A stretch of DNA of 64,000 nt from an uncultured Gemmatimonadales bacterium (GTDB lineage Bacteria; Gemmatimonadota; Gemmatimonadetes; Longimicrobiales; RSA9): positions 96,001-160,000 of the forward strand of contig CAWCRS010000002.1 of the NCBI GenBank assembly GCA_963798085.1, given 5' to 3'. The notes under the pieces are model-generated. The model was not told where the DNA came from, did no database searches, and worked only from the letters and a program-made list of their open reading frames with translations. Position numbers and translations under genes: made by a program. Shown here piece after piece: positions 1-64,000 of the stretch. Each line of letters starts with the position of its first letter. Positions within the stretch are counted from its first letter, which is position 1.

Positions 1-240
1 AGCGGAGCAGCTTTACGCACCGGCACGACCATCGCGGATGGCACGGCCACCTTCGCGGGTCTGCCGGCCGGCCAGTATACGGTGACCATCACACCACCGT
101 CGGGCATATTCTTCAACCCGACGTCGCAGAACGTTTCGCTCAGCGTGGGGCAGACGCGCACGGTTGCCTTCGACGGCTTCGGCGCCAGCGCCGGCCGCGG
201 GAAAGGGAACTCGCTGCAGGTACGGTCGCTCCTGCGCTGA
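1..240 (+). CDS. 3' end of a surface protein, carboxypeptidase-regulatory-like / Ig-like domain (partial)
   Basis: Frame 1 is open to TGA at 238-240: SGAALRTGTTIADGTATFAGLPAGQYTVTITPPSGIFFNPTSQNVSLSVGQTRTVAFDGFG. Similar to the C-terminus of 11093..12481. Not in the ORF track. Confidence 0.75.
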   Translation, partial: SGAALRTGTTIADGTATFAGLPAGQYTVTITPPSGIFFNPTSQNVSLSVGQTRTVAFDGFGASAGRGKGNSLQVRSLLR

Positions 241-446
241 GCGTTTGCGAAGAGGCCAGGCGCGTGCGCCATGTAGGGCGAATCCTCGCCCGCGCACGAG
301 CAGCTCCTGACACATGCTCGGGCCGCGCGTTCCAGATTGCAGTTGATCCCGCGCTCGAGCAATGGAGCCGTGCCGACGGGGGCACTGTTGCCGGGACAGC
401 AGGACAAGCACGGGATCGTTCCCAGTCACTCGACCGGAAGAACGAT

Positions 447-1373
447 ATGCGCGTGCTCGTGACATGGAGTTCGAAACGCGGCGGCACGGAAGGCATCGGC
501 CGCATCATCGGCGAGACGCTCAATGCGCACGGCTTCGAAGTCGTCGCCACTCCCGCACACAAGGTTGGCAGGCTGGACGGCTTTGACGCCGTCATTGCGG
601 GTGGCGCGCTGTACGCGGGCCGCTGGCCCGCGAACGTGCGCAGGCTGCTGCAGCACAACGTACGGCGCCTGCGTGAGCTTCCCGTCTGGCTCTTCTCCAG
701 CGGGCCGCTGGATGACTCTGCGGATCGCGAGGCGCTGGCCGCCACGCAGCAGGTTGCGGTGCTGGCAGAGCTCATCGGCGCGCGCGGTCATGCGACGTTC
801 GGCGGGCGCCTCACGCCTGACGCACGCGGCTTTCCGGCGAGCGTGATGGCGAAGAAGCACAGCGGCGACTGGCGCAATCCCGCGCTCATCCGCGCCTGGG
901 CCGACGAGCTGGCTGCCGAGCTGCCCACCGCCCGACCCGGTGCGCACGTCGACCATCCTGCGCGTTCGCTGACACGGCTGATCGCACACGGCGCGCTGGG
1001 CTGGCTGCTGTCGACGGTCGTGCTCGAGGCGCTGCTGTGGGTGGCCGGCCGGGGCACTGCGATCGCCGTGCATGCGCTGGCAGCACCGCTCATCTTCACG
1101 CTGGTCGCAGTGCGCTATTTCCGGGAGCGCGGAGCGCGCGACGCCTTGCCCACCGCGCTGGCGTGGGCGGCCCTGGTTGTGGTGCTCGATCTCGCGATCC
1201 CGGGTGGAGTGGTGCACCACAATCTCGTGCTGTTCACGAGCCTGGGGGCGACGTGGCTGCCGCTGGCGCTCCTGTTCCTTGCCGTCTGGATGACGGGCGA
1301 GGTCAAGTCGATCGAGGTGCCCGGGAACTCGCCTGCGACGGCAACGGCGAAGGAAGTGGTACACACGAGTTAG
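447..1373 (+). CDS. Flavodoxin-like (HemG/Flavodoxin_5-like) domain fused to a C-terminal multi-pass membrane domain
   Basis: MRVLVTWSSKRGGTEGIG FMN-binding loop, GGALYAGRW, WLFSSGPL, GDWRN; about four hydrophobic helices at the C-terminus. Confidence 0.75.
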   Translation: MRVLVTWSSKRGGTEGIGRIIGETLNAHGFEVVATPAHKVGRLDGFDAVIAGGALYAGRWPANVRRLLQHNVRRLRELPVWLFSSGPLDDSADREALAATQQVAVLAELIGARGHATFGGRLTPDARGFPASVMAKKHSGDWRNPALIRAWADELAAELPTARPGAHVDHPARSLTRLIAHGALGWLLSTVVLEALLWVAGRGTAIAVHALAAPLIFTLVAVRYFRERGARDALPTALAWAALVVVLDLAIPGGVVHHNLVLFTSLGATWLPLALLFLAVWMTGEVKSIEVPGNSPATATAKEVVHTS

Positions 1374-1379
1374 GCAGCC

Positions 1380-2301
1380 TCACGCGCCCGGGTTCATTTC
1401 GCCGTATCCGACAATGACGCAGCCGCCGGCAATGCGGATCTCCGAAATGGCGCCGCCCTTCAGGTCTGCTTCCATTTCAATGAGGCTCGGCCTGCCCATC
1501 TCGAAGCCCTGCTCGACCCGGCAGGTGAGTCCGGTCGCGGGCACTGCGGACTGCCGCCACAGATAGCCCGCGAGCGCGGCGACCGCCGCGCCCGCTGCCG
1601 GATCCTCGACAATGCCCATGGCCGGCGCAAACATGCGCGCCCGGATCATGGAACCCTCGAGTTCGACATCGCGTGTGATCACGTACACATGAGGGGACCA
1701 GGATGCCAGACAGCACTTCCCGCCAGACGGCCAGGTTGAGACTCACCTTTCCCAGAACGCCGCGGTCACGAACGGGGATGAACAGGAACGGCACGCCGCA
1801 GGAAGCCCGCAATGCGCTCCACTCACCATCGCCGATGGCCTCGACCGGAAGTGACAGCAATTGTGCCAGTACATTGAGGTCCGGCGGCTCCGCTCCGAAC
1901 TGCGGCAGGCTGGGAACGCGCAGTTGCGCTGACAACCGACCCGCTGCTTCCCGAATCACCACCGGCACCGGTCCCATGCCTTCCTCAAACACAATGTTTG
2001 CCTGACCGCCGGCCAGCGGCACGACGCCCACGTCCGCAAGCACACAGGCAGTGCCGACCGTCGGGTGTCCAGCGAATGGCAGTTCCGCCTGCGGCGTGAA
2101 AATGCGCAATTTCGCAGTGTGCTCCGGCGAGGCGGGCGCAAGAACGAAGACGGTCTCCGAGAAATTCAGCTCCCTGGCAATCTTCTGCATGACCGCAGGC
2201 GGCACCGTGTCCGCCCACGGAAAGACGGCAAGCTGATTGCCGCCGTATTGCGTGCTGGTGAACACGTCAGCCAGCACGAATCAATGCCGCCCGTCGCTCA
2301 T
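1380..2301 (-). CDS. PhzF-family isomerase (apparent TGA at 2281-2283 and +1 frameshift near 1700, probably sequence errors)
   Basis: [34 protein letters not shown], then RMFAP..EDPAAG and [10 protein letters not shown] in the next frame; ATG at 2301 with GAGG upstream. Confidence 0.85.
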
Positions 2302-2476
2302 GCGCGCCTCCGTATCGGTCAATGTGCCCGCGATACCAAGCCGCGCAATTCGTGGAAGTGCCCGTTCTGCGTTGCCGAGTGGTGACTGACACCGTGCTCG
2401 CGGAGCCGGCGCACGTCGGCTGCGTTCCTGGCCGGATCGGCTGCGCTCGCGGTGAACCGTTATCGGTTGCAGCCCA

Positions 2477-3799
2477 CTACATGTTCGCCGGATTGCTCGG
2501 GCAGGCGTTCTTGTGGCCCATCAGCTGGGCAGGCGCGAACATCTGCTTGCAATACGGGCACGCCTTCGTGCCACCCGTGGCTGCGGACCTGACCACCTTG
2601 TCCTTGTTCTCGTAGCGCGTGAGGGCAGAGCGCCAGTTGTGTCTGGCTTCCGTGCACAGACCGCGCAGCCGGGTCTTCAGCTGATCGGGAAAGGTCGGAC
2701 CGTACGAGACCTTCTGGTCGTCCTCACTCGGCAGAATGCGCGTCGAGATCACGTCGAAATCGTAGAAGGCGAGCGAGCCGCCGCCCGTGGGCGGCTGGTC
2801 CCAGAAGTGCTTGCGGCGGAGTTTCAGCTCCCCCAGGATCGCGTTCACGTTGATCCTGTCGACAGCGGCCTCCGGAAACGGGTTCTTGCCGCCGGTCTCG
2901 CGCTGCCATTTTTCGGTGTTGAAGGCGTGGACGTTGTCGACGCGGACCACGTACACGCAGATCTCCGTCTCCACATGGTCGACCACGCCGTTCTTGCGCA
3001 CAGCCCTGACTTTGAGCCAGTGCGCGGCCGCAGCCTGGTCATCCTGCGGCTTCCAGTCCTTCAGCGGCTTCGCACCCAGAGGGAACAACGAAGCGTCGGA
3101 GAGCAGCGGGTAGGGCAGGATCTCGGCCAGTTCCTTGGCGACGCTGACCACCGTGTGCAGGCAGTTGTCCCGGTTGATGCCTTTGCGCAGGAAGAGAGAA
3201 TTGGCGTAGACCTCGAGTCCCAGCGGATTCCAGGGTTGATCAAGGCCGAATTTCGCGTAGACGGGATCCTTGCTCGAGCGCGCCCGCGCGTGGAAGCCGC
3301 CCTGCTTGACGAGCGTCTCGTAGTTGCGGCTATCGGCGCGGAAGCCGAGCTTGACCAGCTGTTTGGCGCCTTCCGTGCCGTATTCCATCGTTTTCAGAAG
3401 AATGGCGGCGCCATCGGCTGCACGGTCCACGCGTACGCCGGCGCCGCCCGTGCTGATGGGTCCGCTCAGCGGCACTCGCTTGAAACCCAGTACGAGCAGG
3501 GTGGTCAGCACCGTGCGTTTCTTCTCCGCCGGCATGCTGTCCAACCCCGCCACGGGGCGGAACCGTGAACCGTCGGCCTGCAGCACGGCGAAGAAGGCGT
3601 CGCACAGCCTCCCCTTGTCGCCGTCCGTCAGCTCGGGCGCCTGCCGGGCTTCCTCCCAGAGGTAGTTGAACCAGAAGCCGAAACTCCGCTTGACGGGATC
3701 GCCGAACGGCGAGACGACGTTCGCGATCGACGGCCACCGGCCGGCCCGCTGGTTGGGCGCGGTCCTGTTGACGGAGGGAGGCGTGTACATGCGGCGCAT
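2477..3799 (-). CDS. Putative cholera/pertussis-toxin-type (R-S-E) ADP-ribosyltransferase with C-terminal C2HC zinc finger
   Basis: GFRADSR..KQGGFHAR, VVSVA, VYVVR..FNT, NPFPEAAV..I..ILG in the order seen in cholera toxin A1; C-terminal CPYC-x11-H-x3-C. Start at 3799 or 3790. Confidence 0.6.
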   Translation of the reverse strand: MRRMYTPPSVNRTAPNQRAGRWPSIANVVSPFGDPVKRSFGFWFNYLWEEARQAPELTDGDKGRLCDAFFAVLQADGSRFRPVAGLDSMPAEKKRTVLTTLLVLGFKRVPLSGPISTGGAGVRVDRAADGAAILLKTMEYGTEGAKQLVKLGFRADSRNYETLVKQGGFHARARSSKDPVYAKFGLDQPWNPLGLEVYANSLFLRKGINRDNCLHTVVSVAKELAEILPYPLLSDASLFPLGAKPLKDWKPQDDQAAAAHWLKVRAVRKNGVVDHVETEICVYVVRVDNVHAFNTEKWQRETGGKNPFPEAAVDRINVNAILGELKLRRKHFWDQPPTGGGSLAFYDFDVISTRILPSEDDQKVSYGPTFPDQLKTRLRGLCTEARHNWRSALTRYENKDKVVRSAATGGTKACPYCKQMFAPAQLMGHKNACPSNPANM

Positions 3800-3994
3800 C
3801 CGGAAGTGGGTGAAGCAGGCATCATTCGGGCGGGGATGCTAGCGCAGGCCGCGGTGCGCGGCAATGCCGCTGAGCGCTGCGGGCGGCGCCGTCTACAGCC
3901 GTGTTCGCGGACTGCAGCGACGGCCGGCGTCGCGGGCGCAGGCGAGCATGGGCGTGGACGGACACCGAGACAGTCGTTGCGGCGACGAGGGAAA

Positions 3995-4068
3995 TGCGCC
4001 CGGCGCGATTCGAACGCGCGACCTTCGGCTCCGGAGGCCGACGCTCTATCCAACTGAGCTACGGGCGC
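3995..4068 (-). tRNA. tRNA-Arg(CCG), CCA not encoded
   Basis: GCGCCCGTAGCTCAGTTGGATAGAGCGTCGGCCT-CCG-GAGCCGAAGGTCGCGCGTTCGAATCGCGCCGGGCGCA folds as a cloverleaf. Confidence 0.97.
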
Positions 4069-4080
4069 TGCAAAAAAAAC

Positions 4081-4469
4081 GGGAAGCGAATAAGCCGGGT
4101 TCTGTCTCCCTCGCGGGAGGCGGATCATTTCTCTGGGACCGCGGTTGCCCGACGGCCTCGTGCAGCCTACCCGGGACTGCTCGATCATTGCTGACCGACC
4201 GGCGCGGGCCGCGCCTCGTCCCCTATTTGGCCTTGCTCCGGGTGGGGCTTGCCGTGCCACTCCCGTTACCGGGAGCGCGGTGGTCTCTTACACCACCATT
4301 TCACCCTTGCCTGTGCCCTCGCGGGCCATCGGCGGTGTGCTTTCTGTTGCGCTGTCCGTCGCCTCGCGACGCCCGGCTGTTAGCCGGCACCCTGCCCTGT
4401 GGAGCCCGGACTTTCCTCCGCTCCCGATCCCTCCGTGGACCGTGGCGCGGCGATCCGCACTCGCTTCCC
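4081..4469 (-). ncRNA. rnpB: RNase P RNA (type A)
   Basis: GAGGAAAGTCCGGGCTC, ACAGAAA, GGGTGAAA, GAGCAAGGCCAAATAG and 3' ACAGAACCCGGCTTAT motifs; P1 helix GGGAAGCGA / TCGCTTCCC. Confidence 0.97.
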
Positions 4470-4643
4470 GAACATCGTCTGCACCTGCCCGCGCGCGCTC
4501 TCCGGAATTGCAGACGGGTCAGGCTGTGACACATCGCCCCGCGGCGCTCCGTCCGGATGCTCCGGGCGGGACCGGCGGGGCAATGTTGTTGCGAAACGAA
4601 TGCTACCGGCCGGGTGACGATCCGTCAACCCGAAGCAGTGTCG

Positions 4644-5156
4644 TCAGAAGCGAAATCGCACCGTGATCAGCTCGGCGTACAGCACGGGGTCGTTCCAGCC
4701 CCCGTTGCGGGCCATGGCCCAGAGCAGCCGCGGTCCGATCTTGAAGCGCGGTGTGCCCCAGAAGGCGGCGCCGTAGAGTCCGACAAACCCGCCCGGCCAG
4801 CAGTCGCTGTTGCCGCAGGCGCGCACGCCGCCGACGCCGGCGCGTATCCCCAGATCGACATCCAGCCGATCGTTCGGCTTCTGGCGCAGGAACGCACTCA
4901 CGTGCGCCAGCTGCTGGAACGAGTGGTAGCTCTCCTGCCGCGTATTAGGCGCGAGGGTGCGGTCCAGCACATCCACGCCACCACCCGCAGCCAGACCCAG
5001 GAACACGCCCGGGAACAGGCGATGGGCAAGGCTCACCGCAGCGCCGAACGGGCGCACTTCCATGCCGAACTCGTTGGCGGTCTGCGCGGCGACGGGAGAC
5101 GTGGCTGCGGCAAGCACCACGAGAAGCTGCAGGAACAGCGTCGTCAGACTGCGCAT
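4644..5156 (-). CDS. Hypothetical exported protein, possibly outer-membrane beta-barrel
   Basis: Signal peptide ending VAA|Q, amphipathic strands, C-terminal ITVRFRF. Confidence 0.6.
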   Translation of the reverse strand: MRSLTTLFLQLLVVLAAATSPVAAQTANEFGMEVRPFGAAVSLAHRLFPGVFLGLAAGGGVDVLDRTLAPNTRQESYHSFQQLAHVSAFLRQKPNDRLDVDLGIRAGVGGVRACGNSDCWPGGFVGLYGAAFWGTPRFKIGPRLLWAMARNGGWNDPVLYAELITVRFRF

Positions 5157-5575
5157 GCTGCGTACGATTGAAGCGTCGCCTTCCATATTCCTGCGACCTC
5201 TGGCGTCCCGGCCGGGGAGGACGGGACATGGCTGCACTGTTATTTCACAACGCGCCAGCGCCTCGAGACAAGACTTTTGAATGCGTCGCCGCCATGTTCA
5301 TCCTGCGACGCGCACACCGTTTGATGCGTCAAAACCGGGCGCGAGCAGTCACAACTGAAGGATCGACCCCCCGACGAGGAGACGTGATCGAAGCGCTGTG
5401 ATGATCGCTGCGCTCCACAGTGGACACGTCGAACCCCGCCGTCCGTTGCAGGGTCTCCGGCAAGCCTCGCGTCGCCTCTGACGCGGTGTTGTGCATCCCC
5501 TGCCCTGTTGCCGGTCCTATCCAATGACGGCCGACCCGGGCCCGGCGTTTGCCAATCGGACGGGTCATGGGGCGA

Positions 5576-6037
5576 TCAGCGCGAGCGGAGCCGGCTGTCC
5601 AGGTCGGCATACGTGATCACGGCGGCAGTGGCGGCCCGCGCGCCGGCTCGCGCGAAGCGGAACGTCACGGCGAACGTGTCGCCGGGCGCCAGCACGCGCC
5701 GCAGCCCGCCCAGCATGCCGTGGTAGCCCCCCGGCCGCAGGCGGAGCGTGCCACCCGCCGCGATCGGGATGGCCCGCACCGGCTGCATGTGCGCCATCGC
5801 GCCCATGGCCATCGGCTCGTGCAGCCCGGCGCTGTCCGCAGCTGCTGTCGCGAGGCCTAACAGTGTGTCAGGAAGGGTGGTGCCGTTCACGATGGTCGCG
5901 TACAGCGCGCCCGGCCCGCCCGCGGCCGGCGCGGGCACGTACACGTCGCGGATCGCCAGCACTGCCGGCGCACGGCGGCCGCAGCCGCACAGCGCGAGGC
6001 CCGCCACCAGCGTCCCGTGCCGGATCCACGCTGACAC
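5576..6037 (-). CDS. Copper chaperone PCu(A)C family lipoprotein
   Basis: LHE..M..M, LRPGGYHGML, PGDTFAVTFRF; lipobox-like LALCGC; GTG start inferred. Confidence 0.85.
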   Translation of the reverse strand: MSAWIRHGTLVAGLALCGCGRRAPAVLAIRDVYVPAPAAGGPGALYATIVNGTTLPDTLLGLATAAADSAGLHEPMAMGAMAHMQPVRAIPIAAGGTLRLRPGGYHGMLGGLRRVLAPGDTFAVTFRFARAGARAATAAVITYADLDSRLRSR

Positions 6038-6066
6038 GGCTGTAGACGACGACACGCCCGACACCA

Positions 6067-6372
6067 CTACGCGCTCCGTCGCAGCCACGGGCGCAGCACG
6101 CGATACTCCGGTATGGCAGTGATGCTGGCGCGACGAATGCCGATGAGGCGCCGGCAATGCAGCCGGCCGAGCGCATCCTGCACGGCCCGCCGCGACAGGC
6201 CCGTGCCTTCCGCCAGCTCCCGCAGACTCACCGCCACGTCCACCTCGCCCGCCACCCTGCGAAAGAGCCAGAGGTATACGAGGAACGCGGACGGCTGCCG
6301 GTCGTGTCCGACCAGATCCCCCATCAGCGTGTCCACGATGTAGGCATCCAGCTCGATGCTGTCCTGGCTCAC
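6067..6372 (-). CDS. Small helix-turn-helix protein
   Basis: SLRELAEGTGLSRRAVQDALGRL; GTG start with AGGAGG RBS. Confidence 0.8.
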   Translation of the reverse strand: MSQDSIELDAYIVDTLMGDLVGHDRQPSAFLVYLWLFRRVAGEVDVAVSLRELAEGTGLSRRAVQDALGRLHCRRLIGIRRASITAIPEYRVLRPWLRRSA

Positions 6373-6506
6373 GACGCCTCCTGAGGCATTCATTGCCATA
6401 GCAGACACAGCCTGCCTTGCGGGACCGCCGCACGCATGGCTTCGTTGCGCGTCGCGACGCAACGGGGAGACACTCCGGGCAAACTCATGAACACGGAATG
6501 GGCACC

Positions 6507-6872
6507 ATGATCAGAGGCATCAAGTTCGCCAGCATCCCGGTGTCGGATCAGGACCGGGCGCTGGAGTTCTACACGACGGCGCTGGGGTTCAAGGTAGTGA
6601 CGGACCAGCCTTTCGACGATGCGCAGCGCTGGATCGAACTGCGCATACCGGGCAGCGACACGGAGGTCGTGCTGTTCACGCCGGACGAGCACCGTGACCG
6701 CATTGGCACGTTCTCGCACGTTTCCTTCTGGACCGACGATGTGAAGGGCACGCATGCGGAGCTGAAAGCGAAGGGTGTGGAGTTCGAGCAGGAGCCGCAG
6801 ACCGCGGATTGGGGCACGGCGGCGATCTTCAAGGATCCGGATGGCAACGTGTTCGTGCTCGGATCGAAGTAG
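6507..6872 (+). CDS. VOC/glyoxalase family protein
   Basis: IPVSDQDRALEFY..LGF, WG..AIFKDPDGN. Confidence 0.9.
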   Translation: MIRGIKFASIPVSDQDRALEFYTTALGFKVVTDQPFDDAQRWIELRIPGSDTEVVLFTPDEHRDRIGTFSHVSFWTDDVKGTHAELKAKGVEFEQEPQTADWGTAAIFKDPDGNVFVLGSK

Positions 6873-6977
6873 CCTGGACGGGCTCCCGCAGGCCGCGACT
6901 TCCTTGGCCGCGGCCATCCCGCCGCTCTGCCCGCCGATCATTGACCGTCGGGCGCGCCCGACGTTACCTCAGCGTAC

Positions 6978-9905
6978 ATGACGGCTTCCTGGCTGCTGGC
7001 ATTCGCAACGTTGTTGCCTCAGGGCGGCGCTGGTGACACGGCCAGGGCGGTGGTGCATCACGCGCAGGCCGCGGTGGAGGGTGACAGCGTGGCTGTGGTG
7101 GAGCGCCGCTGGCGCCGTGAGGCGGGGGTGGTGCGGAGCGCGCGTGCTGCGCTTCTCGGTCTGGCGACCCTGGCGCAACTGACCTACCAGCCGGCTCGAG
7201 CCGAGTCGCTGTACGTCTCGCTGATCCGGGCCCGGGATGACGACGCCATTGCGCGCGAGTCGAGAGTGGGCCAGGCGCACAGTCGCGTGGCATTGGGCGA
7301 TCTGCAGGCCGGCGATTCGCTGTTCGCGCTGGCCGCGAACCGTGCGCGGGCGGCGGGCGACAGCAGCCGCGAGGCGGAGGCGCTCCTGTCGGGCAGTCTG
7401 ACGCGGCTGCGTGTTGCGGACGCCGTGCGCGCCCTGCGCCTCGTCGACCTTGCAGACTCGGTGTTACCAGCCAGGGATGACGAAGGCGAGGTGCAGGCCC
7501 GTTGCACGCGTGCCTGGATCGATGCGACACGCAGTGTGGCCAGCGCCCGGCTGGCAGCGGACTCGGGCGCCGCGGATGCGCACCGTCTGGGTTTCCGCCG
7601 CATGGAAGCGTTCTGCAACCATGTGGTGGCTTCGGTCATCGACCAGCTGGGCTACACGGACAGTGCGCGCCAGCACCTGCGGCTGGTCGAGCGCCTGCAG
7701 CGCGAGACGCATGATCGCAGCGCCCTCGCCGCCACGCTGCAGTGGCGGGGTTACATGTCGTTCAACACCGGGCATTACGCCGAGGCGAAGCGCGATCTGT
7801 ACGCCGCGATCGAGGAAGCGGTCGCGTCCGGCAACCGCTCGGCGCTGGCGTGGTCGTGGCTGTCGCTGGCACAGGTATCGCTCGCGCTTTCCGACCTGCC
7901 CACAGCGACGACGTACACCGAGCGTGCGGATTCACTGCTGGAAGCCCAGGGCGATCTCTGGGGCCGCACCGCCGCCGCCGCCGTGCGTGCGCGTATTGCG
8001 CGTCACACGGGTGACCTGGAGCTGGCACGCGCTGCCGCACTCCGCTTTCGTACGGGTGCGGAAGCGCTGGGCGGGAGCTGGCGCGTCACCGCGCTCTCGG
8101 TGCTGGGCGCAGTCGCCGAATCCGAAGGCAATGCCGGCCAGGCGAAGATTCTGCTGGACAGTGCCCTGGTGCTGGCGCAGCGTGATCACCTGCTCGGCAT
8201 TCAGTTGAGCCTGCTGGCCGACCTGTCGCGCGTGGAGCTGAAGCTGGGCGACCCGCGCGCGTCGCTGCGCCGGCTGTCCGGGCTGCCGCCGTTTCACTCG
8301 TCGCCCGCCTACCGTTACTCGCAACGCATCAGCTCGGCGGCTGCCCTGCTCGCACTGCACGATCCTGCCGCAGCGGAAGCCGAGGTGCGCTCGGCGCTCG
8401 ATTCGCTGGAGGCATGGCGCGCCGGACTGGATGATGCCGATCTGCGCGTGGTCGCCTTCTCTCTCACGGATGATCGACCGGCGGAGTCGGACCTCGCGAG
8501 TGTGCTCGTGGGTCTGGTGGATGCGGGCCGCGTCGAGGCCGCGTTCGAGTTTGCGGAGCGTCGTCGTGCTCGCCTGCTGCTGGACCGGCTGGCGTTGCTG
8601 GCCGACACAGGGGCTGCGCCCGGCACAGGCCAGCACATGGATGCGGCGGCGCTGCGGCCCGACGCGCTGCGCCGATCCCTGCCCGACGCGCACACCGCCA
8701 TGCTCGAATTCGCGACCGGTGATGCGACGTCGCCGGTCAGCGCCTACGTGGTGACGCAGACCGCCGTGGCCGCCGTGGTGCTGCCGCCGCTGACGGCGGT
8801 GACCGATGCGATAACACGCCTGTTATCGCTTGCGGAAGGCGGCAGTGCGGTGGCTTCGCCGGCGGAGCAGCTGGGTGCGTCGCTGCTGGCAAAGGTGCTG
8901 CCGCTGCTGCCGGACTCGATCACACGACTCGTCATCATTGCCGACCGCGGACTGCACGATGTGCCCTGGGAGCTGCTGCAGCTGCCGGATGGACGCGCGC
9001 TGCTCGATCGCTACGTCATCAGCACCTCGCCGTCGGCGTCGGTCGCGGCCAGGCTGTGGCAGCGGCCGCGCGCAATGCAGGCGGGCGGCGTGCTGGCGTT
9101 CGGCGCGCCGCGTTTCCCGAGCCTGCAGGCAGGCAGCGCGCAGAGTGCGCCGGTACGTGCAGCGTTCCTGGAGAACGGCGGGCTGCCAGGCTTGCGCTAT
9201 TCGGCGGCGGAGGCGAAGCGCCTGCGCACGCGGGCCGTTGCCGGCGAAGTTCGGCTCTCGGGCAATGCCAGCGAGGCCTACCTCAAGCATGCCGACCTGC
9301 GCAGCGTCAGCGTGCTGCATCTGGCCACACACGCGCTGGTCAATGATCGCAGTGCCGAGCGCGCCGCACTGGCTCTGGCGCCTGGCGACGGCGAAGACGG
9401 TTTCCTGACACCACCCGAGCTGGCCGCGCTGCGTCTGCCGGTGGATCTCGTGGTGCTCTCTGCCTGTCGCACGGCGAGGGGACCGGTGGCGGGGAGCGAA
9501 GGCGTAACGGGCCTCTCGACAGCGGCATTGCAGGCGGGCGCCCGGGCGGTACTCGCTTCCACATGGTCCGTGAGCGACGAAGCGAGCGCCGCGTTCATCG
9601 AGCGCTTCTACCATCAGGCCGCGGCCGGGCTCGACGCGGCCGCCGCCCTGACCGAAGCCAAGCGCGCGGCGCGTGACGCGGGCCTGCCGCCGCGCGACTG
9701 GGCAGCCTTCAAGCTCATCGGTGATCCCTTCGTGAAATTGCCGCTGCACGAGCCGCCGCCCGCGTTGGCACTGCGCACGAAGCTGGCGCTGGCCGGCGGG
9801 TTGCTGCTGCTGACCCTCGCTCTGGCTCAGGGTGTCAGGCGCAGTCGCCGTAAGGTCGACACCGCGCGCGTACCATCCTCGCGCACCGCTTCGACCCGCC
9901 ACTGA
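6978..9905 (+). CDS. TPR + CHAT (caspase-like) domain protein with signal peptide and C-terminal TM helix
   Basis: AFEFAERRRARLL, LHDVPWELL, VLHLATHA, LVVLSACRT, GARAVLASTWSVSD, PRDWAAF. Confidence 0.9.
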   Translation: MTASWLLAFATLLPQGGAGDTARAVVHHAQAAVEGDSVAVVERRWRREAGVVRSARAALLGLATLAQLTYQPARAESLYVSLIRARDDDAIARESRVGQAHSRVALGDLQAGDSLFALAANRARAAGDSSREAEALLSGSLTRLRVADAVRALRLVDLADSVLPARDDEGEVQARCTRAWIDATRSVASARLAADSGAADAHRLGFRRMEAFCNHVVASVIDQLGYTDSARQHLRLVERLQRETHDRSALAATLQWRGYMSFNTGHYAEAKRDLYAAIEEAVASGNRSALAWSWLSLAQVSLALSDLPTATTYTERADSLLEAQGDLWGRTAAAAVRARIARHTGDLELARAAALRFRTGAEALGGSWRVTALSVLGAVAESEGNAGQAKILLDSALVLAQRDHLLGIQLSLLADLSRVELKLGDPRASLRRLSGLPPFHSSPAYRYSQRISSAAALLALHDPAAAEAEVRSALDSLEAWRAGLDDADLRVVAFSLTDDRPAESDLASVLVGLVDAGRVEAAFEFAERRRARLLLDRLALLADTGAAPGTGQHMDAAALRPDALRRSLPDAHTAMLEFATGDATSPVSAYVVTQTAVAAVVLPPLTAVTDAITRLLSLAEGGSAVASPAEQLGASLLAKVLPLLPDSITRLVIIADRGLHDVPWELLQLPDGRALLDRYVISTSPSASVAARLWQRPRAMQAGGVLAFGAPRFPSLQAGSAQSAPVRAAFLENGGLPGLRYSAAEAKRLRTRAVAGEVRLSGNASEAYLKHADLRSVSVLHLATHALVNDRSAERAALALAPGDGEDGFLTPPELAALRLPVDLVVLSACRTARGPVAGSEGVTGLSTAALQAGARAVLASTWSVSDEASAAFIERFYHQAAAGLDAAAALTEAKRAARDAGLPPRDWAAFKLIGDPFVKLPLHEPPPALALRTKLALAGGLLLLTLALAQGVRRSRRKVDTARVPSSRTASTRH

Positions 9906-10456
9906 CGGGCGCCGAGCGCGTGCTCGAGACGCATGGGCACGATGTCTAACGCGGTGTCAGGCGATTGCTGCGTCAGCAGCACGGCGCCGGTGCTGTCCAG
10001 CAGCTCGAGGCGATAGAGGCGGGCGCCGGCCGTGGCATGCCACACGAAGCGCGCGGATTCCGCGGCGGACGTCGCAGCGCCAGCTTCCGGCGTGATCAGG
10101 GCAATGGCCCCGCCGGCGGCGCCGCGCATGGCCGGCGCCGGCTCGGGAGTCATGCGCCAGACGACCCACGTGCCCAGCAGCAGGACCAGCGACGCCGCGA
10201 TGGCCAGCGGCAGCCCCAGCCGGCGGATCGATTCGCCATGGCTCGCCTGCTCGGTTGCACGCAGCAACTCGAACTCGCTGGCGCAGCGGTTACAGCGCAT
10301 GACGTGGTCCAGCGTGCGCATGCGCTCGCCTTCATCGCCCGTGCGGTCAATGAGGGCGGTGATGGCCTCGGCGGGCGGGCATTCCTCCGGCGTGTCCGCA
10401 GCGCGGCGGGCGTAGCGGGCGCGCAATTCTGCGTCGCCTGGCTGTTCATGCGTCAT
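9827..10456 (-). CDS. Zinc-binding (zf-HC2-like) membrane anti-sigma factor
   Basis: CP..LDHVMRCNRC, TM LAIAASLVLLLGTWVVW, periplasmic beta domain; overlaps the end of the ECF sigma gene. Confidence 0.8.
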   Translation of the reverse strand: MTHEQPGDAELRARYARRAADTPEECPPAEAITALIDRTGDEGERMRTLDHVMRCNRCASEFELLRATEQASHGESIRRLGLPLAIAASLVLLLGTWVVWRMTPEPAPAMRGAAGGAIALITPEAGAATSAAESARFVWHATAGARLYRLELLDSTGAVLLTQQSPDTALDIVPMRLEHALGARQWRVEAVREDGTRAVSTLRRLRLTP

Positions 10457-10973
10457 GGGCCCCCTCGGGCGCGAGCTGCGCGCGCAGGTCCGCGAGTCCG
10501 CGATAGAGCAGGTTGCGCGTCTTGGGCTCACTCCAGCCGAACAGCTGCCCGATCTCGCGCTGCGTGTAGCCGGCGAGGTACATGCGGACCACGCCTCTCC
10601 TGGATTCCGCCAGCGTGCCGACGGCGCGCTCGAGAGTAGCGGCGGCTTCGTCGCGTTCCACCGGATCCGGCTGCGTCTTCGCCATGGCTTCCTCCGGCGC
10701 TGCGTCCAGGTGGATTGCGGCATGCTCGCCGCGGACCCGCCGCCGGCGCATCCGGTCGATGAGCACGGCGCGAACCACTCTGTAGACATAGGACGCAGGG
10801 AGGCGGGAAATCCTCTCGGCTTCGGGAACGGCCTGCCATACGCGGATGCGGACCTGCTGCATGATCTCGTCGAGATCGGCATGGCTGGCCGCGTGGCCGT
10901 GGGCCAGCCGCAGAATGCGGCTCTGGCAGCGGTGCAGCAGTGCATCCAGCTCGCGTGACAGCGCGTCAGTCAT
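10446..10973 (-). CDS. ECF RNA polymerase sigma factor
   Basis: DEIMQQVRIRVWQ and LIDRMRRRR (region 2); GYTQREIGQLFGWSEPKTRNLLYRG (region 4). Start could be 11021. Confidence 0.9.
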   Translation of the reverse strand: MTDALSRELDALLHRCQSRILRLAHGHAASHADLDEIMQQVRIRVWQAVPEAERISRLPASYVYRVVRAVLIDRMRRRRVRGEHAAIHLDAAPEEAMAKTQPDPVERDEAAATLERAVGTLAESRRGVVRMYLAGYTQREIGQLFGWSEPKTRNLLYRGLADLRAQLAPEGAHDA

Positions 10974-11092
10974 GCCGGCAAACGTAGCCGTCTGCCCACG
11001 GACGTGTGAAGCAGGGGACAAATCCGTAGAGTGAGACGCGCGAGGTCCGCCGTGCGTCCTTTCATGGCGGAGGTCCCATCGGAGGCGGCTTC

Positions 11093-12481
11093 ATGCGGAA
11101 TCGCAATGTCGTCCTGCTTGCACTCATGCTGCTGGGAAGCTGCAAGTGCAACGAGGACAGCACGAGCATCGACCCGTGCACTTTCACTGATACCTGTCCG
11201 AGCGACAGCCCGGTCGTTGTCGCAGCTGCCAGCGCCACACTGCAATCCGTGCCCTCCGGCGGCGCCGTGCCGGATCCTCCCGCCATACAGCTGTTGCGTG
11301 ACGGTCAGCCGTTCGTCAATCCGCTGTGCCTGGTGACCTTCAGTGTGACCGGTGGAGGCGGGCAGCTCTACAGTCTGACGGCCCCGGGAGGCGCCACATC
11401 CGCGCTGGTGCTGATGACCACATCGGTGGCGCGCGTCGACCGGTGGGTGCTGGGCACGGCCACAGGACAGAACGCCGTCCGCGCCACGGTCGGCTGCTCC
11501 GGGTTCTACAACGTTTCGTATCAGTCGCGGGATTTCGTCGCCAACGGCGTAACCGAGCAGGCCGGGTTCATCACGAAAGTGGCGGGCGACAATCAGAGCG
11601 CAGAGGTGGGTTCGCCGCTGATCGATCCGCTTCGTGTCCGCGTCGACGTGCGACCCGGTGTGCCGCTGCCCCTCGCCAGCGTCGCCTTCCGCGTCGCATC
11701 GGGCGGCGGCAACCTGAACGGCCCGACCACGGTATTGGCCACGACCGACGCCTACGGCTTCGCCAATTCACCGATCTGGACGCTGGGCAGTGCAGCCGGT
11801 GTGCAGACCACCGAAGCGTCCGTGACGAACCTGCCCGCCGTGACGTTCACCGCCCATGCGCTGACGCTGACTGCGGCCCAGGTCAGCGCGTCGAGCGTAC
11901 CCGCCGGCGCCGCCGGCCAGCTCGCCAGCCCCGCTCCGGCCGTTCTCGTGCAGGACCGGCTGGGCAACCCGATCGCGAACGCCAGTGTGCGCTTCGCCGT
12001 CACGGCGGGCAATGGCAGCACCAGCGGCAACGGGGTGCTTTCTGGCGCCAACGGCATTGCGATCGGCGATTGGCGCCTGGGCAGTCCGGGCGTGAACACC
12101 CTTACAGGTACAGTCATCAGAGGCGGCGTGGCGGATCCCAACGTGGCCGGCAATCCGGTCACATTCACCGTAAACGTCGTAGCATCGAGCGGAATCCGCG
12201 TGATCGTGACGATCTACAGCGAGCCGGTGTCGGGCGTGACTGCTACCATCAGCGGCCCTTCCTCCGCCAGCGGCACGACAGACAGTAACGGCACCGTGCT
12301 GTTCGCGCCGCTCAATCCGGGCACCTACTCGGTGACGATCGTTCCGCCCGCATTCACCTATTTCGATCCCACCACGCAGCAGGTGGTGGTCGTCAACGGC
12401 CAGACCACGGACGTCGTGTTCGAAGGATATGGGGCGTTGGCCATGGCCGGCGCGTGGCGAGGCGCCGGTCGGAACTGGTAG
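11093..12481 (+). CDS. Surface lipoprotein with Ig-like repeats and C-terminal carboxypeptidase-regulatory-like domain
   Basis: LLGSC lipobox; three repeats of V.F.V..GGG..W.LG..G.N; KVAGDNQSA; GGAGG RBS. Confidence 0.8.
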   Translation: MRNRNVVLLALMLLGSCKCNEDSTSIDPCTFTDTCPSDSPVVVAAASATLQSVPSGGAVPDPPAIQLLRDGQPFVNPLCLVTFSVTGGGGQLYSLTAPGGATSALVLMTTSVARVDRWVLGTATGQNAVRATVGCSGFYNVSYQSRDFVANGVTEQAGFITKVAGDNQSAEVGSPLIDPLRVRVDVRPGVPLPLASVAFRVASGGGNLNGPTTVLATTDAYGFANSPIWTLGSAAGVQTTEASVTNLPAVTFTAHALTLTAAQVSASSVPAGAAGQLASPAPAVLVQDRLGNPIANASVRFAVTAGNGSTSGNGVLSGANGIAIGDWRLGSPGVNTLTGTVIRGGVADPNVAGNPVTFTVNVVASSGIRVIVTIYSEPVSGVTATISGPSSASGTTDSNGTVLFAPLNPGTYSVTIVPPAFTYFDPTTQQVVVVNGQTTDVVFEGYGALAMAGAWRGAGRNW

Positions 12482-12496
12482 TGCGGATACGCTCGC

Positions 12497-13675
12497 TCAG
12501 AACGCGCTGAAGCCGGTCAGGTCCTGGCCCAGGATGAGACCGTGCACGTCGTGCGTGCCTTCGTAGGTGTAGACGGACTCGAGGTTGGCCATGTGGCGCA
12601 TGGCAGAATACTCGACCAGGATGCCGTTGGCGCCCAGCAGGCGGCGGGCTTCGCGTGCCACGTCGCAGGCCATCGAGCAGTTGGCGCGCTTCGCGAGTGA
12701 GACCTGCTGCGGGCGCACCTTCTTCTGATCCTTGAGCCGGCCCAGCTGCAGGCAGAGCAGCTGACCCTGTGTTATGGAGGTGAGCATTTCCGCGAGCCGC
12801 ACCTGCTGGATCTGCTTGGCGCCAATGGGCTCGTCGAACATGACGCGCTCCTTCGAGTAGCGGAGCGCTTCATCGAAGCAGGCCATGGCCGCGCCCACCG
12901 CACCCCACGCGATGCCATACCTTGCCTGTGTCAGGCACATCAGCGGACTCTTGAGGCCCTTCGTTTCCGGTAACAGCGCGTCATCAGCCACGCGCACGTC
13001 CTGCAGGGCCAGCTCACTGGTATCCGATGCCAGCAGCGACAGCTTGCCCTTCTGGTCCCGCGCCGTGAAGCCGGGTGTGTCCGTGGGAACGATGAAGCCG
13101 CGGATGGACTCGACATCGCTCAGCTCGCCGGTCTTGGCCCAGATGATCGCGATGTTCGCCATGGAGCCGTTCGTGATCCACATCTTGGCGCCATTCAGCA
13201 CCCAGCCGTCCGCGGTCTGCTTCGCAGTAGTAATCATGCCGGCGGGGTTGGAGCCGTAATCCGGCTCCGTCAGGCCGAAGCAGCCGATCACCTCGCCAGC
13301 CGCCATGCGCGGCAGCCACTTCTGCTTCTGCGCCGTGCTGCCGAACGCGAAGATGGGATACATGCAGAGCGCGCCCTGCACCGAAGCGAAGGAACGGATG
13401 CCGGAGTCGCCGCGCTCCAGCTCCTGCATGATCAGGCCGTAGGCGACATTGTTCAGTCCGGCACAGCCATACTCTTCGGGCAGATTCGCGCCGAGCATGC
13501 CCAGCTCCGCCATCTGCGGTATCAGCTGCTTCGGAAAATGCCGCGCGATGTACGCTTCCTGGATCACCGGCAACAGGTTGTCATCCACCCAGCTGCGCAC
13601 GGTGTCACGCACCATGCGTTCATCCTCGCCGAGCAGCGAATCCGTATCGAAGTAGTCTATGCCCTGGAAGGCCAT
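12497..13675 (-). CDS. Acyl-CoA dehydrogenase, glutaryl-CoA dehydrogenase-like
   Basis: GCFGLTEPDYGSNP, LNGAKMWITNG, RHMANLESVYTYEGTHDVH. Confidence 0.92.
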   Translation of the reverse strand: MAFQGIDYFDTDSLLGEDERMVRDTVRSWVDDNLLPVIQEAYIARHFPKQLIPQMAELGMLGANLPEEYGCAGLNNVAYGLIMQELERGDSGIRSFASVQGALCMYPIFAFGSTAQKQKWLPRMAAGEVIGCFGLTEPDYGSNPAGMITTAKQTADGWVLNGAKMWITNGSMANIAIIWAKTGELSDVESIRGFIVPTDTPGFTARDQKGKLSLLASDTSELALQDVRVADDALLPETKGLKSPLMCLTQARYGIAWGAVGAAMACFDEALRYSKERVMFDEPIGAKQIQQVRLAEMLTSITQGQLLCLQLGRLKDQKKVRPQQVSLAKRANCSMACDVAREARRLLGANGILVEYSAMRHMANLESVYTYEGTHDVHGLILGQDLTGFSAF

Positions 13676-13740
13676 GGTTGTGGCGCTCGTCCTGGTTCTG
13701 GTTGGCGCGGAAGGTAGTCGGCGGCAGGGAATCTGAAAAG

Positions 13741-13780
13741 CGTTTCCGGGGCTGGGGCTCGGGCTGGTTGCTGGGCAACG
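13741..13780. repeat. Dispersed 40-bp intergenic repeat, copy A
   Basis: Reverse complement matches 41137..41176 at 35 of 40 positions. Confidence 0.65.
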
Positions 13781-13887
13781 ACACCCGAGAGAATCGGAGT
13801 TCCATCCGTTCCGGAGCCGCCGGCAACGCAGTTCCCGGTCGAGGCGTGTTCCGCTGGACGGCCGGCAATGCACGGGACGCCGGTCTG

Positions 13888-14911
13888 CTACCCTAACCGC
13901 CTGATAATGGCAGCGGCGAAGTCGGCGGTGCCACTGCGGCCGCCCAGATCCGGCGTCAGCGTGTCGTGCACCTCGAGGGTCTGCTGTGTGGCGCGACGCA
14001 CGCGCTCCGCCGCTTCGCCCTGCCCCACGTGTTCCAGCATCATGCAGGCGGCCAGGATCATGGCCGTGGGGTTGGCGATGCCCCTGCCGGCGAGGTCGGG
14101 CGCGGAGCCGTGCACCGGCTCGAACATGGCCGCTTCCCGTCCGATGTTGCCGCCCGGCGCCATCCCCAGGCCACCCACGAGGCCGGCCATCTCGATCGCT
14201 CAGGATGTCACCGAACATGTTCTCCATCACCAGCACATCGAACTGCCAGGGATCGAGCACGAGCTGCATGGCCGTGGCATCAATGATCCGGTCGTCGAAG
14301 GCGACGCGGTCTGCGTACTCCTGCGCCACACGCCGGCCCTCGTCGAGGAACAGGCCCTGCGTGTACTTCAGGATATTGGCCTTGTGCGCGAGGGTCACTT
14401 TGCGCCGGCCGTGCGTCACTGCGTACTCGAAGGCATAACGCACAATGCGCTCCGCGCCGAAGCGCGTGATGATCATGACGGACTCGGCCGCGGCACGCGG
14501 ATCATCGCCCATGCCGATGTAGTGCTCGACGCCCACGTACAGGCCTTCGGTGTTCTCGCGAATGAGCACCAGGTCGATGTCATCGTAGCGGCCGCCCGGC
14601 ATGAGTGTGCGCGCCGGACGCACGTTGGCGTAGAGGTCGAATTCCTTGCGCAGTGTCACGTTGATGCTGCGGAAGCCGACGCCCACGGGTGTAGTGAGCG
14701 GCCCCTTCAGCGCGACGCGCGTACGGCGGATCGAGTCCAGAGTCGCGTCCGGCAGCGGTGTGTGCAGCGCATCGACTGCCGCCATGCCCGCCAGCTGGTA
14801 GTCCCATTGCAGCCGAGCGCCCGCTGCCTCGAGGACGCGCAGCGTTGCAGCCGTGATGTCCGGTCCAATGCCGTCGCCCGGAATCAGGGTCACGGCGGCG
14901 CCAGTGGTCAT
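13888..14911 (-). CDS. Isocitrate/isopropylmalate dehydrogenase family protein (+1 frameshift near 14190)
   Basis: [33 protein letters not shown], then [13 protein letters not shown] in the next frame. Confidence 0.9.
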
Positions 14912-14992
14912 TCGTCGTTCTTCCGGCTCAAATGGCTTCGATGAGGGAATCGCACCGGCGCGAGGCCCGGCGAAACGCAGATTCCGCCCGAC

Positions 14993-15590
14993 TCACTTCC
15001 CCGCGATGACGCCCGCCAGCGCATTGGCGGCCGTGGCGGCGGCGGCGGGGGAGCCTTCGGCCGCGGGCTTGCCGGCGACGACGCCGAACCAGAGAACGCG
15101 GCCGCCATCGGTCTCGATGAGGGCAAGGCTCATCTCCGACGTGGCCCGCGGCCGTGTCGCCGGGCGCGTACCAGGCGGCGACGGGCAATAGTGCGAATCG
15201 CGCACCCAGCAGCACACCCAGGCTGTGGAGATCGCCGAACAGCGGGTCGCCGATATTCTTCACCTGCGCGCGACGGAACGCGGAAACGGCCAGCGCGTGC
15301 AGGTCGATCTCGAGTCCGGGCGAGCGCGCGAGCGCCCGTTCCATCGCGGGTGGAAACACCCACTTCACACCGGGCAGCCGCTCACCCAGCGCGAACGCGA
15401 TCTCGCGGTCCAGCCCCGGCACCGGCTCCTTCGCCAGCGCACCCGGCCCCGGCTGCGCCGGCAGCATCATCACGGTCGCCCCCGTCATGTCCGGCGGCCG
15501 CGTCGCGTTCCCCGCCGCCGGCGGCGCCCGGTGGGCACAGCCCGCCAGCGACAACGCGTAGAGCGCCATGCTAATGATCTGTTTGGTCAA
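14993..15590 (-). CDS. Hypothetical lipoprotein (+1 frameshift near 15135)
   Basis: LAGC lipobox; reading continues in the 14993..15217 frame (EMSLALIETDGGRVLWFGVV). Confidence 0.6.
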
Positions 15591-15654
15591 GCGATTTCTG
15601 CTCCGTTGACGACCGTGAAATGCGTTTCTGGGGCTGAAGCGACGCAATCGCAGT

Positions 15655-16473
15655 TCAAAGCATGTACCCGCCATCCACGGGAATCACGGCGCCGGTGACG
15701 TGGCGTGATTGCTCGGAGCAGAGGAAGAGCACCACGTGGGCGACGTCCTGGGGATCGCCGAGGCGGCGCAGCGCGCTGCGTTCGCGGGCGCGGTCCAGGA
15801 TCTCGGATGACACGCCCTCCGCCAGGCGGGTGGTGCGAATATAGCCGGGCGCGACCGCGTTCACGTTGATGTTGGACGGACCCAGCTCGACGGCGGCCGC
15901 GCGCGTCAGGCCGATCAGGCCCGCCTTGGACGCTGTGTAGTTGGCCAGACCGAATTCGCTGCGCAGTCCGTGCACCGATGCGATGTTGACGATCTTGCCG
16001 AACTGCTGGGCGCGGAACTGCGGTGTGCAGGCGCGGATCATGTTGAACGCGCCGGTGAGGTTGGTCTCGAGCACATCCGACCACTCGTCGTCTTCCATGC
16101 GCCAGAGCGCACGGTCGCGCGCAATGCCCGCGTTATTGATCAGGATGTGCAGTCCGCCCAGCGATTCGGCGGCTTCATCGACGAAGCGTCTGACGGCTGC
16201 GGCGTCGCGTACATCACACTCGCGACCGAAGACGGTGACTTCGAGCAGGCGCAGCTCGGCGGCGGTGCGCAGGGCGGCTTCGGCGGTGCGACCATCGCCT
16301 TCATCCATCCAGTTGAAGGCGACGTGTACACCGGTGCGTGCGAAGGCGAGGGCAATGGCGCGGCCGATACCGGTGGCGCCCCCGGTGACGATGGCGCCGT
16401 GACCGCGCAATTCGGCGCCCGTCCGCACCAGCTCGGGCCGGGGGTCCGCCACGACCGCCAGCAGTTCGTCCAC
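15655..16473 (-). CDS. FabG-like short-chain dehydrogenase (start uncertain)
   Basis: TGGATGIG, NNAGI, YTASK, NAVAPGYI, VDGG. Confidence 0.9.
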   Translation of the reverse strand: MDELLAVVADPRPELVRTGAELRGHGAIVTGGATGIGRAIALAFARTGVHVAFNWMDEGDGRTAEAALRTAAELRLLEVTVFGRECDVRDAAAVRRFVDEAAESLGGLHILINNAGIARDRALWRMEDDEWSDVLETNLTGAFNMIRACTPQFRAQQFGKIVNIASVHGLRSEFGLANYTASKAGLIGLTRAAAVELGPSNINVNAVAPGYIRTTRLAEGVSSEILDRARERSALRRLGDPQDVAHVVLFLCSEQSRHVTGAVIPVDGGYML

Positions 16474-16609
16474 GTCGCTCGCATCACCCGCCCCGGACTT
16501 GCCGGACGCGAACGGTCCCCGCGCTAACACGCCTCGGTCCCTCGGGCTGCCATGACACCTGCGGCCAACCGCGCCGACGGCAGCAGAGCTGCCCGGGGCG
16601 CGCGCCGGG

Positions 16610-16638
16610 AGGATGCCCCGTGCGCCATTGCCTGTCAA
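16610..16638 (-). promoter_or_regulatory. Candidate sigma70 promoter
   Basis: TTGACA-17 nt-CATCCT upstream of the SDR gene. Confidence 0.4.
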
Positions 16639-16696
16639 GCAGATTTCCTGCGGTGGGACCGGAACCTGGAGGGACAGCGTCGCCGGCGAACCCGCC

Positions 16697-17377
16697 TCAG
16701 CCCGAGGCCTGCTGTTTCTCTTCGGCGTGATGCTTCACCATGCGACCCTCCACCATGTAGACCACATCCTCGGAGATGTTGGTAGCGAGGTCCGCGATAC
16801 GCTCGACATTGCCGGAAACCAGCAGCATGTCCATGCCCGCGGAAATGCGACGCGGGTCTTCCATCATGTGTGTGAGCAGCACGCGGAACGTGTTGTCGTG
16901 CAGCTCGTCTACGCGGTCATCGCGCCGCAGGATGTCGCGCGCCAGGCGGGTGTCCGCGCGCACGAACGCGTCGAGCGCATCCTTGAGCATGGCCGTGCTC
17001 AGCCGCACCATTTCCTCGAGCTCGGGCAGCACGGGAAAGAGCGGCGCTTCCAGAAGCCAGTGCACGGTATCGGCAATGTTGACCGCGTGATCGCCGACGC
17101 GCTCGAGCGCGCTCGAGATCTTCATGGCCATGGTGATGAGGCGCAGGTCCTTGGCCATGGGCTGCTGCAGCGCCAGCAGTTTGACGGAGCGTTCCTCGAT
17201 GTCGACCTCGAGGTCATCGAGCGCGGCATCCTGATCGACGACTTCGCGGGCCTTCGCCTCATCGCGTTCCAGCAGGGCGGCGACGCCTTTGCGCACTGCA
17301 TCCTCCGCCAGGCCGGCCATCTCGACCAGGCGTGTCTTCAGTGCGTCCAGCTCGTCCTGGAAATGGCGCTGCGTCAT
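16697..17377 (-). CDS. phoU: Phosphate signalling protein PhoU
   Basis: [44 protein letters not shown]. Confidence 0.97.
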
Positions 17378-18216
17378 CCGAACCTGCCGGTGATGTAGGC
17401 TTCCGTGCGCTCCTCCTTCGGATTGGTGAAGAGGCTCTGTGTCGGCCCGTACTCCACCATTTCGCCCAGATACAGGAACGCGGTGAAATCACTGACGCGC
17501 GCCGCCTGCTGCATGTTGTGCGTCACGATGACCACGGTATAGACCTGCTTCAGCTCGTAGATGAGGTCCTCGATCTTCTGGGTCGCGATGGGGTCGAGTG
17601 CGGAGGCCGGCTCGTCCATGAGCAGCACTTCCGGCTCCACCGCGAGTGCGCGCGCGATGCACAAGCGTTGCTGCTGTCCGCCCGAAAGGGCAAGGGCGCT
17701 CTTGTCCAGGCGGTCCTTCACTTCCTCCCAGAGCGCAGCCTGCCGGAGTGAGCGCTCGACCTTGGCATCCATGTCCCCGCGATACCCGTTGATGCGGGGA
17801 CCGAACGCCACGTTATCATAAATCGACTTGGGGAACGGGTTCGGCTTCTGGAACACCATGCCAATGCGGCGGCGCACGTCGACCGGATCGATGCCCGGGC
17901 CGTACAGGTTCTTGCCCTGAAAGATGGCTTCACCCGTGACGCGTGCGCCCGGCACCAGGTCGTTCATGCGGTTGAAGCAGCGCAGCAGTGTGCTCTTGCC
18001 GCAGCCGGACGGGCCAATGAAGGCGACCACCTTGCGCTCGGGCACACGCAGCGAGACGTCGCGCACGGCCAATGTCGGTCCGTAGAAGACGCTGAGATCG
18101 CGCGTCTCCAGTTCAATGTTTCCGGGTGGCGCGAAAATGGACGTCATCGACTCCCGCGAGCGTGCGGTCTGCCCATCGGGTGAGGTGGGCGCGGCATCCC
18201 TGGTGCCTGGCTCCAT
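17374..18216 (-). CDS. pstB: Phosphate ABC transporter ATPase
   Basis: [44 protein letters not shown]. Confidence 0.97.
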
Positions 18217-18218
18217 GA

Positions 18219-19358
18219 TCAGAACGAGACCTGCGCCTGGAAACGCAGCGCGTGTTCGCTGTGGAAACGGTCGCCGGAGGGCATGTACACGTCCCAGTCC
18301 AGCATCAGCCGGTTGTGGCCCTCGAAGTAGAGGTTGACGCCGGGAGTCAGAAGCACGCCTTCGTCGCCTGATGCCTGATGATCAGGATCGGCCCAGCTCA
18401 CGCGGGCCAGCGGCTCCAGGCCCTGCACCCGCCCGCCGGAAACCGCGCGATACCACGCCAGCACGCCCTGCGCGCCGCGAAACGTTGCAGCGGCGGCGAA
18501 GTTGCTGCCGGTGGTAGCTTCCGCGAGAAGATGCGGGCCGGGCCGACGGAAGGCGCCCAGCTCGACATCGGCCTCGAATGCGGTGCCATCCAGCCGCGGC
18601 TGGGCGCCGCTGCCGGGCACTTCGTGGTAGCTCACTGCCGTGCCCACAACCAGCGGCGCATGGCCCGGCGCGTGCCAGCGCAGGTGACCCGCATACGACT
18701 TGGCGCCATTGCTGTCGATCTTCTCGGGACCGGCGCCGTTGAAGATACCCGCCTCGTACTCGATGGCGTGGAGCCGGCCGTGTACCGCGGCGCCCAGATC
18801 GAAGCTGTGATAGCCCAGCACGTCGAGCACGGTCTGCTCTTCACCCAGCATCGTCAGACCCTTGAAGCTGTGGAGCACGGGCGAGCCGGCCGCTTCGTCG
18901 CGCAGCTCGTACGCCTGTTCGAGACCGCGAATGCGGAGCCCGCGCTCGATGATGGGAAGCTCCTGCGAGCTGCTCATTTGAAACAGGCCGAATGCCTTCT
19001 TGAACTGGCCCAGCCGCACTTCGAAGCGAGGATCGAAGGAAAAGGTCATGTACGCCTGTCGTACGGCCACCTTCGCGTTGGCGAAGTCCATGTCCAGGAT
19101 GGCTGTGATCCAGTCATCCACCTCAATGTGCGCACCCATGCGCACACGACGCGTTTCGAACGTCGTTGCGGCGATCTGCGCATCGGAATCGGGCTGTGCC
19201 AGGTCGGCGGCCCGCACACTCGTGCTGTTGAACTGGAACTGCACTCGACCGAACAGCCTCGCGGTGATGTGACCGTTGCCGGACTCCTGCGCGGCGGCCG
19301 GGCTGGTCAGTGTCAGCCACAGCAGACCAGCCGTCGTCACCGTGAACGAACGCCGCAT
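18219..19358 (-). CDS. Phosphate-selective porin (OprO/OprP-like)
   Basis: Signal peptide, GRVQFQF, FETRRVR, GQFKKAF, C-terminal QAQVSF; lies in the pho operon. Confidence 0.75.
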
Positions 19359-19549
19359 TGCCTCTCCTGCCTCGGGTGTCAGTGTAACAGCGGGGCAGGA
19401 TGATGGGGCCGCGGCGACGAAAAGGCGATTGCCGGAAGCAGGCGTCAGCAGGCACCGTCCTCGGCGACCGGTGGGGTGTGTCCGGGAAACGTGGTGGGGA
19501 TCATGGCTGGGCGCAGTCACGGCGGGTCGCACCTCGGGTGACGGCCGGG

Positions 19550-21025
19550 TCACGACGCAGGCTGCGCGGCCGGCAGTCGCACGCGGATGGTGGTCCCCTT
19601 GCCGAGCTCGCTGCTGGCCGAGACCTCACCCTCCATGCTTTCCACCATGTGCTTCACGATGCTGAGCCCGAGGCCGGTGCCGCCATCCGCGCGCGAGCGC
19701 GCGGGATCCACGCGGTAGAAGCGCTCGAAGATGCGCGGCAATGCATCGCCGGGGATGCCGGTGCCGTTGTCCTGCACTTCGATGGTCACGAAGGGGCGAC
19801 CCGCGTGCGGACCGGACGCCCCGTTGCTGGAAGGTCTGCCGGTCTCCGTCCGCAGCAGTACACGGATGGTGCCGCCCGGTGGTGTGTAGCGCAGCGCATT
19901 ATCGAACAGGTTCAGCAGAATGTGGCGCAGTGCGGACGCGTCCGCGCGTGCATTCAGGTTCTTCTCGGGACCCACGAAGAGGATGCTCTTCTCGCGCGCT
20001 CGCTGTGCGCATGTCTCCCACACGTCATCGATGAGCCCGCCCACGCCAATGTCTTCCACGTCCGGCCGCCATGTTCCCGACTCGAGACGCGAGAGGTCCA
20101 GCAGATCGTCCACGATGCGGCGCAGTCGTTCGGCATTCTTGTGGATCACTTCGAGGAACTGCTTGCGCATGCCCGGCTCGAGATCATCGGACATCAGCGT
20201 CTCGACGTAGCCGCGAATGGATGTCAGTGGCGTGCGGATCTCGTGGCTGACATTGGCGACGAAATCCCGCCGCACACCTTCGAGGCGACGCAGCTCCGTC
20301 AGGTCCACGAGGGTGAGCGTCGCGCGGGGCGCTGCCTCACCCATGTTCGAAATCGGTTCATCCTGCGCGATGGGGTGACCTGCGACGAGCAGTCGCCGGT
20401 CATCGACTGTGACTTCCGCGGTCTGCGTCCCGTCCGTGCCCAGGCGATCCAGCAGCCCCCGCAGCTCGGCGCCGCGCACCAGTGTAGGCAGTGGCCGGCC
20501 CACACAGTCGTCGGGCAGGCCCAGCAACACTCGCCCGCCGGCGTTCGCGCGCAGAATGCGGCGATCTGCGTCGAGCAGGAGAATGCCTTCCGTCGCAGAA
20601 TTGATCAGCAGTGCCAGCTCGTCGCGTTCGCGCTGCCAGTGCTCGCCGCGCTGCTCAAGCTCCGTTGCCAGTCTGTCGATGGCCGTAGACACCGACTGCA
20701 GCTCGGTGATGGGCGGGCGCCAGCTGGATCTCAGCCCTTTCAGCCGGTTGCCCGCGTCCGTACGCAGCCTCGCCAGAGAGCGTGTGGCCGCAGTGGACAC
20801 CGTGATGGCGATGGCGATACTGAGGAGCAGCGTGAGGGCCGCGAAAATGATGAACGCGGTGCGGAACTCGTTGAGCACGCCATTCAGCTGCGTCGCATCC
20901 ATGAGCGGCGCGAGTCGCGAGCGCAGGAATTCGGCCGCTGCCGCATCGACCCAGAAAAGACCAAGGATGGTGAGGGCGACGAAGGCCAGTACCGCGATCG
21001 GCCGCAGCCGCCAGACCTGCTTCAT
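19550..21025 (-). CDS. phoR: Sensor histidine kinase PhoR
   Basis: TM helices, PAS, DFVANVSHEIRTPLT, FERFYRVD..RSR..GGTGLGLSIVKH. Confidence 0.88.
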   Translation of the reverse strand: MKQVWRLRPIAVLAFVALTILGLFWVDAAAAEFLRSRLAPLMDATQLNGVLNEFRTAFIIFAALTLLLSIAIAITVSTAATRSLARLRTDAGNRLKGLRSSWRPPITELQSVSTAIDRLATELEQRGEHWQRERDELALLINSATEGILLLDADRRILRANAGGRVLLGLPDDCVGRPLPTLVRGAELRGLLDRLGTDGTQTAEVTVDDRRLLVAGHPIAQDEPISNMGEAAPRATLTLVDLTELRRLEGVRRDFVANVSHEIRTPLTSIRGYVETLMSDDLEPGMRKQFLEVIHKNAERLRRIVDDLLDLSRLESGTWRPDVEDIGVGGLIDDVWETCAQRAREKSILFVGPEKNLNARADASALRHILLNLFDNALRYTPPGGTIRVLLRTETGRPSSNGASGPHAGRPFVTIEVQDNGTGIPGDALPRIFERFYRVDPARSRADGGTGLGLSIVKHMVESMEGEVSASSELGKGTTIRVRLPAAQPAS

Positions 21026-21750
21026 TCGGCTCCGTCACGGACGCGGTAGCGGTACCCGAAGCCGCGCACGGTTTCGATCATGCGGCCGGCTTCGCCCAGC
21101 TTGGTGCGCAGCCGCTGCACATGCATGTCGACGGTCCGGGTTTCGATGCGGGCGTGGATATCCCACGCGTCCTCGAGCAGCTGCTGCCGGCTCTGCACGC
21201 GGCCTCGCCGCTCCAGCAGCGTAACCAGCAGACGGTACTCGGTCGGTGTGAGGTCAATGTTTTCTGCGCCCACGGAAACGCGCATGGCATTCAGGTCCAC
21301 GATAACGGCACCGCCGCGCAGCGTGCGCCCGGAACCCGCGACTGCCGGCGCCTGCGCGCGCCGGAGCACCGCACCCACGCGCAGGATCAGCTCGCGCGGA
21401 CTGAAGGGCTTGGTGACGTAATCGTCCGCACCCAGCTCGAGGCCTTTCACGCGATCCGCCTCGTCACGACGGGCCGTGAGTACGACCACCGGTACGTCCG
21501 ACAGCTCGGGACGCCGTCGCAGATCCGACAGGACATCGTAACCGGAGAAGCCGGGCAGCATGAGGTCGAGCAGGATGAGGTCGGGCCGTTCGCTCTCCGC
21601 CGTTTCCAGGGCTTCCTGGCCGCCCTCCGCAGTTCGCACGCGATAGCCTTCCTTGGTCAGGTGATAAGCGACGAGTGCGGAGATGTCCCGTTCGTCCTCG
21701 ACCACCAGGATCCGTGCGGGCGCCGGCTTCGTGTTCTTCCTGTCGCTCAT
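21022..21750 (-). CDS. phoB: Response regulator PhoB (OmpR family)
   Basis: LLDLMLP, GADDYVTKPFSPREL, RTVDMHVQRLR, ETVRGFGY. Confidence 0.88.
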   Translation of the reverse strand: MSDRKNTKPAPARILVVEDERDISALVAYHLTKEGYRVRTAEGGQEALETAESERPDLILLDLMLPGFSGYDVLSDLRRRPELSDVPVVVLTARRDEADRVKGLELGADDYVTKPFSPRELILRVGAVLRRAQAPAVAGSGRTLRGGAVIVDLNAMRVSVGAENIDLTPTEYRLLVTLLERRGRVQSRQQLLEDAWDIHARIETRTVDMHVQRLRTKLGEAGRMIETVRGFGYRYRVRDGAE

Positions 21751-21849
21751 CGGCCTCCACCGGGAAGACAGTATCGCGTTCCGCGGCTCACGAACTGGCC
21801 GCAGAGTCCCATGGAGGTTTATCGCATCGCCGTCTACAAAGAGTCATTG

Positions 21850-21930
21850 GATTGTAACAATCGCATCACGCCCCCCCGGCTTCAACGGGATAAGCGTACT
21901 TAATGTAGTAAGTTACGGCGTTGTTACAAA
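21850..21930 (-). promoter_or_regulatory. Candidate Pho box upstream of phoB
   Basis: AT-rich patch with GTAAC direct repeats 11 bp apart (21923-27, 21912-16) and an inverted TTGTAACAA copy at 21852-21860. Confidence 0.5.
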
Positions 21931-22005
21931 GCCAGGTGGGCGTTCCGCCGGGCGCCCGGCTGCCGGACCGGGGGGCCGCTGTGGAGACCTGCCGTCGCGC
22001 AGCCT

Positions 22006-22455
22006 TCAGTGCTGGATGAGTCTGCGCAGCCGCTTGACGGTCCGCTGAATGCTGCGCAGCTGACGGATATGACCTTTGCCGCGTGCCGGTCGTGTGTCGA
22101 CGATTACCTCGAGGGCGCTGGTCGCATCCTGGACGGTGAGCGGGTGCGGCGACTGGTCGAGCGACTCGTCGCCTTCGATGGACTGCAGCAGGTCGGCAAT
22201 GCGACCGCCCACGCGCAGGTCGAAGCCCTCGAGCGCCTGGGTCAGTTCGGCGCGCAGCGCGCGCAGCTCCTGCGTCAGCTGGACATTCAGCCGCGCCCGC
22301 TTTTCGCCTGTCTGCCGCCGCTTTGACTGCGCCTCCTCCGCCGGCGCTCTGCCATCTTCTCCGGGGGTCGCGGCCACGGCGATGGGCTCGTACCGGGCGC
22401 GCTTCGTGTTCGCGCGCCGCGACTTGCTTCTCTTGCTTACCTCGGTGGCTGTCAT
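22006..22455 (-). CDS. Hypothetical protein with basic N-terminus
   Basis: 149-aa ORF with a 4-bp overlap to the upstream kinase gene. Confidence 0.6.
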   Translation of the reverse strand: MTATEVSKRSKSRRANTKRARYEPIAVAATPGEDGRAPAEEAQSKRRQTGEKRARLNVQLTQELRALRAELTQALEGFDLRVGGRIADLLQSIEGDESLDQSPHPLTVQDATSALEVIVDTRPARGKGHIRQLRSIQRTVKRLRRLIQH

Positions 22456-23165
22456 GACAGTTCGTGCGTGGGATAGAGTGCCTGGAGTTGCCGCCGTATC
22501 CGCTCTTTCAGTTCAGATTGGATGGCAGGTATCGAGCCATTCGCATTGATTGGTTCAATCCCGTACCGATTCTGTAGCTTCCGGAACTCGGCGCGCAAGC
22601 GTTTCTGGTAACGAATGAAGCTGCCGAACCAGTCGCGTTCGAGTCCGAGGTCCATGCCGGATTCCCAGTAGTCGAGGTTGCCGTGGGAGGCGAGGGTACG
22701 GTCGACGAGTGTGCGATCGGAAACCTGCAGGCAGAAGATGGCGTCCGGGACGAGCGCCTTGGAGTAGAGCGAGGCCAGCCACTCCGGGTCGGCGCCGCGC
22801 ACGCTGTCCCTGGCCATGGGTGTGAAGATGTAGCGGTCAGCCAACACCACGGAGCCTGCGCGCAACGCCGGCACGATGGTGTTTTCCAGCTGGTCGAAGA
22901 AATCGGTGGCGTAGAACAGGGACATGGTGCGCGGGCTGAGCACATTGCCCTGCTTGGCGAGTTCCAGCTCCTTGCCGACGAGGCGGGAGCGCTTGAGTCC
23001 GATCTGTGCGACCGGGTAGCCGTTCTGCTGCAGCCACTCCGCGAGCAGCCCGATGTGGGTGGACCGGCCCGATGAGTCCGGACCCTCGATGACGATCAAT
23101 GCGCCCGTGAGCCGGGACAGGTCCAGGCCGGGCGGCGCCGTGCCGAAGCAGCGTTTGGGATTCAT
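22452..23165 (-). CDS. Thymidylate-kinase-like protein with degenerate P-loop (candidate regulatory polyphosphate kinase subunit)
   Basis: IEGPDSSGRST, LADRYIFT..ARD..RG, YWESGMDL. Confidence 0.8.
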   Translation of the reverse strand: MNPKRCFGTAPPGLDLSRLTGALIVIEGPDSSGRSTHIGLLAEWLQQNGYPVAQIGLKRSRLVGKELELAKQGNVLSPRTMSLFYATDFFDQLENTIVPALRAGSVVLADRYIFTPMARDSVRGADPEWLASLYSKALVPDAIFCLQVSDRTLVDRTLASHGNLDYWESGMDLGLERDWFGSFIRYQKRLRAEFRKLQNRYGIEPINANGSIPAIQSELKERIRRQLQALYPTHELS

Positions 23166-23842
23166 CGCGGGACTCGGGTGCGGAAGCGGCTCAGGTCTAC
23201 GCCTTCGGAGATGATGGCGCGCACGGCCTGCTGCTGGTCGTGCACGTTCTGTGTTGCGTCCATGACTGTGAAGTTGAACTCGCTGGCCAGCCTCTCGTAC
23301 TGCTCCATTACGCTTGTCTGGAACATGCGGAAGCTCTCATGGATGTCGGACGAGAGTCCCAGATCCATGCCCGCCTCGAAGTACTTGAGTTGCGGCCGAC
23401 CCTCGAGAATGCGGCCGAGCGCGGTTTCCAGCGGCAGCCGGAAATACAGCGTGTAGTCCGGGATGCGGGCAAAGCCGTACATGTTGCGCACCCACTCCGG
23501 GTCGCACCCGCGTACGGCGTCGCGCGCGAACGATGTGAAGATGTAGCGATCACAGAGCACGATATACCCGCCGCGCAGCATGGGCAGGATCTGGCGCTCG
23601 TAGCGGTCGGCAAAGTCCGTGGCGTGGATGACGCTGAAGGTGGTGGGTGTGAGCAGCTGCTTCTTCTTGCCCCGCCGCGTGGCCGCTTTCACCAGCGAGC
23701 TGGAGTTCCATTCCGTGAAGTGCACACGCAGCCGCAACCCATAGAGCCACTCGTGCAGCAGGTGGATCTGTGTGGACTTGCCCGAGCCATCGAGGCCCTC
23801 GACGGCGATGAGCACCCCGTTGTCGCGCTTTCTCGTAGTCAC
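23162..23842 (-). CDS. Thymidylate-kinase-like protein with intact P-loop (candidate catalytic polyphosphate kinase subunit)
   Basis: VEGLDGSGKSTQ, TEWNSS, LCDRYIFT..ARD..RG, YFEAGMDL. Confidence 0.8.
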   Translation of the reverse strand: MTTRKRDNGVLIAVEGLDGSGKSTQIHLLHEWLYGLRLRVHFTEWNSSSLVKAATRRGKKKQLLTPTTFSVIHATDFADRYERQILPMLRGGYIVLCDRYIFTSFARDAVRGCDPEWVRNMYGFARIPDYTLYFRLPLETALGRILEGRPQLKYFEAGMDLGLSSDIHESFRMFQTSVMEQYERLASEFNFTVMDATQNVHDQQQAVRAIISEGVDLSRFRTRVPR

Positions 23843-25528
23843 GCCTTCGCTTCCTCCCTGATGCGGATCCTGAGGCCGAAGGTCTTTTCGAAGAGACCCG
23901 CCTTGCGCTGCACGGCCCAGCGTTCGAGCAGCAGATCACCGGTGCCCAGCAGCTCCAGCTGCACGGCGCCATCCTGCACACGCGCGCGCACCTCGTGCAC
24001 GGTCTGCAGATGTTCGCGGTCCAGCGCATCGGCCATGCGTACGATGGCCGTCGAGATGCGTCACGCGGCTGCGCTCCTTTTCCGAGAGCGCCATAAAGGC
24101 TTCGTGGTGTGCGGCCGGCTCACCCTTGCGGTGATAGCGCGCCACATTGGCGGCCATCAGGATCTCGCGCTGCGTGAGACCCGGCAGTTCCGATTGCGAG
24201 ATGATGTAAAGTGAATGTTTGTGGTGCCGGCGATAATTGATGAAGAGCCCCACGTCGTGCAGCGTGGCGCCGGCAATGAGTACGCGACGGTCCGCCTGTG
24301 TGAGTTTGTGCACCTCCTGCAGCTGCTCGAACATGGAGAGCGCGAGGCGAGCCACGTGCCGGCCGTGCGCGGCGTCGAAGCGGAAACGGCGGCCCAGCGC
24401 GATCGCACCCAGCAGCACGATGTGCTCCTGCCGCTCGACGTGCGGCTCGTGACCCGAATAATCATCGACGATGTCCAGCACGATGCCATCCTTCAGACCC
24501 ACATTGGGCACGTGGATGACATCGGCGCCCGCCTGCATGCACAACTGCTCATAGACGGTGGCCGCAGGCAGGATCACATCGGCGCGGTCCTCGCGCAGGT
24601 CCAGCTCGTGCACACGCTGGCGGAACGACATGCGCGCCAGCTTCTCGGTGACCGCACGCAGCTGAGCCAGGGGCAGCCGGCACACGCCATTGGCGTCCGG
24701 CTGTGCGCCGGCCAGCTTCGCCAGCGCTTCGATGTTGCCACCCGTCGCAATGAAGCCGGCGCGGCGCGCCCGACCAACGTGCGGAATGCGCAGGGTCGCC
24801 GCGTATTCCTCGAGGCGGCGTCTGAAGCGGCCGGGCTCATCGCCTGCCACCTGCAATTCCTCGAGCAGTCGAACGGAGCCCATACCGTGCGACACACTCC
24901 AGTGTACGTCGCGGTCATCGACCAGCGAGACCTCGACGCTGCCACCGCCCAGGTCCACAAGGATCCAGCGATCCTCGCCCAGGGGAATGCGACTGCGCAC
25001 CGCCTGGTGCACGAGCCGCACTTCTTCCGCCCCGGTTATGATTTCGATCTCGATGCCGGTCGCCGCGCGCACGCGTTCGATGAACGCCTCGCCATTGTCG
25101 CTGTCGCGCACCGCGCTGGTGGCGACCGCGCGCCAGCGATCGATGCCCAGTGCGCTGATGCGCTCGCGATAGACGGCGAGCGCATCGACGGCGGCAGCCA
25201 TGGCCGACTCGGCGAGACTGCCGGTGAGGAACACATCGTGCCCGAGGCGAACCGAGGTGCGGACCTGCTCGAGCACGGTGTAGTGCGAGCGCGCCACGAA
25301 TTCCGCAGCCAGAAAGCGCAGGGCATTGGAGCCGACATCAATGCCGGCGACGCGCGTCGGGAAAATGCCCGTCAGCGGACCATCGCGGGTCCGGCCGAGT
25401 TCTCCGCCCTGAGGCGATTGGGTTTCCAGCGCCTCTGCCCGAGGCGAAAGCAGGCGATCCAGCATGGGCGCGCAATGTATTCGCTCCGCCAGCCGATTGC
25501 GAAACGAAGCGCGTAACGCGTCGGTCAC
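23839..25528 (-). CDS. ppx: Exopolyphosphatase Ppx/GppA with HD domain (+1 frameshift near 24055)
   Basis: IDVGSNA, ATSAVRD, DLGGGSVE, RADVI, LHDVG..HHKHS, then MADALDREH in the next frame. Confidence 0.9.
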
Positions 25529-25709
25529 GTGCCCCGGGCTGTGTTACGCGACGCTGGCGAGTCGAAGACAGCGCAGTGAGCCAGACATTCGGCGAGCGAA
25601 GAGCAACGTGGCTCTTGCCCGCGCGTGGGCCGCCGGGCTAGACTCGGCCGCCCGCCGGCCGGCTCGCTGATCGTTCCGGTCTGGCGTCGTGATGGAGCCG
25701 GGGGTGCCC

Positions 25710-27134
25710 ATGGAAGAAAAAGCCCAGATCGACGTGACAGAGCTGGCCGATGCGTGGCCGCTGCTGGAGCTGGAAGATCGGGTCGAGGGCTTCCGACTCC
25801 TGGGCGCGGATGCCGCGGAGGAATTCTTTTTCGGCCTGGACGCGCACGACCAGGCCGAGATGCTGACCGCGCTGCCGTCCCCCGAGCGGCGCCGCTGGAT
25901 CCGACTGCTGCCACCCGACGACGCCGCCGACCTCATCCAGGCCGCGCCCGACGAGTTCCGCGCCGCGCTGATGGAACTGCTGGACGACTACACGCGCAAG
26001 GAAGTCTCCGCGCTGCTGGCGTATGCGGAGGATGACGCGGGCGGTCTGATGAGTTCGCGGTACGCGCGACTGCGTCCGGACATGACTGCCGACGAAGCCA
26101 TCGCGTACCTGCGCCGCCAGGCAGTCAGCTCGATCGAGCCGGAAACCATCTATTACGTCTACGTGCTCGACAGTGCGCAGCGGCTGCTGGGCGTGCTGTC
26201 CTTCCGCGACCTGTTCTCGGCGCCCGGCAACCGGCCGGTGCGCGAGATCATGCACACAGACGTGATCTCCGCGCCCGCCGACATGGACCAGGAGGCGCTG
26301 GCGAGGCTCTTCTCCGAGCACGACCTGCTGGCGGTACCCGTCGTCGACGAGAACGGCGTGCTCAAGGGCATCGTCACCGTCGACGACATTGTCGACGTCG
26401 TCCAGGAAGAGGCCACCGAGGACATTCAGAAGATCGGTGGTGTGCAGGCCCTCGACGAAACGTACATGCGCACCACGCTGTTCGAGCTGGTGAAGAAGCG
26501 CGCGGGCTGGCTGGCCGCACTGTTTATCGGCGAAACGCTCACCGCGTCCGCGGTCACGTTTTTCGAAGGCGAACTCAAGCAGGTGCTGTTCCTCGCGTCA
26601 TTCATACCACTGATCATCAGCAGCGGCGGCAACTCCGGTTCGCAGGCATCCACACTGGTCATCCGCGCCATGGCGGTGGAGGATGTGCGGCTGCGCGACT
26701 GGTGGCGCGTCATGCGCCGCGAGTTCCTGGCCGGCGGCACGCTCGGGCTCATCCTGGGCGTGATCGGCTTCATTCGTGTGGTGGCGTGGAACTTCATCAA
26801 GCCCTACGGCGCGCACTACATCCTGGTCGCCTTCACGATCGCGTTCAGTGTGGTGGGCGTGGTGCTGTGGGGTGCGCTGGTGGGCTCGATGCTGCCGTTC
26901 CTGCTGCGCCGCCTGAACGTGGACCCGGCCACCGCCTCCGCGCCCCTCGTCGCCACACTGGTCGATGTGACCGGCATCATGATCTACTTCTCGGTGGCCA
27001 GCTTCATCCTGCGCGGCACGCTGCTCGGCACCGCCATGGCCTCCAGCGACATGGGTCGGCTTGCTCTGATGGGTACGCGCGGTGTCAGCGCTCTTGCCTC
27101 ACAGGTTGCTGCTCTGGCCGGGATCCCGCACTAA
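25710..27134 (+). CDS. mgtE: Magnesium transporter MgtE
   Basis: AGGLM, CBS pair, GIVTVDD, SGGNSGSQ, DPATASAPLVATLVDVTG. Confidence 0.95.
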   Translation: MEEKAQIDVTELADAWPLLELEDRVEGFRLLGADAAEEFFFGLDAHDQAEMLTALPSPERRRWIRLLPPDDAADLIQAAPDEFRAALMELLDDYTRKEVSALLAYAEDDAGGLMSSRYARLRPDMTADEAIAYLRRQAVSSIEPETIYYVYVLDSAQRLLGVLSFRDLFSAPGNRPVREIMHTDVISAPADMDQEALARLFSEHDLLAVPVVDENGVLKGIVTVDDIVDVVQEEATEDIQKIGGVQALDETYMRTTLFELVKKRAGWLAALFIGETLTASAVTFFEGELKQVLFLASFIPLIISSGGNSGSQASTLVIRAMAVEDVRLRDWWRVMRREFLAGGTLGLILGVIGFIRVVAWNFIKPYGAHYILVAFTIAFSVVGVVLWGALVGSMLPFLLRRLNVDPATASAPLVATLVDVTGIMIYFSVASFILRGTLLGTAMASSDMGRLALMGTRGVSALASQVAALAGIPH

Positions 27135-27551
27135 CTCTTCCTTGTGCCGCTGACCTCGAGCACGCGCTGCCACTGCTCGGTCGTGACCGGCCACACGGCG
27201 ACGCGCGGCATGCGCACGAACGACAGGGTGGCGAGCACCGGATCGGCCTTGAGCTCGGCGAGGGGGATGGGGCGGGCGAGCGGACGCACGGGCGCTACGT
27301 CGACCACTACCAGCTCCGGCTTCTTCGGATCCGGCCGGGCTTCTCCGGTGATCTTCGCGATGCCGACCAGCGCCTTGTCCGGCGCCGTGTGGTAGATCAG
27401 CACCTCATCGCCCCGCACGGCCTTGCGCATGCTGGACTGGGCGCGTGCGTTCTTCACACCATCCCAGACCGCCTGCTTTTCCCTGACCAGTTCGGGCCAG
27501 CCGTAGGCCGTCGGATCGGCCAGAAACACCCAGTTCAGATGCGCCCGCCAT
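27131..27551 (-). CDS. EVE domain protein (probable +1 frameshift near 27538)
   Basis: NWVFLADP..YGW, WDGVKN, GDEVLIYHT, LAELKAD; the ATG at 27551 with GAGGAG RBS is one base out of frame. Confidence 0.8.
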
Positions 27552-28811
27552 CAGCTCCTCGCTCCGTTGCGTGTGACTTCGTGCTCGCGGCAGCAGGCTT
27601 CGATCTCTTCCCGGGACAGGGTGTGGTTGCTGCGCTTGGCCAGCTCGAACACGTGCTGGCACAGCGCCTCGTCCGAGGCATCCCAGCCGTGCACGGAAAG
27701 CCAGTACTTCACGTTGGACATGCCGCTCACGTGGCTGACCTCGATCTCCTGGCTGCGGCCGAACAGCGCCGGCGGAACACCCGAGTAGACATTGTCAGCC
27801 AGCCAGGCATCGCCTTTCGCCCTCGCCTTGATGATGGCCGCGGCGTGCACGCCCGTCGCCGTGCGGAAGGCATCGCCGCCCTGCACGGGATAGTGCGGCG
27901 CGATGGTGACGCCGGTCGCCTGTGACACTTTCCTGCAGTACTCGGGCAGGCGGGAAAGGTCGGCATCGTGCATGCCCATGAGCTTCATGTTCACGAGGAT
28001 CAGGTCCATCTCGGTGTTGCCCACGCGCTCGCCGATGCCCAGTGCCGTGCCGTGCACGCGGCTGACGCCCGCAGCCATGGCCGCGAACGTGTTGGCCAGA
28101 CCGAACCCGCGATCGCGATGGCCGTGCCAGTCGACACCCACCGCTTCGCCGCTGGGTTGCACGATCTCATCCATGACGAAGCGTACGAGCCGCGTGGTTC
28201 CCTCGGGTGTGGCGTGGCCGACCGTGTCCGCGAGGCAGATGCGCCGCGCGCCGCAGGCGATGGCGGTGCCGTAGAGCTGCTTGAGCACTTCCGGTCGCGC
28301 CCGCGTCGTGTCTTCCGTCACATACATCACCGTGAGCCCCTCGCCGGTCGCGAAGCGCACCGCGTCTTCCGTAGCGCGCAGCATCCGGTCCAGCGTCCAG
28401 TCCTCGGCGTACTGCCGGATGGGTGAGGAGCCGATGAACGTGCACGCCTCGATCGCGACACCAGTCTCCTGCGAGATGCAGCGCAATCGGCTCGATGTCG
28501 GCGCGTACCGTGCGTGCCGCGCAATTCGCCGCAATACGCAGCCCGCCGCGAGCGATCTCCTGCGCCAGCGCGCGCACGTCGCTGACCGCACGCGGTCCGG
28601 CGCCGGGCAGGCCTATGTCCGCGGTGTGGATGCCGAGCGCATCCATGAGGTGCAGGATTTCGATCTTGTCGGCGATGGGCGGATCCAGCACGGAGGGCGC
28701 CTGCAGTCCATCACGCAGCGTCTCATCGTCCAGCTCCACGACGGGCAGACCGCGGAAATCGAAAGCACCGGGCGCCTGATTCCAGTCGTAGATCAGATCC
28801 TGCTCGCGCAT
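27551..28811 (-). CDS. LeuA-family (DRE-TIM) acetyl-CoA condensing synthase without regulatory domain (+1 frameshift near 28480)
   Basis: DETLRDGLQ, EDTTRA, LADTVG, WHGHRDRG, GIGERVGN, TGVHAAAI. Confidence 0.85.
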
Positions 28812-28930
28812 GCTCCCCGCGTGGGCGTGGTGGGAATAGCGGTGGGCCCGCGTGCTTGCGGGACCGGCGGAAGATGGCCGGAGCGCGAAGTAATTGTCAA
28901 CGCGTCGGCGCGCGCACACATTCTCCGGTC

Positions 28931-30163
28931 ATGGTGCTCACGGGAGCGGACCTGGTGCGGCGGCTGGCGGACCGGCCGGCGCTGGCGAAGGCGAGGGCGC
29001 GCATCGTCCAGACGGATGCGCGCACCATCGAGGAGCAGCGCACACTGGCGCTGATTCCATCACCGCCATTTGGCGAAACGCAGCGTGCGGCATGGGTTCG
29101 TGGTCGCATGAGCGAGCTGGGTCTCGCGGACGTGAGCCTGGATGACGCGGGCAATGTGCTGGCCACGCTGCCGGGCGATGACGAGGAAGCGTCACCGATT
29201 GTCGTGGCCGCGCACCTCGACACCGTGTTTCCCGCGGAGACTCGTCTGGAGCTGCGCGAGCGCAACGGCCGCATCGGACTGCCCGGCATTGCCGACAACG
29301 CCCGCGGCCTGGCGGCCATGCTCGCCATGGCCCGTGCGATGCGCGAGTGCAATGTGCGTACGCACCGGCCCATCGTATTTGCCGCGACCGTGGGTGAAGA
29401 AGGTCTGGGTGATCTGCGCGGCGTCAAGCATCTCTTCCGCGAGCGCTCGCCGCTGCGTAAGGCGAGCGCGTTCGTCGCCGTGGATGGCACGGAGACGAGG
29501 CGCATCGTGACGCGTGCGGTGGGCTCGCGCCGCTACCGCATCACGGTGCGCGGGCCGGGTGGTCATTCGTGGGCGGATCGCGGCACCGCCAATGCCGCGC
29601 ACGCGCTGGGCGGCGCCATTGCCGCACTGGGGCGGGTTCGCCTTCCCGTCGAGCCGCCGTGGTCTCTCAGCGTGGGCCGCATGGGCGGGGGCACCAGCAT
29701 CAATGCAATTCCGGAAACCGCGTGGCTGGAGCTGGACCTGCGCAGTGAGAATGCGCGCGTGCTTGCGCAGCTCGATGAGCGGGCGCTCGCTGCGGTACAC
29801 GCAGCGGTAAGTGACGGCAATGCGCATCGCCGGCGAGGCACGGAGCCGCTGGTGGCGGAGATCGTGTCCATCGGCAACCGGCCGGCCGGCGAGACACCGG
29901 CGGAATCCGTGCTGGTGCAGGCGGCGCGCGCAGCCACGCGCTACATCGGCCGGCGTCCCGAGCTGGTGGCTTCGTCGACCGATGCCAATGTGCCCATGGC
30001 GCTGGGCATGCCCGCGATCGCCATTGGCGCGGGTGGCGAGTCGGGTGGGATGCACACGCTGAACGAGTGGTACGACAACCGCCGCGGTCCGGAAGGCGTC
30101 GTGCGCGCCTTCCTGATCATCGTCGCGGCGGCCGCGGCGCCTGGCGCGACATCGGAGGACTGA
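28931..30163 (+). CDS. M20/M25/M40 family metallopeptidase
   Basis: AHLDTVF, GIADNARG, GEEGLGDLRG, GPGGHSW, STDAN, HTLNEW. Confidence 0.9.
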   Translation: MVLTGADLVRRLADRPALAKARARIVQTDARTIEEQRTLALIPSPPFGETQRAAWVRGRMSELGLADVSLDDAGNVLATLPGDDEEASPIVVAAHLDTVFPAETRLELRERNGRIGLPGIADNARGLAAMLAMARAMRECNVRTHRPIVFAATVGEEGLGDLRGVKHLFRERSPLRKASAFVAVDGTETRRIVTRAVGSRRYRITVRGPGGHSWADRGTANAAHALGGAIAALGRVRLPVEPPWSLSVGRMGGGTSINAIPETAWLELDLRSENARVLAQLDERALAAVHAAVSDGNAHRRRGTEPLVAEIVSIGNRPAGETPAESVLVQAARAATRYIGRRPELVASSTDANVPMALGMPAIAIGAGGESGGMHTLNEWYDNRRGPEGVVRAFLIIVAAAAAPGATSED

Positions 30164-30246
30164 CGGTCCGGTCGCAACACGAAGTCTGGCCGAGGCCGAA
30201 TCGTCGCCTGCTCGAGTCCGTTCCCGCGCGGCGCCCGGGCCTGTGG

Positions 30247-31242
30247 TCAGGGGGCGGAACGAATCTCCGCATGATCGCCGATGCTGACGCGGCCGTGCAC
30301 GCCTTCTATCAGCGCGTTATCACCGATCAGGGAACCGTGCAGGTCGGCGTTGCGAATGGTGACGCGCGCGCCCACAATGGCGTCGCGGACGCGGCTGTTG
30401 CGCACTTCGGAGCCCGGCTCAATGCTGACATTGGGTCCGATGGTGACATTCTCCAGGGTGACACCCTCGGGAATGCGTACGGGACCGATGACAGTGACGC
30501 GGTCGCCGCGCGGCGGTGCGAGTGCTCGTCCGTGCTCCAGCAGGTGGCGGTTGGTGTCGAGCAGCGTTTCCAGCTGGCCGCAATCGTACCAGCCAACGAC
30601 TTCCTCGACGCGAATGCGCGCGCCGTGGTCGATCATGTACTGGAAGGCATCGGTGAGATAGAACTCGCCGCTCGGGCCGGGCGGGCGGTTCATGGTGTCG
30701 TGGATGCCCTCGAAGAGCAGCTTCCAGTCGCGGATGTAGTAGAGGCCGATATTGGCCAGCTTCGACACCGGCTCCTTCGGCTTCTCGATGATGCGCTTCA
30801 TGTTGCGCTGTTCGTCCATGACAATGACGCCGAAGCGCTGGTAGTCCTCCACCTCCCTGGCCCAGATCACGCCGGCCAGGCCGGGCGGCAGGCGGCGAGT
30901 GAGGCCGAGATCGGCATCGAACAGCGTGTCGACGAAGATGATGAGCACGTCCTCGTCGATCCACGGCTCCGCCAGGCGCACGGCCCCGGCGGTGCCATCC
31001 TGCACCGGCTGCTCCACGAAATGCGACGTGAAGGAGGGATAGTTGGCCCGCACGTACGCCTCTACCTGCTCCTTGAGGTGCCCGGTGATGAACACGGCCT
31101 CGCGCACGCCGAGGGCCTGCAGGTCGTCCAGGATGTAGCTCATGACGGGCTTGCCGCCGACGCGCAGCAGGGGTTTGGGCGTGGTGTAGGTGTGGGGCCG
31201 CAGTCTCGTGCCCTTGCCGGCCAGCGGAATGACGACTTTCAA
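30247..31242 (-). CDS. Sugar-phosphate nucleotidyltransferase
   Basis: LAGKGTRLRPHT..PKPL, IEKP, GEFYLTDA, C-terminal hexapeptide repeats. Confidence 0.9.
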   Translation of the reverse strand: MKVVIPLAGKGTRLRPHTYTTPKPLLRVGGKPVMSYILDDLQALGVREAVFITGHLKEQVEAYVRANYPSFTSHFVEQPVQDGTAGAVRLAEPWIDEDVLIIFVDTLFDADLGLTRRLPPGLAGVIWAREVEDYQRFGVIVMDEQRNMKRIIEKPKEPVSKLANIGLYYIRDWKLLFEGIHDTMNRPPGPSGEFYLTDAFQYMIDHGARIRVEEVVGWYDCGQLETLLDTNRHLLEHGRALAPPRGDRVTVIGPVRIPEGVTLENVTIGPNVSIEPGSEVRNSRVRDAIVGARVTIRNADLHGSLIGDNALIEGVHGRVSIGDHAEIRSAP

Positions 31243-31515
31243 GACGGCACCTCTCGGCTCGGGTTGCGTGTATTGTCGGGTGGAGCGCCGGCCAGGGCTG
31301 ATTTCGGATCTTCGCCTCTGGTTTCGGTACGCGCCGCCGAAAATACTGTCCGCAGCCGTCCGGTCCAGTCGCGGGCCGGCTGGAGGCGGGAGCCGGCCGG
31401 CGCGATGCCTGCATGGGCGCTCGAGGCAGGGGTCCGCCCCTCGGGCCTGACCGCCTCATCGCGGAAAAAGGTTGAGATGGAGCGGAAAAACGGCGAAGCT
31501 GTGAGGCAGGAGGCC

Positions 31516-32226
31516 ATGATGTACGTGCGCAGAATGATCGCAGTACTGCTGCTGGCGCCGGGAGCGCTCGCGGCGCAGATGCGGCCGGAGCCACCCACGA
31601 TCACGGTCAATGCGACCGCGTCGGTAGAGCGCGAGCCGGAACGCGCCACATTGATACTGGCGGTGGAGTCGGAGGCCACGTCGGCACAGGCGGCGGCGCA
31701 GGCCAACGCGGATGCCATGACGCGCGTGCTGGCGGCATTGCGACAGAAGGGCTTCTCGGGCGCGAACGTGCGCACGCTCTCGCTGCAGCTGGATCCGGTC
31801 TACACGCAGGGCGGACCCAACTCGCAGGAGCCGCCGCGCATCAGCGGCTACCGCGCGAGCAACATGGTGCGCATCGTAATCGATTCAATCGCGCGCGTCG
31901 GCGGCGTGGTGGACGCGGCCATTGGCGCCGGTGCGAACCGGGTTGCGGGCCTCAACTTCGAGTTGAAAGATCCAGACGCAGCAAGGCAGGAAGCTCTGAG
32001 CGCGGCGGTGGCGAGGGCCAGGCGCGACGCGCAGACGGTGGCGACGGCAGCGGGCCGCGTACTGGGCCCGCCCCTGTCCATCACCCTGAGCAGCGAGCAG
32101 CCGGGACCTCGTCCGATGTATGCGGGGCGCGTCCTGATGGCGCAGAATGCGGAGACGCCAGTGGAAGGCGGCGCGATCCAGATCACGGCCACGGTGCACG
32201 TGGTGTTTCGACTCGACGCTTCATGA
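31516..32226 (+). CDS. SIMPL (DUF541) domain protein
   Basis: Signal peptide, ITVNATASVEREP, GYRASN, AGANRVAGLNF. Confidence 0.85.
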   Translation: MMYVRRMIAVLLLAPGALAAQMRPEPPTITVNATASVEREPERATLILAVESEATSAQAAAQANADAMTRVLAALRQKGFSGANVRTLSLQLDPVYTQGGPNSQEPPRISGYRASNMVRIVIDSIARVGGVVDAAIGAGANRVAGLNFELKDPDAARQEALSAAVARARRDAQTVATAAGRVLGPPLSITLSSEQPGPRPMYAGRVLMAQNAETPVEGGAIQITATVHVVFRLDAS

Positions 32227-32651
32227 GCCTGAAGAAGCGGCTGCGCCGTGTGATGGGGGACGGCATCGCGGAGACGCGTCCGGATGCGCGTGATCCGCGT
32301 TTCCGCGGCCGCACCTTTGCCATACCGTTCGAGGACGTCTGGCAGGCTTCACTGGCGCTGCTGAAGGAGCTGCCCGGCTGCAAGCTGCGGCTCAGCAACG
32401 ACCGGGATGGCATCATCATCGCGCAGGCGACGATCCACTTTCCGCGTCACGTCAATGACGTCACCATCAGCATTGTTCTCGACGCGGATGCGCAGACCCG
32501 TGTGGACATGCGTTCCGTCACGCGCGACGGCGCCGTCGACATGGGTTCCAATGCGAAGCGGGTGCTGCGTTTCTTCGAGCTGCTGGACCAGCGCATGGCG
32601 GCGTTGAAGCGCCGGCCCCTGCCCACCTCGGCGACCGTTGCGCGGCGCTGA
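32223..32651 (+). CDS. DUF1499-like protein
   Basis: DVTISI..TRVDMRSV.R.G..DMGSNAKRV. Confidence 0.6.
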   Translation: MSLKKRLRRVMGDGIAETRPDARDPRFRGRTFAIPFEDVWQASLALLKELPGCKLRLSNDRDGIIIAQATIHFPRHVNDVTISIVLDADAQTRVDMRSVTRDGAVDMGSNAKRVLRFFELLDQRMAALKRRPLPTSATVARR

Positions 32652-32663
32652 TCCTCTAACGTA

Positions 32664-33569
32664 GTGTTGGAGGCGCCTCTGCCCGAGGCAGTCGCCCGGC
32701 CCATCATCGACTTCCACACCCACCCATGGCGCCCCGACGACCTCGCCCCCGGCACCGTGGCCTTCGTGCGCGGTGTATCGCGGGCTCTGCGGGAGCACGG
32801 TGACCGCCTGCGTGACCCGCGCTACGCCGCCGACGTGCTGCGGGCGCAGGGCGTGCAGCATGCCGTCATGCTGCCTGAGCATTGTCCGCGGTCCTCCGGC
32901 AATGTGCGCACCGAAACCGTGCTCGAGCTGTGTCGCCAGTCCACAGGCTTCTTCCTGCCCTTCGCGTCCGTCGATCCTAACACCGACGCAGCACCGGCCG
33001 ATCTGCTGCGCCGCTATCTGGACGAGGGCGTCGTCGGCCTCAAGCTGTACCCGTCGTATCAGTTCTACTATCCCAACGACACGCGCGTCTACCCGCTCTA
33101 CGAGCTGTGCCAGGCCGCGCGCATTCCGGTGCTCTTTCACATTGGCAGTTCGGTGATACCGGGCACGCGCATCAAGTACTGCGACCCGATCCACCTGGAT
33201 GATCTGGCGGTGGATTTCCCGGATCTGATCGTGGTGATGGCACACGGTGGTCGCGGATTCTGGTACGACGTGTGTGCGTTCCTGGCGGCGCAGCACGCCA
33301 ACTTCCACATCGACGTCACGGGTCTGGTACCGGCGAAGCTGCTGGAGCATTTTCCCGGTCTCGAACGCATCGCGCACAAGGTCGTGTTTGGCAGCGACTG
33401 GCCCGCAATGCCGCGCAGTCCGGGTGAGAACGCGGCTGTCATCGCGGGCCTGGGTCTCTTGCCGGAATCCGTAGAGCGCATACTGTACGGCAACGCGGCG
33501 GCGCTGCTGCGGCTGCCCGGGAACACGGCGGCGAACCCTGCTCCTCCTGCGGACGAAGGAGGCCACTAG
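32664..33569 (+). CDS. Amidohydrolase_2 family protein
   Basis: IDFHTH, GLKLYP, FHIG, MAHGG, FGSDWP, ILYGNA. Confidence 0.9.
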   Translation: MLEAPLPEAVARPIIDFHTHPWRPDDLAPGTVAFVRGVSRALREHGDRLRDPRYAADVLRAQGVQHAVMLPEHCPRSSGNVRTETVLELCRQSTGFFLPFASVDPNTDAAPADLLRRYLDEGVVGLKLYPSYQFYYPNDTRVYPLYELCQAARIPVLFHIGSSVIPGTRIKYCDPIHLDDLAVDFPDLIVVMAHGGRGFWYDVCAFLAAQHANFHIDVTGLVPAKLLEHFPGLERIAHKVVFGSDWPAMPRSPGENAAVIAGLGLLPESVERILYGNAAALLRLPGNTAANPAPPADEGGH

Positions 33570-36008
33570 TGGCGGCGCGGTCGCAGAACCCCGGCATCCC
33601 GGAAATCCTGCCGGTGATGCCGCTCCGCAGTACGGTGGTCTTTCCCACGGGCGTGGTGGGTGTGCAGATCAGCATGTCCGGCACGCTGGAAATGCTGGGC
33701 GCACATCCGGAGCCGGGGCTGATGGTCGCGGCCGTAGTGCCGCCCGGCGGACCCGACGATCCCATCGATTTCACGGATCTGCAGAAGATCGCAGTGGCGG
33801 TGCGCGTGTCCGACCGGCTGAATCTGCCCGGCGGCATCGTGCAGGCCACGCTGCAGGGCTTGCAGCGTGTTCGGCTGCGCGCGGTCGAGGAGAAGGGCGG
33901 CTACCTGGTGGCGCGCGCGGCAACGCCGCGCGAGCGGCCGGCCCCCGAAGAACAGGCTGCCGAACTGATCACGCGCATCCTCAACGCGCTGGAAGCATTG
34001 TCCGGGCAGGTCGATCGCATCTCGCGCGAAATCCCCCGTATCCTGCGCATGAACCTGGGCGACCCGGGTCGCTTTGCGGACCTGGTCGCGACGCTCTCCA
34101 ACTTCTCGGTGGCAAGCCGCGACCGCGTGCTGCAGCTGCTTTCGGTCGAGGCCCGGCTGCGCTTCGCGTGCGACGAGCTGGAGGCGCAGCTGCTGCGTGT
34201 GCGCAAGATCTCGGATGACGCGGCGGCGGCTGCGGCGGCACCGCCGGTCGCGCAGGCAGCGGATCCCACACGGCGTGCGACCGATCTGCGCCAGCAGATC
34301 AAGCTGCTGCAGGCGGAGCTGGGCGAGGTCGACCCGCTGGAAGCGGAAACAGTGCGTTTGCTGCGTCGTGTGGAAGGCTCGGGCCTGCCCTCGCGCGCAG
34401 CGTCGAGGGCGCGCTCGGAGATCGAGCAGCTGCGCACCGGTTCGAGCGATGTAGGTGAGATCCGCGCGTACCTCGACTGGCTGTTGTCGCTGCCCTGGCA
34501 GCGCAGTGCCACGGAAGGTCCTTCGCGCATCGACCTCGCAGCCGTGCAGCAGGAGATGGATCGCCAGCTGCTGGGCCTGACCGAACCGAAGGAGCGCCTG
34601 CTCGATCAGCTCGCGGTGGCGCGACTCCGCCGTACGCTGGGAAGTGTCATTCCCTGCATTGTCGGGCCGCCGGACACGGGCAAGGCCACGCTGGTCGAAG
34701 CCATGGCGGCAGGCCTGGGCCGTCCGCTGGCGAGGCTCGACCTGGGCGGTCGTACGGTCGGCGACCTGCTGGGCATCCGGCGCACGCGCGGCGATGCGCA
34801 GCCGGGGCGCATTGCGGCACTGCTGCGCGACGCCCAGGTCAACGACCCGGTGGTCCTGCTCGATGAAGTGGATGAGCTGACGTCGAGCAGCAAAGGCGAG
34901 GAGACAGGCGAGGCGCTGGAGGAGATCCTGATGGATCCCTCCCACTTCATGGACCGCTATCTGGAAGTGCCCTTCGACCTGGGTAACGTCCTGTTTGTCG
35001 CGGTGGCGCACGATTTCCAGAAAGTGCCGCGTGCACTGCGCGAGCGCATGGTCGAGATCCGCATACCCGGCTACACACCCGAGGAGAAGGTGGAGATCGC
35101 GCGCACGCGGCTGCTGCCCCGGCTCATAGCCGAGCACGGCCTGCTCGCGGGCCACGTCGACTTCAATGCGGAAGGGCTCTACGCGCTGGCCTACGGCTAC
35201 GCGCGTGATGCCGGCGTGGGCGCGCTGCAGCGCTCGGTGGAGACGCTGCTGCGCACGCGCGCGAGGGCGAGGGCGAGGGGCGATGCCTCGCGCTGGACCT
35301 TCGATGTGCCGCGCATTCGAGCAGGTGCTGGGTGTGCCGCGCTACGTGCCCACGCCCGCGGAAAGCGCCCCGGAGATCGGCGTGGTCACGGGACTCGCGT
35401 GGACCGCGTCAGGCGGCGAGCTGATGTTCATCGAAGCGCTGCGCATGCCGGGCAGTGGCCGCCTCATCATCACGGGCCTCCTGGGCGACGCGATGCGCGA
35501 GTCCGTCAATGCTGCCTACTCGTATGTGCGCAGCCGCGGCCCCGAACTGGGCATCACCGAGGAGGATTTCCGCGAATCCGATGTGCACGTCCATTTCCCG
35601 GTGGGCGCCATTCCCAAGGATGGCCCCTCGGCCGGCGTGGCCGTGACGCTCGCGATCGCGTCGACACTGTCGAATCGCCCCGTGCGGCACGACATGGCGG
35701 TGTCCGGCGAAGTCACTCTGCGCGGGCGCATCCTCGAGGTGGGTGGTGTGCGTGAGAAGGTGCTGGCGGCGCATCGCGCGGACATCCCGCATATCATCCT
35801 GCCCGCAGGCAATGAGCGCGATCTGCGTGATGTGCCGGAGAAGGTGCGCGCCGGCATCGCCTTCCATTTCGTGGAGCGCATGGACGACGTGATCCGTCTG
35901 GCGCTGCACGGCGCGCCCGGCATGTCCCGGCCGGTGGTCCGGCTGGGCACCGAGGAACAGCGCGAGCCCCGCGTCGCCCAGCCCGGCAAGCGCAAGCCAC
36001 GCAGCTGA
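33569..36008 (+). CDS. lon: Lon-family protease with divergent AAA+ module (+1 frameshift near 35316)
   Basis: Lon N-domain, GPPDTGK, LLDEVDE, GLAWT..GG, PKDGPSAG, GGVREK. Confidence 0.85.
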
Positions 36009-36040
36009 CTGACGGCACGCTGGCTGCGCGCCGTTGCGGC

Positions 36041-36476
36041 TCAGGCGGGTTCCAGCTCGCCTTCGAAGGCGGTAATGCGCGCCCGCACATCTCTGCGGAA
36101 CGGACTTGGAGCTGCCCGCGGCGTAGTCGAACATCACCTGCGTCGTGCGACCACTGGCCACCACTTCACGGCCCGGCCCGCAGATCTCGAATTCCATGTC
36201 GAACGACTTCTGTCCGATGCGGCTCACGCGCAGCGCCACCTCGAGGCGTGATGGGAATTCGATGCGATTCCGGTAGCGTACGGTGACCTCGCCCATGACG
36301 TAATCGATGTCCTCGAGGCCCTCCCGGCCAACGACTTCCCGCCAGTACGCCGCGCGCGCCTCCTCGAGGTAGATCAGAGGCATGGCGTGGTGCGCGTGAC
36401 CCATCGGGTCGAGATCGCGGAAGCGCACATCCACAGGAAACCGGAAACGGTAGGCCGGGTGCTGGCTGTCATTCAT
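36041..36476 (-). CDS. Acyl-CoA thioesterase, 4HBT family (+1 frameshift near 36092)
   Basis: VRFRDLDPMGHAHH..YLEEAR, RIGQKSF; tail DVRARITAFEG in the next frame. Confidence 0.85.
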
Positions 36477-36726
36477 GGGACGCCCCTGCCAGCGGTTCGG
36501 ATGGGGCCCCGTGCAGCACGGCACCCGCCGCAAACAGCAGACAGCCCAGTAGGATCGCCCAGGTGCCGGGCAGGAACAGCGGCGCGATCATGATGCCCGC
36601 GAAGACCAGCGCCTGACCTCCGGTGAGTGCCGCGAGTCCGGCATGGAGCAGGATGCGGCCTTGTGACGCACGGCTCTGCAGCGGCTGCGAGTCCGCGTGC
36701 GTCGGTGCGGCTGGCGGTCCCGTCAT
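36469..36726 (-). CDS. Small two-TM membrane protein
   Basis: 85 aa, two hydrophobic helices, overlaps the thioesterase start. Confidence 0.5.
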   Translation of the reverse strand: MTGPPAAPTHADSQPLQSRASQGRILLHAGLAALTGGQALVFAGIMIAPLFLPGTWAILLGCLLFAAGAVLHGAPSEPLAGASHE

Positions 36727-36819
36727 GGCAGCTTCGCTCCTGACGTCAGCTCGTGTTGATTGAATGGAGAGTGGCCAGAATCAGCCAATTTCCGCTGACG
36801 CACGATTCGCGCCGCGAGG

Positions 36820-38574
36820 TCAGGGTTCGATCGCTTCGATGCGTCGCACGGCGGAGCGCAGCGAGAAGAAGATGGCGAGGCAGGAGACAGTAAAGGCGGC
36901 GCCCATGCCGGCGGCCAGCAACCCAATGTCGCCCATGGCCACGGGCACGCCGTGCATGCGCGCCAGCAGCAGTGTGTAGACCGGCCAGGCCTCGAGCATG
37001 ATAACGATGCCGATGAACGCGGTGGCGGACATCATGAACACCAGACCGCCGAAGCTCGTCGGCACGTCCGCCGGATTCTCCGAATTGAACTTGGGGTAGA
37101 GCGCACCAAAGCCCAGCGCCATGGCGGCCAGGGCAAAGGTGATCATGATGATCGTCCCCAGCGACACGAAGGTCATGAAGCCGCTCACGTGCAGCAGCGC
37201 ATTGGTGCCGGCGGTCAGCGCCACGGCCAGCACCAGCAGCGGCAGCACGCCCACCCAGTACTTGCTCCACACCAGCGAGGAGAGGCGCAGTGGCGAAGAG
37301 CGCAGCAGCCAGAGCGACTGGCCTTCGAGGCTGATCGCAGGAAACACCAGGCGTGCGGCAATGGCGGCCAGCACGAAGCCGGCTAACCCGATGTTCAGGA
37401 ACACCACCACATTCACCAGCAGGAAGCCCACATCCTCGCCCGAGAACAGTGGCAGCACCTTGATGTTGTAGATGTAGACCATGACCAGCACGGCCAGCAG
37501 CACCAGCTGCGACCACTGCGTGGTGTCGCGGAAGAAGGTACGCATGTCTTTGGCGACGAGGCTGCGCGGCGTTACCGGCAATCCTCCGAGCCAGTTCTCG
37601 GTCCGCCAGCGGCTGTGGCCTCGGGCCTCGCGGTCGCCTCCTTCGCGTGACCGGCTGAGCCCCGAGAGGAACAGGTGGCTGTGCATCCACGCGCCGATCA
37701 CGAGGGCGGCAGCGGCCGTGCTGGCCAGCAGCAGCAGCGGAAACAGATCGCCCGCGTGGTCCGTGATGCCGAGTGATGACAGCATGGCCTGGGCAGCCCA
37801 TTCGCTGGGCAGCCAGATCGACTGCGGGGTCCGCAGCGCCGCCACAAAGTCGACGAGGTCGCGGAAACCCTCGGGCCTCGCCAGCTGCTCCGGCCGCATG
37901 AGCCGGAACACGGCGATGAACGCGCCTGCGCCCAGCAGAGCCACCAGCGTCAGGATGTCCCGCGCGCGACGAGCCGGGAACACATTGACGAGAATCTGCG
38001 TGATCGCGGTGCCCACCACGGCGGGAATCAGCAGGTAGCAGGCAACCGTGGCGAGCGAGACGGTAATGAAGCTCAGGCCGCCATCGAACACGAGCGCATA
38101 CGCGGTCAGCACGGGCACCAGCATGAGCACGATCATCCAGGACGAATGGATGAAGGTCTCGAGCAGGCGGGCGCCGTAGAGACGCAGTCCATCGATGGGC
38201 GCCGCAGCCAGCAGCTCGAGATCCCTCGCCAGGAAGAACGACGAGAGTGCGCCAATGATGTTGGACAGCAGCAGGATCGGCAGAAACGCGAGCAGCATCG
38301 TACTCAGCAGCTTGAGCGACAGCGCATCGCCCAGGCCCGGCGTGTCGTGGAAGTAGGAGAGCACCCGCCGCAGAATGGTGAACACGACCAGCCAGAAGAT
38401 GACGCCGACGACCGCCAGCGTAACTCCCCTCGCCATGCTGCCGCTCTCGGTCAGACGCCGGCGCGCGGTGCGCCTCTTGGGGAAATAGAGATCGAGCACG
38501 CCTGGCTGACGCAGGCGTGGCGGTGCGTCACTGGAGGCGCCTGCGTGCAGCATGGATTCGACTGCAGTAGCCAT
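36820..38574 (-). CDS. Putative ABC transporter permease
   Basis: About 12-14 TM helices; KDMRTFFRDTTQWSQL, SLEGQSLWLLRSSP; follows an ABC ATPase. Confidence 0.85.
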   Translation of the reverse strand: MATAVESMLHAGASSDAPPRLRQPGVLDLYFPKRRTARRRLTESGSMARGVTLAVVGVIFWLVVFTILRRVLSYFHDTPGLGDALSLKLLSTMLLAFLPILLLSNIIGALSSFFLARDLELLAAAPIDGLRLYGARLLETFIHSSWMIVLMLVPVLTAYALVFDGGLSFITVSLATVACYLLIPAVVGTAITQILVNVFPARRARDILTLVALLGAGAFIAVFRLMRPEQLARPEGFRDLVDFVAALRTPQSIWLPSEWAAQAMLSSLGITDHAGDLFPLLLLASTAAAALVIGAWMHSHLFLSGLSRSREGGDREARGHSRWRTENWLGGLPVTPRSLVAKDMRTFFRDTTQWSQLVLLAVLVMVYIYNIKVLPLFSGEDVGFLLVNVVVFLNIGLAGFVLAAIAARLVFPAISLEGQSLWLLRSSPLRLSSLVWSKYWVGVLPLLVLAVALTAGTNALLHVSGFMTFVSLGTIIMITFALAAMALGFGALYPKFNSENPADVPTSFGGLVFMMSATAFIGIVIMLEAWPVYTLLLARMHGVPVAMGDIGLLAAGMGAAFTVSCLAIFFSLRSAVRRIEAIEP

Positions 38575-38585
38575 GACGCCGGTGC

Positions 38586-39356
38586 TCAGGCGTTCAAGGG
38601 ATCGCGCAGCGAAGCCACCAGCTCCTCCGCCTGCTCGCTGCCGGTGAGCTTGAGGAAGATCTCTTCCAGGCCTGCCGCGCCCGATGCAGCCTGGTGCCGC
38701 AGCTCGTCCATCGTGCCCATGCCCTGAATGCGCCCGCCGCTGAGGATCGCAATGCGATCGCACAGCGTCTCGGCCACTTCGAGCGTGTGTGTGGAAAGGA
38801 AAACGGTCCCGCCCTGCTGCACGTAGGAACGCATCAGGTCTTTCATCATGCGCGCGGCGCGTGGATCCAGTCCCACCATCGGCTCGTCCACGACGATCGC
38901 ATCAGGCGAATGCACGAGCGCCGAGCAGATGAGCAGCTTCTGCTTCATGCCATGCGAGTAGCTCTCGACCAGCGCATTTTTCCAGTCGGAAAGGCTGAAC
39001 ACGTCGAGCAGTTCGTCGATGCGGCGTTCGACGGCGTTGCCCTCACGCCCCCACAACCCGCTCACGAAACGCAGGAATTCGCCGCCTGTGAGCTTCTCGT
39101 AAAGTGCTGGACGATCCGGGATGTAGCCAATGTGGCGTTTGGCACCGATCGGGTCCTGCTGCAGATCCTTGCCTGCGATGCGAATGGTCCCGCTGCTCGG
39201 CTGGAGCACGCCGGTGACCATGCGGATCGTCGTCGTCTTGCCCGCGCCGTTGGGACCGAGGAAGCCGAACAGTTCGCCGCGGCGCACGTGCAGGTCCAGC
39301 GGATGCACCGCGGTGAAGCGGCCGTAGCTCCTGGTGACTGCCTGCAGCTCGATCAT
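38586..39356 (-). CDS. ABC transporter ATP-binding protein
   Basis: GPNGAGKTT, YSHGMKQK, VDEPMVGLDP. Confidence 0.95.
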   Translation of the reverse strand: MIELQAVTRSYGRFTAVHPLDLHVRRGELFGFLGPNGAGKTTTIRMVTGVLQPSSGTIRIAGKDLQQDPIGAKRHIGYIPDRPALYEKLTGGEFLRFVSGLWGREGNAVERRIDELLDVFSLSDWKNALVESYSHGMKQKLLICSALVHSPDAIVVDEPMVGLDPRAARMMKDLMRSYVQQGGTVFLSTHTLEVAETLCDRIAILSGGRIQGMGTMDELRHQAASGAAGLEEIFLKLTGSEQAEELVASLRDPLNA

Positions 39357-40888
39357 AGCGCTTCAATCCGGAGTCTGCCGATGAGGCGGATCAGCTCGAC
39401 CTGACGCGCGAGTCCGCCGACAACGAAGCGGATATGGCTGGCGTCCGCGGGATACTGGCCGAGTGTCGGATCCACCGCGACCCAATCGCCGTGCAGCCAG
39501 ACTTCAGGCCATGCGTGGTAGTAGAAGCGGCCACGCACGTTGACGAGGCCGACCGCCGTCCTCGCCGGCAGGCCGATCGACCTCGCCAGCGCAACATACA
39601 GCACGGTGTGCTCGTTGCAGTCGCCGCGCATCGCCTCCAGCACCTGAATGGCGCTGGGTATGCTGGGCGTGATCTCCTTGTGCACGGCCGCGTAGACCCA
39701 TTCGGTCAGCAGCCGGGACGCCTGTGCGGGATCGTGCGTCAGCCGCGTGACGGCCATGGCCTTGCGGCGAATGCGCGGATCGTCCGACTGGATCAGCGGC
39801 GTCGCGCTCAACTCCTGCCTCGCCTCACCACCCCCCAGCCACGGCAGCGTGTAGCCGGCCAAGCGGATCGCTGCCGTGTCTTCGCGCGTGATGACAAGCG
39901 TGTCAGCGTGCAGCGACTGGCGACCGCCGGACAGATCGAAGCCATCGAGATCGACCCCCGCGAGACGAACCCGCAGCTGCGGCGTCGCCTGTAATCCCCT
40001 GATGTCGACATTGCTGGCAATGGCGGTGCCCTCGATCATGGCGCCGTAACCCGCGCGCATGGCGACATCACCCTGCGCCGCCTCCCATTCCTGGTGCGCC
40101 AGCTCGAATGTGGTGCGCTCGATCACGAAGCCCAGCGGGCTCTCCGCCTTGACGGTAAGACCGTCCTCGTCCACCCACGTGGCCATGGTGACGCCGCCGA
40201 AGCGCTGCTCAATGCGCCAGACCGGCACGGTGTCCCAGACGCTCGCTTCCCACCGCCCATCGGCGCGCGTGCGCGAGCTGTCCGGCACGATCATCGTGTC
40301 CGTGTCCGTCACGCTTACCGTGATGGTGCGCGTGTCCAGCGCGGAGGGATCGAAGGTGCTGACATTCACCACCGTGCCCGGCCGCAGCTTCCCGGCGGCC
40401 GCCAGGCGGATGGGGACGGCGGCATCCAGCATGACACCGTCGTTAGCAGGAATGCGGTTGTGCTGCGTGGCACCGCCGGCGTTCACCGAGATGTCCAGCA
40501 TCGAGTCGGGCGTAGTGACTCCCGCCACCGCAAAGCTGCCGATTTTCGAGTCCAGCCGGAAAGTGAAATCGCGCATGCGCAGGCCGCGATCGAAGCGGAT
40601 GCGCGAAACGGTAGCGGCGCGCTGCACCGTGTCCAGCGCCGGCACATCGAGCAGCAGATCATCCGCCAGCTTGAGCGTGTCGGCAATCGTGTCGAAGCGC
40701 GTGGTGCCTGTGCCAATCGCGTGGCCGTTGAGGCGCACGACGTAGAAGTGCGTGCCCGGCGCCAGCGAACGCGCGCCCACCTCCAGCCGCTCCGTTTCCG
40801 GCCGCAGATACTCGCGCTTCACATGCCAGCCCACCGTCACCAGCCAGAAAGCCAGGATGGACCAGGCTACCAGGACTCTTGGCTTCAT
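39353..40888 (-). CDS. Membrane-anchored transglutaminase-like protein
   Basis: N-terminal TM; Cys-His-Asp triad in GDCNEH, YHAWPEVW, VDPT. Confidence 0.88.
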   Translation of the reverse strand: MKPRVLVAWSILAFWLVTVGWHVKREYLRPETERLEVGARSLAPGTHFYVVRLNGHAIGTGTTRFDTIADTLKLADDLLLDVPALDTVQRAATVSRIRFDRGLRMRDFTFRLDSKIGSFAVAGVTTPDSMLDISVNAGGATQHNRIPANDGVMLDAAVPIRLAAAGKLRPGTVVNVSTFDPSALDTRTITVSVTDTDTMIVPDSSRTRADGRWEASVWDTVPVWRIEQRFGGVTMATWVDEDGLTVKAESPLGFVIERTTFELAHQEWEAAQGDVAMRAGYGAMIEGTAIASNVDIRGLQATPQLRVRLAGVDLDGFDLSGGRQSLHADTLVITREDTAAIRLAGYTLPWLGGGEARQELSATPLIQSDDPRIRRKAMAVTRLTHDPAQASRLLTEWVYAAVHKEITPSIPSAIQVLEAMRGDCNEHTVLYVALARSIGLPARTAVGLVNVRGRFYYHAWPEVWLHGDWVAVDPTLGQYPADASHIRFVVGGLARQVELIRLIGRLRIEAL

Positions 40889-40914
40889 TATTTCGTCTTG
40901 TTCACTGTCCACTG

Positions 40915-41176
40915 CGTTGCTGGTTGCTGGTTGCCGGGGCTGGTGCCTCGGGAACGGATAACCGCATTGAACGGCAACTCTCGGGCTCGGGCTGGGGACT
41001 CACGGCCTGTTAGCAGCCGCCGCAATTCGGCCTGCCTCCGGCCCGCTTTGAGTCGAACCGCTCCTCGTCGTTTTTCGCGTCACTCCCGTAAGCGACACCT
41101 CGACCCGCGCTGAGAACCAGGCTGTTCCGTAGATGCCGTTCCCCAGCAATCAGCCCGAGCCCCAGCCCGAGCAACG
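40915..41176. repeat. Inverted pair of about 40-bp repeats (40915-40956 and 41137-41176), REPIN/MITE-like
   Basis: Both read CGTTCCC...AGCAACG in opposite orientations; partial copy at 40980-40997; related to 13741..13780. Confidence 0.5.
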
Positions 41177-41202
41177 CCTCTCGAGGCCAGTACCAGCGAC
41201 AA

Positions 41203-41721
41203 CTACTCGAGCAACGGCAATCCGCCGGCCTGACGGACGCGGCGCTCGAAGACGTCGAGGTCGTAGTCCGACTCCACCACGATGGACACGTGGCGGGGGA
41301 AAGGCTCGGTCTGGAGCCACTCCTGGAGTATCGGCACCATCAGGTCGGCGGCGGTTTCGGCGTCCAGGTTGCCGGCGCCGGTGCCGAGGGGAGGGAGGGC
41401 GAGGGACTCGATGGCCCATTCGGCGGCGCGGCGCAGGCCGTTGGTGAGGCCGCGGGCCACGCCGCTTGCGGAGACAGGTTCTGTGGCGGAGCGGACGATG
41501 ACGTGGATCATGAGTTCCGCTGGCAGCCCACCCGCGCCCGTGACGATCGCGGAGCCTACCGGCAGCTCCCCCACTTTGCGGCATTGCTCGGCGATGTCCG
41601 GGCCGAGGGCCAGCTCGACTCGCCGCATGGCAGGCGTCACGGCATCCCACGCGGCGGTGACCGGTCGCAGGAGCCCCGGCGACGACACCGCGGCAAGGTC
41701 GCCGCGTACTACTTCGATCAT
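41203..41721 (-). CDS. Divergent macro domain protein
   Basis: IEVVRGDL, GSAIVTGAGGL..IHV, SLALPPLGTGAG. Confidence 0.8.
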   Translation of the reverse strand: MIEVVRGDLAAVSSPGLLRPVTAAWDAVTPAMRRVELALGPDIAEQCRKVGELPVGSAIVTGAGGLPAELMIHVIVRSATEPVSASGVARGLTNGLRRAAEWAIESLALPPLGTGAGNLDAETAADLMVPILQEWLQTEPFPRHVSIVVESDYDLDVFERRVRQAGGLPLLE

Positions 41722-42557
41722 GCCGATCCCAGCTCGCGCGCCCGCCGGAACATGGCGCCGGCTTCCTGTTTCCGGTTCTGCTTGTCCAGGACAATGCCCA
41801 TGACGTACCAGGTCCTGGCATTGCGCGCGTCCAGCTGGGCGGCCCGTTCCAGCATGGTCAGCGCTTCATCCAGCCGGCCCAGCACATTGAGCGATTCGCC
41901 GCGGTAGTGGTACGACGACGCCATTTCGGGATCCAGGTCGATGGCCCGCTTCAGCTCGGCTTCCGCCTGCGCGTAGAGCCCTCGCCGGAATTGCACGACG
42001 CCCAGACTCACGTAGATGGACGATCGCTGCGGGTCCAGCCGCGCGGCGCGCTTCAGTTCCTTCTCGGCCGCATCGAAGCGGCCCAGCACGGCCATGGCGT
42101 TCGCGTGGCGGACCATGGCGTCGATGTTCTCCGGATCGATGCGCTTGGCGCGCTCGAATTGCTCCAGCGCCTGCAGGTGCTGTCCGATCTTCTCGTGCAG
42201 CGAGCCCAGTCCGAAGTGTGCCTCGAGGTTGGCCGGATCGCGTCGCAGGATCGACTGGAACAGGTTCATCGCGCGATCCACCTGCCCCGCCTTTTCCAGC
42301 TCTCTTGCCTGGGCCAGCTCATCGGGCGGCACGCCGCTCACGGAATCGGTCATGCGCTTCGCGGGCTGCGCGCGTGGCGCCGCGCTCAGCTCGGCGACGC
42401 GTATCGGCGAGGGCGTTTCCGGCCCGCCTGTGACGGGCGTTATCGGCGGCGCGGCCGAAGCCAGCTCGAGCTGGTCCGCCGACAGGATATCGTTCCGGGG
42501 CCCCTGCGCGGCAGCGGCAATCTCAGGCCGCCGATGACGCGGTTTCCTGCGCGTCAT
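41718..42557 (-). CDS. TPR protein
   Basis: Several TPRs (A..LDP) after a disordered N-terminus. Confidence 0.85.
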   Translation of the reverse strand: MTRRKPRHRRPEIAAAAQGPRNDILSADQLELASAAPPITPVTGGPETPSPIRVAELSAAPRAQPAKRMTDSVSGVPPDELAQARELEKAGQVDRAMNLFQSILRRDPANLEAHFGLGSLHEKIGQHLQALEQFERAKRIDPENIDAMVRHANAMAVLGRFDAAEKELKRAARLDPQRSSIYVSLGVVQFRRGLYAQAEAELKRAIDLDPEMASSYHYRGESLNVLGRLDEALTMLERAAQLDARNARTWYVMGIVLDKQNRKQEAGAMFRRARELGSA

Positions 42558-42582
42558 GGAAAAGAACCTCCCTTCTTCTTCA

Positions 42583-42912
42583 CTACCCACCGCGGCGTAC
42601 CCAGTCGAGGTAGGGTCCGTGGCCGGACTCGACCGGCAGGACCAGGACTTCGGGAACCTCGTACGGGTGCAGCGCGACAGCGCGGGTTGCAAGCGCTTCC
42701 GCCTGCGCCGCTGTCGTCTTCAGCATGAGCAGCGCTTCGGTGGCATCCTCGATATTGCCCTGCCAGCGGTAGATCGAGCGCAGGCCGGACAGAATGTTGC
42801 CGCACGCCGCCAGTCCTTCTTCGACGAGGGCGCGGGCCAGTCTGGTTGCGGTTTCCGGATCCGGCGTGGTGATCAGGACGACGCGGACATCAGTACCGGG
42901 CAGCTCAGTCAT
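42583..42912 (-). CDS. cutA: Divalent-cation tolerance protein CutA
   Basis: LAACGNI, SIYRWQG, HPYEVPEV. Confidence 0.93.
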   Translation of the reverse strand: MTELPGTDVRVVLITTPDPETATRLARALVEEGLAACGNILSGLRSIYRWQGNIEDATEALLMLKTTAAQAEALATRAVALHPYEVPEVLVLPVESGHGPYLDWVRRGG

Positions 42913-44816
42913 GATGGGGCGGCGACGCTTCCGCGTACAGCGCCTCGATCGCATCCGCCCAGTGTTGCTCGACGACGCGACGACGCACCTTGAGCGTGGG
43001 CGTGATCTCGCCCTGCTCCAGCGTGAGCTCGCGATCGATGGCGAGCACCTTCTTGGGCCGTTCGAAGTGCGCGAACGTTTCCGTGCGGCGCGCCACTTCC
43101 TCCTCGAGGCGCGCGATCACGCGCGCGTCCGCCACCAGGGCCTGTGCGGAGGTATCGGTCACGCCTTTCTGTCTGGCCCACGCGCGCAACGTCGTGAAGT
43201 TGGGCACGACCAGCACGATCGCGTACGGCCGCCGATCGCCCAGCAGCACGGCTTCCGCAATGAAGCGACTCTGCTTCACGGCGTTCTCGAATGGGCTGCG
43301 GCGCAATGTACTTCCCGCCCGCTGTCTTGATCAGCTCCTTCTTGCGATCCGTGATGCGCAGGAAACCGTCCGCATCGATTTCGCCGATGTCGCCGGTGTG
43401 CAGCCAGCGCTCGGCATCGATCACGGTACGCGTCGCGTCGTCGTCCTTGTAGTAGCCCTTCATGATCTGCGGTCCGCGGATCAGGATCTCGCCGTCGTCG
43501 GCCACGCGCTCTTCCGTTCCCGGTATGGGCCGGCCTACGGTGCCGATGCGCATGTGTTGCGGCGTGTTCACGTTGGTGACAGGCGACGCTTCGGTCAGAC
43601 CGTAGCCTTCGAGAATCAGCAGGCCGGCGCCGTAGAAGAACTCCGTGATCTGCGGCGCCAGCGGTGCGCTGCCCGAGATGAAGAAGCGGATGCGGCCGCC
43701 CATTCCCTCGCGAATCCTGTGAAACACGAGCCGGTCCGCGAGCGCGTACTGCAATCGCAGGCCCAGTGGCGGCCGATGCCCGGCAAGCAGCTGCTTCGCC
43801 CATTGCAGAGCGACGCGTCGCGCCCAGAAGACAATGCGTCGCTTGAATCCTGTTTCCGAGAGGACGCGCGCGTACACCTTCTCGTACACGCGCGGCACCG
43901 CCACCGCGACGGTGGGCTTCACCTCCTGGAACGCCTGCGTGACTTCGTCGAAGTTCGCGACATACGCGATGGTGCAGCCGTAGGAGAACATCACGTAGTC
44001 GACGGTGCGCTGGAACACGTGGGAAAGCGGCAGGAAGCTGAGCGCGACGTCGGCCAGGCCGACGGGCAGATCGGACAGTGACGCGATCACGTTGGCGTGC
44101 AGGTTGGCGTGCGTCAGCATCACGGCCTTGGGCGTGCCGGTGGTTCCCAATGTGTACACCAGCGTGGCCAGGTCCTGCGGGCCGATCTCCCGCGCACGCT
44201 GCCTGAACTCGTTCTCGGTGCCACCGGCCTGCCTGCCCCTGTCCAGCAGCGCCGTGTACGACATAACACCCGGTTCAGTGAGCGGCACATCATCGAAGGC
44301 GACAATGCGCCGCGGCCGACCGCACTGCGCGCGTACCTCCAGCATCTTCTGCAGTTGTGCTTCACTGGAGACGAACGCCGTGTCGACCTCGGCGTGCTCC
44401 ATCATGTAGGCGATCTGGGGCGGCGGCAGCGTCGGATAGACGGGCACGGTGAGCGCGCCGTGGCAAATGATCGCCCAGTCGGTCAGCGCCCACTCGGGCC
44501 GGTTCTCGGACAGGAGGGCCACGCGATCGCCGCGGCGCACGCCCTCAGCGGCCAGTGCCTGCGCAATGAGCTGCACCTGTTCGAGCACGTGACGGTGCGA
44601 GATGGGCCGCCATGCGCTGGCCGAGCGGTGCAGCATGGCATCCGGCTTGTCGAACTCGTCGATGGCCTGGAAGAACAGCTCGACCAGTGTGCCATCGGGA
44701 ATGTCGGCGGGCGTGTTCGCATAGCCCACCCGGAATTCCGATTCCGCGTGGGGCGGGGCGGCCGGCGGCGCGTCCGTATTCTGCATCACCGCCCTGGCCT
44801 GCCCAGGCTCATTCAC
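42905..44816 (-). CDS. Long-chain fatty acid-CoA ligase (+1 frameshift near 43290)
   Basis: YT(L)GTTGTPK, EGYGLTE, HTGDIG, ITDRKKE..GGKYIAPQ, then GEITPTLKVRR in the next frame. Confidence 0.92.
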
Positions 44817-45217
44817 TCGAACACCACGTCGGACAGAACTTCAATGTCCTCGCGGATGGAGTGCATGGCGCTGCAGTACTTCTCCTGCGACAGCTGCACG
44901 GCGCGGCGGACCTTGTCGTGATCATCTTCGGCCACGCCCGCGACGCGGTACGTCAACCGGATCTTCGTGTAGCGACGCGGCGGTTCCTCGCGCCGGTCAC
45001 CCTCGGCGCGCACGTCGAATGCGCTGAGCCGTACGCGCATCTTCCCCACAATGTCGACAATGTCCGACGCCGTGCACGCAGACAACCCGAGCAGGAACGT
45101 GATCATCGGCGACGGACCGACCTTGCCATCACCGTCGACCACGACCTGCGGTCCGCCTTCCTTGCCGCCGGCGAACTGCGTGCCTTCACCCAGCCAGCGC
45201 AGCGTGACCGCTGCCAT
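44813..45217 (-). CDS. OsmC/YhfA family protein
   Basis: GPSPM..LSACT..D, LSQEKYCS. Confidence 0.9.
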   Translation of the reverse strand: MAAVTLRWLGEGTQFAGGKEGGPQVVVDGDGKVGPSPMITFLLGLSACTASDIVDIVGKMRVRLSAFDVRAEGDRREEPPRRYTKIRLTYRVAGVAEDDHDKVRRAVQLSQEKYCSAMHSIREDIEVLSDVVFE

Positions 45218-45660
45218 CAGGGAATCGCTCCCTCGGCATCGTCGCTTCCCACGAGTCCCGCATCCAGCTGCGCCAGTGTCTGCTTCGCATGTTCGACATG
45301 ACGCTCCGCCTCCGGTCCGGCGGGCGGCTGCGCCAGGAATTCGCGCAGATGCGACGCCGCATCGTCGGGCCTGCCCTCGCGCAGCAGCAGGAACGCCAGG
45401 CCGTAGTGTGCGCCCGCGGCCGTGGCATCGCTGCTCAGTGCCTTGCGGTACGCGCGGATGGCTTCGTCGGTCATGCCAATGCGCGTGTACGTGACAGCGA
45501 TCTGCTGGAGCACCGCAGCGTCCTCGGGAGCGTCACGCTGCGCGAGACGGAACGACGTCAGTGCCTCGTGGTACTTGCCCGCGTTCAGCAGGGCGAGGCC
45601 TTCGTCGTAGTAATCGACCGCGTCCGTCTCCTGCCTGAAGAGTTTTTTCCAGAGGCTCAT
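45217..45660 (-). CDS. TPR protein
   Basis: YYDEGLALL..GKYHEA, AHYGLAFLL. Confidence 0.85.
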   Translation of the reverse strand: MSLWKKLFRQETDAVDYYDEGLALLNAGKYHEALTSFRLAQRDAPEDAAVLQQIAVTYTRIGMTDEAIRAYRKALSSDATAAGAHYGLAFLLLREGRPDDAASHLREFLAQPPAGPEAERHVEHAKQTLAQLDAGLVGSDDAEGAIP

Positions 45661-45739
45661 GGCAAGTTATCGCGGCGGGAGAGTGAAGCCTGCCGGTTTC
45701 CTCAAGATAGAGGACCCGTCCGGCGAGGCGCAATCGAGT

Positions 45740-46363
45740 TCAACTGTGCAACGCGAGCATTGTATCCTGCTCCTGCAGCATGACGCGCATGCCGCGGGCC
45801 GTGAGTCGTTCTACCGCGTTAGCGGGCGCCCCCTCGAGCACCAGCCGCCCCAGTGGATGCAGTATGCGCGCACCTTCTTCCAACAGGGTATCAGCAGAGT
45901 CGCCGCTCAACCAGACACCGTGCATGCGCGCCGCGCAGAATGGCAGCACACTGCGTACCGCAATGCGGCTGACGCCGGGCGCATTGCCGGCGGCGGGTGG
46001 TGTTTCCGCCACGATTTCGGTGTTGTCGCTGAAGGCCGCGAGCGCAGCCGCGTGGCGGGCGGCCGGTCCCATGACCAGCGTGAATCCGTGTCTGTTCACA
46101 TCCAGTCCAAGCAGCGCGGCCATGCGCAGCGCCTCGTCGTTGTCAGGCGGCCCGGCGTCGGCGCTTGGTCGGGACAGCGCCCGTTCCGGTTCAGCAAGCA
46201 CGTATGCAATGCCTTGGTGAATCGGGTACTGCCGGCGGCAGGAAGGACAACCGAGCGCACCCTCGCGGATGCGGCGCTGGTCCATCTGATGGGCCAGCAG
46301 GATCAGGCCGTGCTCCGGTCCGCACACCGGGCACGTCAGGATGTCGGTCAGCAGGAGGTGCAT
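45740..46363 (-). CDS. Trm112-like N-terminal domain fused to a degenerate methyltransferase-like domain
   Basis: LTDILTCPVC..EGALGCPSCRRQYPI..GI; LPF..ARILHPLGRLV. Confidence 0.65.
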   Translation of the reverse strand: MHLLLTDILTCPVCGPEHGLILLAHQMDQRRIREGALGCPSCRRQYPIHQGIAYVLAEPERALSRPSADAGPPDNDEALRMAALLGLDVNRHGFTLVMGPAARHAAALAAFSDNTEIVAETPPAAGNAPGVSRIAVRSVLPFCAARMHGVWLSGDSADTLLEEGARILHPLGRLVLEGAPANAVERLTARGMRVMLQEQDTMLALHS

Positions 46364-46436
46364 GGGCAGGCGGTGCTGCGCCGGCGCCGCCGCCGCAGCG
46401 CGATCGTGCGCGGGCGGTCTGCGTGCAATGGCCCGT

Positions 46437-48381
46437 TCAGGGCCGTAGCTCCACCACTGTCACCTTGCCAGCCTGCACGCGAATGCGCCGCCATACGTGC
46501 TGCCCGGCGATCTCTACGCCGATCAGGTAGGTGCCGGCGGGCACATCATTGACGGCGAAATTCTCGCCGTAGACCGGATCCGGGTGGGCGCGCTCGCCGT
46601 ACGTCTCCGCGTACGAGTAGGGTGTCTCGGCCGGGTAGGGCAGCACCAGGCCGAAAACATGTGCGCCGCGTACCGGCTGACCGGTCGCATCCAGCACGCG
46701 ACCGACGACGGTACCGGTTCCCGGCAGCGGCTCCAGCCATAACTCGGGATTCACAGTGTGCGGCGGGTAGCGCTCATTGGCATTCACAATGTCCGCCGAG
46801 TCCGGCGAGGCAGACACGTGGATCTCGAGGTGCAGGTGATCATTCGTGGCGCGACCCGTGTTGCCCACTCGCGAAATGACATCGCCGGCATTGACGTGCT
46901 GGCCGCTGCTCACGTCGAGCGAGGCATTGTGGTAGTACACGGAGAAGACGTACTTCCCATCCAGCTGGGCGTCATGACGGATGGCGACCGTGTGGGCACC
47001 CGCTTCCGCATCGCCTGCGAACACCACGGTTCCAGCGGCCACGGCATGCACCGGCGTACCCGCCGGATTATTGAACTCGACCCCCTGATGCTGCTGGAAG
47101 GCCCCACCCATGGTCGAGCCGTAACGGTAGGTGGCATCAATGTACGGATTGGCGGCGCTGTCCGCGATGGGCCGGGGAAAGCGCATGTGCTGCGCGTCCT
47201 CAATGGTGCCGCCCGGCACCACACTCGAGTACACGATCTCCGGACCTTCGCCCGCCAGCACGCGCGACAAGCCGCTGGCCGCGCCGCCAACGGGCCAGGG
47301 CGGCGGGCCCAGCCACGTCATGGACCACATGTCGGCGGCCGGCTTGTAGTCGTCGCCCGCGGCCACGAAGTAGATGCGGAAGTCACCCAGGCCGTTGCCG
47401 GCCGCGAGACCGAACGAAAGCACAATGGAGGGTTCGGCGATGCCGGGCGTGGGCACAATCGCCCGCGGCTTGCCCGGCAGTCCCGGCCAGCCCGGCAGAT
47501 TGATGGTCCCGGGCACGAACTTGTTCTGTTTGCTGCTGCGTGCGGAGTCGACCAGGATCTGATCCTCGGTCGCCACCCATATCATGGAGTCGAGTGTGGC
47601 AGCGACCGCGCGAATGCGCCTGGCGGGGATGCCGTCTGCGGGCGTGAGATTGCGCCACGTGCGCCCCGCGTCCTTCGATGTCGAGAGTCCCTCGAGGTGC
47701 CCCACCCAGATCGCGCCATCCGGGCCGATATCGACCGATAGCAGGTACTCCGTGGGCAGTGCGGCCACGCGCTCCGTGCAGCCATCGTTCGCGCGATCCG
47801 CGCCGCCGGCCACGACGTGCAACGCGGTCACGCAGCGCCACGTCTGGCCGCCATTGCTGCGTGATGCGCAGTCCGTCGGCGGTGGCAATGACGACGGTGT
47901 CGCCGGTGCTGCGCATGCCGTTGTGCGCGACGTACTGCCACTGCGGGCCGAGCCGCGTCATGGTCCAGTTCTGCCACGTGGCGCCGCCATCCGTCGAGCG
48001 ACCCCAGCCGTTGCCCACCGTGCCGTACCAGACCGAGCCATCATTGGGGAACGCGAAGCTGTTGATGTAGCCCCATGAGATTGCCGTGGAGTCACCGGCG
48101 TGCGGCGCGATGTGCTCCCAGTGGCTCGTGCCGTTGCGCAGCACGTAAATGCCGCGGCCGTAGGTGCCCGCCCACAGCGCGCCTTTGCTGTCCACGCCCA
48201 GCGCGAGCACGTGCACGCCGAAGCCGGTGCTGTCCGGCAGAGGCGGCGGCAGCCTGCGCCGCTGCGGCTGCGGTGGTCCGGCACCCTGTCGTTCCTGTTC
48301 CGGTGCGCCACCGCTGGCGCATGCCGCTGCCAGCAAGGTCGTGAGCAGAACCAGCCCCGCAACACCCGACCGCGTGCTCAT
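46437..48381 (-). CDS. Lipoprotein with beta-propeller, M23 peptidase and C-terminal beta-sandwich (+1 frameshift near 47860)
   Basis: LAAC lipobox, STDGGATW and SKDAGRTW boxes, HQGVE..GTPVHA, GNTGRATNDHLHLEI. Confidence 0.8.
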
Positions 48382-48764
48382 GTGAACAGCATCCGTTCCG
48401 TGTATTGTGCCCACTGCGTGGGGGTTTCCCAGACGCGCGTATAGAGCATGGCGCTGGCCACTCCGGCGGGCAGCGTGCGGCGCAGCTCGTCCCAGAAATA
48501 CTTCGCCTGATTCTCCGCGGACGGCTCAATGTGCGTGAACGGCTCCAGATCATTCAGGTTCTCATGGTCCAGCCGGTCGGCCAGCTCGCGCAGCTGCCGC
48601 TTGATGACGACGAAGTCGAAGGCAATGCCCGCTTCATCCAGCTCCGAGCTGGCGAGCGCGACCTCCACGACGTAGCGGTGCCCGTGCAGCCGTTCGCACT
48701 TGCCGTGGTAGTTGCGCAGGAAGTGCGCACTGTCGTAATGCGCCTGCACGCTCACGGTGAACAT
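48378..48764 (-). CDS. queD: 6-carboxy-5,6,7,8-tetrahydropterin synthase (PTPS-I)
   Basis: SAHFL..CERLHGHRY, DF, LDH..LN, PSAEN, WETP. Confidence 0.85.
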   Translation of the reverse strand: MFTVSVQAHYDSAHFLRNYHGKCERLHGHRYVVEVALASSELDEAGIAFDFVVIKRQLRELADRLDHENLNDLEPFTHIEPSAENQAKYFWDELRRTLPAGVASAMLYTRVWETPTQWAQYTERMLFT

Positions 48765-48767
48765 CGT

Positions 48768-49509
48768 TCAGGCACGCTCCAGCGAGAGGGTGGGCACATT
48801 CGTGCCCGGCGGCTGCGTCAGAGCATACACCACGGCGCCAGCCACTGCATCGGGATCCAGCATGGCGTCACGCGGTGGCAGGTTCGTGTGCACCGTGCGA
48901 TCGAATGCCATCCCACATGGCCGTGTCGGTCGCGGCGGGCTCGACCAGGGTGCAGCGGACACCCGTGTTGTGCAGCTCGAGCGCGAGCACGGCGTGCAAT
49001 CCGCGCACGCCGAATTTCAATGCCGAGTACGCGCCGTTCATGGGGAATGCCTGGCGGCCGGCCACGGAGCCGATGGTGACAATGTGGCCGCGGCCGCGTT
49101 CCAGCATGGCGGGCAGGAACGCACGCATCATGAGGAACGGCCCGCGCAGGTTCACCGCCAGGTGCTCCTCGAATTGTGCGGCGCTGGTCTGCGCGATCGC
49201 TGACAGTGCAAACACGCCCGCCGCATTGATCAGGAAATCGGGCGCGCTCTCACCCAGCACGGCGCGGAACCTCGCCGGCATCTGCTGTGTGATTCTCGCG
49301 TCGGAAACATCGCCGGCGAGCGCCACACCCGCCACGCGCTCCGCCGCCTCACCCAGGCTGGCCTTGCCCCTCGCCACCAGCGCCACGCGCACGCGGGCTG
49401 CTGCCAGCCGGCGTGCAATGGCGAAGCCAATGCCGCGCGATGCGCCGGTCACCAGCGCGCTGCGCCCTTCGAGTGTCGCCGCAACCGCCGCCTCAGCCAA
49501 CGATGCCAT
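48768..49509 (-). CDS. SDR oxidoreductase, candidate sepiapterin-reductase-like (+1 frameshift near 48905)
   Basis: [16 protein letters not shown](L)[12 protein letters not shown], then [10 protein letters not shown] in the next frame. Confidence 0.8.
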
Positions 49510-50095
49510 TGACCAGACACAGTCGCAGGAACTCCTCGCGGGTTTTCGGATCCTCGAGGAACGCGCCGCGCATGGCACTCGTGATAGTCTTCGAGTTCTG
49601 CTTCTCCACACCCCGCATCATCATGCACAGGTGATAGGCCTCCACAATGACGCCCACGCCCTGCGGCTGGAGCACGCTCCAGAGCGACTCGGCGATTTCG
49701 TCCGTCAACCTCTCCTGTATCTGGACACGCCGCGCGAAGAGATCCACTATGCGCGCCACCTTGCTGAGCCCCACGATGTGGCCATTCGGGATGTACGCGA
49801 CGTGCGCCTTGCCGAAGAACGGGAGCAGGTGATGCTCGCATAGCGAGTACAGCTCGATGTCCTTGACGATGACCATGTTGTGATGATCCTCGTCGAAGAT
49901 GGCGTCGCCGATCACATCGGCCACGCACATCTTCTCGCCGCGCGTCAGGTACTGCAGTGTGTCGGCCACGCGCTGCGGTGTGCGCTTGAGGCCCTGTCGT
50001 TCCACGTCCTCGCCCAGGCGCCGCAGGATCTCGCGAACGAGGTCCGGCAGCGCGGCCGTCTCCAGTGTCATGGGCGCAACCTGCATCGTGCTCAT
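49493..50095 (-). CDS. folE: GTP cyclohydrolase I
   Basis: [32 protein letters not shown]. Confidence 0.96.
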
Positions 50096-50580
50096 GATTC
50101 CTCCTCCGCCCCCAGGCCCGTGTATTCGACTGCGTTGCGCGGCGTTTCGTGCAGCACCAGACGCGTCAGCCGCACCTGCGGCGGCAGCTGCGGCATGATG
50201 CGGTTCCAGATGGCCAAGACCAGGTTTTCCGTCGTCGGATTCACATCGCGCAGCCACGGAACATCGAGATTGAGGTTCCGGTGATCGAGATCATGGATCA
50301 CACCCTCCTCGACGATGTCGCGCAGCACCTTCAGGTCAATGACGTAGCCCGTTTCAGGCGCGACCGGTCCTTCGACAGTCACCTCCAGCTCGTAGTTGTG
50401 ACCATGCCAGTTGGGATTGGCGCAGAGGCCGAACGTCTCGCGGTTCGTCTGCTCATCCCAGTCGGCCCGACCCAGCCGGTGCGCGGCGCTGAAGTGGAGT
50501 CGTCGCGTGACACGCACCCGCGGCAATGCGCGCGCCTTCGAGCCTGCGCCGTCGCGCTGCTTCGACTCTGCCTGTTTCAT
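50092..50580 (-). CDS. 6-pyruvoyl-tetrahydropterin synthase (PTPS-II / animal-like)
   Basis: [44 protein letters not shown]. Confidence 0.85.
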
Positions 50581-50673
50581 GGCGCGACGGCTCCTCATGT
50601 TTGCGCATTGCCCCCGGCGGGCGCGCCCGTGACCTCGCGCGATTACCCGCCCATCCGCGCGGTGTTTCGGCCG

Positions 50674-50708
50674 AAAAAAAAGGCCGGCCCGCTCAACACG
50701 GGCCGGCC
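50674..50708 (-). terminator. Intrinsic terminator
   Basis: GGCCGGCCCG-TGTTGAG-CGGGCCGGCC followed by T8 on the minus strand. Confidence 0.85.
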
Positions 50709-50873
50709 GGCGACGTACCGAAGGTCATTTGTTGGAGCCCAGTCGAAATCGACTGGTGACCTCCCCATTCCTTCCGGCTTCCCCCTCGCGAGGGCATGAC
50801 GTCCAGAACGGGAGCTGGCCCCAATGAAGCAATGCTGTAGGCCCAAAACGGTTCCCTCGGTACGTCTGTCGCC
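50709..50873 (-). ncRNA. Structured non-coding RNA, 6S-like (identity unconfirmed)
   Basis: Closing stem GACGTACCGAGGG / CCTTCGGTACGTC, inner helices and hairpins; has its own promoter and terminator. Confidence 0.6.
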
Positions 50874-50879
50874 GCTGAA

Positions 50880-50908
50880 AAGGTAGTCTGACCCTTCAGG
50901 GGTGTCAA
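50880..50908 (-). promoter_or_regulatory. Sigma70 promoter of the structured RNA
   Basis: TTGACA-17 nt-TACCTT. Confidence 0.7.
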
Positions 50909-50930
50909 TTCGATGGACGCACCACTTCGG

Positions 50931-51599
50931 CTACGGCACAATGTCGCTGTGCACGTGATACAGGACCTGCATCGTCGCCGCATCACGACTGCTCGGCTGC
51001 GCCACCTGCGGGTCGGTGCGATACATCAGATCGCGTGCGTCGGGTGAGTGCCTGCCGATGCCCAGGACGTGTCCCAGCTCGTGCGCCACGAGGCGGTCGA
51101 GCGTTTCCGGCGTGGCCGCTTCGATCGCGAGCACCAGCACCAGCATCTTGACCTGGCTGGCGGCCGCATCACTGCGGGGGAACGTGCGCAGCCGCAGGAC
51201 GGCCGGGTTGGTTTCATCCAGACAGAACGTGGTGACGGCCTGCGTGAGCGCGGGCTGGCAGTTGCTCGTTTCGACAGGCAACACTTCGTCGGAGAGCGAG
51301 AGCACGACGTCCGCGTGATCGAGGTCGGCGGCGCGCTCGAGATGATACTCGGCGAAATCCGCGAGATCGTTCCACGCCTGTGCGCCCAGTACGAACGCGG
51401 TGTCCAGACGGGCGTTGTCGACGGCAACCGGTCCGTGATTCACGTACACACGCACGCGGGTACCGGCGGGCCAGCGCAGCACGAGCGGTGGCTGCGTCGT
51501 CAGCCGGAACTCATAGACGAGCCCGGCATCGCGGCCCGGTATCGTGGGTGAGCTGCACGCGGCGAGCAGTGTCGCCAGCAGCCAGAGGTGGCGCCTCAT
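50931..51599 (-). CDS. Matrixin-like (M10) zinc metalloprotease lipoprotein
   Basis: LAAC lipobox, HELGHVLGIGRHS, Met-turn DLMY. Confidence 0.85.
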   Translation of the reverse strand: MRRHLWLLATLLAACSSPTIPGRDAGLVYEFRLTTQPPLVLRWPAGTRVRVYVNHGPVAVDNARLDTAFVLGAQAWNDLADFAEYHLERAADLDHADVVLSLSDEVLPVETSNCQPALTQAVTTFCLDETNPAVLRLRTFPRSDAAASQVKMLVLVLAIEAATPETLDRLVAHELGHVLGIGRHSPDARDLMYRTDPQVAQPSSRDAATMQVLYHVHSDIVP

Positions 51600-52294
51600 C
51601 GCCGTGGCCCCAGCTCGAAACCGGCCTGCAGCAGGAAGCGGAACACGGAGCCGGATTGCGCGCCCGCGTCGCGCAGGACGGGCGTGCGGAAGCGATGCGC
51701 CTGACCGGTCGCACGCAACACCACGCGCGTTCCCGCCAGCGGCACGTGCACGCCCGTGTTGCACTCGAGCAGGGGCGCCAGCTCGCTGCCGTTCTCGAAC
51801 AGACCGCCAGTCGCGTAGTAATGCAGCGCACCGAAACCGCAGCCGGCGTCGGTCTTCCAGAACAGTGGGTAGCGGACACCAATGGTGAGGTGTGCGGCGG
51901 AGAGATTCTGCATGCGGCGCACGCCATCGCCATCGTGCGCGTCGAGGTGTGTAGCGGTCCAGCCGAAGGAGAGATCGAGCGTGCTGCGGTGGCGCAGCGG
52001 CAGCCCCAGTGCGACCTCGAAGACCGGCCCCACGGTGGGGACGGCGCGCACACCGCCGGCGAACAGCGTACCGAGTCCACTGCGCAACAGCGGGTTGGCC
52101 ACCTCGTCTTCAGCCAGTGCGCTGGACTTCACCGCGCCGGCCCGCACCTCGACGGTCGGGTGCTGGGCACGCGCCGATCCCGAAACACTTGCAAGCAGAA
52201 CTGCGAACACAAAGGCCGGGCCGAGCCCCACTGCGCGTGTTGAGCGCGGGTGCGCCCAATGTCGTGCCGCCTGACCCACCGCTACTACGTGCAT
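51596..52294 (-). CDS. Hypothetical exported beta-barrel-like protein (start uncertain)
   Basis: Signal peptide ending SARA|Q, amphipathic strands; overlaps the matrixin start. Confidence 0.6.
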   Translation of the reverse strand: MHVVAVGQAARHWAHPRSTRAVGLGPAFVFAVLLASVSGSARAQHPTVEVRAGAVKSSALAEDEVANPLLRSGLGTLFAGGVRAVPTVGPVFEVALGLPLRHRSTLDLSFGWTATHLDAHDGDGVRRMQNLSAAHLTIGVRYPLFWKTDAGCGFGALHYYATGGLFENGSELAPLLECNTGVHVPLAGTRVVLRATGQAHRFRTPVLRDAGAQSGSVFRFLLQAGFELGPRR

Positions 52295-52544
52295 CCAGGC
52301 ATCAACCCGGCAGCGACCGCTCGGCGCGCGGGTCCCTCCCGCGGCTGCGGACCGCGGGTATCGAGCCGGGCCCTTCCATCGTGTCAGGCTGAGGATGGCG
52401 CAGTGCCTCGCCGGCCGTCAAGCAGCGGCCGCCACGGGTCCGGCCAGGGTCCCGCCAGCGGTCGCCACTCCGACATTGTGCGCCAGGCGGTCGCAGCGTA
52501 TGCTAGGGTCCGGTATCCTGTTGGACCCCGTATCCCGGCTCCCC

Positions 52545-53067
52545 GTGCTCTGGTTCGTTTCCGTCTATTTCCTCACGGTGCTGGTGCTGCCGCTGGCCGT
52601 TGGGGGCGCGGTAACCTACCGCTCGCTCCCGTGCGGCCGAGAATGCCCGCGCTGTCGACACAGCACACTGCTGCTGTCATCGCCACATCTTCCGCCTGCT
52701 CTCCCGCCTGCCTTTCATCGAGCTGCAGCGTCGCTGGTGCCTGGATTGCGGCTGGCTGGGCGCCGTGCGCGTGCCTCGGCCCTCATTGCGCCTGGTGGTG
52801 GAAGGACGTTCCGATCCCACGACGGCTGCGCGCATCATCGACGTGCGCCATCTGCTGGTCGATGGTGTGTGGTGGCGCGTGCGGCTGGAAACGTGGCGCG
52901 CAGGCCGTCAGTGGTATGGGCGACTTCTCTTCGTCGAGCCGTCGGGCCGACTCTGGCCGGACGCGCGGCCGCTGAAGGGTGCCACGGATCGCGAAGTCCT
53001 GCGTCAGGCCCGTCGCCTGCCCGGCGGTCTTCTCGCCTCGCGACTGCGCGAACTGGTTTCACGCTGA
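52545..53067 (+). CDS. Membrane-anchored zinc-ribbon protein (+1 frameshift near 52690)
   Basis: TM helix, ECPRC, then RRWCLDCGW in the next frame, continuing into ORF 52765..53067. Confidence 0.6.
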
Positions 53068-53519
53068 GCCGCCGCACACGACGCCGCTTCCGCCGCGTTC
53101 TCCAGCAGTACGCGTCGCGACTTGTAGCGCAGTTTGCGCTGCGCATCCGCCAGTGACAGCCACGCGAAGCGACTGGACTCCTCGGAGAGGGTGACTTCGG
53201 TGCGCTTCGCCTCGGCGAGGTAGTACGTCACGCGCTTGCGGATGAAGGTGCGCTCGCTGTCATCCCCCGCAACGAAGCGATAGTCCTCCGCGTGCTCGAA
53301 GCCAGCCACGAGCCGCACGTCTCTGCGTGCGAGTCCCGTCTCCTCTTCCAGCTCGCGCAGTGCTGCCTGCTGCAGGGTTTCGCCGGCATTGAGTCCGCCC
53401 TTGGGGAATTCCCAGAGTGGACGGCGCGTCAGCCGCGAACGCAGCAGCAGGAATCGGCAGCCGTCTGCGGTGCGCTGGAACACGATGACGCCCGCGGAAA
53501 CATCGCGGCGCTCACGCAT
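53004..53519 (-). CDS. NUDIX hydrolase (Ap4A hydrolase-like)
   Basis: SAGVIVF, WEFPKGGLNAGETLQQAALRELEEETGL. Confidence 0.9.
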   Translation of the reverse strand: MRERRDVSAGVIVFQRTADGCRFLLLRSRLTRRPLWEFPKGGLNAGETLQQAALRELEEETGLARRDVRLVAGFEHAEDYRFVAGDDSERTFIRKRVTYYLAEAKRTEVTLSEESSRFAWLSLADAQRKLRYKSRRVLLENAAEAASCAAAQRETSSRSREARRPPGRRRA

Positions 53520-53718
53520 CATCACGACTCTTCCGACATCGGCAGTGTCTGTTGCAGGGTGGCGAACGCTAGGTCCCGGTGCAACGCACAGCAAGTCCGC
53601 CGGGGCACGCAGTTGACATTCGCCACGGTGCAGGGGAGCTTAGCGGCCGGGGCGATCCTCTACCAACGGAGCACGACAGGGTCCGCATGGCTTGGATGGC
53701 GATACGGCGCAGTGCGTC

Positions 53719-54132
53719 ATGAACCTGACCATGGCAGTGATCTGTGACGAAGCGCGCGAGCGGCCCGATGGCCGCTTCGACATTGTCGGTGTGTACAGTG
53801 AGCTGTCGGCGCCCGGTTTCCCCGCCATACAGGAGCGCATGACAGTGGTGTTCGTCATTGAGTGGGCAGTCGAGGAAGCGGGCACGCAGGTGCTGCGCGC
53901 CGACCTCACCGATGCGGACGGCCAGCGTATTCTCACGATCGAAGGTGAGACGGAAGTCTCCCGCCGCGCCGGCGACCGCCCACCCGCAATGACCCGCATG
54001 ATCATGCCTCTCGAGCAGGTCATCTTCCCGCGTGCCGGCCGTTACCGCTTCGACCTGGTGGCGGGCGGCGATGTGCATCCGGCCTGTTCGCTGTTCGTGG
54101 GCCAGCCGGCCGAATCGGGCCGGGCCCACTGA
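53719..54132 (+). CDS. Hypothetical beta-sandwich protein (DUF6941-like)
   Basis: AVICDEA..DGRFDIVGVY..FP..GRYRF. Confidence 0.6.
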   Translation: MNLTMAVICDEARERPDGRFDIVGVYSELSAPGFPAIQERMTVVFVIEWAVEEAGTQVLRADLTDADGQRILTIEGETEVSRRAGDRPPAMTRMIMPLEQVIFPRAGRYRFDLVAGGDVHPACSLFVGQPAESGRAH

Positions 54133-54195
54133 CGCGTCGCGGCAGGGCCGCGCGCGTCCGCGTCTGACCAGCACCGCATAACCCCTGGAGTACGC

Positions 54196-55564
54196 ATGAC
54201 CGAGAGTGAGAAGCGACCACGCGTTCCGCTGCACACGAAAATCCTGCTGGGCCTGCTGATCGGCGCCGGCGCCGGTGTGGCCAGCAATCTGCTGTGGCAC
54301 AATTCGCCCCGCCTCAACTGGCTGGTGGACAATGTGGCCACGCCTGCAGGTCAGATCTTTCTGCGCATGCTGTTCATGGTGGTGGTCCCGCTCGTCTTCA
54401 CCACGCTCTCCCTCGGCGTCGCCAACCTGGGCGATATCCGGCGTCTCGGGCGCGTGGGCGGCAAGACGCTGGCCTTCTTCATCATAACAACCGGGTTAGC
54501 CGCCACCATCGGCCTGACCATGTTCAACATCGTCCGGCCCGGCTCGCGGCTGGATCCCGCCGTGCGCGCCGGACTGCTGCAGCAGTATTCGTCGCAGGCC
54601 GAAGTGACCGTCAATGCCGCCGCCAACACCGGGTTCGGCATCAACACGTTCGTCAGCATTGTGCCCAGGAACATTGTGGACGCGGCGGCCAAGGGCGACA
54701 TGCTGGGCCTGATCTTCTTCGCCCTGGTCTTCGGCGTGGCACTCACGCGCGTGCCGAAATCCATGGCGGATCCGGTACTGCGCGTGCTCGAGGGGATCGC
54801 CCAGGCGGTGGTCGAGATCATCGGCTTCGCCATGAAGCTGGCGCCCCTGGGCGTGGCCGGCCTCATCTTCGCCGTCACCGCGCGCTTCGGCTTCGATGTG
54901 CTGCGCTCGCTCGGCGTCTTCGTCGTCATGGTGCTCATCGGCCTCGCCATCCAGCAGTTCGGCGTGATCGCCATCCTGGCAAAGGTGCTGGGCGGCTTCG
55001 GCCCGCGCGAGTTCTACAAACGAATGCGTTACGTCATGATCACGGCGTTCTCCACGTCCAGCTCGAACGCCACGCTGCCCACGTCACTGCGCACTGCGGA
55101 GGAGGAGTTCGGCGTACCGCGCGAGATTGCCGGCTTCGTGATCCCGCTGGGCGCCACCATGAACATGAACGGCACGGCGCTGTTCGAAGGCATGGTCGTG
55201 CTCTTCCTGGCGCAGGTCTTCGGCGTGCACCTCACGCTGGGCTCGCAGATCGTCGTCGTGGCCATGGCCATCATCACCGCGATCGGCGCCGCCGGCGTGC
55301 CCGCCGGCTCGATCCCACTGCTGGTCATGGTGCTCCAGAATGGTCGGTGTGCCCGGCGAAGGCATTGCCCTGGTGCTGGGCGTGGACCGCATCCTCGACA
55401 TGTCGCGCACCGTGCCCAATGTCACAGGCGACGTGTTGACGTCCATCGTCATCGCCCGCTCCGAGGGTTACACGCTCAAGCCCGCGTCCGCACCCGACTT
55501 CTCGAGCGCAGCCGCGGAGGAGGCCGCCGCCCACGAGCACGAATTGCACGCGGGCGGGGATTGA
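54196..55564 (+). CDS. Dicarboxylate/amino acid:cation symporter (+1 frameshift near 55339)
   Basis: FSTSSSNATLP, GATMNMNGT, GAAGVP, then GVDRILDMSRTVPNVTGD in the next frame. Confidence 0.92.
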
Positions 55565-55619
55565 ATGCGCATGGTGTGAAGCACTCGCTGCTTCGAAGCG
55601 GAGGCGGCGTGCAACACGG

Positions 55620-55655
55620 GAGGCGCGCAATCAGGTGGTTGCGCGCCTCTGCTTT
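55620..55655 (+). terminator. Hairpin / probable terminator
   Basis: GAGGCGCGCAA-8 nt-TTGCGCGCCTC followed by TGCTTT. Confidence 0.5.
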
Positions 55656-55677
55656 CCGGGTACTCCCACACAGGTTT

Positions 55678-55874
55678 TCACGCGGAGGCCCGGGGGCGCG
55701 GAGAACGGCGATGCAGCGGGGACGGAGCCGTCAGGACAGGGGGCTACTAACACGGTGTTCGACGGTTGAACGGCAGCGCCACTGCACCACGAGTTCCGCC
55801 AGGCGAAAGATCACCGCAGTCTGAAATACCTCCACCCCACCACCCTGGTCTGACCCTCCGCGTCTCCGCGTGAG
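55678..55874. repeat. Inverted pair of TCACGCGGAG..GCGGAG motifs
   Basis: TCACGCGGAGGCCCGGGGGCGCGGAG at 55678 and CTCCGCGTCTCCGCGTGAG at 55856. Confidence 0.45.
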
Positions 55875-56017
55875 CCAGTTCGTTATCCGTTGTCGGTGAT
55901 CGGCCAGCGCCTCGTCTGTCGCCCTGTCAATGGCCTGCCCGTGGCCCTCGATCCCTTGCTCCCTCGATCCGTACTCTGTCATCCGTCCCGGTGCCTCACA
56001 CGCCAGGACCCCGCGCC

Positions 56018-57442
56018 TCAACCGCCGCCCGGCATGGGCGCGCCGCCGGGAATGCCGGGCTCGGTCATGGCGCGCGCGTCCAGCACTTCGTTCAGCTCGG
56101 CTTCGGGCAGTACCTGCTGCTCCAGCGCGACGGCGCGCGCTGTAAGACCGCGTTTGAACGCTTCCTTGGCGATGCTGGCGGCCCTGTCGTAACCGATGCG
56201 CGGGGCGAGTGCCGTGGCCAGTGACAGGTTGCCTTCGAGCAGCTCGCGGCAGCGCTCCTCGTTCACGGTGATGCCCTTCACGCACTTGTCCGCCAGCACG
56301 CGTGCGGCGCTGGCCAGCAGTGCAATGGACTGGAGCAGGCCGCAGGTCATGACGGGCATCATCACGTTCAGCTCGAACCAGCTGCCCACGCCACCCATCG
56401 TGATCATTGCCTGGTTCCCCATCACCTGTGCTGCCACCATGGTGACGGCCTCCGGGATTACGGGATTCACCTTGCCCGGCATGATGCTCGAGCCCGGCTG
56501 AATCGCAGGCAGTGTAATTTCGGCGATGCCCGCGCGCGGGCCGCTGGCCATGAGGCGCAGGTCGTTGGCGATCTTCATGAGCGAGACGGCCAGCGTGTTG
56601 AGCGCGCCGTGCGCGTAGACGATGGTGTCGCGTGTGCCCTGTCGCTCGAAGTGATCGATGGCCTCGCGGAAGCGGATGCCCGTCTCCACGCTGAGTCGCG
56701 CAATGGTGCGGGGCGCGAACTCCGGGTGTGTGTTGATGCCTGTGCCCACGGCCGTGCCGCCCAGGGGCAGTTCCGCCATGTCCGATGCCGCTTCGCCCAG
56801 ACGGCGCATACCCTGCTCGACCTGTGCGGCATAGCCGGCGAATTCCTGGCCCAGGCGCACGGGCGTGGCATCCATCAGGTGGGTGCGGCCCGACTTCACA
56901 ATGCCGTCGAACTGTTTCGCCTTCGCCCGCAGCGCACCGTGCAGCTGGCGCAACGCCGGCAGCAGGTCACGCTCGATGGCCACGCACGCCGCCACCTGCA
57001 TGGCGGTAGGAATCACGTCGTTGGATGACTGGCCCGCGTTCACGTGATCGTTGGGGTGTACGCCTTTCGAGCCCGGCGCGCCGCCGCGCAGCTGGATGGC
57101 GCGATTGGCGATGACTTCGTTGGCGTTCATGTTGGTGGACGTGCCGCTGCCGGTCTGGAAGATGTCGATGGGGAAATGGCGATCCAGGCCGCCATCGATC
57201 ACCTCCTGCGCAGCCGCCAGAATGTCGCGCGCCAGCGCTGCGTCCAGCAGCCCCAGCTCGACGTTGGTCTCGGCGGCCGCCTTCTTGATCATGCCCAGTG
57301 CGGCAATGAAGGCGCGGGGAAAGCGCAGGTCGCTGATCGGGAAATTCTCCACTGCGCGCTGTGTCTGCGCTCCCCAGAGCGCGTCGGCCGGCACCTGCAT
57401 TTCGCCCAGCGAATCCCTTTCCACCCGATAACTCTGTGTCAT
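56018..57442 (-). CDS. fumC: Class II fumarate hydratase
   Basis: WGAQTQRA, QTGSGTSTNMNANEV, GRTHLMDA, GSSIMPGKVNP. Confidence 0.95.
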   Translation of the reverse strand: MTQSYRVERDSLGEMQVPADALWGAQTQRAVENFPISDLRFPRAFIAALGMIKKAAAETNVELGLLDAALARDILAAAQEVIDGGLDRHFPIDIFQTGSGTSTNMNANEVIANRAIQLRGGAPGSKGVHPNDHVNAGQSSNDVIPTAMQVAACVAIERDLLPALRQLHGALRAKAKQFDGIVKSGRTHLMDATPVRLGQEFAGYAAQVEQGMRRLGEAASDMAELPLGGTAVGTGINTHPEFAPRTIARLSVETGIRFREAIDHFERQGTRDTIVYAHGALNTLAVSLMKIANDLRLMASGPRAGIAEITLPAIQPGSSIMPGKVNPVIPEAVTMVAAQVMGNQAMITMGGVGSWFELNVMMPVMTCGLLQSIALLASAARVLADKCVKGITVNEERCRELLEGNLSLATALAPRIGYDRAASIAKEAFKRGLTARAVALEQQVLPEAELNEVLDARAMTEPGIPGGAPMPGGG

Positions 57443-57516
57443 CAGAACCTCGTCGTCGTCTCGAATCCGATGGCGGCGTCCTTTCGTGCCGCCGGTTTCC
57501 TGCTGTCCCCGCTTCC

Positions 57517-58245
57517 TCAGCGCCGCGGCGGGCGCGAGGGGCGCAGCTCAATGCGGCTGGGCAGCGACCGCTCCGGAAACGCCAGCAGATCGAGGACCAC
57601 CTGCGCCACGTCCTCCGGCGCAATGCGCCAGTCATCGCCGGACGCGGTCGTGCTGCCGCCGAATTCCGTCGCCACACTGCCCGGCATGATGTAGCTGACG
57701 CGAATGTCGTCGTAGCGCACGTCCTGCATGAGCGCTTCGCTGAAGCCGATCAGCCCGAACTTGCTGGCGTTGTAGGCGCTCCCGCCGGGGAATGCGTTCT
57801 TCCCCGCGAGACTGCCAATGTTGATGATCCAGGCACTGCCCGCCTGGCGCAGGTGCGGGATGGCGGCGTGTGTGCAGTAGAACGTGCCGCTCAGGTTGGT
57901 CTCGATGATGGAGTCCCAAAGCTCAATGGTCATGTCGGCCACCGGCCGGAACGTGCCCACGCCGGCGTTGTTCACGAGGATGTCGATGCGGCCGAACGCG
58001 TCCGCCGTTGCGGCCACCAGCTGCCGGCACGCGGCGGCATCGCGCACATCGCAGACGACGCCCAGCGCCGCATCACTCCGTCCGCTCTGCTGATTCAGTT
58101 GCGCCGCCGCGGCTTCCACATCCGCCCGCTTGCGCGCGCCGATGGCCACGCGGCCGCCGGCCTCGACGATCGCCCGCGCAATGGCCAGACCAATGCCGCG
58201 ACTGCCCCCTGTGACGATCGCCGCCCTGCCCTCGAGATTCACCAT
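57517..58245 (-). CDS. SDR oxidoreductase
   Basis: TGGSRGIG, NNAG, YNASK, PGSVATEF. Confidence 0.92.
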   Translation of the reverse strand: MVNLEGRAAIVTGGSRGIGLAIARAIVEAGGRVAIGARKRADVEAAAAQLNQQSGRSDAALGVVCDVRDAAACRQLVAATADAFGRIDILVNNAGVGTFRPVADMTIELWDSIIETNLSGTFYCTHAAIPHLRQAGSAWIINIGSLAGKNAFPGGSAYNASKFGLIGFSEALMQDVRYDDIRVSYIMPGSVATEFGGSTTASGDDWRIAPEDVAQVVLDLLAFPERSLPSRIELRPSRPPRR

Positions 58246-58459
58246 GTCTCCCGGCTCGTGGTTACCTTTGCCGGCAGTTTACGCCGCGTCACGCGGGCCC
58301 GCTACTGAGTGGGTGACTCCCATGCGCCGGTGGTTGCGCGGGCGCGAACCTGCCGATCGTTTGGCAATGAGGCGGGTCGTGCGTAGTGTAGTCACGCGGA
58401 TGCGGCCCTGCCGCAACGTGTCCGGCGCCAACCCCAACCGTACTGGCATCGTCGTCTGC

Positions 58460-59188
58460 ATGAACATGGAAGGCAGAGTTGCACTGGTGACCGGTGGCGG
58501 CCGTCGTCTGGGCCGCGCGTTCGCGCTGGGCCTCGCGGGCGAGGGCGCGGACGTCATCGTGCACTACCACCAGTCGCGCACCGGCGCGGACGAGGTGGTG
58601 AGTCACATCACCGCCACTGGCCGGCGAGGACTGGCACTGCAGGCGGATCTGGGCCGCGTGCCTGACGCGCGCGCGCTGATCGAGCAGGCCGTGCTCGCCT
58701 TCGGCCGGCTCGACATCCTGGTCAACAGTGCGGCATCCTTCGAGCGCAAGCCGGTCGCCGAAATCACGGAGCAGGACTGGGACCGCGTACTCGCGCTCAA
58801 TCTCAGAGCGCCCTTCTTCCTGGCCCAGGCGGCCACGGCCGCGCTCGCCGCTAACAGTGGTGTCATCATCAACATTGCCGACCTCTCCGCGCTGCAGGCG
58901 TGGCCCACCTTCGCGCACCACGCCACCTCCAAGGCGGGACTGGTACACCTCACGCGCGTTCTGGCGAGGGCGCTGGCGCCCGCGATCCGTGTCAACGCCA
59001 TTCTTCCGGGCACTGTGCTGCCACCCGGTGATTTCCAGGGCGAAGACTGGGTGGGCGGCCGCGACCGCCACGTCGTCGGCCGCGAGGGCAGGCCGCAGGA
59101 TGTCGTCGACACGCTGCTCTGGCTGGTGCGCAGCGAGTTCGTGACCGGCCAGGCCATTGTCGTGGATGGCGGAAGGATGCTGTTATGA
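58460..59188 (+). CDS. Pteridine-reductase-like SDR (FolM/PTR1-like)
   Basis: TGGGRRLG, VHYHQS, VNSAASF, NIAD, HATSK, LAPAIRVNAILPG. Confidence 0.8.
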   Translation: MNMEGRVALVTGGGRRLGRAFALGLAGEGADVIVHYHQSRTGADEVVSHITATGRRGLALQADLGRVPDARALIEQAVLAFGRLDILVNSAASFERKPVAEITEQDWDRVLALNLRAPFFLAQAATAALAANSGVIINIADLSALQAWPTFAHHATSKAGLVHLTRVLARALAPAIRVNAILPGTVLPPGDFQGEDWVGGRDRHVVGREGRPQDVVDTLLWLVRSEFVTGQAIVVDGGRMLL

Positions 59189-60021
59189 CGGGCGTTCGCT
59201 GCCTGGGCCACAGACATCCGGCGCACGCCGCCGTGGTGTTACTGCTCCTGTCGCTCGCGGGCTGTCGCGTGCATTCGCCTGCGACCCGACTGGTGCTGGC
59301 CTCGACGACCTCGACACAGGATTCAGGGCTTTTCGATGAACTGCTGCCCGCGTTCGAGAAGGTCCATCCGGAACAGGACATTGTGGTGGTCGCGGTGGGC
59401 AGTGGCGAAGCGCTCGAGCTGGGGCGGCGTGGCGATGCCGATGTGCTGCTGGTGCACTCACCCGCGGCGGAATCGACCTATGTGGCCGAGGGCCGCGCAC
59501 AGGAACGGCGTCCTGTCATGTACAACGATTTCGTGGTAGTGGGCCCGGCTGCGGATCCGGCGGGCATTCGCGGCATGACGGACGCCGCGGCCGCGCTGCA
59601 GCGCATTGCCGGTGCTGGCGCAACGTTCGTCTCGCGCGGTGATGAGAGCGGCACGCACGCGAAGGAGAGGTCGCTGTGGACAGCGGCGGCGCTATCGCCT
59701 GCCGGCGCCTGGTACATCAATGCCGGTCAGGGCATGGGTGAAGTGCTGAATATCGCCAGCGAGAAGGCGGCGTACACGCTCAGTGACCGGGCGACGTTTC
59801 TCAATCTGCGCGACCGTCTCGCGCTGCAGCTCCTGGTCGAAGGTGACGTGCGGCTGCGCAACCAGTACAGCGTGATCGTGGTGCAGGGTGCGAAGAATGC
59901 GAAAGGCGCTGTGGCCTTCGCCGACTGGCTGACATCGCCGGCCGGCCAGGATTTCATCGGGCACTACGGTGTGGCGCGTTTCGGCAGCGCACTGTTCACG
60001 CCGGACGCCACCGCGCACTGA
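59185..60021 (+). CDS. tupA: Tungstate ABC transporter binding lipoprotein
   Basis: LAGC, ASTTSTQDSGL, GDADVLLVH, SRGDESGTH. Confidence 0.88.
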   Translation: MTGVRCLGHRHPAHAAVVLLLLSLAGCRVHSPATRLVLASTTSTQDSGLFDELLPAFEKVHPEQDIVVVAVGSGEALELGRRGDADVLLVHSPAAESTYVAEGRAQERRPVMYNDFVVVGPAADPAGIRGMTDAAAALQRIAGAGATFVSRGDESGTHAKERSLWTAAALSPAGAWYINAGQGMGEVLNIASEKAAYTLSDRATFLNLRDRLALQLLVEGDVRLRNQYSVIVVQGAKNAKGAVAFADWLTSPAGQDFIGHYGVARFGSALFTPDATAH

Positions 60022-60037
60022 CCGCCGCCGCCATCGC

Positions 60038-60775
60038 ATGGACCTGATCATCGCTGCCCTGCGCGAGGCAGTCCACCTGCTGTTCAGCGGTGATCCCTAC
60101 GTCTACGGCATTCTCGCGCTTTCGCTGCGTGTCTCGGGTGCGGCCGTGCTGATCGGCGCGCTGCTGGGCGTTCCCGCCGGTGTGCTGCTGGGCGTGGGCC
60201 GCTTTCCCGGACGCAACCTGCTGGTCACGCTGGTGCACACGGGCTTCGCGCTGCCGCCCACGGCCGTCGGCCTGGTGATATACATGCTGTTATCGCGCAG
60301 CGGGCCGCTGGGTCTGCTCGACCTGCTCTACACGCAGAACGCCATGATCATCGCGCAGGCTGTCATCGCCACACCATACATCGCCGGCATTACGACCGCC
60401 GCCGTACAGGCGGTGCCTCCCGACGCACGGCTGCAGGCGAAGGCGCTGGGCGCTTCGCCGGTGCAGGCGCTGGTCACGCATCTGCGCGAGGCCCGCCTGG
60501 GCATGGGCGCCGCGCTGCTGGCCGGCTTCGGCTCCATCTTCAGTGAAGTGGGCGCGGTGATGATCGTGGGCGGCAATCTGTACGGCCGCACTCGCACCCT
60601 CACCACGGCCATTGTGCTGGAAACGCGGCGAGGCGATTTCGCTATTGCGCTCGCGCTCGGCATCATCGTGCTGGGCACCGCATTCGCCGTGAATCTGCTG
60701 GTCACCCGCCTGCAGCAGCGCCGCACGGGCGCAGCCACCTGGGCGGATCCCGGCATCAGCCGCGTCTGGGCATGA
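60038..60775 (+). CDS. tupB: Tungstate ABC transporter permease
   Basis: LLSRSGPLG, SEVGAVMIVGGN..TRTLTTAI. Confidence 0.88.
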   Translation: MDLIIAALREAVHLLFSGDPYVYGILALSLRVSGAAVLIGALLGVPAGVLLGVGRFPGRNLLVTLVHTGFALPPTAVGLVIYMLLSRSGPLGLLDLLYTQNAMIIAQAVIATPYIAGITTAAVQAVPPDARLQAKALGASPVQALVTHLREARLGMGAALLAGFGSIFSEVGAVMIVGGNLYGRTRTLTTAIVLETRRGDFAIALALGIIVLGTAFAVNLLVTRLQQRRTGAATWADPGISRVWA

Positions 60776-61896
60776 TCGCCTCCGGAAACCCGGACTCGCC
60801 GCCACTGCGCGCGGAACGGCTGCGCCGCCGCTATGGCGGCCGGCTCATTGTCGACGTGGATGCGCTGCACGTGGGCGCAGGTGAAGTGCTGGCCGTGCTC
60901 GGGCCCAACGGCGCGGGCAAGAGCACGCTGTTCCGTCTGCTGCTGCTGCTCGAGCGTGCCGATGAAGGCCTTGTCCGCTTCCACGGCAGAGAGGTGCGCG
61001 CCGGCGATCGTACCGCGATGCGCAGCATGGCCGGCGTATTCCAGCGCGCCTTCGGTTTCGCCGGCACAGTACAGGACAACGTCGCCTACGGGCTGCGGGT
61101 GCGCGGCGTAGCGCGTGCCGAGCGGCGCGCTCGTGCGTTGCACGCGCTGGACTGGCTGGGCGTGCGCCATCTGGCGACGGCGCCCATGTCCGCGCTCTCC
61201 GGCGGCGAGCATCAGCGGGTGGCGCTGGCCAGGGCACTCGTGCTCGAGCCCGCGCTGCTGTTCCTGGACGAGCCGACGTCGAATCTCGACGTGACGGTGC
61301 GCCAGCGCTTCCGCGAGGAGCTGGGGCGCGTGGTGCGCGGGCATGCGGGCGGTGTCGTGCTCATCACGCACGATCCCGGGGACGCCTTCGCGCTGGCCGA
61401 TCGCATTGCCGTGCTGGAAGCCGGTCGCGTCACGCAGACGGGTACGCCGCTCGAGCTGGTGCTCTCGCCCGCATCACCGTTCATCGCCGCATTCACGGGC
61501 GCCGAGCTGCTGCTCAATGGCGAGGTGGCTGAGGTCGAGGATGGCATGGCCAACATCCTGTTTGCCAGCCGCATCACGGCGAGGGCGGCGCTCGCACCGG
61601 GGCAGAGCCTGACGCCTGGGCAGGCGGTGCACGTGGCGTATCGGCCGGAGGATGTGACGCTCACGCTGGCCGACCGCGATGAGGCGACGAGTGCGCGCAA
61701 CCGCTTCGCCGTGCGCGTGGCGGGCATTACGCCGGCGGGCGCGCTGCTGCGCATCCGGCTGGAGGGCCCGGTCTCGCTGGCGGCGCTGATCACGCGGGAA
61801 AGCGCGGCGTTGCTGTCGCTGGAGAACGGTGTGCGCATCGTCGCGCGGCTCAAGGCCAGCGCGCTGCGTGTGTTCGCCGGCGCACGCGCCGGCTGA
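60772..61896 (+). CDS. tupC: Tungstate/molybdate ABC ATPase with TOBE domains
   Basis: GPNGAGKST, LSGGE, DEPT, TSARN, ITRES..L.L..KAS. Confidence 0.85.
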   Translation: MIASGNPDSPPLRAERLRRRYGGRLIVDVDALHVGAGEVLAVLGPNGAGKSTLFRLLLLLERADEGLVRFHGREVRAGDRTAMRSMAGVFQRAFGFAGTVQDNVAYGLRVRGVARAERRARALHALDWLGVRHLATAPMSALSGGEHQRVALARALVLEPALLFLDEPTSNLDVTVRQRFREELGRVVRGHAGGVVLITHDPGDAFALADRIAVLEAGRVTQTGTPLELVLSPASPFIAAFTGAELLLNGEVAEVEDGMANILFASRITARAALAPGQSLTPGQAVHVAYRPEDVTLTLADRDEATSARNRFAVRVAGITPAGALLRIRLEGPVSLAALITRESAALLSLENGVRIVARLKASALRVFAGARAG

Positions 61897-61910
61897 CGCC
61901 GGCCCCCGGA

Positions 61911-62927
61911 TCATCCTTCCGTGATGGGCGCTTCGGCCGTCTCCAGCACGGGGCTCTCGCCCAGGCCGCGGTGCGCCAGCCAGCGCTCGGCTTCGAGTGC
62001 GGCCATGCAGCCGGTGCCGGCCGCGGTGACGGCCTGACGGTAGTAGTCGTCCATCACATCGCCCGCGGCGAACACACCCTCCACACTGGTCTCCGTGCGC
62101 CACGGGTGCGGCAGCCGGATGTAGCCGTGCGGAGTCAGCTCCAGCTGACCGCGCAGAAATGCCGAGTTGGGCTGGTGGCCGATGGCCACGAACAGCCCGC
62201 CCACTGCGATGTCCTCGTGCTCACCGGTCACCGTGTTCCGCAGGCGCAGGCCCTCGATCTGGTCGTAGCCCAGCACCTCGGTCACGCTGCGGTTCCACAG
62301 CACACGGATGCGCGGGTGCTGCAACACGCGGTTAGACATGATGGGGGAGGCGCGGAACTGGTCGCGCCGGTGAATCACCAGCACCTGGCTGGCGAATTTG
62401 GTGGCGTACAGCGCCTCTTCCATGGCGGTGTCGCCACCGCCCACCACGGCCAGCACCTGGTTGCGGAAGCAGGGCAGCGCCGCGTCGCACACGGCGCAGG
62501 CGGAGACGCCGCCACCGGCCTGCGCCAGCCGCTCCTCGTTGGGCACGCCCAGCCAGCGCGCATTCGCGCCCGTCGCCACGACCACCGCCAGCGCCTCGAC
62601 CGGCTCACCATAACTGGGTGTCAGGCGGAAGGGATGGCTGCTCAGGTCGATGTCGGCGATGTTCTCCGAGACCACGCGCGTGCCGAAGCGCAGCGCCTGG
62701 TTGCGCAGGTGCTCCATCAGCTGGGGCCCGGTGATGCCCGCCGGGAACCCCGGGTAATTCTCGACCTCCGTCGTGATCATGAGCTGCCCGCCGGGCAGCA
62801 TGGTGCCCTGTGGCTCGCCCTCGAACACAATGGGGTGCAGGTTGGCACGGGCCGCGTACAGGGCCGCGGTCCAGCCAGCCGGACCCGACCCGATGATCAC
62901 GATCGTCTCGCGCTTCGATTCCGCCAT
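61911..62927 (-). CDS. trxB: Thioredoxin reductase
   Basis: GSGPAG, GGQL..VENYPGF, CAVCD, GGGDTA, FAAGDV, RQAVTAAG. Confidence 0.95.
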   Translation of the reverse strand: MAESKRETIVIIGSGPAGWTAALYAARANLHPIVFEGEPQGTMLPGGQLMITTEVENYPGFPAGITGPQLMEHLRNQALRFGTRVVSENIADIDLSSHPFRLTPSYGEPVEALAVVVATGANARWLGVPNEERLAQAGGGVSACAVCDAALPCFRNQVLAVVGGGDTAMEEALYATKFASQVLVIHRRDQFRASPIMSNRVLQHPRIRVLWNRSVTEVLGYDQIEGLRLRNTVTGEHEDIAVGGLFVAIGHQPNSAFLRGQLELTPHGYIRLPHPWRTETSVEGVFAAGDVMDDYYRQAVTAAGTGCMAALEAERWLAHRGLGESPVLETAEAPITEG

Positions 62928-63117
62928 GACGCCCTCCCCTGTACGAATCCAATGCGGTTCCCGGCGCCCGATCCGACGTTTCCTGCCACCTGCGCGGACC
63001 CGGCTGTACCGCAGCCGCTCAATGCTAACAACCTCTGCAAACCGCCGGCTACCACACTTGGGGGTAGCGGCAGCGCACGCAACGCAATATCTTCGGTAAA
63101 CCTTCGTTACGGAGTCG

Positions 63118-63831
63118 ATGACGATTTCACAGTCGCCCTGGCACCCCGAGAACGAAGTCGAGCGGCTCCTTTGCTCCCTCGCCGGAGTCGTGTCGGCCCG
63201 TGTAGTGGCCAATCCGCTGGGTCGTCTCGAAGAGATCCACATCCTGGCATCGCCCGCCCTCGGCGCCAAGCAGGTCGTGCGCAACGTGCAGTCCGCGCTC
63301 AGTGCCGGCCTCGGCATTGTCGTGGACCGTCGCATCATCAGCGTGGCGCAGATCCGGCCCAATGCGCTGGAGGCCGTCGAAGATGCCGAGGAGGCGGACG
63401 AGCTGGGCGGGGCACTCGCGGACACAGGCGCCTACACGCCCGCGGAGCGCGCCCGTCTCGTCTTCATGGGCTACGACGCCCACAGCCGTGCCCACACCAA
63501 TGCCGAGTGCCGTGTACGCATGCGTCGCGACGAGTTCGAGTTCACGGGTACCGGCGCAGGCGCCTCGAATGTGCTGGGCCGGGCGCAGGCCGGCGCACGC
63601 GCGGTGTTCGCCGCGGTTGCGGCCGCCATCGAAGAGGATGTCGTGGCGCTGGAGAGCGCGTCGCTCATCGAAACCCACGGTCGCACGTTCGTGCTGGTCG
63701 CCGCGCGTGCTGTCTCGGGGCGCGATGCCTTCCAGTTGACCGGGGTCGCCCGGCTGGACCGCGCACCCGAGGAAGCCGCGATCCTGGCTTCGCTGCAGGC
63801 GACCAACCGCTGGATCGCCCTCGGCGCCTGA
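63118..63831 (+). CDS. Conserved hypothetical protein
   Basis: GVVSARVV..EIHILA..KQVVRNVQSAL..DRRIISVAQ; C-terminal A..LQATNR. Confidence 0.75.
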   Translation: MTISQSPWHPENEVERLLCSLAGVVSARVVANPLGRLEEIHILASPALGAKQVVRNVQSALSAGLGIVVDRRIISVAQIRPNALEAVEDAEEADELGGALADTGAYTPAERARLVFMGYDAHSRAHTNAECRVRMRRDEFEFTGTGAGASNVLGRAQAGARAVFAAVAAAIEEDVVALESASLIETHGRTFVLVAARAVSGRDAFQLTGVARLDRAPEEAAILASLQATNRWIALGA

Positions 63832-63841
63832 CGCCGGCCGA

Positions 63842-64000
63842 ATGAGCGACGAGCAGAACGGCTCGCAGGAGGCGGCACACGATCTGGAGCTCTGGCTCGT
63901 GCACGCCCTCGAGCAGCTCCCCGGTGTCCTCGCCGCCGCTGTCTGGCTCGCCGACCTGAAGCATGTCCGTGCGGTCCATATTACCGCGGCGCCCACCGCC
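63842..64000 (+). CDS. Hypothetical protein, probable paralog of 63118..63831 (partial)
   Basis: MSDEQ..LEQLPGVLAAAVWL..VHITAAP resembles LCSLAGVVSARVV..IHILASP. Confidence 0.55.
   Translation, partial: MSDEQNGSQEAAHDLELWLVHALEQLPGVLAAAVWLADLKHVRAVHITAAPTA

Follow-up and report, generated by a model that had tools for sequence, protein, structure and literature searches.

The window analyzed here is the whole 64-kb stretch, taken from G000, a Longimicrobiales-like genome. It carries 13 breaks of reading frame, in genes that include those for a PhzF-family protein, an EVE-domain protein, a thioesterase and an SDF symporter, together with several CAATG words that appear to stand in place of CGATG (Table 1). 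Using frameshift-aware codon alignment to the ORFs of two relatives, G001 and G010, we located a single +1 step at ten of the breaks. Each step lies within about 9 nt of the breakpoint that had been placed by eye in the original prediction, and CATC/GATG or CATT/AATG is found at or adjoining every one of these junctions. Two further breaks, at 27536 and 36088, were observed as a one-base gap of the relative in blastn DNA alignments. The last, in the PhzF-family gene (1699), was called from a split Pfam match, in which positions 2-185 and 197-278 of the PF02567 profile fall on two minus-strand ORFs whose frames differ by +1. All 13 breaks are thus net +1.

Table 1. Frame breaks and inferred miscalls in the 64-kb window. 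The names Idh-like, ppx, LeuA-like, lon, fadD-like and M23-like are those of the original prediction.
Positions	Strand	Feature	Basis
1690..1706	-	+1 break, PhzF-family gene; adjoins GATG (GGATG context)	PF02567 split over ORFs 1477-2277 and 1380-1688; base placed approximately from the Pfam match
2282..2286	+	CAATG, probable miscall of CGATG at 2283; false stop at PhzF N-terminus	Stop three codons ahead of Pfam match start
14188..14197	-	+1 break, Idh-like gene; AGATG context	Codon alignment, 14195 vs G010
15131..15140	-	+1 break; AGATG context	Codon alignment, 15137 vs G010
24044..24060	-	+1 break, ppx; adjoins CATCT	Codon alignment, 24051 vs G010
27530..27545	-	+1 break, N-terminus of EVE-domain gene; CATCT	One-base gap, blastn vs G010; PF01878
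28472..28482	-	+1 break, LeuA-like gene; adjoins CATCT	Codon alignment, 28480 vs G010
35314..35318	+	CATTC, i.e. CATC plus an extra base (GAATG on the other strand), lon	Codon alignment, 35316 vs G001 and G010
36084..36095	-	+1 break near C-terminus, thioesterase (4HBT) gene; AGATG	One-base gap vs G001; Pfam
43288..43294	-	CATTC insertion, fadD-like gene	Codon alignment, 43291 vs both relatives
44148..44152	+	CAATG miscall at 44149; Ser>Leu in YTSGTTG motif	Relatives have Ser
47855..47866	-	+1 break, M23-like gene; adjoins CATCA	Codon alignment, 47859 vs both relatives
48902..48910	-	CATTC insertion, SDR gene	Codon alignment, 48905/48909 vs both relatives; Pfam adh_short
49018..49022	+	CAATG miscall at 49019; YSASK read as YSALK	Relatives have Ser
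50337..50341	+	CAATG in assembly, CGATG in run X1; absent from original prediction	50338 A>G in X1
50830..50834	+	CAATG in assembly, CGATG in run X1; absent from original prediction	50831 A>G in X1
52675..52692	+	+1 break adjoining CATC	Codon alignment, 52677 vs G001
55336..55344	+	AGAATG insertion near end of SDF symporter gene	Codon alignment, 55342 vs G001; PF00375

Three CATC>CATT substitutions had been proposed alongside the breaks. Those at 44149 and 49019 are borne out, with Ser codons in the relatives where the assembly has CA-TTG; for the third, the PhzF stop CAT-TGA, base 2283 is presumably the miscalled one. Two further signals in the window are a compensated -1/+1 pair at 50696/50733, visible in the comparison with G010 alone, and a step at 63112, which failed the reading-frame filter. 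A listing of premature stops was left out, as these were mostly antisense shadow ORFs.

Across 0.94 Mb (939 kb) of G000 we found 189 frameshifts, 143 of them +1 and 46 of them -1, compared with two in 341 kb of G001. Consequently, the claim that every disruption is +1 and sits at CATC, which holds for the 13 window breaks, fails genome-wide: 46 of the 189 events are -1, and 83 of the 143 +1 events lie more than 7 nt from any GATG/AATG. Many events sit in motif-independent error patches, and 111 of the 189 have no GATG/AATG nearby. Enrichment of CATC over background is nonetheless present. CATC/CATT or their complements occur within a 19-nt span at 26% of random coding positions, against 30 of 48 isolated +1 events (P 1e-7) and 38 of 95 clustered ones (P 2e-3). 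The word GAATG/CATTC was observed at 29 of 143 +1 events (2.2 expected), as AGAATG (13), CGAATG (14), GGAATG (1) and TGAATG (1). AGATG was present at 11 of the 143 (2.3 expected), and AAATG at 3 of the 46 -1 events (0.3 expected). CGATC also exceeded expectation (19/143 vs 7.5), which could come from insertion of a G before the A of CATC or, alternatively, from GATC itself.

With all substitution types pooled, raw asymmetry counts were dominated by differences in codon usage, so class-normalised tests were used instead. An unbiased scan of non-synonymous transitions returned C[G>A]ATG as the top context and the sole substitution hotspot (37/272 sites vs 9.3 expected), and with GATG removed from the scan no context rose above control level. 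GGATG and TGATG showed no excess (GGATG, 6/175 vs 5.3 expected), and the sister contexts CGATC and CGACG little or none. The Ile codons that follow a C behave as anticipated: ATT makes up 34% of C-ATY-G compared with 11% of G-ATY-G, in 35 of 35 bins on 11 contigs. At conserved CGATG sites, Asp was replaced by Asn in 17-19%. The change is either replacement by A of the G immediately 5' to the A, or insertion of an A. Thus, the errors are motif-driven, as had been proposed, with the difference that their footprint is MGATG (M = A/C) and not every CATC. The motif was recoverable from the assembly alone, through comparison with relatives at 72% identity.

Other motif shapes were considered. Between -14 and +14, leaving aside position -1, no flanking position had a base above 56% among 321 CGATG>CAATG differences compared with 860 kept sites, and an extended or bipartite motif was rejected. 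A Dam-like GATC substitution was rejected as well (C[G>A]ATC, 5/216 vs 6.7 expected). CCWGG showed no excess, which is uninformative since basecallers are reportedly trained on it. In the A>G scan, T[A>G]TC stood out (39 vs 9.4 expected); as a related context appears in the control direction, we ascribe this excess to evolution.

In X1, an independent run, the contigs have a G at both 50338 and 50831; the CAATG of the assembly at these two sites is therefore an error. The support consists of two sites, each from one contig at a depth of about 4, and X1 may represent a close strain or the source sample. These are two of the five letter differences listed for X1 (P 1e-4), and CGATG agrees at 16 sites in its eight listed pieces, so that two to three of 18-19 sites would be miscalled. 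The X1 piece 44135-44417 has one unlisted difference, necessarily near an end, which is consistent with a miscall at 44149 but says no more than that. The sole indel listed for X1, +2 behind 47903 in the M23-like gene, conflicts with the homologues. In the parts of the window that X1 covers, at a depth of about 4, its contigs corrected two substitution sites and no frameshift site; runs X2 and X3 contain next to none of the window's words. Together with the contrast between G001 and G000 in frameshift number, the X1 reads uphold the view that the genes are intact. The broken genes are sequencing errors, an artefact of a known kind, and not true mutations.

Methylation-induced consensus errors of R10.4.1 nanopore assemblies, as described in two reports (PMC11610573; PMC11610603), share with G000 a purine ambiguity directly 5' of A (RA/TY), the G>A direction and a species-specific motif. 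There, RA/TY is given as the minimal error motif across 32 species, and the motifs include CARATG, CRATGTCG and RAT; some species have almost no such errors, and native and amplified signals differ at the sites concerned (PMC11610573). The G2A errors arise on the G-bearing strand (PMC11610603). The errors described there are substitutions in isolates, at tens to a few thousand sites, whereas in G000 about a tenth of CGATG sites are affected and +1 and -1 indels occur too; the motif in G000 was also derived from the assembly and its relatives instead of from reads. As the MGATG footprint matches the RA/TY signature, the mark is most likely N6-methyladenine on the GATG strand. Consequently, we consider it probable that the genes are intact in the cell and that N6-methyladenine in GATG, possibly only in MGATG, lies behind the errors. 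The original prediction had favored a modified C, a modified G such as a 7-deazaguanine, or a backbone modification, a chemistry that the data do not support: the error consists of G>A, or of +A, immediately before the A of GATG.

In our model the platform is presumably nanopore, and when the strand bearing GATG is read natively, the basecaller would take the G preceding the methylated A for an A, or would add one purine too many. The rates themselves are measured: about 10-14% of CGATG sites carry the substitution in the consensus, where modest depth would have let it persist, and the frame is shifted at some 2% of AGATG sites and 0.3% of CGATG sites.

One unlikely alternative is that a methylated cytosine on the other strand, CAT(mC), as 4mC or 5mC, causes the errors. 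The base pair that is miscalled contains the final C of CATC, so that 5mC at this C would affect the same pair; TY also belongs to the minimal motif (PMC11610573), and reduced accuracy has been described at the G and C of 5mC-type GATC (PMC11610603). G000 is 90% complete and a gene may be missing. Against this, its sole C5-methyltransferase, the only PF00145 match, is Dcm-like, has Vsr and an EcoRII-C nuclease as neighbors and was not detected in G010; PF01555 is matched only by a Type III Mod, which carries DPPY; and the G2A errors are tied to the G-bearing strand. Also unlikely, in our assessment, is a weakness of the basecaller or polisher at MGATG that is independent of modification and exposed by low depth. 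The strong dependence on the -1 base, the same tendency, if weak, in G010, the general +1 bias of both G000 and G010 and the many motif-free errors would all fit such a weakness. The species-specific motifs and the native-amplified difference noted above argue against it, as does the little or no excess at CGATC and CGACG.

An unusual mark at GATG/CATC, whether phosphorothioate, 7-deazaguanine or another backbone or base modification, seems very unlikely. Such systems would suit a short asymmetric motif, and the miscalled base is a G. Of the loci that the original prediction had suggested searching for, G000 has methyltransferases, but our search of this 90% complete genome for selected marker genes returned no DndD over cut-off, no member of the PAPS-reductase family PF01507 (DndC/SspD), no DpdA, a single full-length TGT with no second paralogue, and no PglX of BREX type 1. 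Least credible of all are real changes, arising in this lineage from genome decay or motif-directed mutation: synonymous sites are somewhat further shifted towards AT in G000 than in G010, and relatives likewise favor ATT after C (odds ratio 2.6-2.8 vs 4.4), but about 200 frameshifts per Mb in core genes, Asp>Asn changes on this scale, damaged catalytic motifs and the X1 reads speak against them.

If the mark is N6-methyladenine, as we favor, its writer should be sought among the four adenine-type methyltransferases of G000. The best candidate, with roughly even chances, is the orphan D12-class methyltransferase P0001 (G000:C5:177724-178785), a protein of 354 aa with a SAM motif near the N-terminus, a later DPPY motif and a PF02086 match. 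Similarity gives a tentative pointer to its target: residues 1-331 align, at 33%, with the N-terminal half of a protein that bears the name modification methylase FokI, a half that in M.FokI recognises GGATG, and P0001 matches positions 1-327 of a 646-position PADLOC MTase_II profile and the whole of a 343-position one. It is about as similar to NlaIII/HpyI-type enzymes, which are CATG-specific. While P0001 resembles these D12 enzymes in profile matches and DPPY motif, it differs in being a single domain with no nuclease adjacent, in its housekeeping neighbors (an acyltransferase and DUF423 on either side, and an amidohydrolase) and in being kept in most family genomes. The footprint, MGATG, likewise differs from GGATG and from CATG. 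GGATG, the FokI-N target itself, is without excess (6/175 vs 5.3), an observation that counts against our favored explanation; CATG was found at 8 of 143 +1 events (8.8 expected), and the RA rule cannot reveal CATG through substitution.

P0001 was found in 63 of 73 family genomes and, in two other families of the class, in 11 of 11 and 10 of 40. Among the loci of 19 relatives, many of them incomplete, DUF423 is a neighbor in ten and the acyltransferase in five. Dam and CcrM are lineage-conserved orphan adenine methyltransferases; P0001 resembles them as a solitary, vertically kept gene and differs in that its candidate target is asymmetric. GATG was neither enriched nor avoided near dnaA and between genes (O/E 0.92-1.04), and there is thus no sign yet of a Dam-like role.

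The main rival to P0001, appreciably less probable, is a strain-specific Type III Mod (C8:331400-333298). Type III restriction-modification systems place one-strand 6mA on an asymmetric 4-6 bp site, and in G000 mod (633 aa) and res (993 aa) are open and side by side. None of 15 same-family relatives yielded a close match to this Mod, and among them is G010, where the signature is weakly visible; the names of homologues of the Mod target-recognition region carry no known specificity. A family-conserved gamma-class IIG-like enzyme (C1:262737-266123) is a further, somewhat weaker candidate; it is unlinked to P0001 and equally conserved, both being kept in about 85% of family genomes. Sequence searches of the PDB gave no informative relative for P0001 or for the gamma-class enzyme. 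Any other writer is improbable.

The original prediction knew of no common system with the target CATC/GATG. Such a system is published: MhoVII of Mycoplasma hominis places 6mA at the non-palindromic 4-mer GATG/CATC through a Type IIS-like cassette in which M1 (beta class, GmATG) is fused to M2 (D12 class, CmATC) and accompanied by a nuclease, described there as the first experimental proof, in 2026, of this methylation (PMC12898733). No fused or paired M1+M2 with an adjacent nuclease was found in G000, where P0001 stands alone, and while MhoVII marks both strands, the clear footprint in G000 is on the GATG strand only. Thus, GATG/CATC 6mA is itself already known, and what G000 offers is a methylome lead: the data suggest adenine methylation of GATG in an uncultured soil bacterium, at a target whose methylation in any bacterium was demonstrated only recently. 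More tentatively, and with some doubt, we hypothesize that a Dam/CcrM-like orphan methyltransferase, retained across this family of uncultured Gemmatimonadota, marks the asymmetric (M)GATG on one strand, maybe with the unlinked gamma-class enzyme marking CATC on the other as a two-gene, nuclease-free housekeeping system, and that methylomes of uncultured lineages could then be read from the error spectra of public nanopore assemblies.

For users of this reference genome, the errors amount to about 200 false frameshifts per Mb and, extrapolated from the 10-14% rate, some 3,000-4,500 spurious G>A calls. Genes that look like pseudogenes, and altered catalytic sites such as YTLGTTG and YSALK, are unfit for interpretation, and protein databases inherit these errors. 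Our literature search found no methylome report for the lineage; the finding provides a concrete, cheaply testable methylation target for it and points to two methyltransferases that most of the family has kept.

Finally, we looked for the signature in relatives. Seven few-contig genomes were sampled at 40-60 kb each, including G046, which has no P0001 match. In the six that carry P0001 no G000-like signal was observed (CATTG/CATCG 0.09-0.17 vs 0.53, in small samples of unspecified platform), which counts against the favored explanation, and none of five frameshifts in 160 kb aligned across the seven lay at CATTC/CATCT, five being too few to decide. In contrast, G010 shows the signature weakly, both in substitutions (6/104 vs 1.8, P 0.01) and in +1 events, of which 5 of 21 lie at CATTC/CATCT (vs 3.4%, P 6e-4). 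With the Mod query used, G010 has no close Mod match, and it carries a P0001 orthologue.

The original prediction held that 13 genes in the window are split by one extra base (+1) at CATC/GATG and that three substitutions fall at the same motif, and it proposed a DNA modification as the cause. Codon alignment with relatives recovered ten of these breaks as +1 within ~9 nt, two more appeared as one-base gaps by blastn, and at the PhzF break the Pfam match was divided in two. Relatives carry Ser at both substituted positions examined, in SDR and in the gene first labelled fadD. Thus, with the breaks re-found and Ser in the relatives, the observation is correct for the window. The window also holds a compensated -1/+1 pair (50696-50733) relative to G010, and none relative to G001.

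We then considered the genome under study as a whole (G000; 6.23 Mb, 12 contigs, 67% GC, 90% complete), in which the window occupies C2:96001-160000. The nearest genomes compared, at ~72-74% DNA identity, were G001, which belongs to the same genus and has 250 contigs, and G010, a member of the same family with 40 contigs. Reference DNA comprised 0.61 Mb of the ~5 Mb of G001 and 1.42 Mb of the ~6 Mb of G010, with 456 and 947 ORFs called, respectively. Those with a blastn match in G000 (890) were aligned by a purpose-written frameshift-aware codon aligner, and 879 alignments passed, representing 939 kb with partial overlap between the two references. From 439 raw frameshift steps we removed 146 lying <20 codons from another step, 69 with weak or unusable flanks and 21 in which the query frame differed from the true frame on at least one side; the 203 left became 189 once duplicates were merged (143 +1 and 46 -1). 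The corresponding load was 2 in 341 kb for G001 and 29 in 732 kb for G010, the latter under a slightly looser filter than for G000. As many as 134 of the 189 lie ≤1.5 kb from another break, often in patches without the motif. Such patches, with frameshifts of both signs, occur at C2:45-49 kb, C3:273 kb and 419-421 kb, C7:1.275, 1.333 and 1.842 Mb, and C9:55-59 kb, and are probably low-depth assembly stretches.

CATTC/GAATG was by far the top word around the +1 events (29 vs 2.5 expected). By preceding base, the counts were 13 vs 0.5 expected for AGAATG, 14 vs 0.6 for CGAATG, 1 vs 0.6 for GGAATG and 1 vs 0.3 for TGAATG. AGATG was found at 11 +1 events vs 2.3 expected, with the added base 2 or 3 places upstream, and AAATG at 3 of the -1 events vs 0.3. 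CGATC was present at 19/143 +1 events vs 7.5 expected, which may be due to modification of the strand reading CATC or to an effect of GATC. Across 55,708 positions at which G>A alters the amino acid, an unbiased scan normalised per amino-acid class gave 37/272 sites for C[G]ATG (9.3 expected), 3/21 for A[G]ATG (1.0), 6/175 for G[G]ATG (5.3), 1/88 for T[G]ATG (2.0) and 5/216 for C[G]ATC (6.7). No additional fixed base flanked CGATG in this comparison of G000 with its relatives. The Ile-codon test that had been suggested also came out as anticipated: in G000, ATT makes up 34.4% of C-ATY-G vs 10.6% of G-ATY-G (17.1/7.3% in G001, 7.4/2.8% in G010), and the excess after C is present in 35/35 bins. 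Taken together, the word contexts at indels, the G>A scan and the Ile codons define the error footprint as MGATG (M = A/C). The -1 base preference could be the basecaller's, with an enzyme reading GATG, or the enzyme itself could read the 5-mer. As a separate observation, genome-wide avoidance in G000 is strong for CTAG (O/E 0.17), GAGCTC (0.33) and AAGCTT (0.44).

The public sequencing run X1, which may be the source sample, contains 24% of sampled words from window 43001-53000. Among the differences listed between its assembled contigs and window 35251-55250, five are letter changes; two (50338, 50831) turn CAATG into CGATG (P ~1e-4) and three lie away from the motif. Across its eight listed pieces, X1 and the assembly agree at 16 CGATG sites; 13 CAATG sites are present, with two corrected and a third (44149) probably corrected. 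This gives a CGATG miscall rate of 11-16%, in line with the 10-14% obtained by homology. No frameshift site was corrected among the listed contigs; the sole indel listed, a +2 behind 47903 in one contig of depth 2.7, would disrupt a stretch that, on comparison of reading frames, is in frame with both G001 and G010.

The error class in G000 is already known. PMC11610573 describes R/Y ambiguity with a minimal motif RA/TY in multiple species, together with native signal that is noisier there, and PMC11610603 places the origin of G2A errors on the G-bearing strand; on that reading, the affected strand would be GATG. We infer that 6mA on the A after the miscalled G is the natural candidate mark, PMC11610573 itself assigning no base, and the gene content of G000 is in agreement. 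Among the modification loci proposed for a search, methyltransferases were found (Table), and DndD over the cut-off, PF01507, DpdA, a second TGT and PglX were not found in this 90% complete genome.

Table. Methyltransferase loci of G000
Locus	Position	Features
C5-MTase	C11 (8,569 bases, 63.9% GC)	Dcm-like, HTH-fused, with Vsr and EcoRII-C nuclease
Type III mod-res	C8	
Type I restriction-modification	C3:931-939 kb	fragmented into many short ORFs
P0001 (L144)	C5:177724-178785	solitary D12-class adenine methyltransferase, FokI-N/NlaIII-type
Gamma-class methyltransferase (L185 locus)	C1:262737-269680	Type IIG-like, 1129 aa, NPPW

A PF00145 match was found in only 1/15 family relatives, and the Type III Mod has no close match among 15. 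The Type I fragmentation may be either decay or sequencing error. At L185, two ORFs come after the methyltransferase gene, the first of 216 aa and the second of 933 aa; the second has a GMGKT motif and looks helicase-like. Conservation of this gamma-class enzyme is unusual for a defence-type gene. Of 73 family genomes, 63 have P0001 and 62 have the gamma-class enzyme. G000 is among those counted, as are the unpublished G015, G016, G019 and G076; without these four unpublished genomes the figures become 59/69 and 58/69. Strong P0001 matches also occur in 26/201 genomes drawn from the phylum (one, G230, unpublished). In another family of the same class P0001 is conserved in 11/11 genomes.

Two kinds of protein align with P0001: a FokI-named methylase, over its N-terminal half, and phage proteins whose annotation is ulcer-associated (HpyI-like) methylase. 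The N-terminal half of M.FokI recognises GGATG, according to PMC3985630 (citing Friedrich et al. 2000). G010, which carries both conserved enzymes, shows a weak signature (substitutions 6/104 vs 1.8 expected; CATTC/CATCT at 5/21 +1 events vs 3.4%); non-synonymous sites of G001 show none (1/95 vs 1.6). Counting against P0001, six other few-contig genomes that carry it, all small samples, gave no G000-like signal. We consider the chances that P0001 is the writer of the mark to be about evenly balanced. Since the unproven CATC enzymes of REBASE are solitary gamma-group MTases, as stated in PMC12898733, the C1 gamma-class enzyme is kept as a candidate, and the boldest reading would have two enzymes paired, one for each strand. 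The same source indicates that a GATG/CATC target has been known since 2026 from MhoVII, whose gene arrangement is unlike that found in G000. What could be new is a putative lineage-wide orphan enzyme with a GATG target; REBASE, or supplementary motif tables of the cited papers or of methylome surveys, may already list the motif for Gemmatimonadota. Irrespective of its target, P0001 deserves study. Elsewhere in G000, a second DnaA-family frame (C7:1021291-1022775, 570 aa) has two PF00308 matches, the main dnaA being on C3.
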